This document shows, in pieces, positions 1 through 32,000 of a stretch of DNA of 32,000 nt (position 1 is its first letter; the number at the start of each line of letters is the position of its first letter). Made by a program: the position numbers and the translations under genes. The stretch covers positions 1,532,180 through 1,564,179 of the forward strand of contig NZ_LT963434.1 in NCBI RefSeq assembly GCF_900199515.1, in the 5' to 3' direction. Origin of the DNA: Massilicoli timonensis. GTDB taxonomy: Bacteria; Bacillota_I; Bacilli_A; Erysipelotrichales; Erysipelotrichaceae. The notes below the pieces were generated by a model that was not told the origin of the DNA, searched no databases, and saw nothing but the letters and a program-made list of their open reading frames with translations.

Positions 1-129
1 TAACTGAATACCGTATTTTTTGCGCTCGAATAGCTTTCTGCTGTCCGGGCGTTTTTTCATACCTGTGGGGCCGGAACATCGGGCCAACATGGCCCGAACC
101 TTGCCCCCGGTGCCGTTCCCCGCCGCCCC

Positions 130-158
130 GTTCAGATTTTCCCGCAAAAAATCTGAAC
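130..158 (+). promoter_or_regulatory. 11-bp-stem inverted repeat abutting the SD of the first sigma-like gene
   Basis: GTTCAGATTTT (130-140) / AAAATCTGAAC (148-158), followed directly by GGAGGAAAGG and ATG 172. Confidence 0.3.
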
Positions 159-171
159 GGAGGAAAGGCAG

Positions 172-585
172 ATGGAAGTCACCATCCATTACAACGGACA
201 AGCTGTGGCCGTAGAGGTCACGCTGGAAGTCTATGAATTTCTTGACCGGGCTGACCACAAAGCCGAGAACCTGTCCCATGAGCAGCGGCGGCATTGGGAT
301 GGCCGGGAGTTTGACGAATACATAGTTGCCACCGAGGGCGTGGGTATCTACGGCGAAACGCCGGAGGAATACCTTTGCCGCATGGAAACACTGGGCGAGC
401 TGATGGCCGTCCTGGACACCTGCACCGAGGCCCAGCGCCGCCGGTTCCTGCTCTATGCCCTGGACGGGCTGACCCTTGCGGAGATCGGGACGGTGTGCGG
501 CTGCTCCAAAGTATCCGTCCATGAGAGCATTGACGCGGTTCGGAAAAAATTTTTGAAATTCTTTGCGAACTACCCTAACGAATGA
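172..585 (+). CDS. sigma-70 region-4-like HTH protein (distant member of the ICE sigma-like family)
   Basis: 137 aa. C-terminal segment TEAQRRRFLLYALDGLTLAEIGTVCGCSKVSVHESIDAVRKKF looks like a sigma region 4 / LuxR-type HTH. SD GGAGGAAAGG lies upstream. Confidence 0.6.
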   Translation: MEVTIHYNGQAVAVEVTLEVYEFLDRADHKAENLSHEQRRHWDGREFDEYIVATEGVGIYGETPEEYLCRMETLGELMAVLDTCTEAQRRRFLLYALDGLTLAEIGTVCGCSKVSVHESIDAVRKKFLKFFANYPNE

Positions 586-688
586 CCCCTTTTCGGGCTA
601 CCAAGTGAAAGGGATTGTTTCCCTTATCCCAGCGGGAGGCGGACAGCGGACAAGCTGCCCGCCTCTCCCATTTTCAGGAGGTAAGCCT

Positions 689-1141
689 ATGAAAACAATC
701 AATCTGCGGTGGATTTATCCCCACTACCGGCATGACGAGTTTGTGGAGGTCAGCGATGAAGTTTGGGAGGTCATGCGGCAGGCCCAGCGCGAAATGAACA
801 ACTATGAGCGCCGGAAGGTCTACCACCGCGCCTACTACTCTCTGGACGCATATAGCTGGACGGAGAACTACGCGCTGGAACACAGCAGATCGCCGGAGGA
901 AATCCTTTTGGAGCGTGAGGAACGGGCCGTCCGCCTGCGGCTGATTGCCGCCTTGCCGGAGGCCCTGTCTCATGCCACCCCAACACAGGCCCGCCGCGTC
1001 CGGGCCTACTACATCGCCGGTATCAACCAGCCCAAAATTGCCCGGATGGAGGGCGTACACAGCAGCAAGGTCAGCGTTGCCATCCGGCGGGGCCTGCGGA
1101 ATATGCACCGCTGCTATGACGGCCTTTTCCCGTCAGAGTGA
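689..1141 (+). CDS. sigma-region-4-like HTH protein, paralog A
   Basis: Starts MKTINLRWIYP after SD CAGGAGG. C-terminal HTH ATPTQARRVRAYYIAGINQPKIARMEGVHSSKVSVAIRRGLRNM. Paralogous to the next two ORFs and to 23791-24201. Confidence 0.65.
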   Translation: MKTINLRWIYPHYRHDEFVEVSDEVWEVMRQAQREMNNYERRKVYHRAYYSLDAYSWTENYALEHSRSPEEILLEREERAVRLRLIAALPEALSHATPTQARRVRAYYIAGINQPKIARMEGVHSSKVSVAIRRGLRNMHRCYDGLFPSE

Positions 1142-1151
1142 GGGTGGGCCT

Positions 1152-1613
1152 ATGCAGACGATCAATCTCAAACAGTATTACCCGTTCTGCACCGAGGACA
1201 CCTTTGTGGAGGTGTCGGATGAAATTGTCGAGGCGTTCCTGCTGGACAAGCGGGCCGAGGCCGCCAGGGAGCGCAAGATGTACCGCTACAAGGCGTTTTA
1301 CTCCCTTGACTGCAATGATGGGATTGAGAACGCCGCCATTGGCGGGGCGCAGCCATCGCCGGAGGATTTCCTGATGGAAAAGGAGGCGCAGGCCGAATAT
1401 GCCGAACTGCTCCGGCGGCTCTATGAGGCCCTTTCCTCTTTGCCCCCAACGCAGGCCCGCCGTGTCCATGCCCGGTATATGCTGGGGATGAAAGTGAAGG
1501 ACATTGCCGCGATGGAAGGTATCACCCCATCCCAGGCAGGAAAGTCCATCCATGCGGCGCTCCGGCGGCTGCGCCGGTACTTCATACGCCGGAAATGGAC
1601 AAGCGGCCTATGA
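1152..1613 (+). CDS. sigma-region-4-like HTH protein, paralog B
   Basis: Starts MQTINLKQYYPF. Shares FVEVSDE, YSLD and SPEDFLMEKE with its paralogs. HTH PPTQARRVHARYMLGMKVKDIAAMEGITPSQAGKSIHAALRRLRRY. Confidence 0.65.
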   Translation: MQTINLKQYYPFCTEDTFVEVSDEIVEAFLLDKRAEAARERKMYRYKAFYSLDCNDGIENAAIGGAQPSPEDFLMEKEAQAEYAELLRRLYEALSSLPPTQARRVHARYMLGMKVKDIAAMEGITPSQAGKSIHAALRRLRRYFIRRKWTSGL

Positions 1614-2149
1614 AAACAATCAACCTGAAAAAATACTACTACCCGATTTGTAAGAAAGACACCTTTGTGGAAGTGCCGGACGAGGTGGCAGACGCCATTG
1701 TAGAGGAAAGCCGCGCAGAGGACGCCAATGACGCCAAGCAGCACTATCACTGTTACTCTCTGGACGCATCCCCCGGCATGGAAAACCATTTCCCGGAGCA
1801 GGCCGTTTCCCCGGAGGATATTCTGATGGAGAAGGAAACGGAACGGGAACAGGAGGCCGCCCGCGCCCTGATGATGGAACGGCTCCAGGAGGCCCTTGCC
1901 ACCCTGACACCCCGGCAGGCGAGTTGCCTATACGCCCGGTTTTGGGAGGGAAAGCCCTTCAAGGAGATTGCCGAGGCCGAGGGCTTTACCACATCGGCGG
2001 CCATTGTCACGGTTCGCAACGCCATTATCAAGTTGCAGAAATATTATATCAGGCGCGGCTGGATGAAGCCGCCAAAGGAGAAAGCGATATGCACAAAGAC
2101 AGCACCGCCCAAGCGAAGCCGAAAAAAGACGAGCGCGAAGAAGTCCTGA
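1610..2149 (+). CDS. sigma-region-4-like HTH protein, paralog C
   Basis: Starts MKTINLKKYYYP and overlaps the stop of paralog B by 4 nt. HTH TPRQASCLYARFWEGKPFKEIAEAEGFTTSAAIVTVRNAIIKLQKYY. The basic C-terminal tail overlaps the next gene. Confidence 0.6.
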   Translation: MKTINLKKYYYPICKKDTFVEVPDEVADAIVEESRAEDANDAKQHYHCYSLDASPGMENHFPEQAVSPEDILMEKETEREQEAARALMMERLQEALATLTPRQASCLYARFWEGKPFKEIAEAEGFTTSAAIVTVRNAIIKLQKYYIRRGWMKPPKEKAICTKTAPPKRSRKKTSAKKS

Positions 2150-2385
2150 AGGAAATCCGGCAGCTTGAGAACCGCCAGAAGATTTTAGAGAACAAGCAAC
2201 GTAACGAGGAACGCAAGGCCCGCACCCGCCGCCTGATTGAGCGCGGGGCCATTTTGGAGGGCGTGTTCCCTCTGGCCCCCGGCCTTCCCGGCGTAGAGGT
2301 CAAGGCGTTCCTGATTGCCCTGTCCCATCTTCCGGGGGCGGCGGAACTGGCCGAAAAACTGCCGAAATCCGGGGACAAGCCGTAA
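2089..2385 (+). CDS. DUF3847-like coiled-coil protein (typical partner of MobA/MobL relaxases in clostridial elements)
   Basis: ATG 2089 after SD AAAGGAG. Segment ERKARTRRLIERGAILEGVFP matches my memory of DUF3847 proteins. Lies directly upstream of the relaxase. Confidence 0.6.
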   Translation: MHKDSTAQAKPKKDEREEVLKEIRQLENRQKILENKQRNEERKARTRRLIERGAILEGVFPLAPGLPGVEVKAFLIALSHLPGAAELAEKLPKSGDKP

Positions 2386-2387
2386 GT

Positions 2388-2466
2388 CCCTTGTTTACAA
2401 GGGCGCACTTATACACCGTTGCCGGTGTCGTGCGCCCTGCTGGGGGCTGTTGCGCTCTTCGAGCGC
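2388..2466 (+). promoter_or_regulatory. candidate oriT region for the MobA/MobL relaxase (cluster of inverted repeats)
   Basis: CCCTTGT-TT-ACAAGGG (2388-2403). Nested hairpin GGGCGCAC..ACACCG-ttgc-CGGTGT..GTGCGCCC (2401-2437). GCGCTC-ttc-GAGCGC (2452-2466). Located in the non-coding gap just 5' of the relaxase. Confidence 0.35.
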
Positions 2467-2581
2467 GATGGGGAGCTACACTCCCCAAACCCCTTGTGCG
2501 CCCCGCGCAGCCAAACACCCGCTTTGCGTCTGTCCGGCTCCACGGAGCCTGAATACCCCTCACCGAAAGGAGGTGTCACCC

Positions 2582-4018
2582 ATAGATTTTTGTCATATTC
2601 CCGTCAGTATCATCAAGCGCAGCGAGGGCCGTTCCGCTGTTGCCGCAGCCGCCTACCGAAGCGGAACCAAACTGACGAATGAATGGGACGGCCTGACCCA
2701 TGATTACACCCGGAAAGGCGGCGTTGTCCATGCGGAAATCATGCTGCCCGCCCACGCCCCGCCGGAGTTTGCAGACCGCTCCACCCTCTGGAACAGTGTG
2801 GAGCAGATCGAGAAAGCCAGGGACAGCCAGCTTGCCCGCGAGATTGAGGCAGCCCTGCCCCGCGAACTGTCCAGGGAACAGCAGCTTGCCCTTGTCCGGG
2901 CCTATGTGAAGGACAATTTTGTGGACAAGGGGATGTGCGCTGACTTTGCCATCCACGATAAGGGAACCGGCAACCCCCATGTTCATATCATGCTGACCGT
3001 CCGGCCCTTAAAAGAAAACGGCGCATGGGGCGCGAAGTGCCGCAAGGCATACGACCTGGACGAAAACGGCCAGCGCATCCCGGACGTGAAAGGCGGCTGG
3101 AAGAACCACCGGGAGGACACCACCGACTGGAACGACAAAAGAAATGTGGAAATTTGGCGGGCGGCATGGGCGGCCTATACCAACCGGGCATTGGAGGCTG
3201 CCGGTCATCCCGCCCTGGTAGACCACCGCAGCTACAAGCGCCGGGGCATTGATAAAATCCCCTCTGTCCACCTGGGGCCAGCGGCCAGCCAGATGGAGAA
3301 GCGCGGCATCCGCACCGACAAGGGGGAAGTCAACCGGCAGATCGCCGCCGACAATAAGCTGCTGGGGGAAATCAAGGCCCGCATTACCCGGCTTTACAAC
3401 TGGTCTAAGGCCGAGGCCGAGAAGCCGGAGGGCCAGCAGCCCAGCATGATTGACTTGTGGGAGGCCCAGCAGCAGCTCAAGCGGCCTGACACCCGCACCG
3501 GCAAGATACGGGCTTTGCAGGAGAGCGCCGCCCTGTTCAATTTCCTGAATGCCAACGGCATCCAATCCATGCAGCAGCTCCATGAAAAAATTGCCGACAT
3601 GAATACCCGCTACTATGACCTGCGGCGAGAGATCGTTAAGGCCGAGCGCCGGATCGCTGTCCTCACGGAGCGGGGGGAGATGTGGGCGCAGTACAACGAG
3701 TACAAGACCGTCCATAAGCAGTTTGCCAAGGTGAAGCCGGAGAAACGGGAACTGTTCGAGCAGCGCCACAGCCGGGAACTGATCCTCTATGACGCGGCGG
3801 CCCGGTATCTGAAAGAACTGAAAGCCAGCGGCGAAGAAATCAACCCGAAGGAATGGCGGCGTGAGATCGACCTGCTGACCGCCCAGAAACAGGTAGACAG
3901 CATCGACATGAAGGCCATGCGGGAGGAACTGAAAGCCGTGGAACGGCTCCGCAAGGCTGCCGACCAACTGGCCCGGCAGGAACGGGACAAGCCCCGTGAC
4001 CGGGGGCCGGAGCGGTAA
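2582..4018 (+). CDS. MobA/MobL-family relaxase. The start is uncertain: ATA 2582 sits at the homolog-expected position and GTG 2573 is the alternative.
   Basis: IDFCHIPVSIIKRSEGRSAVAAAAYRSG is collinear with the MAIYHLSxKIISRGKGKSAVAAAAYRSG-type N-terminus. Has the HDKGTGNPHVHIML histidine motif and a long coiled-coil C-terminus. Confidence 0.85.
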   Translation: MDFCHIPVSIIKRSEGRSAVAAAAYRSGTKLTNEWDGLTHDYTRKGGVVHAEIMLPAHAPPEFADRSTLWNSVEQIEKARDSQLAREIEAALPRELSREQQLALVRAYVKDNFVDKGMCADFAIHDKGTGNPHVHIMLTVRPLKENGAWGAKCRKAYDLDENGQRIPDVKGGWKNHREDTTDWNDKRNVEIWRAAWAAYTNRALEAAGHPALVDHRSYKRRGIDKIPSVHLGPAASQMEKRGIRTDKGEVNRQIAADNKLLGEIKARITRLYNWSKAEAEKPEGQQPSMIDLWEAQQQLKRPDTRTGKIRALQESAALFNFLNANGIQSMQQLHEKIADMNTRYYDLRREIVKAERRIAVLTERGEMWAQYNEYKTVHKQFAKVKPEKRELFEQRHSRELILYDAAARYLKELKASGEEINPKEWRREIDLLTAQKQVDSIDMKAMREELKAVERLRKAADQLARQERDKPRDRGPER

Positions 4019-4082
4019 GGGGTACGGCGTTTTGCCGACCCCTTGCGGTGCATCGCGTTTCACGACACACCTTTACACACAG

Positions 4083-4115
4083 AAAAACCGCCGCACAGGT
4101 TTCCCCATACGGCGG
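4083..4115 (-). terminator. intrinsic terminator of the minus-strand TA operon
   Basis: On the minus strand: CCGCCG..CGGCGG hairpin followed by TTTTT (plus-strand A run 4083-4087), just after the yafQ-like stop. Confidence 0.5.
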
Positions 4116-4123
4116 CAGACGGT

Positions 4124-4414
4124 TTATTTGCCGAACAAGTCGCTGTGCGACCCGGTGCGGGCCAGCGTCAGAACCAGCACGTTATCCTCGATGCGGTAAA
4201 TGAGCAGCCAGTCCGGGAGGATGTGACATTCCCGATGGCCCACCCAATCGCCGGACAGATCGTGATCTCGGTTTTTATCCGGCAGCGGTTCGCCCATCGC
4301 CAGCAGCGCCACGACCTGTTCCAGCAATTCGATTTTCAGGCCGCGCTTGATGGCCCGCTTGTAGTCCTTTTTGAAAGCGGTCGTGTACTTGACGGTGTAT
4401 TTTGTTTTCCTCAT
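4124..4414 (-). CDS. yafQ: type II toxin, YafQ/RelE-family mRNA interferase
   Basis: 96 aa. Contains KYTTAFKKDYKRAIKRG...LSGDWVGHRECHILPDWLLIYRIEDNVLVLTLARTGSHSDLF, typical of YafQ-type toxins. 4-nt overlap with the upstream antitoxin. Confidence 0.85.
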   Translation of the reverse strand: MRKTKYTVKYTTAFKKDYKRAIKRGLKIELLEQVVALLAMGEPLPDKNRDHDLSGDWVGHRECHILPDWLLIYRIEDNVLVLTLARTGSHSDLFGK

Positions 4415-4689
4415 TTTTTCAGGTCGGCAAACAACTCGTCAAGGTCATTGTAGCCCTTTACAGACGGGTCTTTTGCAATCCTTTCCGCTTCCAGCATGGC
4501 AGCAATCGTTTCCTTGTTGGGCTGTTCCAGCTTCACTTCAAAGGGAATGCCGCCCTCACGAAGCGACTGGCGCACAAAGATGTTGAACGCCGTGGATAAA
4601 TTCATGCCGAGTTCCGCAAACAGGGCGTCGGCCTGTGCCTTCAAATCCGCGTCCATGCGGATGCTGATGTTTGTGGTATTTCCAGCCAT
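4411..4689 (-). CDS. dinJ: type II antitoxin, RelB/DinJ family
   Basis: 92 aa. NISIRMDADLKAQADALFAELGMNLSTAFNIFVRQSLREGGIPFEV is a DinJ-like ribbon-helix-helix N-terminus. Confidence 0.85.
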   Translation of the reverse strand: MAGNTTNISIRMDADLKAQADALFAELGMNLSTAFNIFVRQSLREGGIPFEVKLEQPNKETIAAMLEAERIAKDPSVKGYNDLDELFADLKK

Positions 4690-4795
4690 ATCATCAACCC
4701 CTTTCTGCTGGTACTTTTAGTATATGCCATTTGCACGAAGAAAACAATACTTTGCACGAATATTTAACAGTAAATTCATGGAAGGAGGTCACTGT

Positions 4796-4972
4796 ATGAA
4801 GCAGATTATTTTACCCGTCACCGTCCACCTGAATATCCGCCTGCCCCTTGCCCTCTTGCAGCCGGAACCGGCAGACGCGCCCACCGGCCCGGAGCCGGAG
4901 GCCCATGCCTGCCAGGGCTGCGGCAACTGCGGCGGGTGCGGGAAGTGCCAGCATGAAGAAAAGCAAGCCTGA
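4796..4972 (+). CDS. small Pro-rich / CxxC-rich protein (58 aa), first gene of VLP cassette 1
   Basis: ATG 4796 after SD GGAAGGAGG. Ends ...CQGCGNCGGCGKCQHEEKQA. Overlaps the VLP gene start. Confidence 0.45.
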   Translation: MKQIILPVTVHLNIRLPLALLQPEPADAPTGPEPEAHACQGCGNCGGCGKCQHEEKQA

Positions 4973-5351
4973 ACCCATCCCCGTCATGGACTACCGCCAG
5001 TACCGCAGAGCGCGGCGGCTGGTACATGAGTGCTGCAACTATGACGGCGGCAACTGTATTGCGCTGGACGATGGGGAGGAATGTGTCTGCGTTCAGTCCA
5101 TTTCCTACTCCCTGTTGTGCCGGTGGTTCCGGGCGGCAGTGCTGCCGCTGGACAGAGAACTGGAAACGGCGCTGTTCCACCGCCTGGACGCCAAGCGGTG
5201 CGCCGTCTGTGGGGCGCTGTTTACGCCCGGCTCCAACCGGGCCAAATACTGCCCGGAATGTGCTGTTCAGGTACGCCGCCGCAAAGAGGCAGAACGACAG
5301 CGGAAAAGATACTACCTTTCTACGCATTTAGGGGCTGAAAAACCCTTGTAA
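4953..5351 (+). CDS. cysteine-rich VLP-family protein, copy 1
   Basis: HECCNYDGGNCIALDDGEECVC...FRAAVLPLD...CAVCG...YCPECA with a basic tail. Paralog of 17533-17886. Confidence 0.7.
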   Translation: MKKSKPEPIPVMDYRQYRRARRLVHECCNYDGGNCIALDDGEECVCVQSISYSLLCRWFRAAVLPLDRELETALFHRLDAKRCAVCGALFTPGSNRAKYCPECAVQVRRRKEAERQRKRYYLSTHLGAEKPL

Positions 5352-5464
5352 ATCAAGGCTTTTTTCGAGGGTGTCGGCGGGGGCCTGATAGATTTATCCT
5401 CTGGTCCCCAAAACGGCCCTCTAAAGGCGTACAGACCCCTGAAACAAACCCCAAGGAGGAACCC

Positions 5465-6199
5465 ATGTCAGACAATCGAAAATATTACTACCTGAAACTC
5501 AAAGAGAACTATTTTGACGATGACTCCATCGTGCTGCTGGAAAGTATGCAGGACGGTGTGCTGTACTCCAACATTCTGCTCAAGTTGTATCTAAAATCCC
5601 TGAAACACGGCGGGCGGCTCCAGCTTGACGAGAATATCCCCTACACGGCGCAGATGATTGCCACCATCACCCGCCAGCAGATCGGCACTGTGGAGAGGGC
5701 CTTGCAAATCTTCCTGAAGCTGGGCCTTGTGGAAGTGCTGGACAGCGGCACTTTTTACATGAGCAATATCGAACTGCTGATCGGCCAGTCCTCCACCGAG
5801 GCCGAGCGAAAGCGGGCAGCGAGGCTTCAAAACAAGGCTCTTTCCGCGCCTCGGACAAACGGCGGACATTTGTCCGACATTCGTCCACCAGAGATAGAGA
5901 TAGAGTTAGAGAAAGAGATAGAGATAAAGAGAGAGATAGAGAAGGGACGCCCCGCCCGCGCCTATGGCCGTTACCAGAATGTTTTCCTGACGGACGAGGA
6001 ACTGGCGGACTTGCAGGCCAGTTTTCCCACCGTATGGGGCCAGTACATCGAAAAGCTGTCCGAGTATATGGCTTCTACCGGCAAGCGGTATCAAAGCCAT
6101 GCCGCCACCATCCGGCGCTGGGCCGGTGAGGACGCGAAAAAGGCGGCCCCGCCCACCCGCAACCGGGATTACAGCGTAAAGGAGGATGAAACCGTATGA
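5465..6199 (+). CDS. phage-type replisome organizer (DnaD-like N-terminal domain)
   Basis: N-terminus YYYLKLKENYFDDDSIVLLESMQDGVLYSNILLKLYLKSLKHGGRL is typical of the replisome-organizer N-terminal domain. SD AAGGAGG upstream. Confidence 0.75.
   Translation: MSDNRKYYYLKLKENYFDDDSIVLLESMQDGVLYSNILLKLYLKSLKHGGRLQLDENIPYTAQMIATITRQQIGTVERALQIFLKLGLVEVLDSGTFYMSNIELLIGQSSTEAERKRAARLQNKALSAPRTNGGHLSDIRPPEIEIELEKEIEIKREIEKGRPARAYGRYQNVFLTDEELADLQASFPTVWGQYIEKLSEYMASTGKRYQSHAATIRRWAGEDAKKAAPPTRNRDYSVKEDETV
5891..5944. repeat. GAGATA/GAGA-rich tandem tract inside the replisome organizer gene (iteron-like)
   Basis: gagatagagatagagttagagaaagagatagagataaagagagagatagagaag, which encodes EIEIELEKEIEIKREIEK. 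Confidence 0.6.
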
Positions 6200-7059
6200 T
6201 GGAGATTACCGCAGAAATCCGGGCGCTGATCGACAAGGCAGCCGCCGGTGTGGAACTGGCCGGGGACGAGTACATAGACCCGGCAGACGGCCTCATTCAC
6301 TGTAAGAGGTGCGGCGGCCAGAGGCAGACCGTTGTGCCATGCTTTGGGAAACCCGGCTACTTCATGCCCCGCTGTATCTGCCAGTGCCAGCGGGAGGCCG
6401 AGGAACAGCGCAAAGCCGCCGAGGAACGGCAGCGCCGCATGGAGCGTATCAAGCGCCGGAAGGCCCAGGGCCTGCAAGACCGCTATCTGTACGACTACAC
6501 CTTTGCCAACGACAACGGCCAAAATCCTCTGATGGACAAGGCCCGCGCCTATGTGGAGAACTGGAAGGAGGCATACCGAAACAACACTGGCCTGCTGCTG
6601 TTTGGGGATGTGGGAACCGGCAAGTCCTTTTTCGCCGGTTGTATCGCCAACGCCCTGCTTGACCGGGATGTGCCGGTGCTGATGACGAACTTTCCCACCA
6701 TCCTGAACCGCCTGACGGGGATGTTCTCCGAGGACAGGGCCGACTTTATCGCCAGCTTTGACGAGTACGACCTGCTCATCATTGACGATTTGGGCGTGGA
6801 GCGCAGTACCGAGTATGCGATGGAGCAGATGTTTTTCGTCATTGACAGCCGCTACCGCAGCCGCAGGCCCATGATAATCACCACCAACCTGAAACTGGCC
6901 GAACTCAAGAACCCGCCCGACCTGGCCCACGCCCGTATCTATGACCGTATCCTGGAACGGTGCGCCCCGATCCTCTTTGCCGGGAAAAACTTCCGAGAGG
7001 AAAACGCCGGGGCCACCAAGCAGGCGGCGAAAGACATTGTGAACCGTAAGAGCGACTGA
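6196..7059 (+). CDS. DnaC/IstB-like AAA+ helicase-loader ATPase
   Basis: Walker A GDVGTGKSFFA and Walker B LLIIDDLGVE. N-terminal Cys cluster. 4-nt overlap with the organizer gene. Confidence 0.85.
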   Translation: MMEITAEIRALIDKAAAGVELAGDEYIDPADGLIHCKRCGGQRQTVVPCFGKPGYFMPRCICQCQREAEEQRKAAEERQRRMERIKRRKAQGLQDRYLYDYTFANDNGQNPLMDKARAYVENWKEAYRNNTGLLLFGDVGTGKSFFAGCIANALLDRDVPVLMTNFPTILNRLTGMFSEDRADFIASFDEYDLLIIDDLGVERSTEYAMEQMFFVIDSRYRSRRPMIITTNLKLAELKNPPDLAHARIYDRILERCAPILFAGKNFREENAGATKQAAKDIVNRKSD

Positions 7060-7103
7060 TTGTTTTGCCGGACGGCGCAGCCCCGCCCGGAGAAAGGAGC
7101 GCC

Positions 7104-7295
7104 ATGAACGAAGAAACCCGTACCATGCAGACCGCAGACACCACTCCGGCCAGAGCGCCGGAGGACGCCCCCGCGCTGGTAAAGAAAATCGGCAAGACCA
7201 CCTACAAGGTGCGCGTCCATTTCAGCGACACCAGCACCGAAACCATGAGCGACAAAATCAAGCGTATGCTTAAAAACGAGATACAGCAGATGTGA
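7104..7295 (+). CDS. TnpW-family small protein
   Basis: IGKTTYKVRVHFSDTSTETMSDKIKRMLKNEI matches the TnpW signature as I remember it. SD GAAAGGAG upstream. Confidence 0.65.
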   Translation: MNEETRTMQTADTTPARAPEDAPALVKKIGKTTYKVRVHFSDTSTETMSDKIKRMLKNEIQQM

Positions 7296-7373
7296 CCGGC
7301 TGATAAAGCCAGCCGCCTTGTGTTAAACTGATGATGGTACACACCAAAACTTTTAGCCAAGGAGGACATGAAA

Positions 7374-7739
7374 ATGCTGTACACAGAAAAAGAGAAAAAT
7401 GAGATTGAGCGCGTCCGCAAAGTGTTTGAGAAACATATCCAGCAGATGACCGCTTATGATTTGGTTTGGTCGGACAAGGTCGGCTATGTGTGGCTGGCAA
7501 TATCTATCGACCCGGTCTATATCGACACCGGCAACTGGATAGAGTCCGCTGCCGGTCTTTGTTATGAGTGCTTGAATGATATAGCACTGGATGTTTTCGG
7601 AATGACCGGAAACGACCATGACTTTGAGGACGCCGACCCGCTGGAACTGGCCGAGATTAAGAGGCGCTGGAAACCCTATATCGACCAACTGCCGGAATAT
7701 GCGTACATTTGCGACGAACTGCTAAGCGGCCGCAAGTAA
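7374..7739 (+). CDS. hypothetical protein (lower GC than its neighbours)
   Basis: ATG 7374 lies 8 nt after AAGGAGG (ATG 7368 is the alternative). 121 aa with no motif I recognise. Confidence 0.5.
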   Translation: MLYTEKEKNEIERVRKVFEKHIQQMTAYDLVWSDKVGYVWLAISIDPVYIDTGNWIESAAGLCYECLNDIALDVFGMTGNDHDFEDADPLELAEIKRRWKPYIDQLPEYAYICDELLSGRK

Positions 7740-7752
7740 TTCTACTCGCCTG

Positions 7753-7790
7753 AGTGTCAGGAGCATGAAAGTGCTTCTGGCACTTTTTTT
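7753..7790 (+). terminator. intrinsic terminator
   Basis: 13-bp stem AGTGTCAGGAGCA / TGCTTCTGGCACT (2 G-U pairs), 6-nt loop, then a T7 run. Confidence 0.6.
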
Positions 7791-7826
7791 GTGGCCTTTT
7801 TATGAATTTGATTAAAAAGTCCTTGA

Positions 7827-8723
7827 CAACTCGTTTCGGGCAAGACCGCGAAAAGCATTTTGATTTCCTGCGGCTCCCGGCTGGCCCCCTTTGACATCCC
7901 CCAGCTCCGGGAGATCATGAGCTATGACGAACTGGAACTTGACCGCATCGGGGATCGGAAAACAGCGGTTTTCTTTACGATTTCCGACACAACCCCGACT
8001 TATAACTTCATTGTGGCCCTGGCCTTTTCGCAGATGTTCAATCTTCTGTGTGAACGGGCGGACAATGTTCACGGGGGCCGCCTGCCCCATCATGTGCGGG
8101 TGCTGTGGGACGAGGCGGCCAACACGGGCCAGGTGCCCTCGCTGGAGAAGCTGGTGGCCGTGATCCGTTCCCGCGAGGTGAGTCTGTGCCTGTTCTACCA
8201 GCAGTACGCGCAGTGCAAGGCCATTTACAAAGATAACGCGGAAACGATCCTGGGAAACATGGACAGCGTGATCTTCCTGGGTGGCCGGGAAAGCTCCACC
8301 ATCAAGGAGATTTCCGAGAACTGGCTGGGAAAGGCCACCATCTCCATGCAGACCGAGGGCCGCTCCCGTGGGCAGTCGGAAAGCTACAACCAGAATACCC
8401 AGCGGCTGGGCCGGGAGCTGATGACCCCCAGCGAGCTGGCTACCATGCCGGGCGACAAGTGCATTTTGCAGTTGCGGGGCCTGCCCCCGTTCTTTTCGTC
8501 CAAATACGATTTGAAACAGCACCCGAACTACAAGTACACGGCTGAGGCCGATAAAAAGAAAAACGCCTTTGACCTGGATAAGCTCATCAACCGCCGCAGG
8601 CGGCCTGGGCTTTCCGAGGCTTGTGAGGTGTACGAGGTAGACGCATCGGACACGGGGCCCGTAAACGAGGACGAGGACATCCTCAATTACGACGACGTGG
8701 ACGATCCGGATGCCTATGTATAA
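7827..8723 (+). pseudogene. 5'-truncated VirD4/TraG-type coupling protein (T4CP): C-terminal ~290 aa only
   Basis: Homology-like sequence (SGKTAKSILISCGSRLAPFDI...VRVLWDEAANTG...) begins right after an in-frame TGA at 7824-7826. No Walker A or N-terminal TM region anywhere upstream. Intact homologs are ~600 aa as I remember them. Confidence 0.7.
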
Positions 8724-8729
8724 ATCACT

Positions 8730-8748
8730 TCTGGACAAAGTGTCCAGA
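8730..8748. repeat. ICE palindrome copy 1 (centre AAG)
   Basis: cacTTCTGGACAaagTGTCCAGAGGtcg; 7 nt after the T4CP stop. Confidence 0.9.
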
Positions 8749-8759
8749 GGTCGCAACCT

Positions 8760-8783
8760 GCCGCCAGAAATGGCGGCTTTTTT
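8760..8783 (+). terminator. intrinsic terminator
   Basis: GCCGCCA-gaaa-TGGCGGC followed by TTTTTT. Confidence 0.65.
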
Positions 8784-8818
8784 CATGGCCGGGGAACACC
8801 CGGAGAAATGGAGGCTAT

Positions 8819-9031
8819 ATGCAGTTCTTTTCTTCCGCTATTGATACTTTGCAGACCCTTGTTGTGGCTCTCGGCGCTGGCCTGGGCGTGTGGGGCGTTG
8901 TCAATCTTCTGGAGGGCTACGGCTCGGACAACCCTGGCTCCAAAAGCCAGGGTATGAAGCAGCTCATGGCGGGCGGCGGCATCATCCTGCTGGGCACCAC
9001 CCTGATCCCTCTGCTGTCTGGCCTGTTTTAA
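8819..9031 (+). CDS. Maff2-family small membrane protein
   Basis: MQFFSSAIDTLQTLVVALGAGLGVWGVVNLLEGYGSDNPGSKSQGMKQLMAGGG matches Maff2-family proteins as I remember them. Confidence 0.75.
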   Translation: MQFFSSAIDTLQTLVVALGAGLGVWGVVNLLEGYGSDNPGSKSQGMKQLMAGGGIILLGTTLIPLLSGLF

Positions 9032-9042
9032 GGTAAGGGCCT

Positions 9043-9909
9043 ATGGATTTTCTCACCGACTGGCTCACGGACTGGCTCAAAGAGCTGTTGATTGGCGGGA
9101 TCATGGGGAACCTGGAGGGGCTCTTTGATTACGTCAATACCCAAGTCGGAGAGATCGCGGTACAGGTGGGGACTACCCCGGCGGCGTGGAACGCCGGGGT
9201 ATTTTCCCTCATCCGCCAGCTTTCCGAAACGGTGATTTTACCGATTGCCGGGCTGGTACTGACCTTTGTTGCCACCTATGAGCTCATTCAGATGCTTTTG
9301 GAAAAAAACAATATGCACGAGTTTGACGTGGCGAATATCTACAAATGGATGTTCAAAACGGCTTGTGCCATCTTCATTCTCTCGAATACCTTTGATATTG
9401 TGATGGCCGTCTTTGACGTGTCGCAGACGGTGATTGCCCAGGCCGGAGGGCTCATCCAGGGCTCCACGGACATCACGCCGGATATGATTACGGAGCTGGA
9501 AACCACCCTGGAGGGGATGGATTTAGGGCCGCTTCTCGGCCTGTGGCTCCAGTCCTCCATTATCGGCGTAACCATGTGGGCGCTGGGCATCGTCATCTTT
9601 GTCCTGGTCTACGGGAGGATGCTGGAAATCTATTTGCTCACCAGTTTGGCCCCGATCCCTATGGCGACAATCTCCCACCGGGAGGTAGGCCAGATCGGGC
9701 AGAACTATCTGCGCTCCCTCTTTGCCGTGGGCTTCCAGGGGATGCTCATTCTGGTGTGCGTTGCAATCTATGCGGTGCTGATCCAGGGGATTGCCACGGG
9801 CGGAGATCCCATCGGGGCGATCTGGGGCACCGTGGGCTATACGGTTTTGCTCTGCTTCATGCTGTTCAAAACCGGGACGATAGCGCGCAGCATCTTTAGC
9901 GCGCACTAA
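9043..9909 (+). CDS. VirB6/TrbL-like polytopic membrane protein (CD0415/CD1112 family)
   Basis: 288 aa with multiple hydrophobic helices. The N-terminus MDFLTDWLTDWLKELLIGGIMGNL is typical of this ICE family. Confidence 0.7.
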   Translation: MDFLTDWLTDWLKELLIGGIMGNLEGLFDYVNTQVGEIAVQVGTTPAAWNAGVFSLIRQLSETVILPIAGLVLTFVATYELIQMLLEKNNMHEFDVANIYKWMFKTACAIFILSNTFDIVMAVFDVSQTVIAQAGGLIQGSTDITPDMITELETTLEGMDLGPLLGLWLQSSIIGVTMWALGIVIFVLVYGRMLEIYLLTSLAPIPMATISHREVGQIGQNYLRSLFAVGFQGMLILVCVAIYAVLIQGIATGGDPIGAIWGTVGYTVLLCFMLFKTGTIARSIFSAH

Positions 9910-9923
9910 GGAGGTTTGATTTT

Positions 9924-10490
9924 ATGGCGAATATGCAGACGGCGGCACAAGGCGCCCCCGTTATGGACGAGGCGGCGATGGCGGAAATGCGCCGCCTGAT
10001 TTTTGAAGCGCCCATCCAGGAGCTGGCGGACGCCCAGGGCATTTCCATTGACGAGGCCGTACAGCTCCGGGTGGAGAAAAACCTGGAGGCCGCCGAGGTG
10101 CCTATCGAGGTGTCGGTGCGGCCCATTGAGCCCCAGGGCAAGCTGATTGGCTTTGCCAGCGTGAATATCGGCGGCATCGTGATTGACGATTTTAAGGTAG
10201 TCAACGGGAAAAACGGGATCTTCCTGGGTGAGCCCAGCAAACCCGATCCCACAACCCGGACGGGCTACCGTTCCACAGCGCGGGTGACAAACCGGGCCTT
10301 GCAGGAGCGGCTGAGCGCGGCGGCGGCAGACGGCTACAACATGGCCGTGGAAAAGCTGATTGCCCGCGCCGAGGCCCTGCGTCCAAAGCCGATCCGGGAG
10401 CAGATGGCAAACGCGGCAAAGGAGGCCGCAAAGGAAAACGCCACCCGGCCCGCCCAGGCAAAGGGCAAGGAGGCCAGGGATGACCGATAA
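9924..10490 (+). CDS. SpoVG-like protein
   Basis: Core KLIGFASVNIGGIVIDDFKVVNGKNGIFLGEPSKPD resembles the SpoVG fold signature. SD TAAGGAGG upstream. Confidence 0.65.
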   Translation: MANMQTAAQGAPVMDEAAMAEMRRLIFEAPIQELADAQGISIDEAVQLRVEKNLEAAEVPIEVSVRPIEPQGKLIGFASVNIGGIVIDDFKVVNGKNGIFLGEPSKPDPTTRTGYRSTARVTNRALQERLSAAAADGYNMAVEKLIARAEALRPKPIREQMANAAKEAAKENATRPAQAKGKEARDDR

Positions 10491-11274
10491 GGGCACCTCT
10501 GGACAAAGTGTCCAGAAGTCCCCAAAGCTCTTGGAGGGGCTGTTCCTCATGGATGGCATCGAGGGCCTGCGCTCCCTGCCCCGTCATTCCGTGGATATGC
10601 TCTTGACCGATCCTCCGTATGGCACCACCCGGAACTTTTGGGATGTGCCCCTGCCGCTCCCGGAGCTGTGGGAGGCGGTGAAATGGGCGGTCAAGCCGGA
10701 CGGCGCGATCCTGTTCTTTGCTCAGTGCCCCTATGACAAGGTGCTGGGTGCATCCAACCTGTCCATGCTCCGCTATGAGTGGGTATGGTACAAAAGCCGA
10801 TGCACAGGTTTTCTCAACGCGAGGCGGGCCCCGTTAAAAAAGACGGAGAACATCCTGGTGTTCTACCAGAAGCTCCCCCTTTACAATCCGCAGTTTGAAC
10901 AGGGCAAGCCTTACAAACGGAGTTTGACAAACAACGGGGACAGCCCCAACTATGGAAAATTCGTCCGTACCACGGGCGGCTCGGAGGACGGCTTGCGGTT
11001 TCCGGGGAATGTGCTCACGTTCCCCACCGTCCAGCGCACCGTCCACCCCACGCAGAAGCCGGTGGCCCTGTGCGAGTATTTTATCAAGACCTATACCCGG
11101 CCCGGCGAGCTGGTGGCGGACATCTGCGCGGGCTCCGGCACAACGGCGGTGGCCGCTCTCAACACGGGCCGCCGTTTCCTCTGTTTTGAAACCGTCCCGG
11201 CCTACTATGCTGCCGCCAGCGAGCGCATCCGTGTGGCAGGCGCGGCGGTGGAGGCCGGGGAGAAAGGAGTGTAA
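10480..11274 (+). CDS. beta-class N6-adenine/N4-cytosine DNA methyltransferase (orphan)
   Basis: DPPYG (motif IV) precedes TVHPTQKP and DICAGSGTTAVAA (motif I). ATG 10480 lies 7 nt after AAGGAGG. Confidence 0.85.
   Translation: MTDKGTSGQSVQKSPKLLEGLFLMDGIEGLRSLPRHSVDMLLTDPPYGTTRNFWDVPLPLPELWEAVKWAVKPDGAILFFAQCPYDKVLGASNLSMLRYEWVWYKSRCTGFLNARRAPLKKTENILVFYQKLPLYNPQFEQGKPYKRSLTNNGDSPNYGKFVRTTGGSEDGLRFPGNVLTFPTVQRTVHPTQKPVALCEYFIKTYTRPGELVADICAGSGTTAVAALNTGRRFLCFETVPAYYAAASERIRVAGAAVEAGEKGV
10498..10516. repeat. ICE palindrome copy 2 (centre AAG)
   Basis: cacCTCTGGACAaagTGTCCAGAAGtcc; inside codons 7-13 of the methyltransferase ORF. Confidence 0.9.
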
Positions 11275-11276
11275 CT

Positions 11277-11852
11277 ATCAGGAAATATTCTGTGATCTAC
11301 GCCGATCCCCCCTGGCGGTATGCTCAAAAGGGCTTGCAGGGGGCGGCGGAAAAACACTACCCCACAATGGGGATTGACGAGTTATGCACGCTCCCGGTGG
11401 CGGATCTGGCGGCCCCGGACAGCGTGCTTTTTTTGTGGGCCACGTTCCCGCAACTCCCGGAGGCCCTGCGGCTCATCAAGGCGTGGGGCTTCACCTACAA
11501 GAGCGTTGCTTTCGTCTGGTTGAAGAAAAACCGCAAGTCCGAGGGCTGGTTCTATGGCCTGGGCTTCTGGACGCGGGGCAACGCGGAGGTCTGCCTGCTG
11601 GCAACACGGGGACACCCGAAACGGCAGGCGGCAAACGTCCATCAATTCATTATTTCCCCTATCCAGGAGCACAGCCGCAAGCCGGAGGAGGCCCGTGAAA
11701 AGATCGTGGCTCTCATGGGCGATGTGTCCAGGGTGGAGCTGTTCGCCCGGCAGTCCCCGCCCGGCTGGGACGTGTGGGGGAACGAGGTGGAAAGCACCAT
11801 CCCGGACTTCTGGACAAAGTGTCCAGAGGTGGCCGGGGACAGAAAGGAGTGA
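11277..11852 (+). CDS. MT-A70-family DNA methyltransferase (orphan). Start is ATC 11277 (SD-positioned) or GTG 11292.
   Basis: VIYADPPWRY (DPPW motif) and KAWGFTYKSVAFVWLK. No nuclease gene adjacent. Confidence 0.8.
   Translation: MRKYSVIYADPPWRYAQKGLQGAAEKHYPTMGIDELCTLPVADLAAPDSVLFLWATFPQLPEALRLIKAWGFTYKSVAFVWLKKNRKSEGWFYGLGFWTRGNAEVCLLATRGHPKRQAANVHQFIISPIQEHSRKPEEAREKIVALMGDVSRVELFARQSPPGWDVWGNEVESTIPDFWTKCPEVAGDRKE
11809..11827. repeat. ICE palindrome copy 3 (centre AAG)
   Basis: ggacTTCTGGACAaagTGTCCAGAGGtggccgggg; encodes the FWTKCPEV tail of the MT-A70 ORF. Confidence 0.9.
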
Positions 11853-12253
11853 TTGAAATTCCCTATGTAAATGTCCCCAACGACTTATCCAAAATCAAGA
11901 CCAAACTTGCCTTTAACCTGACGAAACGCCAGCTTGTGTGCTTCGGGATCGCGGCGGCGGTGGGCATCCCGTCCTACCTGCTGGCCCGGAGCACCATCGG
12001 CAACACCGGGGCCATGTTCCTGATGATGGGGGTGGCGCTCCCGGCGTTTCTGCTGGCGATGTATGAAAAAGACGGCCTCCCCTTTGAAAAGGTGGTGCGG
12101 AATGTCCTGCGGGCGAAGTTCCTGCGGCCTGGGGTGAGGCCCTACCAGACGGAAAATATCTATGCCCCGTTCACCCAGCGGGGCGCTGTGCGAAAGGAGG
12201 ATGCGATTGCAGAAAGCAAAAAGCCAAAAGCGCGGCCCCGGAAAGGCCGCTAA
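11849..12253 (+). CDS. PrgI-like small T4SS membrane protein. Start is GTG 11849 or ATT 11858.
   Basis: IPYVNVPNDLSKIKTKLAFNLTKRQLVCFG followed by two TM helices, as in PrgI-family proteins. Confidence 0.65.
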   Translation: MIEIPYVNVPNDLSKIKTKLAFNLTKRQLVCFGIAAAVGIPSYLLARSTIGNTGAMFLMMGVALPAFLLAMYEKDGLPFEKVVRNVLRAKFLRPGVRPYQTENIYAPFTQRGAVRKEDAIAESKKPKARPRKGR

Positions 12254-14570
12254 CCGGAAAGCTGTTTTGTCCGCCCAGCAGACCATCCCTTATCTGGTGA
12301 TGCACCCGGACGGCGTGTGCCAGCTCCCCGGCGGGCTCTACACAAAGACGGTGGAATATGAGGACATCAACTATTCCGTTGCGTCTACGGAGGATCAGAC
12401 GGCGATTTTCAGCGGGTGGAGCTCGTTCCTCAACTACTTCGACAGCTCCCTGCCGTTCCAGCTATCCTTTATCAACCGCCGCTCCCGTTCCCGGAGCCGC
12501 TACAAGGTAAACATTCCCCCGGCCCAGGATGACTTTGACAGCATCCGGGCCGAGTTTACGGGGATGCTGAAAAACCAGATCGCCAAAAGCAACAACGGCA
12601 TCGAGCGGTCAAAATATATCACCTTTGGCCTGCCCGCCGAGGGGATCGCGGAAGCCCGCCCCCGCCTGGAACGGGTGGAGGCCGATGTGACAGGCAACCT
12701 CAAACGGCTGGGCGTTCCCTCTGTCCCGATGGACGGACAGGCGCGGCTGGCCCTGCTCCACGGGCAGATGCATCCCGGCAACCGGGAGCCGTTCCGCTTC
12801 TCCTGGCAGGACATCCCCAAAACCGGGCTTGGCACAAAGGACTATATCGCGCCGGACAGCTTCGACTTCCGGCAGGCCAGGACGTTCCGCATCGGCCAAT
12901 ACTGGGGTGCGGCGTCCTACTTGCAAATTTTGGCGTCCGAGCTCTCGGACAAGCTCCTGGCGGAGATCCTGGAGCTGGATGCGGAAATGACGGTTACTCT
13001 CCACATTCAGACGGTGGATCAGCTTAAAGCCATTAAGACCATCAAGGGCAAAATCTCCGACATCGGCAAAATGAAGGTGGAGGAACAGCGCAAGGCGGTG
13101 CGGGCCGGGTACGATCCCGACATCCTGCCCCCTGACCTGATTACATTCAGCAAGGACGCGGCGGAGCTCCTGGCCGATCTGCAGTCCCGCAACGAGCGGA
13201 TGTTCCTCTTGACGTTTACGGTTATCAATATCGCGCCCACCCGCCAGCGGCTGGAAAACGATGTGTTCACGGTGGGCGGCATCGCGCAGAAATACAACTG
13301 CGCTTTGAAGCGGCTGGACTGGCAACAGGAGCAGGGCTTTGTGTCCTCTCTGGCCCTGGGCTATAACGAGGTGGAAATCCAGCGGGGCATGACTACCAGC
13401 TCCACGGCGATTTTCATTCCCTTTATGACCAGGGAGCTGCGGATGGCCGGGCCGTCCCTCTACTACGGCATGAACGCCCTTTCCCACAACGTCATCATGG
13501 CGGATCGCAAGAAGCTGAAATCGGCCAACGGCTTGTATCTCGGCTCCACGGGCTCCGGCAAGAGTTTTGCCGCAAAGCGCGAGATCATCAACGTGTTTCT
13601 CGCTATCCCCAAAGACCGCATTATCATTGTCGATCCGATGGGGGAATATGCCCCGCTGGTGCGGAGGCTGGGCGGCCAGGTGGTGGAGATCGCGCCCGGC
13701 TCCCCCAGCCATATCAACCCGATGGACATCCAGCTTGATCTGGACGATGACGAAAGCCCGCTTTCCATGAAAGCGGATTTTTTGTTGTCCCTGTGCGAGC
13801 TGGTGGTGGGCGGCAAAGACGGCCTGCAACCCATTGAAAAGACGGTGATTGACCGCTGTGTGCGGCTGGTCTACCGGGAGCAGGCCCTGGGAATTGCCAC
13901 GGGAAAAACGCCGCTGTTGCAGGACTTGTACGAGGAGCTTCTCAAACAGCCGGAGCCGGAGGCACGCCGGGTGGCAACCGCCCTGGAGCTCTACTGTACG
14001 GGCTCCCTTAACCTGTTCAACCATCAGACTAACGTAAAACTGACGGCGCATATTGTCTGCATCGTCCTCAAAGGGCTGGGAGAAAACCTCCGCAAAATCG
14101 CTATGCACGTTACCAACGACTTTGTAACTTCGGCGGTCAATGTGAATTTCCACAACGGCGTTTCTACCTGGTGCTACTTTGACGAGTTCCACATCCTGCT
14201 CCGGGACGCGCTCACCGCCAGCTACTTTGTAGCCGTGTGGAAGATGCTCCGCAAAAAGGGCTGTGTGCCCTCAGCTTTAACGCAGAACGTCAAAGACCTT
14301 TTGGCCAGCCGGGAGATCGAGGCCATTCTGGACAACACGGACTTTATGATCCTGCTGTCCCAGGCCCAAAGTGACCGGGCGATTTTGGCGAAACAGCTCG
14401 GCATTTCCGAGCATCAGCTCTCCTACATCACCCACTCCAATTCCGGCGAGGGCCTGCTGTTCTATGGGGATGTGACCATCCCCTTTGTGGATCGGTTCCC
14501 CCGTGGGGAGATCTATAACCTGCTGACCACGCGCCCGGAGGACTTGAAGAATGAAGCGAAAACCGAATAA
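12207..14570 (+). CDS. VirB4-like conjugal transfer ATPase (CD1110 type)
   Basis: SAQQTIPY N-terminal motif. Walker A GSTGSGKSFAAK and Walker B WCYFDEFHILL. Start alternatives are ATG 12201, TTG 12207 and TTG 12267. Confidence 0.9.
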   Translation: MQKAKSQKRGPGKAANRKAVLSAQQTIPYLVMHPDGVCQLPGGLYTKTVEYEDINYSVASTEDQTAIFSGWSSFLNYFDSSLPFQLSFINRRSRSRSRYKVNIPPAQDDFDSIRAEFTGMLKNQIAKSNNGIERSKYITFGLPAEGIAEARPRLERVEADVTGNLKRLGVPSVPMDGQARLALLHGQMHPGNREPFRFSWQDIPKTGLGTKDYIAPDSFDFRQARTFRIGQYWGAASYLQILASELSDKLLAEILELDAEMTVTLHIQTVDQLKAIKTIKGKISDIGKMKVEEQRKAVRAGYDPDILPPDLITFSKDAAELLADLQSRNERMFLLTFTVINIAPTRQRLENDVFTVGGIAQKYNCALKRLDWQQEQGFVSSLALGYNEVEIQRGMTTSSTAIFIPFMTRELRMAGPSLYYGMNALSHNVIMADRKKLKSANGLYLGSTGSGKSFAAKREIINVFLAIPKDRIIIVDPMGEYAPLVRRLGGQVVEIAPGSPSHINPMDIQLDLDDDESPLSMKADFLLSLCELVVGGKDGLQPIEKTVIDRCVRLVYREQALGIATGKTPLLQDLYEELLKQPEPEARRVATALELYCTGSLNLFNHQTNVKLTAHIVCIVLKGLGENLRKIAMHVTNDFVTSAVNVNFHNGVSTWCYFDEFHILLRDALTASYFVAVWKMLRKKGCVPSALTQNVKDLLASREIEAILDNTDFMILLSQAQSDRAILAKQLGISEHQLSYITHSNSGEGLLFYGDVTIPFVDRFPRGEIYNLLTTRPEDLKNEAKTE

Positions 14571-16302
14571 ACCCGAACAAGAGCCCAGGGAGCGCCCCGG
14601 CTCCTGGGAGGAGCCCGCCGATCCCGGCGGCGCTTCTTCCGGGAACGCTGGGGGTGGCTCCCCAGGCGGTGCCGGGACAGAGGGCACTTCTGGACAAAGT
14701 GTCCACAAGTCAAAGTTCCGGCAGAAAAGCAAACAGGAGCAGGCCGCCGCTTCTAAGCTCCGCATGGAAAAGCGCGGGGAAAAGCTGGAGGCGGCCAAAG
14801 ACAAGCTGGCAAAACAGAAGCCCCCGAAAAAGCCCGGCCCCATCCGGCGGGTAGGCCGCGCCGCTGGCGGGGCCGCCCACGGCTTTGTGCATGGGAAGAT
14901 TTATGAAAACGAGCAGGAAAATGTGGGCATCGAGGGGGCCCACCGCTCCGAGCTGGTGGGCGAGGCCGCCCTGCGGCATGGCTCCCGGTTTGTGAAGCGG
15001 AAAGTCCGGGAACACCCGGCAAAGGCCGTCCAGCGGGCTGAGTCAAAATATGTCAAGGCCACGGCGGACTATCACTTCCGCATGGCCGCCCAGGAACACC
15101 CGGAGATGTCCGGCAACCCGGTTTCCCGGATGTGGCGCAGGCACCGCTTGAAAAAGCAGTATCAGAAGCGGGCGCGGGAGGCGGTCAAGACCGGGGCGGC
15201 AGGCGCGGCGAAAAAGACAGCCGCCGCCACGGAAAAGGCCGGGGCAAAAGCGGTAGGCTTTGTGAAGCGGCATCCCGTGGGGGTGGTGCTGGCCCTGGCC
15301 TGTGTGCTCTTGCTCTTTATGATGCAGTCCTGTTCATCGTCACTGGTAATGCTGGGGAACTCCGGCGCGGGGGCGGTGGGCGCGACTACCTACCCATCCC
15401 AGGATGAGGAAATGCTGGCGGCGGAGGCGGCCTACTGCGGTATGGAGGCAGAGCTCCAGGACTACCTGGACAGCTACGAAAGCACCCACGACTATGACGA
15501 GTACCACTTCGACTTGGACAGCATTGAGCACGATCCCTATGTGCTGATCTCTATCCTGTCTGTGCTCCATGAGGGGGCATGGATGCTGGATCAGGTGCAG
15601 GGGACGATGGAAACCCTCTTTGACCGCCAGTACATTCTCACCGAGGATGTGGTGGTGGAGGTGCGCTATCGGACGGAAAGCCGGACGGACAGCGAGGGCA
15701 ACTCCTACACGGTAGAGGTGCCCTACAATTACTATATTTGTTATGTAACGCTGGAAAACCGCAACCTGTCCCATCTGCCCCTGGAAATGATGAACGAGGA
15801 GCAGATGTCCCGGTATTCCCTCTATATGTCTACCCTGGGGAACCGGCCTGACCTGTTCCCGGAGTCGGCCTATGTGGGGAAATATGTTACCAACCCGCCC
15901 GCCGAATATGACGTGCCGGGGGAATATCTGGACGATGAAACCTTTGCGGCCATGCTCACCGAGGCGGAGAAATACCTGGGCTATCCCTATGTGTGGGGCG
16001 GGAGCTCTCCGGCCACGTCCTTTGACTGCTCCGGCTTCGTGTCCTGGGTGATCAATCACAGCGGCTGGAATGTGGGCCGCCTGGGAGCCCAGGGGCTCTA
16101 TAACATCTGCACCCCTACCAGCAATCCAAAGCCCGGCGATCTGGTGTTCTTTGTCGGCACCTATGACACGGCGGGCGTGTCCCACTGTGGCATCTATGTG
16201 GGGGACGGGATGATGATCCACTGTGGAGATCCCATCCAATATGCAAACTTAAATACAAGTTACTGGCAATCCCATTTCTACGCCTACGGGCGTTTACCCT
16301 GA
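14551..16302 (+). CDS. T4SS-associated cell-wall hydrolase with C-terminal NlpC/P60 domain (CD1108 type)
   Basis: C-terminus GYPYVWGGSSPATSFDCSGFVSWV...SHCGIYVGDGMMIHCG (Cys-His NlpC/P60 signature). Central TM segment. Confidence 0.85.
   Translation: MKRKPNKPEQEPRERPGSWEEPADPGGASSGNAGGGSPGGAGTEGTSGQSVHKSKFRQKSKQEQAAASKLRMEKRGEKLEAAKDKLAKQKPPKKPGPIRRVGRAAGGAAHGFVHGKIYENEQENVGIEGAHRSELVGEAALRHGSRFVKRKVREHPAKAVQRAESKYVKATADYHFRMAAQEHPEMSGNPVSRMWRRHRLKKQYQKRAREAVKTGAAGAAKKTAAATEKAGAKAVGFVKRHPVGVVLALACVLLLFMMQSCSSSLVMLGNSGAGAVGATTYPSQDEEMLAAEAAYCGMEAELQDYLDSYESTHDYDEYHFDLDSIEHDPYVLISILSVLHEGAWMLDQVQGTMETLFDRQYILTEDVVVEVRYRTESRTDSEGNSYTVEVPYNYYICYVTLENRNLSHLPLEMMNEEQMSRYSLYMSTLGNRPDLFPESAYVGKYVTNPPAEYDVPGEYLDDETFAAMLTEAEKYLGYPYVWGGSSPATSFDCSGFVSWVINHSGWNVGRLGAQGLYNICTPTSNPKPGDLVFFVGTYDTAGVSHCGIYVGDGMMIHCGDPIQYANLNTSYWQSHFYAYGRLP
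14689..14707. repeat. ICE palindrome copy 4 (centre AAG, 1 mismatch)
   Basis: cacTTCTGGACAaagTGTCCAcAAGtca; inside the N-terminal region of the hydrolase ORF. Confidence 0.85.
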
Positions 16303-16315
16303 TAAGGAGGTATCT

Positions 16316-16567
16316 ATGGCGGTAAGCAAAAGCCAGAAAATCCAGGCCGAGATTGATAAGGTCAAGGCCAAAATCAGCGAACAGCAGGCCCGGCTCAAGG
16401 AGCTGGAAAAGAACAAGCAGGAGGCCGAAAACAGCGAGATCGTGGACATCGTGCGGGGCATGAGCATTTCCCTGGAGGAGCTCCCCCTGGTGCTCCAGCG
16501 GCTCCGGGACGGCACTTCTGGACAAAGTGTCCAGAAGTCCGGGGACGGCGGAAAGGAGGAAAATTGA
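16316..16567 (+). CDS. DUF4315-like coiled-coil protein
   Basis: KIQAEIDKVKAKISEQQARLKELEKNKQEAENSEIVDIVRGM. SD TAAGGAGG upstream. The C-terminal tail is encoded by palindrome copy 5. Confidence 0.55.
   Translation: MAVSKSQKIQAEIDKVKAKISEQQARLKELEKNKQEAENSEIVDIVRGMSISLEELPLVLQRLRDGTSGQSVQKSGDGGKEEN
16517..16535. repeat. ICE palindrome copy 5 (centre AAG, 11-bp perfect arms 16514-16538)
   Basis: gcACTTCTGGACAaagTGTCCAGAAGTccgggg. Confidence 0.9.
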
Positions 16568-16569
16568 AG

Positions 16570-17355
16570 ATGAAACGCTTTCGGGTGATGGCGGCGGCGC
16601 TGTGTGCCGCCGTTCTTTTATGCGGATTTAGCGTCCCGGCCTATGCCTATGCGGACGGCGGTGAGGGCGCGGACTATGGCGATCCCACTATGACCGAGGA
16701 AACCCCGGCCCCGGAGCCGGAACCCACCATCGAACCGGGCGAGGGCTTTTCGGAGGAGGGCAACCTTGTGACCCGCGATCTGCTCTATGACGAGCACACC
16801 AACAAACAGTTTATCACGGTGCAGACGGCGGGCGGGAACACCTTTTACATTGTCATTGACTATGACAAGCCCGTGGACGAGGAGGGCGAGCAGTATGAAA
16901 CCTACTTCTTCAGCGTGGTAGACGAGGCCGATCTGCTGGCCGCAGCCGAGGCCGCCGGGGTGGAGCAGGCGGTCTGCTCCTGCTCTGAAAAATGCGCGGC
17001 GGGTGCCGTGAATACAGAGTGCGCCGTCTGCTCGGTCAATATGAACAAGTGCGCGGGCGTTGAGCCGGAGCCGGAACCCACGGAAACCGAGGAACCCACC
17101 CCGGAGGAGGCCGAGCCAGAAACGGGCGGCAACATGGGGATGCTCCTGGCGGTGCTGGCCGTGGCCTTAGTGGGCGGCGGCGCGGCGTTCTATTTCAAGG
17201 TACTGCGCCCCAAACAGCAGAAAGCCGCCGAACCCCAGGAGGACTATGGCGGGGAGCTGGATGACTATGACGGGCCGGACGGCTACGGGGGCGAGGACGA
17301 TGACGGCCCGCCCTGGGATGAGGAGGACGAGGACGGAGAGGAGGCTGACAAATGA
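16570..17355 (+). CDS. CD1107/DUF4366-like surface protein (signal peptide, C-terminal TM, acidic tail)
   Basis: N-terminal signal-like MKRFRVMAAALCAAVLLCGFSVPAYA. Contains GNLVTRDLLYDEHTNKQFITVQTAGGNTFYIVIDYD. TTG 16564 is an alternative start. Confidence 0.7.
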   Translation: MKRFRVMAAALCAAVLLCGFSVPAYAYADGGEGADYGDPTMTEETPAPEPEPTIEPGEGFSEEGNLVTRDLLYDEHTNKQFITVQTAGGNTFYIVIDYDKPVDEEGEQYETYFFSVVDEADLLAAAEAAGVEQAVCSCSEKCAAGAVNTECAVCSVNMNKCAGVEPEPEPTETEEPTPEEAEPETGGNMGMLLAVLAVALVGGGAAFYFKVLRPKQQKAAEPQEDYGGELDDYDGPDGYGGEDDDGPPWDEEDEDGEEADK

Positions 17356-17528
17356 GGTTTACCGACAGCCCCTTTGAAAAAATGATGAAGCAGAAGCCCC
17401 GTCCCCAGGCTCCTGCCCCGGCGAAACCGCCCAGGGGCTCCCGGTGCTCCGGGTGTCCCTACTGGCGGGGCATCGGCTGTGTGTCCTGCTACCGGGAGCT
17501 CATGCGGGCCCCGGCTGGCGGGAGGTGA
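17352..17528 (+). CDS. small Pro-rich / CxxC protein (58 aa), first gene of VLP cassette 2
   Basis: ATG 17352 lies 7 nt after GGAGGAGG and overlaps the upstream stop (ATGA). Contains ...RCSGCPYWRGIGCVSCYRELM. Too short for the ORF track. Confidence 0.45.
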   Translation: MRFTDSPFEKMMKQKPRPQAPAPAKPPRGSRCSGCPYWRGIGCVSCYRELMRAPAGGR

Positions 17529-17532
17529 CGGC

Positions 17533-17886
17533 TTGGCCCGTGAACTGACACGCGAGGAAAAACGGGCGATCCGCGCCCTGGTAACAAAATGGTGCGCTAA
17601 CTATGACCGGGAATATGGGTGCCTGCCCCTGGACTGTGAGTGCTATATGCTGGGGAAATGCTGGACGGGCGCTTACTGCCGCTACTTTCGGGAGGCTGTC
17701 CTGCCCCTTGATCCGGCCCTGGAGGTGTCCCTGCTGAGTGAGGGCCCCAGGCCGGATTTCAAGATTTGCCCGGTCTGTGGCGGGGCCGTCCCTGCGGATG
17801 GGCGCATGGCCTACTGCTCCGAGTCCTGTGCCCGGATTGCCCTGCGGCGGCAAAAGCGGGACTATATGCGGAAAAAGCGGAGGTGA
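17533..17886 (+). CDS. cysteine-rich VLP-family protein, copy 2
   Basis: TTG 17533 lies 7 nt after GGAGG. Contains WCANYDREYGCLPLDCECYM...FREAVLPLD...CPVCGG...YCSESC with a basic tail. Confidence 0.7.
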   Translation: MARELTREEKRAIRALVTKWCANYDREYGCLPLDCECYMLGKCWTGAYCRYFREAVLPLDPALEVSLLSEGPRPDFKICPVCGGAVPADGRMAYCSESCARIALRRQKRDYMRKKRR

Positions 17887-18017
17887 TGTGTGGAAAATTA
17901 GGCTCTGGAAAACCCGCTTGTATCAAGGCTTTCCGGGGCCCTTTTGGGGGTGGGCCGTATCTTTCTATGGCCTGCCCTTATTTTGCTCAAATGCTTTCCA
18001 CATCTACCCCCGCCGCT

Positions 18018-18036
18018 TCTGGACACTTTGTCCAGA
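18018..18036. repeat. ICE palindrome copy 6 (centre CTT)
   Basis: ccgcTTCTGGACActtTGTCCAGAGGtggcgggg; intergenic, 15 nt before SD TAAGGAGG. Confidence 0.9.
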
Positions 18037-18062
18037 GGTGGCGGGGCATCTAAGGAGGTGTT

Positions 18063-18848
18063 ATTCTGGAAGAAAATCAAGGCTATGTGATCCGCCGCAC
18101 GATCCTGTTTGACAATCAGTGCGGTTTTGCCCTTGGGGAAAATAGCAGGGCCCCTAATCCCTTTGTGACGTGGCGTTTTAACGAGCAGGACGGCCAGCGG
18201 AATTACTTTTGGGGCCACTACATGAATGAGCCGGATATGGCGGAACGGGACTTACTCAATCGGGCCGAGGACTACCAGCGGCGCTACCATGTGCAGGAAG
18301 TGGAGCAGGCCCCGGACAAGGAAACCTATCTGTACTACTCCACCCAGCGGCCTATCGACATCGGCACCTACCCGAACAGCTATTTTAACCGCCCTGTCCA
18401 CATGGATTTATACTTTACCCGCCAGCAAGTGACGGGTGAGGCGTTCCAGGCGTGGGGAGCCATCACCTATGCCCATCCCTTGACGGAACGGGAAATGCAG
18501 GATTATGAGCTCCGGCCCTCCCGCAATAACCTGGATATTCGGCGGCAGATGGATGCCCAGGCCCAGGTGGTAGGAAAATGGGAGGACGCTCACCGTGTCC
18601 CGGATCAAAAGCGGCTGACGTGGTTTTACCCTGACTTCGGCAGCTATGTGGTGAAAGAATACATCACCCCGGAGCAACTGGCCAGCTTTGCCCGTGGCGT
18701 GGAACGCCAGGAGGCGGCGCGGGCTCATAAGGAGGCCAAACGCCAGCCCCCGATTGCGGAACAACTGAAAGCGGCGCAAAAGGAGGCCCAGGAACACCGG
18801 GCCCCGGACGGCCCTAAAAAGAAAGCCCCTGACCGGGGCGACAGATAG
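18063..18848 (+). CDS. conserved ICE protein of unknown function. Start is uncertain: ATT 18063, CTG 18066 or GTG 18087.
   Basis: Long ORF with a plausible composition. The strong SD AAGGAGG (18052-18058) is positioned for 18063-18066, not for GTG 18087. The C-terminus is charged. Confidence 0.55.
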   Translation: MLEENQGYVIRRTILFDNQCGFALGENSRAPNPFVTWRFNEQDGQRNYFWGHYMNEPDMAERDLLNRAEDYQRRYHVQEVEQAPDKETYLYYSTQRPIDIGTYPNSYFNRPVHMDLYFTRQQVTGEAFQAWGAITYAHPLTEREMQDYELRPSRNNLDIRRQMDAQAQVVGKWEDAHRVPDQKRLTWFYPDFGSYVVKEYITPEQLASFARGVERQEAARAHKEAKRQPPIAEQLKAAQKEAQEHRAPDGPKKKAPDRGDR

Positions 18849-18859
18849 GAGGACTGTTT

Positions 18860-19024
18860 ATGGAAAAGAAGCGTGAAGAGGATTTTGCCAACCAGGAGGC
18901 CCTGCGGCTCTCCGGGGTATTCAATACGCCGATCCCCGCCCAGCCCCCGGAACGGGAAAAGGCGCTGGACAAGGTAAAGGAGCCGCCCCGCGTCTGCCGG
19001 AGCCTGGAACGGGAGGAGCGGTGA
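18860..19024 (+). CDS. small hypothetical protein (54 aa)
   Basis: ATG 18860 after SD TAGGAGG. Its stop overlaps the mobC GTG start (GTGA). Confidence 0.35.
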   Translation: MEKKREEDFANQEALRLSGVFNTPIPAQPPEREKALDKVKEPPRVCRSLEREER

Positions 19025-19368
19025 CAAAGAAACGCCGCCGCCCCATCCATCTCCATGTGATGGTGTCCGAGGAGGAGCAGGCGCTGATCCGGGAGCGTAT
19101 GGCCGAGGCGGGCATCCGAAACATGGGGGCCTATATGCGGAAAATGGCCCTCAATGGGTATGTGCTCCATGTTGACCTGTCACCTGTCCAGGAGCTGGTG
19201 TCGCTCCAGCGGCGGTGCTCCAACAATCTAAACCAGGTGGCGATCCAGGCGAATACCTACGGCGGCATTTACCCGGAGGAGATCAAAGCTCTGCAACGGG
19301 ACTATGAAAAGCTGTGGCGGCCCCTTTCCGATCTGCTGGAAAAGCTCTCCGCCATCGTGCGGCTCTGA
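19021..19368 (+). CDS. mobC: MobC-family relaxosome accessory protein
   Basis: HVMVSEEEQALIRERMAEAGIRNMGAYMRKMAL...CSNNLNQVAIQAN, including the NNLNQ-A hallmark of MobC. Confidence 0.75.
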   Translation: MTKKRRRPIHLHVMVSEEEQALIRERMAEAGIRNMGAYMRKMALNGYVLHVDLSPVQELVSLQRRCSNNLNQVAIQANTYGGIYPEEIKALQRDYEKLWRPLSDLLEKLSAIVRL

Positions 19369-19410
19369 CCTGCCGGGGAGCGGTTTTGCCGTTCCCCGGC
19401 TATCTCGACT

Positions 19411-19429
19411 TCTGGACATTTTGTCCAGA
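19411..19429. repeat. ICE palindrome copy 7 (centre TTT)
   Basis: cgacTTCTGGACAtttTGTCCAGAGGtgggg; 43 nt after the mobC stop. Confidence 0.9.
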
Positions 19430-19451
19430 GGTGGGGATAGCCGAGGCATCC

Positions 19452-19480
19452 TTGTTGGCCCCCTCCTGCGGAGTTATAAT
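19452..19480 (+). promoter_or_regulatory. candidate sigma-A promoter
   Basis: TTGTTG (19452-19457), 17-nt spacer, TATAAT (19475-19480). Lies upstream of the small membrane protein gene and relaxase 2. Confidence 0.35.
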
Positions 19481-19526
19481 ATACATATAGAGGCAAACAA
19501 CGAACTTTTTGTAGGAGGTATGAACG

Positions 19527-19817
19527 ATGCGGACAATCTTAAAAATCATCGCGGCTCCCTTTGTCCTGGCCCTGATCCTCATTGTGGCTGTGCTTACGTT
19601 CCTGTCCTGCGTGGCGGGAGCGGTGTGCATTGTGGCCTGTGTGGGCCTGTCCTTACTGGCGATCCTCTGCCTGCTGGCCGGGCAGACAGTAGGCTGCATC
19701 ACCATGTTTGTGCTGGCGTTCCTGGTTTCCCCCTTTGGGCTCCCGGCCCTGGGCGGCTGGCTGGTGGAGCGTCTGCATGGTGTGAAGTATGCGGCGATGG
19801 ACTTTATGGCGAGCTGA
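19527..19817 (+). CDS. small polytopic membrane protein
   Basis: 96 aa and almost entirely hydrophobic (ILKIIAAPFVLALILIVAVLTFLSCVAGAVCIVACVGLSLLAILCLLAG...). ATG lies 8 nt after AGGAGG. Confidence 0.55.
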   Translation: MRTILKIIAAPFVLALILIVAVLTFLSCVAGAVCIVACVGLSLLAILCLLAGQTVGCITMFVLAFLVSPFGLPALGGWLVERLHGVKYAAMDFMAS

Positions 19818-19821
19818 TACT

Positions 19822-19840
19822 TACGGACAAAGTGTCCAGA
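19822..19840. repeat. ICE palindrome copy 8 (centre AAG, left arm degenerate)
   Basis: atacTTacGGACAaagTGTCCAGAGGtgccggg; 5 nt after the stop of 19527-19817. Confidence 0.8.
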
Positions 19841-19845
19841 GGTGC

Positions 19846-19881
19846 CGGGCGGCGGGTGACATAGACCGCCGCCCGCTTTTT
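19846..19881 (+). terminator. strong intrinsic terminator immediately upstream of the relaxase-2 SD
   Basis: 10-bp all-GC stem CGGGCGGCGG (19846-19855) / CCGCCGCCCG (19866-19875), then C + TTTTT (19877-19881). SD GGAGG at 19893-19897. Confidence 0.65.
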
Positions 19882-19904
19882 CTGCTGGGAAAGGAGGTGC
19901 GGCT

Positions 19905-21311
19905 ATCGCTACAACTTACATCCGGCCCTACAAGGTAGCGGCGGGAAAAACGGCTGTCCAGACAATGGAGGATCGGTTTGCTTACGGGCTCAATCCGAAA
20001 AAGATAGGAGCTGTGTCTGCCTACCTCTGCGATCCGGCATCGGCCCCCGCTGAGTTTCTCCTGACAAAGAGCCAGTACCAGGCGGAAACGGGCCGGGCCG
20101 TAGAGCGCGGGGCCCTGTTCTTTCAGATCCGGCAGGCGTTTCCTCCTGGTGAGGTCACGCCGGAGGAGGCCAACAAAATCGGCTATGAAACGGCCATGCG
20201 CTGGACAAAGGGCAAGTACCAGTTTTTCGTTTGTACCCACATCGACAAGGGCCACATTCATAATCACATTTATTACAACTCCACGGCCCAGGACTGCTCC
20301 CGGAAGTTTCATAACTTCATCGGCTCCAGCTTTGCGGTGCGGCGGCTCTCTGACCGGGTGTGCATTGAGCATGAGCTGTCTGTTATCCAAAATCCGAAAC
20401 AGCACAGCAAGGGCCGCTTTCTCCATTATGGCCAGTGGATTGGAGAAAAGCCGCCCACCGCACAACAGAGGGTGCGGCTGGCCATCGTGGAGGCCCTGGG
20501 GCAACGGCCCGCTGACTTCCCGGCGTTCCTGCGGCTTATGGAGGAGTCCGGCTTTCAAGTGAAGCATGGGCGGGGCGGCGCGATCTCGTTCCTGGCCCCT
20601 GGGCAGGATAAGTACACCCGCCTGCGGGCATCAACCCTGGGCCCCGGTTTCGATCCGGATGACATCCGGGCGGTAATTGCCGGGGAGCGTCCCATCCCGG
20701 AGCTCCCAAAAGACGGCCCGGCTCCGCCCCGGCGGGTCAATCTGATTATCGACATTAGGGAGCGCATGGCCCAGGGCAAGGGGCCCGGCTATGAGCGGTG
20801 GGCCAAAGTTTACAACCTCAAACAGATGGCCGCCGCGCTCCAATATCTCCGGGAACACGATCTGATGGATTATGACGCGCTGGCCGCCAGCACCGAGGCG
20901 GCGGTGGATCGCGCCCACAAGCTGGCCGGGGAGCTGCGGGACACAGAGGCGGCCCTCTCTAAAACTTCTGAGCTCATGGGCGCGGTGGTACAGTATGCAA
21001 AGACGCGCCCTGTGTTCGACGGCTACAAGGCGGCCCGGTATTCTAAAAAGTACCTGGCCCAGCACGAGGCAGAGCTGGCTGACTACCGGGCGGCCAAAGC
21101 TACTATGAGCGATCTTTTAGGCGGGGCGAAGCTCCCGAAAATGGATGCGCTGAAAAAGGAGCGCCGGGAGCTCTCCGAAAAGAGAAAGGCCCTTTATGCG
21201 GAATACCGCAAGGCCCAGGCGGAAATGCGGCAGGCCGTGGCGGTCAAGGCGAACATTGACCATCTGCTCGGCCATACGGATGGGCGTGAAAATAAGGCCC
21301 AGGAGCGATAG
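19905..21311 (+). CDS. relaxase/mobilization nuclease-domain protein (relaxase 2). The likely start is ATC 19905; the first ATG is 19965.
   Basis: HIDKGHIHNHIYYNS histidine triad. IATTYIRPYK at 19905 is collinear with the MATTHIHPIK-type N-terminus of homologs as I remember them. Coiled-coil C-terminus. Confidence 0.85.
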   Translation: MATTYIRPYKVAAGKTAVQTMEDRFAYGLNPKKIGAVSAYLCDPASAPAEFLLTKSQYQAETGRAVERGALFFQIRQAFPPGEVTPEEANKIGYETAMRWTKGKYQFFVCTHIDKGHIHNHIYYNSTAQDCSRKFHNFIGSSFAVRRLSDRVCIEHELSVIQNPKQHSKGRFLHYGQWIGEKPPTAQQRVRLAIVEALGQRPADFPAFLRLMEESGFQVKHGRGGAISFLAPGQDKYTRLRASTLGPGFDPDDIRAVIAGERPIPELPKDGPAPPRRVNLIIDIRERMAQGKGPGYERWAKVYNLKQMAAALQYLREHDLMDYDALAASTEAAVDRAHKLAGELRDTEAALSKTSELMGAVVQYAKTRPVFDGYKAARYSKKYLAQHEAELADYRAAKATMSDLLGGAKLPKMDALKKERRELSEKRKALYAEYRKAQAEMRQAVAVKANIDHLLGHTDGRENKAQER

Positions 21312-21337
21312 CTCCGGGCCGCAGACAACCAGGGACT

Positions 21338-21356
21338 TCTGGACAAAGTGTCCAGA
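21338..21356. repeat. ICE palindrome copy 9 (centre AAG, 13-bp perfect arms 21333-21361)
   Basis: GGACTTCTGGACAaagTGTCCAGAAGTCC; 22 nt after the relaxase-2 stop. Confidence 0.9.
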
Positions 21357-21389
21357 AGTCCGGCGGGTTTGGGGAGCTCCCCAACAAGC

Positions 21390-21418
21390 ATTTTCACGGG
21401 CCTGCGGCCTGTGAAAAT
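21390..21418. terminator. hairpin between convergent genes (possible bidirectional terminator)
   Basis: ATTTTCAC-g-GGCC-tgc-GGCC-t-GTGAAAAT followed by TT. Preceded by the 12-bp palindrome GGGGAGCTCCCC (21371-21382). Confidence 0.4.
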
Positions 21419-21502
21419 TTCGGAGTGTGACCACACCCGAATTGCTTGCCGTTTTGTGCACCCCCCGAAAATGGCGCGAAAAAACGGAGGTACACGCTTT
21501 TC

Positions 21503-21862
21503 TTACGCATCCTCCGTTTCCTTAGCCGCTTTCATCGCTTGGATTGTGGCTTCTACAATTTTTAGTTCTTTTTCGTCCAGGGCGTTGAGCATGGCATCAA
21601 TCCGCTTTCTGCACTCGCTCCCTTTATTCTTGGACGGATAGAAATATTGATCTACCGATATATCGAACATTGTCACCATTTGATAAAAGGTGTTGAGGCT
21701 GGGGTGCTGGCCGTCATTCTCGTTATACATGATGGTACGCGGAGCCCGGTCAACAATATAGGCCAGTTGCTCCTGCGTCATCCCGCTGTCCTCCCGCGCC
21801 CGCTTGATAGCGAGTCCTATATCGTGAAAATCAAATCGTCGTTCATCTCTCTCAATCTTCAT
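21503..21862 (-). CDS. XRE-family HTH transcriptional regulator
   Basis: IGLAIKRAREDSGMTQEQLAYIVDRAPRTIMYNENDGQHPSLNTF is a Cro/C1-type HTH. This is the only minus-strand gene in the right half of the ICE. Confidence 0.8.
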   Translation of the reverse strand: MKIERDERRFDFHDIGLAIKRAREDSGMTQEQLAYIVDRAPRTIMYNENDGQHPSLNTFYQMVTMFDISVDQYFYPSKNKGSECRKRIDAMLNALDEKELKIVEATIQAMKAAKETEDA

Positions 21863-21980
21863 AATATCACCTAATGTAATTTTACATTTCAGGTATTATT
21901 ATTTGAACGATTGTATATTTCATATTTCTGACTGTTTAATTTCACTATAAATTACATGAATGACGTTCGGAAGGCGATCA

Positions 21981-22029
21981 TTGACAAAATGACATGAGTG
22001 TCATAAAATATAAATGACACAAGTGTCAT
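21981..22029 (+). promoter_or_regulatory. sigma-A promoter with two tandem palindromic operators (TetR-type autoregulation)
   Basis: -35 TTGACA (21981-21986), 17-nt spacer, -10 TAAAAT (22004-22009). Operators ATGACAtgagTGTCAT (21988-22003) and ATGACACaaGTGTCAT (22014-22029). Confidence 0.55.
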
Positions 22030-22045
22030 TTGTGGAGGTGTACCT

Positions 22046-22636
22046 ATGTCGGAAAGATCAAAAGAAAAAAGAAATCTAATATTAAAATGTGCAGAACAAG
22101 TTTTTAGAACTAAGGGTTTTTCAAATGTAACTATGAAAGACATAATTGACGAATGCAATATTAGCCGTGGAGGTATCTATCTATACTTTAGTTCCGTAGA
22201 TGAGATATTTACAGAAGTTATCAAGCAATATCATAAATCACACGCAGAAAAAGTGACTTATGACTTGAATAGCACTAAAGATTTTTTTAAAGCCATTGAT
22301 CAATACTTTGAAGATTTAAAATATAACCTTTTGAATATTGATGATAGCCTAAAATTAGCAATGATTGAATTTTTTGCCGCTCATAAAGATGATCAGGACA
22401 AAGAGTTTTTTGAAATTGCAGTTAACGGCTTAAAGCAACCCATTATGGAAATTGTATTTTTTGGAAAAGAACATGGTATTTTACCTTATGAACTGACTAA
22501 TGAATTAGTAGAGTTAGTAGTATTTTGGTTTATAGGACTTGAAGAGATAATGCTTTCCGCTCATCTGTCAAATGCAATTTTGGAAAAACAAATTCAAATA
22601 ATGAAAAATTTGATCCTGACGGGTAAAATTTTATAG
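22046..22636 (+). CDS. TetR/AcrR-family transcriptional regulator
   Basis: N-terminal HTH KRNLILKCAEQVFRTKGFSNVTMKDIIDECNISRGGIYLYFSSVDEIF. SD GGAGG upstream. Confidence 0.8.
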   Translation: MSERSKEKRNLILKCAEQVFRTKGFSNVTMKDIIDECNISRGGIYLYFSSVDEIFTEVIKQYHKSHAEKVTYDLNSTKDFFKAIDQYFEDLKYNLLNIDDSLKLAMIEFFAAHKDDQDKEFFEIAVNGLKQPIMEIVFFGKEHGILPYELTNELVELVVFWFIGLEEIMLSAHLSNAILEKQIQIMKNLILTGKIL

Positions 22637-22717
22637 CGGAAGGAAGAGTAGTACGAAAAAAGCAGATTTGCATTAAAATTTATGCTGGTAATCAAAGGCG
22701 GCAGAATGGAGAATAGA

Positions 22718-23305
22718 ATGAAAGAAATAGAAAACAGAAGAAGTATACGAAAATTTCGTTCCCAAAAAATAGAAAGGGAAATCATAGATAATATTCTTAA
22801 AGCTGGTATTGATGCGCCATCAGCAAAGAATAGACAACCTTGGAAATTTGTCGTTTTAGAAGGTAATGCAAAAAAGCAATTCTCCGAAATAATGAAACAA
22901 GGAATACAGGAAGAAAGGAGTAGGCAATTACTTCCTAATAGTTCAAAATATCTTGCGGCGGCAAATCATACGGCCCAAATAATAGATCAAGCACCTGTGT
23001 TACTGCTAATTTATAATCCGCAAGGTAAATCTTTATATGAGGATTTGAGTATTGAAAATAAGATATATGAACGCGCTGACATTCAGTCTGTCGGGGCCGC
23101 CATACAAAACATATTATTAGAAGCCACTTCTCTTGGTATAGGCTCTTTGTGGATATGTGATATATATTTTGCTTATGATAAATTGTCCAAATACCATAAA
23201 GAATATGGTGAATTGTTGGCCGCAGTAGCGTTGGGGTATCCTGATGAGCATCCTGCAAAGAGACCGAGGAATGCATTTAAAGATGTAGTATTCTATCTTA
23301 AATAA
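22718..23305 (+). CDS. nitroreductase-family oxidoreductase (start ATG 22718; alternatives 22706 and 22682)
   Basis: MKEIENRRSIRKFRSQKIEREIIDNILKAGIDAPSAKNRQPWKFVVL is the canonical nitroreductase N-terminus. Confidence 0.85.
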   Translation: MKEIENRRSIRKFRSQKIEREIIDNILKAGIDAPSAKNRQPWKFVVLEGNAKKQFSEIMKQGIQEERSRQLLPNSSKYLAAANHTAQIIDQAPVLLLIYNPQGKSLYEDLSIENKIYERADIQSVGAAIQNILLEATSLGIGSLWICDIYFAYDKLSKYHKEYGELLAAVALGYPDEHPAKRPRNAFKDVVFYLK

Positions 23306-23401
23306 TACATAGAAATTTAAGAACTCAGTGCTACCGAAACAAAAAAAACCGTTGTTTCGGCGGCTGGTTCATCACGCGCCAAAACAAAATACAGTAGCCC
23401 T

Positions 23402-23445
23402 ACGGCGGTTTTGAAATAGCAAATTTCAAGCCGCCGTTTTCTTTT
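23402..23445 (+). terminator. intrinsic terminator after the cargo operon
   Basis: ACGGCGGTTTTGAAAT / AAATTTCAAGCCGCCGT stem (one bulge) followed by TTTTCTTTT. Confidence 0.5.
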
Positions 23446-23491
23446 CAAAAAATGAGAATACGGGGGGTGTGTTAAAGTCGCCCTTTTTTAA

Positions 23492-23537
23492 GGATACGGC
23501 GGTGTCCGGGAGGTATCGCCGTGTCCTTTTTCTTTTT
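23492..23537 (+). terminator. second intrinsic terminator
   Basis: GGATACGGCG (23492-23501) / CGCCGTGTCC (23517-23526) followed by TTTTTCTTTTT. Confidence 0.55.
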
Positions 23538-23685
23538 CCCTCCCCCTAACCTGTCAAAAAAAGCCCACCCGCCCAACAGGATCAGTCCGGCGGTGGATGC
23601 GAAATTTGGCAGTACATAAATGAATTTGTCGTTTCATGCGCTTGCGTGGCTTTGTGTCGCGCAGGCGCATTTTGTTTGTCCGACT

Positions 23686-23704
23686 TCTGGACACTTTGTC
23701 CAGA
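23686..23704. repeat. ICE palindrome copy 10 (centre CTT)
   Basis: cgacTTCTGGACActtTGTCCAGAGGtgcggggcgg; 87 nt upstream of sigma-like paralog D. Confidence 0.9.
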
Positions 23705-23745
23705 GGTGCGGGGCGGCTCCCCTGGGTGCCGCTCTCCACCATCCC

Positions 23746-23781
23746 CCGTTTCGGTCACTCGTTCACCCAACACCGAAACGG
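23746..23781 (+). promoter_or_regulatory. 10-bp inverted repeat whose 3' arm runs into the SD of sigma-like paralog D
   Basis: CCGTTTCGGT (23746-23755) / ACCGAAACGG (23772-23781). GGAGG at 23780-23784 and ATG at 23791. Confidence 0.35.
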
Positions 23782-23790
23782 AGGTTTATA

Positions 23791-24201
23791 ATGACTACCA
23801 TCAATCTGAAAGATTTTTATTATTGGTACACGCAGGATCAGTTTATCGAAGTCACCGAGGAAGTGGCCGAGGCACTCCGGGCCAGCGTCCGCTATGAAGC
23901 GGCCTACCAGCGGCGGCTCACCCGGCACAAAGCGCAGTATTCCCTGGACTGTGAGGACGGGATCGAATACTCCGCCTGCCTGCATGAGCCCACTCCCCAG
24001 GAGCTTCTGGAGCGCATGGAGCTGTTTATCCGGCTCTGGAACGCCCTCAACTCCCTGCCGGAGATCCAGGGCCGCCGGATCGATGCTCATATCATTCTTG
24101 GCATAAGCATCAAAGCGATTGCCGAGGCCGATGGTGTACATGAGGAGTCCGTCCGCCAGTCTATCAAGCGGGGCCTGGAACGCATGAAAAAAACTTTTTG
24201 A
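23791..24201 (+). CDS. sigma-region-4-like HTH protein, paralog D
   Basis: Starts MTTINLKDFYYW. Contains FIEVTEEVAEAL, YSLDCEDGIE and the HTH LPEIQGRRIDAHIILGISIKAIAEADGVHEESVRQSIKRGLERMKK. Confidence 0.65.
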   Translation: MTTINLKDFYYWYTQDQFIEVTEEVAEALRASVRYEAAYQRRLTRHKAQYSLDCEDGIEYSACLHEPTPQELLERMELFIRLWNALNSLPEIQGRRIDAHIILGISIKAIAEADGVHEESVRQSIKRGLERMKKTF

Positions 24202-24552
24202 TTTTTGCTGTTTCCCCACTTGGAATTGATGCAAAAATGTCTTGGTTATTAGAGAGGGAAATATAAACCTCTCCGCAACGGAACGGCGGCGGCCCTGAGC
24301 ATAGCGCGGGGAGCCGGGCGGCGGGTGCGCGGTGACTTCTCTCCACGGAGAATGAGCGATAAACACCAGCGCCGCAGGTGGGCCGGGCCAACCCACGGCC
24401 ACGATCCGCCATTGGACAGGCTGGCCGCCTGTCCCTCCGGGCCGCCGTTCCCCGTTGTGTGGGGATGCCGCGCCGAGTATGGTTGTCTTTGGACAGGTCA
24501 AGGAAACGGGCGCGGCACTCCCTAATTTATCAAAAAAGAGGGGGAACGCTCT

Positions 24553-24753
24553 ATGAACTATGATCCAGAACTGGCGGCCTTGCTCTCCCAGCCGTGGAGC
24601 AACGATGCCTGCCGGGGGTACGTCATCGCCGCGATGGAGCGGTGCGGCTTTAAGCCGTCCGACATTGAACAGGTGATGGTCGAGCTTTACGAGGTATTCG
24701 ACTATACCACTTTGCAGGAGGCCGAGGCATACTACGAGCGGAGCCCCTACTAA
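24553..24753 (+). CDS. small hypothetical protein (66 aa). Its position makes it a possible recombination directionality factor or regulator.
   Basis: ATG after SD AGAGGGGG. No motif I recognise. Confidence 0.45.
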   Translation: MNYDPELAALLSQPWSNDACRGYVIAAMERCGFKPSDIEQVMVELYEVFDYTTLQEAEAYYERSPY

Positions 24754-24755
24754 CT

Positions 24756-24774
24756 TCCGGACACTTTGTCCAGA
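24756..24774. repeat. ICE palindrome copy 11 (centre CTT, 1 mismatch)
   Basis: taacTTCcGGACActtTGTCCAGAGGtac; 2 nt after the stop of 24553-24753. Confidence 0.85.
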
Positions 24775-24862
24775 GGTACATATCCGGCCAAAGGCCAGCA
24801 CTTTCCCGGTGCTGGCCTTTGCCATGTTTCAAGACATTCTTTGATTGCATGGGAGGGATTTT

Positions 24863-25036
24863 ATGCAGGCACAGGTCAAATATGAAAGTGAAATCAAAAC
24901 TGCTGTACTCGGAGATCGCACGATCACCGTCAAAAATCTCACCCCCGTTTTTTCCCCGCAGGAACAGGACAAGCGCAACCGCGAGATTGAGCGGCGGCTG
25001 TTTGACGTGTTCCGCAAATATGCCGGGCGGGGGTAG
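24863..25036 (+). CDS. small hypothetical protein (57 aa) upstream of the recombinase
   Basis: ATG 24863 after SD GGGAGGG. Sequence MQAQVKYESEIKTAVLGDRTITVKNLTPVFSPQEQDKRNREIERRLFDVFRKY. Confidence 0.45.
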   Translation: MQAQVKYESEIKTAVLGDRTITVKNLTPVFSPQEQDKRNREIERRLFDVFRKYAGRG

Positions 25037-25120
25037 GCCAGAGTCATCCTTGTAGTAAGGGGGCGGCAGAGGTACAATATAATTGTAGGTTGGCTCCCGT
25101 TTAACGGAAGGGAGCTAATT

Positions 25121-26602
25121 ATGGATAGTAGAATAGATGCAATTTATGGGCGGCAGTCGATTGACAAAAAAGACAGTATCAGCATTGAAAGTCAGTTTGA
25201 ATTTTGCCGCTATGAGCTTAAAGGCGGTGAGGGTAAGGAATACAAAGACAAGGGCTACTCTGGCAAGAACATTGAGCGCCCCGACTTCCAGCGGCTTCTG
25301 CAGGACATCCGGCTGGGCCTGATTAAGCGGGTGATCGTCTACAAGCTGGATCGGATTAGCCGTTCCATCGTGGACTTTGCAAAGCTCATGGAACTGTTCA
25401 AGCAGTACGATGTGGAGTTTGTGTCCTGCACAGAAAAGTTTGACACTTCCACGCCGATGGGCCGCGCGATGCTCAATATCTGCATTGTCTTTGCCCAGCT
25501 TGAACGCGAAAGCATCCAGATGCGTGTGCAGGACGCTTTCTATTCCCGGTGTACCAAAGGCTACTATATGCGAGGCCGGACGCCATACGGTTTTGATACC
25601 GAGCCCATCGTCATGGACGGGATCAAGACAAAGAAGCTGGTGGAAAATGCGGAAATGGATTTTGCCGAGCTGATGTATCAAATGTATGCGGAGCCGGGCA
25701 ACTCCTACGGCGACATATCCCGGTACTTTGCCGAGAACGACATTAAGGTTTATGACAAGTCCCTAAAGCGCGGGTTTATTGCTCAACTGCTGAGAAACCC
25801 CGTCTACGTCCAGGCCGATATGGACATCTACGAATACTTCAAGGCCCAGGGCGTAAAAATTGAAAGTTCCCCGGAAATGTTCACAGGGGACAATAGCTGT
25901 TATCTCTATCAAGGGCGCGAGGGCGAGGAGCCGATCCTTGTGATTGCTCCCCACCAGGGGCGCATCCCCTCCCAGCTCTGGCTGACCGTTCAGCGCAAGC
26001 TCTCACAAAACACCACATTCCAGAATGGCCGGAAATGCCATAACACATGGCTGGCCGGGAAAATCAAGTGTGGACGTTGCGGCTATGCCCTGGCAAGTCT
26101 GAACGCCAGAAATGGTGTCACCTACCTGCGGTGCAAACAACGGGCAGACAATAAGAGCTGCAAGGGAGCCGGTACGCTGACCGCGCAAAGCATGGAGGCG
26201 TTTGTTTACGGCGAGATGGTTAAGAAGATGCGGAAATTCCACACGCTGAAAGGCGGAAAGGAACAAAGCTATAATCCGAAGCTGACCGCCGCCCGTGTCG
26301 CCCTTGCAAAGACGGAAAGTGAGATCGAGAAACTTCTGGACACTTTGTCCGGCGCTAATCCGCTTCTCCTGCAATACGCAAACACCCGCATTGAGGAACT
26401 GGATGCGGAACGGCAGAAACAGCTCCGGCTGGTCGCAGACCTCACCGCTAATTCTGTTTCCGCTTCACAGATTGATAGCATTACGGGCTATCTTGATGAT
26501 TGGGAGTCCGTGAGCTTTGACGATAAGCGTAAGGTGGTTGATATACTCATATCACAGATTGACGCTACCAGTGAGAGTGTTACAATCCACTGGAAAATCT
26601 AA
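25121..26602 (+). CDS. large serine recombinase (ICE integrase)
   Basis: N-terminal resolvase domain AIYGRQSIDKKDSISIESQ...VIVYKLDRISRS. Central recombinase domain plus a zinc ribbon (CGRCGYAL...CKQRADNKSC) and a coiled coil. Confidence 0.9.
   Translation: MDSRIDAIYGRQSIDKKDSISIESQFEFCRYELKGGEGKEYKDKGYSGKNIERPDFQRLLQDIRLGLIKRVIVYKLDRISRSIVDFAKLMELFKQYDVEFVSCTEKFDTSTPMGRAMLNICIVFAQLERESIQMRVQDAFYSRCTKGYYMRGRTPYGFDTEPIVMDGIKTKKLVENAEMDFAELMYQMYAEPGNSYGDISRYFAENDIKVYDKSLKRGFIAQLLRNPVYVQADMDIYEYFKAQGVKIESSPEMFTGDNSCYLYQGREGEEPILVIAPHQGRIPSQLWLTVQRKLSQNTTFQNGRKCHNTWLAGKIKCGRCGYALASLNARNGVTYLRCKQRADNKSCKGAGTLTAQSMEAFVYGEMVKKMRKFHTLKGGKEQSYNPKLTAARVALAKTESEIEKLLDTLSGANPLLLQYANTRIEELDAERQKQLRLVADLTANSVSASQIDSITGYLDDWESVSFDDKRKVVDILISQIDATSESVTIHWKI
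26335..26353. repeat. ICE palindrome copy 12 (centre CTT, right arm degenerate), inside the recombinase gene
   Basis: aaacTTCTGGACActtTGTCCgGcGcta; read as LLDTLSG. Confidence 0.6.
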
Positions 26603-26721
26603 AACCTTTTCACTTGGCATTATGCCCTTGTCAAGAATAGTTTTCTGCTTTGAAAACAATAGATGTATTTTTGTAATGGATCGCCATAGGATAGAAAGAA
26701 GCGAACTGCTTTGCTTTTATC

Positions 26722-28923
26722 CTAGTCTTCTGCTTGTTCCTCCTCACTTTGGAAAAGCGGGAAATGAACGATTGCCTTAAATAGATCGCCGTCGATCTCG
26801 ATATGGAAGGTGCCGCCCTGTAACTGCACGAAGCTTTGTACGATGGATAAGCCAAGTCCGCTTCCTTCACTGTTGCGGCTGGAATCACCGCGTACAAAGC
26901 GTTCTATGATCTCATCGGCGCGGAAATGGATTTCTTTTTCCGAGATATTGCGGAAAGTTACCGTAATCTGATCGGTTTCACGCACTTCGATATAGACGCG
27001 GCTGTTAGGCAAGGCATATTTGCCGATATTGCCCAGCAGATTGGCAAAAATCCGATATGTTTTCTGTGGATCTAGGAAAGCATATTGTTTATCTGCATCG
27101 CTTTGAAAGCGTACATCGAGTTGTTTATCTGCCAAGGTATCACGGTATTCGACCAGCAGCTGATTCAGCAGTTCATTAAGATCTAAGCGTATCGGATGCA
27201 GTACGATTGCGCCGCTGCTGGCTTTACTGACTTCAAACAGATCTTCGATCAGATGCTTTAATCTTGAGGCATTGACTTCCAGTGTATCCAGATAAGCCTG
27301 TTTTTCTGCTTCGGTGGCATCGGTATTCTTTAATAGATCAACATAAGAAACAATAGAGGTAAGCGGTGTTTTTAAGTCATGCGACACATTGGTGATCAAC
27401 TCTGTTTTCATTTTTTGGCTCTTGACTTCATCCGCTACCGCTTTGCTGAAACCATCTCGGATAGAGACAATAGAATCATTCATACTCTGATAAATGCCGA
27501 GATCTTTGATCGGCTGCGCATCAAACTGTCCGGTTTCGATTTCATGAAGGGCATCGCGCATGTCTTCATAATTACGCTGATACTGCCGATAGGTGTGCAG
27601 GGCGAGATAACCTAAGAATCCATGGTAAAGCAGCACTACGAGCATAAATGGAATGTTTGGATGGGTAAACGTATTATAGCGTATCAGGAAAAAGTCGAAT
27701 AAGAAGTTGATCAGCAAAAAGACGATGATATACTGTACGCCGCGGTTATGAATATCCACGCTGCACAGTTTGCGATAGAACTTGCACAGCAAGGAAGTAA
27801 TCAAGATATGGTGCTTGCAATAAGAGCCCCATCCTTTTTCCTTGATTTGCTTCAGGTGCTGGATGAAGAGGAATACCGCCAATAAAGAAGTCCACACATA
27901 TAGGAATACACAGCCGTTGATTGCGATCAAAAACGGTGTTTCCCAATTTGTACCGATCTGCAGCAAGTTGGTTTCATAAAACTGCGGAATGGCGATCGTG
28001 CCGGCAATCCCGATCGAAAGCAGGATCATATCAAAGAACAGATGCGCTTCTAACGGGATATGCAGAAAGGCACGAAAGCCTTTCATCGTCTTGGCATAAG
28101 ACAGTGGGAACAATAAGCAAAAGATCGTCCAAAGCCCCAGTGCCCCCAGAAACAACAAAGCGGAAATTTGAAAGGAAACTGCCATCGGATTTGCGATCTG
28201 GTGATAGAATAAATAGTCATAAACCGAAATGTCTTTTGGCACAGCGATGATATAATCCGCATTTTTGATCGGTCGGTAAGCGGCGGGCAGCAGCTGCAAT
28301 GATGGATCTTCCTGCATGCTTTCCTGCTCTGCCTCATTATAAAGATCATAAAGATATTCTTGCACATAGTGATACTGCGCTGTCTTTAGTCGTTCCATAT
28401 AGTCATAAGTCTGGATCGTATCGCTCAGTTCACTGATGGATACCACACCGTTTTCATCAAAGGAAAAGCGGACATACCATAAATAATCACCGTCTTCCAT
28501 GTCTGTTTCTCTTAGATTCGGCTGATTGGTAAACTCACTTTCTTTTTCTTGATCCTTTAACAGCAAAGAGTAGGAAAGGGCGGAGGCATCGTTTCTGAAC
28601 CAGCTATTCCAGTTTCTTTGCAAGAAGGATTCGACATAATCAGGCAAATAGTCGAGATCGTGCTCTTCCGGATCCAATTTGCTTTCATCTATCAAAATAT
28701 GATAAGGACTTTCACTCTGCTGCAAAAGCTCCAGCATGCCCTGTGCATATAGCGTTACGATCAATTCATCGCTGTTTCTTGGAATGGTTTGATCTTTGAT
28801 TTCCTCATAAGCGTTTTTTTCGATGTACTGCGTAATCGGAAATTGTAACAAACACGCAAGCATGGCAATGACCGCTGTGCCTGCAAGCAGGAGCAGTGTG
28901 TATTTGAATGTTGTTTTTTTCAT
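26722..28923 (-). CDS. sensor histidine kinase with a large N-terminal extracytoplasmic/multi-TM region
   Basis: H-box SHDLKTPLTSIVSYVDLL, N-box LLGNIGKYALPNS and G-box GSGLGLSIV. AT-rich chromosomal context. Confidence 0.85.
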   Translation of the reverse strand: MKKTTFKYTLLLLAGTAVIAMLACLLQFPITQYIEKNAYEEIKDQTIPRNSDELIVTLYAQGMLELLQQSESPYHILIDESKLDPEEHDLDYLPDYVESFLQRNWNSWFRNDASALSYSLLLKDQEKESEFTNQPNLRETDMEDGDYLWYVRFSFDENGVVSISELSDTIQTYDYMERLKTAQYHYVQEYLYDLYNEAEQESMQEDPSLQLLPAAYRPIKNADYIIAVPKDISVYDYLFYHQIANPMAVSFQISALLFLGALGLWTIFCLLFPLSYAKTMKGFRAFLHIPLEAHLFFDMILLSIGIAGTIAIPQFYETNLLQIGTNWETPFLIAINGCVFLYVWTSLLAVFLFIQHLKQIKEKGWGSYCKHHILITSLLCKFYRKLCSVDIHNRGVQYIIVFLLINFLFDFFLIRYNTFTHPNIPFMLVVLLYHGFLGYLALHTYRQYQRNYEDMRDALHEIETGQFDAQPIKDLGIYQSMNDSIVSIRDGFSKAVADEVKSQKMKTELITNVSHDLKTPLTSIVSYVDLLKNTDATEAEKQAYLDTLEVNASRLKHLIEDLFEVSKASSGAIVLHPIRLDLNELLNQLLVEYRDTLADKQLDVRFQSDADKQYAFLDPQKTYRIFANLLGNIGKYALPNSRVYIEVRETDQITVTFRNISEKEIHFRADEIIERFVRGDSSRNSEGSGLGLSIVQSFVQLQGGTFHIEIDGDLFKAIVHFPLFQSEEEQAED

Positions 28924-28950
28924 GTATATCTTTCCTTCCCGATAAAAGCA

Positions 28951-29649
28951 TTACGCTTCTATTTTATATCCTACGCCCCATACGACTTTTAGGTGGCGTG
29001 GGTTCTTGGGATCGATTTCGATCTTTTCACGAATATTGCGGATATGGACCATGACGGTTTCCGAATTGATCGCCGTTTCTTTCCATACGGCTTCATAAAT
29101 CGTATCGCTGGAATAGACGCGTCCCGGATGGCTCATCAGCAGATGCAGGATCTTAAACTCGATCGGCGTCAGCTTGGTCAAGGTCCCGTTCACATACAGC
29201 TGTTTCTGATCGATGTGCAGCTCCAGTCCGCCAAGGGAGAGGACCTGTTCATCTTCCTGTTGTTTTTCCTGCAGCTGTAAATAACGCGCATATCTTCTTA
29301 AATTCGCATTGACCCGTGCCAGCAGCTCCATCGGTGTAAAAGGCTTGGTGATATAGTCATCTGCACCGATATTCAGTCCGGTGATCTTATCAATATCCTC
29401 TGATTTTGCCGATAACATCAAGATCGGAAAATCATAATGTTCCCGTGCTTTCATGGTCATCGTAATGCCGTCCATGATCGGCATCATGATATCGACAATG
29501 GCGAGATGGATGGTTTCCCGTTCCATGATCGATAATCCCTCTTTGCCGTTTGCGGCCTGAAAAACCGTATACCCCTGATTTCTTAAATAAATTTCAATGG
29601 CGTCATTGATCGCCTTTTCATCTTCTACCACTAATATCTGATAATTCAT
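28951..29649 (-). CDS. OmpR/PhoB-family response regulator
   Basis: Receiver domain ILVVEDE...AIVDIMMPIMDG...SAKSE...GADDYITKPF. Winged-helix C-terminus LTPIEFKILHLLMSHPGRVYS...VWGVGYK. Confidence 0.9.
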   Translation of the reverse strand: MNYQILVVEDEKAINDAIEIYLRNQGYTVFQAANGKEGLSIMERETIHLAIVDIMMPIMDGITMTMKAREHYDFPILMLSAKSEDIDKITGLNIGADDYITKPFTPMELLARVNANLRRYARYLQLQEKQQEDEQVLSLGGLELHIDQKQLYVNGTLTKLTPIEFKILHLLMSHPGRVYSSDTIYEAVWKETAINSETVMVHIRNIREKIEIDPKNPRHLKVVWGVGYKIEA

Positions 29650-29718
29650 AACTTGCCCTCTCTTGTTATGCTTACATCATAGCAGAACTTTTGATTGAAT
29701 GAAATATGAGATTTCGTT

Positions 29719-29826
29719 TCATTCAAAATGATCGATGTGGGTAATAGCGGCAATACATCCGATCAGAATGCAGAATAAAGCGGTGATCACAAAGGCTTGT
29801 ATGAGCGTAGAGAAAAACAGATTCAT
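29719..29826 (-). CDS. possible 35-aa hydrophobic peptide upstream of the two-component operon
   Basis: MNLFFSTLIQAFVITALFCILIGCIAAITHIDHFE. ATG lies after SD AAAGGAG. Not in the ORF track because it is under 60 aa. Confidence 0.3.
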   Translation of the reverse strand: MNLFFSTLIQAFVITALFCILIGCIAAITHIDHFE

Positions 29827-30067
29827 AATGTCAGCTCCTTTCATTGTTTTCATTATAAAGAATGATTATAAAGAAGCGGGTGCGAAAAAACGAAAGAATT
29901 TCTAAAGATTTTTGAAAAGCATTAAAAATGGAAGATATGGTTTTGGAAAAGGGAAAGGATCGGATAGTTGTTTCTAAATTTTGCGTGCCAAAGAAGAGAA
30001 AGTAAAACAAAGGTAGTAAGAAAGCGATAGAATATGATAAAATGTAACAAGACATTGAGGTGAGCAT

Positions 30068-30985
30068 ATGGAGAAAAAAGGAAAGATCGTTACCGTTGTC
30101 GGCACGAACGCATCGGGGAAAAGTGATTTGGCGGTGTATTTGGCTAAAAAATATAACGGTGAGATCATATCGGCAGATTCTCGGCAGATCTATCGGGGGT
30201 ATGATCTGGGAACGGGGAAATTGAGCAAAGCGGAAATGCAGGGCGTTGTGCATCATATGATCGATATTCTCGACAGTAACGAACTGTTTTCAGTCGCTGA
30301 TTTTCAAGCGCGTGCTTATGCGTGCATCGACGATATCTTAAGGCGGGGGAAACTGCCGATCATCGCGGGAGGAACGGGTCTTTATGTGCGCAGTGTGGTA
30401 AAGGGTTATACGTTTGTAAAGATGGAACCGGATCTTGAACTGCGCGAGGCACTGGAAAAGAAAACGACAGAAGAGCTGTATGCACAATTAGCGGAAATAG
30501 ATGAGCAGGCGGCAAAACGCAATACGAAGGAAAATCGGCGGCGGATCATCAGAGCGCTGGAAAAGTACCATGTACTTGGAAAAGAGGCGCTGCAGGATCA
30601 TTATGAACCGCGCTATGAAGCACTGCAATTAGGGGTAACGTGGCCAAATGCGATCTTGCATGAACGCATTGATGTGCGCATGAGAAAACGCTTTGATGAA
30701 GGCATGATCGAAGAGGTAAAAGGATTGATGGAGCAGGGAGCAACCGCAGCATTCATGGAAGCACTGGGATTGGAGTATCGTCATATCTACTATTATTTAA
30801 GTGGAAGATACCAAAGCAAGGAAGAACTCTATACCGAATTGAGCAGAGCGATCAAACGCTTTGCCAAACAGCAGAAAACGTGGTTTCGCAAAGATCATGA
30901 CATTATCTGGCTGGATATGGAACAAGATTATAAAGCGCAGGCAGAAGCACAGATCGAAGCGTTTCTGCATGATTCAGACAAATAA
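30068..30985 (+). CDS. miaA: tRNA dimethylallyltransferase
   Basis: P-loop GTNASGKSDLA, then GEIISADSRQIYRGYDLGTGK and IIAGGTGLYVRS, which is the MiaA pattern. 305 aa. Confidence 0.8.
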   Translation: MEKKGKIVTVVGTNASGKSDLAVYLAKKYNGEIISADSRQIYRGYDLGTGKLSKAEMQGVVHHMIDILDSNELFSVADFQARAYACIDDILRRGKLPIIAGGTGLYVRSVVKGYTFVKMEPDLELREALEKKTTEELYAQLAEIDEQAAKRNTKENRRRIIRALEKYHVLGKEALQDHYEPRYEALQLGVTWPNAILHERIDVRMRKRFDEGMIEEVKGLMEQGATAAFMEALGLEYRHIYYYLSGRYQSKEELYTELSRAIKRFAKQQKTWFRKDHDIIWLDMEQDYKAQAEAQIEAFLHDSDK

Positions 30986-31016
30986 GCGCTGTTTGGTAAT
31001 CAGAGATAGCAGAATA

Positions 31017-31047
31017 TGAAAAAAGATCGCTGAAAAGCGGTCTTTTT
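31017..31047. terminator. bidirectional intrinsic terminator between convergent miaA and the PBP gene
   Basis: A-run, stem GATCGCT / AGCGGTC (one G-U pair), loop gaaa, then TTTTT. Confidence 0.5.
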
Positions 31048-31072
31048 CGTATCATGATAAGCAAAAGACGGA

Positions 31073-32000
31073 TCACTCATTTTCGGCCTTATACCAGTAA
31101 ACAGAGCCGCTGCTGCTTTCTTTTCCGCTGATCGGATCGACTCGTTTTTCAATGATCGCATCACTGCGCTTATACCAGCTCCCGCCTCCCTCTGGATAAA
31201 GGGCATTGAACGTATCTCGCCAGATCAGTTTCGGGGTCTTAAAGTAAGCTTCATCCAGCTCAGAATGATCGTCATTGCCGCTCCATACGGCAACACAGTA
31301 GTCGGGATTAAAGCCTGCCGCCAGTGCATCATAATCACTGGTGCCGCTTTTTCCCGCCACCTTGACATTCGGCACGGCATCCAGCAGGGTCGGTACATTA
31401 TGCCCGATATTCTTTGGATCATAGGTGGCTGTCAACAACTGATTTAAGATCAGTGTTTCATCACGCAGCAGCAGTCGTTTGCAGGCGATCTCTTTCTCGT
31501 AAATGATCTTGCCGTTCCCATCGGTAATATGATCGATGAAAGACGGTTCTTCATATAATCCTTCTGATGCAAAGGCAGTATAGATTTTTGCCAGCTCTAA
31601 GATCGACATCTGTGTCGTGCCCAGTGCCATCGAAGGATTTTCCTCTACATCTTCGATCCCAAATGAGAGCAGCGCTTCCTTTAAGGTATCCATTCCTAAA
31701 AACAGATGGGTCTTTTCCGCATAAATATTGTCGCTGACCGCAATCGCCTGTATCATGGAAATATCCCGATAAGCGTAAATATCCTTAAAATTAGTCGGTG
31801 CGTAAGTTGTTTTTTCATCGATCTGGAAGGTGGTCGGCTGTGAGGTAAAGGTAGTGGATGGGGTGAAGCCTTGCTGCAGGGCGGTATAGTAAAGCAGCGG
31901 CTTGATCGTGGAAGCAACCTGCCGTTTGGCATAAAGCGCACGATTATAAGAGGATAACGTATAATCTTTTCCTCCGGCGATCGCTTTCACCTTAAAGGTA
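31073..32000 (-). CDS. penicillin-binding protein, transpeptidase domain (5' part runs off the window)
   Basis: SxxK motif ASTIKPLLYY and KSG motif VAGKSGTSDYD. The ORF stays open to the window edge. Confidence 0.8.
   Translation of the reverse strand, partial: TFKVKAIAGGKDYTLSSYNRALYAKRQVASTIKPLLYYTALQQGFTPSTTFTSQPTTFQIDEKTTYAPTNFKDIYAYRDISMIQAIAVSDNIYAEKTHLFLGMDTLKEALLSFGIEDVEENPSMALGTTQMSILELAKIYTAFASEGLYEEPSFIDHITDGNGKIIYEKEIACKRLLLRDETLILNQLLTATYDPKNIGHNVPTLLDAVPNVKVAGKSGTSDYDALAAGFNPDYCVAVWSGNDDHSELDEAYFKTPKLIWRDTFNALYPEGGGSWYKRSDAIIEKRVDPISGKESSSGSVYWYKAENE

Follow-up and report, generated by a model that had tools for sequence, protein, structure and literature searches.

The window, i.e., the whole 32,000-nt stretch of DNA that was analysed, contains a segment of an ICE of the CTn4/Tn1549-like type (MPF_FA), with a GC content of ~59% compared to 43 to 46% in the chromosomal flank, and the right part of a Tn4451-like mobilizable element (Table 1). 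A pattern scan of all 32,000 nt, in which the core TCTGGACA-NNN-TGTCCAGA was searched with up to 2 mismatches, gave 12 matches to TCTGGACANNNTGTCCAGA, while 100 dinucleotide-preserving shuffles gave none (mean 0.00, maximum 0). The rescan returned the same positions and mismatch classes as the first-pass annotation, as well as the same centres (7 AAG, 4 CTT, and 1 TTT) and the 13-bp arms of site 9. The complete unit is a 25-bp palindrome, RCYTCTGGACA-N3-TGTCCAGARGY, since the flanks ACT...RGT widen the unit to this length in nearly all window copies.

Table 1. Elements and palindromic sites in the window. Core start gives the first position of the core match, with the number of core mismatches in brackets.
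Feature	Coordinates	Strand	Core start	Sequence or centre	Context
Tn4451-like mobilizable element, right part	1..7800	+			Inserted in ICE T4CP gene; three sigma-like genes, MobA/MobL relaxase, replisome organiser, DnaC-like gene, TnpW
ICE segment	7860..26650	+			T4CP C-terminal half, Maff2, VirB6, PrgI, VirB4, NlpC/P60, CD1107-like, NikA, relaxase, cargo, sigma-like, serine recombinase
Site 1	8727..8751	.	8730 (0)	ACTTCTGGACA-AAG-TGTCCAGAGGT	3 nt past stop of T4CP C-terminal fragment; intrinsic terminator next (8760-8785); Maff2 67 nt on
Site 2	10495..10519	.	10498 (0)	ACCTCTGGACA-AAG-TGTCCAGAAGT	4 nt past SpoVG-like stop; N6/N4 methyltransferase start 29 nt on
Site 3	11806..11830	.	11809 (0)		Within last 16 codons of MT-A70 methylase ORF (encoding DFWTKCPE); PrgI 27 nt on; additional C5-methyltransferase cassette between two copies in L090
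Site 4	14686..14710	.	14689 (1)		115 nt past VirB4 stop; codons 46-53 of NlpC/P60 ORF (encoding TSGQSVHK); junction also occupied in L011 and L019
Site 5	16514..16538	.	16517 (0)	Perfect 25-mer	In last 18 codons of DUF4315 (encoding TSGQSVQK); CD1107-like gene 34 nt on
Site 6	18015..18039	.	18018 (0)	CTT	128 nt past Cys-rich VLP gene; DarA_C 47 nt on; breakpoint (L012 and L097 without DarA)
Site 7	19408..19432	.	19411 (0)	TTT	39 nt past NikA/MobC; breakpoint (~1 kb cargo adjoins it in L012 and L095)
Site 8	19819..19843	.	19822 (2)	Mismatches in left arm	1 nt past DUF5699 stop, then terminator; 1.6-kb cassette in L014, a copy on either side
Site 9	21335..21359	.	21338 (0)	Perfect; 13-bp arms (21333-21361)	23 nt past relaxase stop; conserved hairpin-rich non-coding stretch; cargo region start
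Site 10	23683..23707	.	23686 (0)	CTT	Cargo region end; true start (23792) of small sigma-70-region-4-like gene 84 nt downstream; position seen again in many relatives
Site 11	24753..24777	.	24756 (1)		Overlaps stop codon (24753) of 66-aa ORF; homology with L120 stops here
Site 12	26332..26356	.	26335 (2)	Degenerate; non-matching flank	Within large serine recombinase gene; weakest of the 12

All 12 copies lay in ICE sequence, at 8.7 to 26.4 kb of the window, spaced 411 to 2880 bp apart, against none in the 13 kb of non-ICE DNA. At up to 2 mismatches, 1-8700 and 26.4 to 32 kb had no copy, in agreement with the earlier description. Copies were absent from 1 to 7.8 kb because this region is a separate element inserted in the T4CP gene. 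Nearly every copy had also been placed just after a stop codon or before the next gene, and this applied to the seven strictly intergenic copies (1 to 128 nt past a stop codon) but not to the others: one overlaps a stop codon, three lie in coding segments (sites 3 to 5), and the degenerate copy falls within the serine recombinase gene. Intrinsic terminators follow copies 1 and 8, and none of the 12 palindromes has a T tract of its own, both as annotated. No sigma-70-type promoters were found beside the palindromes in the window, and the palindrome gave no match in Rfam.

Among 95 motif-bearing loci with family-type flanks, the commonest gene neighbour was a ParB-like protein (26/95), which matched Pfam ParB_N plus HTH_ParB and passed TIGR00180 with 92.7 bits (cut-off 58.45). 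The left end of intact ICEs of the window's type reads ParB, DUF7768, ArdA, PcfB, and T4CP, with sites 13 nt past the ParB stop, 8 nt past the ArdA stop, and 7 nt past the T4CP stop. The window itself contains no ParB gene; the gene would lie outside because the mobilizable element splits the T4CP gene. From the close relatives L017 and L075 (on one contig, with the same split architecture) and L085 and L205 (intact), we infer that this ICE copy probably encodes ParB. The ParB-less relatives Tn1549, L123, and three plasmids with related T4SS genes had no palindrome copies. In a Subdoligranulum record, the 9 to 10 copies detected by the scan were all within the initial 31 kb, with none across the other 64 kb, and the palindromes were not scattered over host chromosomes. 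As a description, the view of the copies as ICE-specific and located at gene or module boundaries was upheld.

When 80 parB-like loci were picked via protein similarity, and not via the motif, a palindrome of the same architecture was present at one codon position, directly before the HTH, in 80/80. A near-full-length parB match was available for 77 of the loci, among which the inner 4-nt block took 22 forms, and block changes in parB-like genes were always mirrored by a complementary change in the opposite arm. Across 40 unique parB-internal 25-mers, 418/440 arm pairs were Watson-Crick, the remainder being 1 G.T, 6 A.C, and 15 other mismatches. Small elements had a single palindrome copy, within parB, and plasmids also carried palindromes within parB genes. 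Comparison of these loci showed that the site architecture ACTTC-NNNN-CA-N3-TG-NNNN-GAAGT is, at the level of sequence, tied to parB-like genes.

We then compared ParB pairs with ≥90% identity outside the HTH/palindrome region. Identity over the 25-aa HTH segment was 43% where the palindromes differed (n = 271) and 99% where they were the same (n = 68), and the pairing of block and helix was near one-to-one in the 77 loci. The variable HTH residues fall on the recognition helix of Spo0J in an alignment, and residue counting from this alignment places the ParB/Noc specificity positions 173 and 179 (PMC7383237) among them. By this sequence comparison, changes in the inner 4-nt block go with changes in the ParB recognition helix, with the helix motif predicting the block incompletely: SGRQVQ pairs with both TGGA and CCGA, and NYKKVMRY is common to TGGA-type and GGGA-type ICE ParBs. 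Copies were uniform within one element, with a single block type per ICE. In the sister ICE L212 (VirB4 87% identical), nine palindromes occupy junctions orthologous to those occupied in the window. Six of these are purely of the GGGA type (ACTTYGGGACA...TGTCCCGAAGT), and the other three are hybrids in which the left arm is GAGA and the right arm GGGA-type; one more copy, the tenth, follows the VLP gene and is again pure GGGA.

Given these associations, we consider it probable, at approximately 70%, that the palindromes are cognate sites (parS-like/KorB-operator-like) of a ParB/Spo0J-family protein encoded by the first gene at the ICE left end. Among the earlier proposals, an operator array for an ICE-encoded HTH protein came closest to the evidence, but the binders then named (sigma-like, XRE, and SpoVG-like proteins) were not indicated, and a ParB-family protein was. 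A role as operators for a different ICE regulator (for example, the small sigma-70-region-4-like protein or an XRE protein) appears very unlikely. Site 10 does lie upstream of the sigma-like gene, and copies flank this gene in at least 11 related loci; however, the mobilizable element has three paralogous sigma-like genes and zero sites, the palindrome is retained inside parB in small elements, and site variation follows the ParB HTH and no other gene.

The palindromes could instead act as RNA hairpins in polycistronic transfer transcripts, i.e., as 3'-end stabilisers or processing or pause signals. The predicted fold is very stable (-21.8 kcal/mol, z = -6.4), most copies are located at gene ends within co-directional operons, and the outer flank shows a sense-strand bias, ACT..GGT (U.G on the sense strand) occurring 40 times and the reverse, ACC..AGT, 15 times. 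This bias could hint at a constraint at the RNA level, but shared descent of directly repeated copies explains it too. An RNA role is nevertheless unlikely, as the arm sequence itself, beyond pairing, is conserved across ICEs with VirB4 only 44% identical (such as L011 and L019), the parB-internal covariation is Watson-Crick without G.U excess, both orientations relative to transcription are equally frequent (AAG 28/CTT 24, CGG 22/CCG 21), some copy-flanked cargo is transcribed on the opposite strand, and an Rfam match is lacking. Arm conservation, pairing, and orientation likewise spoke against a primary function as ssDNA hairpins, which had also been proposed; on the transferred strand, these would act as sites of priming, as single-strand promoters, or as secondary relaxase sites. 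The element is conjugative, the perfect 11- to 13-bp arms would fold in single-stranded DNA, and one copy lies in the hairpin-rich conserved region directly after the relaxase gene, but no conserved nick-like sequence adjoins the copies, plasmids and small elements carry them inside parB genes, Tn1549 has zero copies despite a related relaxase, and sequence-specific conservation and co-variation with the HTH would be left unexplained. We regard this role as highly improbable.

Copy positions were orthologous across highly diverged ICEs, the junction of site 4 being occupied in L011 and L019 as well, and the sister ICE L212 has its copies at the window's junctions. Such orthology is hard to reconcile with a functionless selfish REP- or MITE-like mini-element multiplied within the ICE, although short palindromes at gene ends, uniformity of copies within an element, and centres that flip orientation are features that it would share. 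With core conservation far above the neutral expectation, no spread copies in host chromosomes, and no RAYT-type transposase seen in the loci, a selfish repeat has hardly any likelihood. REP/BIME elements and integron attC sites resemble the ICE sites in that they, too, are short palindromes located behind stop codons or at the borders of cassettes, whereas the ICE copies are not genome-wide and come without RAYT or IntI; attC sites are, moreover, imperfect and variable in sequence, while the ICE copies are near-perfect and sequence-specific.

Exchange of modules at the palindromes, also suggested in the first-pass annotation, was borne out in part. Eleven of 47 internal homology breakpoints fell ≤30 nt from a palindrome, compared to 4% expected, additional cassettes in L014 and L090 were bracketed exactly by two copies, and the cargo between copies was diverse (a C5 methylase, a TIR-like gene, and a hydrolase). 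However, 77% of breakpoints were elsewhere, e.g., at Maff2, and no dedicated recombinase for such exchange was evident. A primarily recombinational role, with the 25-mers as site-specific or short-homology crossover sites in the manner of attC, is therefore improbable: an associated integron-type integrase is lacking, the opposite centres (AAG and CTT) around the L090 cassette misfit polar site-specific recombination, small elements have only the one copy within parB, and co-variation with the ParB HTH would go unexplained. As a secondary role of ParB sites, the 25-mers may well serve as crossover points exchanging cargo modules, because they are the sole sequences common to diverged ICEs.

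If the palindromes are indeed ParB sites, ParB dimers would load at each of the ICE's roughly 15 sites, 0.4 to 2.9 kb apart and placed wherever compact operons tolerate 25 bp, and would spread from each site as CTP-gated clamps until the entire element is coated. The whole ICE would then be studded with centromere-like sites. The likeliest consequences would be that the circle, once excised and replicating, is positioned or partitioned and that transfer-gene transcription is damped in a KorB-like manner; establishment in the recipient may be considered as a further candidate role. Partition is favoured in the Lachnospiraceae branch of the ICE family because ParA and RepA accompany ParB there; the window's ICE type has no ParA, and classical ParABS partition is therefore putative in it. 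Similarly, KorB-like operator placement is putative since no sigma-70-type promoters were found next to the sites. In the ICE-family ParB, Ser or Asp takes the place of the catalytic Glu in box III (ENLQRE), and the CTPase cycle may therefore differ from that of canonical ParB. The N-terminus of the protein is long, Pro/Ala/Lys-rich, and contains RGRP motifs.

The IncP-1 plasmid RK2/RP4 carries 12 OB sites. As in the ICE, the conjugative element encodes a ParB-family HTH protein (KorB) and carries roughly a dozen copies of a short palindromic site along its whole length. KorB slides as a CTP-dependent clamp and silences genes for replication and transfer from OB sites whose distance to the promoter ranges from 4 bp to over 1 kb (PMC11790492). 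RK2 is, however, a Gram-negative plasmid and the present element a Firmicutes ICE, OB is 13 to 16 bp and unrelated in sequence, and KorB has the partners KorA and IncC (a ParA), whereas the window's ICE type has neither ParA nor an identified KorA-like partner. The ICE sites lie at gene ends inside operons and not close to recognisable promoters; repression here is putative.

The chromosomal ParB (Spo0J) of Bacillus subtilis and its relatives belongs to the same family as the ICE ParB (ParB_N plus HTH_ParB, GxxR box), and its parS sites are also palindromic and dispersed in several copies. One parS lies inside the B. subtilis parB/spo0J coding sequence, as does the site in all small-element parB genes (80/80). 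On the other hand, parS is 16 bp without an odd centre, nearly universal, and spaced by tens of kb on chromosomes, while the 25-bp ICE sites have a 3-bp centre, an inner block that is hypervariable between ICE-family elements, and the close spacing given above. Noc resembles the protein of the window's ICE type in being an orphan paralogue of ParB that lacks a ParA of its own and in having many dispersed palindromes (NBS), and its specificity was altered through a few recognition-helix residues (PMC7383237). In contrast, Noc is a chromosomal factor in cell division and has a membrane-targeting helix in place of the N-terminus described for the ICE protein.

Scattered sites are also found in phages. 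In the linear phage-plasmid N15, the partition-protein palindromes (sopC) are scattered through the genome, not clustered by the par operon, with a reported influence on gene expression. They resemble the ICE sites in being scattered in a mobile element but number four, belong to the F-family SopB/SopA, and lie on a non-conjugative element. Mycobacteriophage L5 and Cluster A phages have stoperators, i.e., tens of copies of a single short repressor site in the small gaps between genes along long operons. As with the ICE sites, the copies of any one genome are uniform, and from genome to genome they co-evolve with the protein that binds them; unlike the ICE sites, they are asymmetric, orientation-dependent, and bound by a non-ParB phage repressor. 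Finally, HerB (YfjB) is a ParB-like CTP-binding HTH protein in the leading region of F-like plasmids, near anti-restriction genes (PMC13370423). HerB targets sites on the chromosome of the host, whose transcription it reprograms, whereas the ICE sites are on the element itself, but the ICE ParB gene is close to ArdA, resembling the anti-restriction neighbourhood of HerB in the early-entering region.

The 12 dispersed palindromes reported by the first-pass annotation were all recovered at the same positions when TCTGGACANNNTGTCCAGA was searched with up to 2 mismatches, compared with none in 100 dinucleotide-preserving shuffles. When the flanks were read, the repeat unit exceeded this core: nearly all copies are a 25-bp palindrome, ACT-TCTGGACA-NNN-TGTCCAGA-RGT, with a 3-bp centre that is AAG in seven copies, CTT in four, and TTT in one. 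Together they span positions 8727-26356. Seven are strictly intergenic, one lies over a stop codon, three sit among the first or the last few codons of a gene, and the recombinase gene contains one degenerate copy; the earlier description of gene-boundary sites was therefore apt, with the proximity to stop codons slightly overstated. Copies within genes are translated as short linker peptides (TSGQSVQK or FWTKCP). Two readings already set aside at first pass were each contradicted by at least one test. As terminators, the palindromes lack the T tract, none of the 12 being directly followed by one, and copies 1 and 8 (in window order) are each trailed by a separate canonical terminator. As CRISPR repeats, they lack short spacers, neighbouring copies being 411 to 2880 bp apart with genes in between. 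A promoter element was also considered and rejected, since the distance from palindrome through SD sequence to start codon is just ~27 to 47 nt at several sites and a sigma-70 promoter scan of the transfer region in the window returned nothing adjoining the sites; the conjugative element may rely on its own sigma-like factors.

The palindromes lie in a CTn4/Tn1549-like conjugative element (ICE), the GC content of which is ~59%, compared with 43 to 46% in the adjoining chromosomal flank. The first 8.7 kb of the window has no copies because that DNA belongs to a distinct, Tn4451-like mobilizable element (IME), which was also found in other genomic contexts. Only the C-terminal 287 residues of the ICE coupling protein T4CP are in the window: the IME, with its large serine recombinase, sits in the T4CP gene at about residue 321-338 (window 1-7800 and 7860-8723). 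A T4CP gene split by such an insertion recurs in several independent genomes (L017 and L075 on one contig, L117, L212, and L218; L numbers denote related loci fetched for comparison) and thus seems to be a preferred insertion target. Unless the insert excises, the ICE in the window probably cannot transfer itself. A second insertion hotspot, with no relation to the palindromes, lies in the 3' part of Maff2 (window 8942-8970), where seven related loci stop matching the window at the same point; in L205-L207 (11950-12731), Maff2 is cut there by an insertion with a ribosomal-protection tetracycline-resistance-like gene. Within the IME, ACATCGGGCCAACATGGCCCGAACC at window 76-100 is a palindrome of like architecture with another block and other flanks (CGGGCCA-ACA-TGGCCCG), located ~70 nt 5' of the first sigma-like gene and kept in L121-L123; no parB was seen in the fetched parts of that IME.

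Features of the window and cargo of related loci, with gene content and the basis of each assignment
Feature	Location	Strand and composition	Content	Basis
ICE, CTn4/Tn1549-like	window 7860 to ~26650			Pfam scans
ICE genes, first part			T4CP C-terminal half, Maff2, VirB6, SpoVG-like, two DNA methylases, PrgI, VirB4, NlpC/P60	Pfam
ICE genes, next			DUF4315, CD1107-like, Cys-rich VLP, DarA_C, NikA/MobC, DUF5699, relaxase	Pfam
ICE genes, last			TetR and nitroreductase cargo, small sigma-region-4-like gene, large serine recombinase	Pfam
IME, Tn4451-like mobilizable transposon, distinct element	window 1-7800			Pfam scans
IME genes			serine recombinase, TnpV, ABC-transporter cargo, three sigma-like, MobA/MobL, replisome organiser, DnaC-like, TnpW	
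L095 cargo	4019-5176	opposite strand, 34% GC pair	TIR-like protein and membrane protein	guessed from translations
L090 cargo	3247-4319		C5 DNA methyltransferase	guessed from translation
L014 cargo	1336-2963		XRE-membrane protein and alpha/beta hydrolase	guessed from translations
L012 cargo	3427-4445		DUF1273/SLOG-like protein	guessed from translation

An exact-pattern scan over one genome per species returned at least 120 stretches. Among the matches listed, about a dozen are singletons from unrelated phyla without the ACT/AGT flanks, and these are chance background; the others come from gut Clostridia, chiefly Lachnospiraceae and Oscillospiraceae, often with 2 to 6 copies per 8 kb, and homologues of the window's ICE proteins were present in 58 of the loci. 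Position is conserved in orthologous ICEs: even where VirB4 is only 44 to 58% identical, copies occupy the same junctions in some elements (after VirB4, between T4CP and Maff2, and on either side of the sigma-like gene). The arms are invariant over elements of 27% to 63% GC, and the centre and outermost flank depend on lineage (AAG/CTT with ACT..RGT; CGG/CCG with GCC..GGC; and a YGA/TTG group). Both are uniform within an element, the centre being shared by 108 of 146 within-locus pairs among the matches listed, compared with ~24 expected, and the copies face either way with respect to the genes at random (AAG 28, CTT 24). Because the sequence is conserved and not the pairing alone, a sequence-specific reader is indicated. 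Nor is the motif a generic chromosomal repeat, since copies form ICE-sized clusters and none occurred either in the flanks or across 64 kb of DNA outside the ICE (L212, L216, and L217). Selfish REP/BIME-like repeats were contradicted by at least one test, as such repeats would be expected in hundreds chromosome-wide; furthermore, no RAYT transposase was noticed in passing among the loci. In L043, L059, L063, and L102, palindromes with TGGA and GGGA in the variable 4-nt inner block of the arm stand in tandem, 23 to 29 nt apart start to start, just 5' of a Cys-rich VLP gene (for example, L059 at 4140 and 4163).

When all ORFs of 95 family loci among the matches listed were clustered, a ParB-like protein led the neighbours with 26 loci, ahead of serine recombinases, RepA_N, PcfB, ParA, and T4CP. 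These loci represent the left arm of this ICE family, an arm that is absent from the window. The general layout of this arm is DUF6075, ParA, ParB, RepA_N, a site, an orf, a site, PcfB, T4CP, a site, and Maff2 onward. The intact left end of the window-type, high-GC ICEs runs ParB, DUF7768, ArdA, PcfB, and T4CP, with sites 13 nt past the ParB stop, 8 nt past the ArdA stop, and 7 nt past the T4CP stop. The architecture of the window is repeated on the contig of L017 and L075, which carries ParB, the N-terminal half of T4CP and the IME recombinase and, elsewhere, the C-terminal half of T4CP, a site, and Maff2. The parB gene itself is not within the window; close relatives belonging to this ICE type do have it (L017, L085, L205-L207, and L218), and their proteins scored 73.9 to 92.7 bits with TIGR00180 (cut-off 58.45) and matched Pfam ParB_N with or without HTH_ParB. 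No ParA was seen in this high-GC type, in the window or in the intact left ends; the Lachnospiraceae branch of the family has ParA-ParB-RepA_N.

Judged by sequence, the neighbouring ParB-like proteins are bona fide members of the ParB/Spo0J family. Of the CTP-binding motifs (box II GxxR and box III ENxxR), GHRR and N..QR..LPSE are invariant in the alignments, and Ser or Asp precedes the Asn in place of the catalytic Glu of box III (canonical ENLQRE; e.g., L074, L017, and L077). With the GHRR and box III residues kept but the catalytic Glu replaced, the clamp cycle may be unusual. The ICE-type ParBs also carry a Pro/Ala/Lys-rich N-terminal extension of ~200 residues with RGRP (AT-hook-like) motifs. 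A possible relic site inside the ICE parB gene (L205 position 7750, 3 mismatches) was rejected as a chance match, as it supplies codons for ELLDKVDTK and lies 3' of the HTH.

Relatives with and without ParB were compared. The T4CP homologue search gave only proteins at least 96% identical, and distant relatives were instead drawn from a plasmid collection. A sister ICE in a Subdoligranulum record, with the same gene order and a VirB4 87% identical to that of the window, carries palindromes with a changed block at nine junctions orthologous to window sites: six are pure GGGA (ACTTYGGGACA..TGTCCCGAAGT) and three are hybrids that combine a GAGA left arm with a right arm of GGGA type. A separate palindrome scan gave a tenth copy, pure GGGA, after the VLP gene. 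This record has 9 to 10 copies in its first 31 kb and none in the other 64 kb. The left arm of the sister ICE, in a separate record, encodes a ParB with 66% identity to that of the window type, and a site of the same hybrid type comes after it. In contrast to these array-bearing elements, Tn1549 proper (VirB4 51% identical; left end DUF6017, DUF5348, PcfB), the L123 element, and three plasmids with related T4SS genes had neither a ParB homologue nor the family palindrome in the regions examined. Thus, the presence of the array goes with the presence of ParB, with one specificity type per element. An operator array for the ICE-encoded sigma-like protein, one of the candidate binders named at first pass, was contradicted by at least one test.

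In five small and very different elements, the palindrome lies in frame inside a parB-like gene, with identical codons despite 27 to 53% GC, where it sits in a variable linker right before the HTH. We then gathered 80 metagenomic loci by ParB protein similarity alone and not by motif. The TGGA-type motif was found in just 3 of these, but in all 80 an identically built palindrome (ACTTC-NNNN-CA-ANT-TG-NNNN-GAAGT) occupies the same codon position. The outer arms and inner CA/TG are constant, and the 4-nt block takes 22 forms in the 77 loci with a near-full-length parB match, each form mirrored by the complementary change in the other arm. The ~25 residues after the palindrome are the most variable part of ParB (entropy peak at alignment columns 160-200), and in the alignment their Spo0J counterparts are helix 2, the turn, and the recognition helix. 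Indeed, the 22 block types correspond almost one-to-one to recognition-helix variants. Among ParB pairs at least 90% identical elsewhere, identity in the HTH segment, with the palindrome's own codons left out, was 43% when the palindromes differed (n = 271) and 99% when they were the same (n = 68). The variable positions include the equivalents of Spo0J residues 173 and 179, as counted by hand in the Spo0J alignment; these residues have been shown by experiment to set ParB versus Noc specificity (PMC7383237). Two annotated plasmids, from Enterococcus faecalis and Cohnella, have a single parB-internal palindrome, and in the latter an AAA ATPase gene, ParA-like by its position, stands beside parB.

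The same loci bear on the proposal that the palindromes act as RNA hairpins. A hairpin would certainly form (-21.8 kcal/mol), and stabilisation of upstream messages may be a side effect. However, it leaves unexplained the conservation of sequence, the Watson-Crick-only covariation, the orientation independence, and the link to the ParB HTH. Among 40 unique parB-internal 25-mers, 418 of 440 arm pairs are Watson-Crick and just 1 of the 22 exceptions is G.T, which argues for a symmetric duplex-DNA site and not an RNA stem. Likewise unlike a structured cis-acting RNA, the arms are conserved and the two orientations equally frequent, and no Rfam family matched the palindromes, the sole hits being three sub-threshold matches elsewhere. 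The ACT..GGT bias of the flanks was considered as G.U wobble in such a hairpin and rejected, as the parB-internal set has no G.U excess; CGG-type ICEs simply carry C there in each of the two half-sites, which makes the half-site consensus RCYTCTGGACA. Hairpins on the transferred single strand, also suggested at first pass, were contradicted by at least one test.

At the level of sequence comparison, then, these palindromes are a family with a genetic link to parB-like genes, constrained as symmetric DNA, co-varying with the ParB reading head, and confined to the elements. We consider the palindromes to be putative ParB sites, with a probability of roughly 0.7, and hold much lower confidence in any single downstream function. 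ParB proteins are CTP-gated clamps that load at parS and then slide (PMC11790492). By analogy with this known clamp behaviour, ParB dimers would load at each of the ~15 ICE sites and, at a site spacing of 0.4 to 2.9 kb, the clamps could cover the whole ICE. Sites would lie at gene ends because a compact operon tolerates 25 bp there and, where no gap exists, would be read through as a linker peptide. One consequence could be positioning or partition of the excised, replicating circle, which is favoured in the Lachnospiraceae branch because ParA and RepA_N flank ParB there. Others could be KorB-like damping of transfer-gene transcription and an early establishment role in recipients; the position of ParB beside ArdA would fit a leading region, and HerB (PMC13370423) was compared for such a role of the ICE ParB. 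The odds seem about even that CTn4/Tn1549-like ICEs of gut Clostridia hold a counterpart, for Gram-positive bacteria, of the KorB network, with an orphan ParB clamp loading at ~15 palindromes over the entire element, and that the wider parB family holds a natural library of at least 22 orthogonal ParB-site pairs. The site in parB, ~20 codons 5' of the recognition helix, may be inherited and swapped with its reader as one hypervariable cassette, and may also encode the protein part adjoining its own reading head.

The idea that the palindromes are module boundaries promoting recombination was sustained in part. Breakpoints in the homology of the window with related ICEs are enriched at the sites, 11 of 47 internal breakpoints being within 30 nt of a site centre compared with 4% expected, and extra cassettes in L014 and L090 are bracketed exactly by two palindrome copies. 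However, most homology breakpoints fall away from the sites and the centres of the two copies around one cassette can be opposite; the enrichment is therefore read as a by-product and not as a dedicated recombination system, the 25-mers being identity islands among diverged ICEs and thus crossover points. Integron attC-like sites, which would similarly flank cassettes, were contradicted by at least one test: Pfam scans showed no tyrosine integrase in the ICE part, and the copies are near-perfect and sequence-identical, with cassettes in either orientation and opposite centres. In relatives, the cargo at palindrome junctions is varied (L012, L014, L090, and L095, listed in the table), and the pair of genes in L095 is a possible defence module.

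Systems already known are ParB-parS, the KorB operators dispersed over RK2, Noc-NBS, and the centromeres scattered through N15. The literature searched yielded no account of a comparable array on Gram-positive ICEs or of an in-gene, hypervariable site-plus-helix cassette; the palindrome sequence string gave only unrelated primer coincidences, and work on the Tn1549 oriT and on ParB with CTn elements held nothing about these repeats. ICEs of this kind rank with the most common mobile elements in human-gut Clostridia, with resistance and defence cargo, and close T4CP homologues number >8000, one in Clostridioides difficile. If the palindromes are ParB loading sites, they would offer a handle on how ICEs are silenced, positioned, or stabilised after excision, an account of where cargo modules are exchanged, and a simple sequence signature to find and delimit these ICEs. 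As a data set on a ParB DNA-recognition code, the co-varying site and helix would be usable at once, and they could also supply orthogonal ParB/parS pairs for DNA labelling.

Other conserved non-coding stretches were noted. Window 23342-23570, 5' of site 10 and the sigma-like gene, contains two terminator-like hairpins and is 82 to 88% identical in loci whose adjacent genes are only 65 to 72% identical; it gave a weak, sub-threshold Rfam match to SQ2397 'cis-regulator of HTH transcription factor' (E = 0.25) and may act as a leader or regulatory RNA. Many small elements of the relaxase-ParB kind have a further feature: in these (L143, L145, L153, L160, L164, L167, L182, L184, and L196), a second conserved palindrome, CAGAATCGTGA-TTT-TCACGATTCTG, lies ~1.75 kb 5' of the parB-internal site and may be an oriT inverted repeat. 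Finally, site 9 is directly followed by a perfect 16-bp palindrome, TTGGGGAGCTCCCCAA, and then CAAGCATTTTCACGGGCCTGCG (window 21360-21410); distant relatives retain this stretch beside the relaxase gene, with conservation to either side of site 9, and it is a candidate oriT or nic region.
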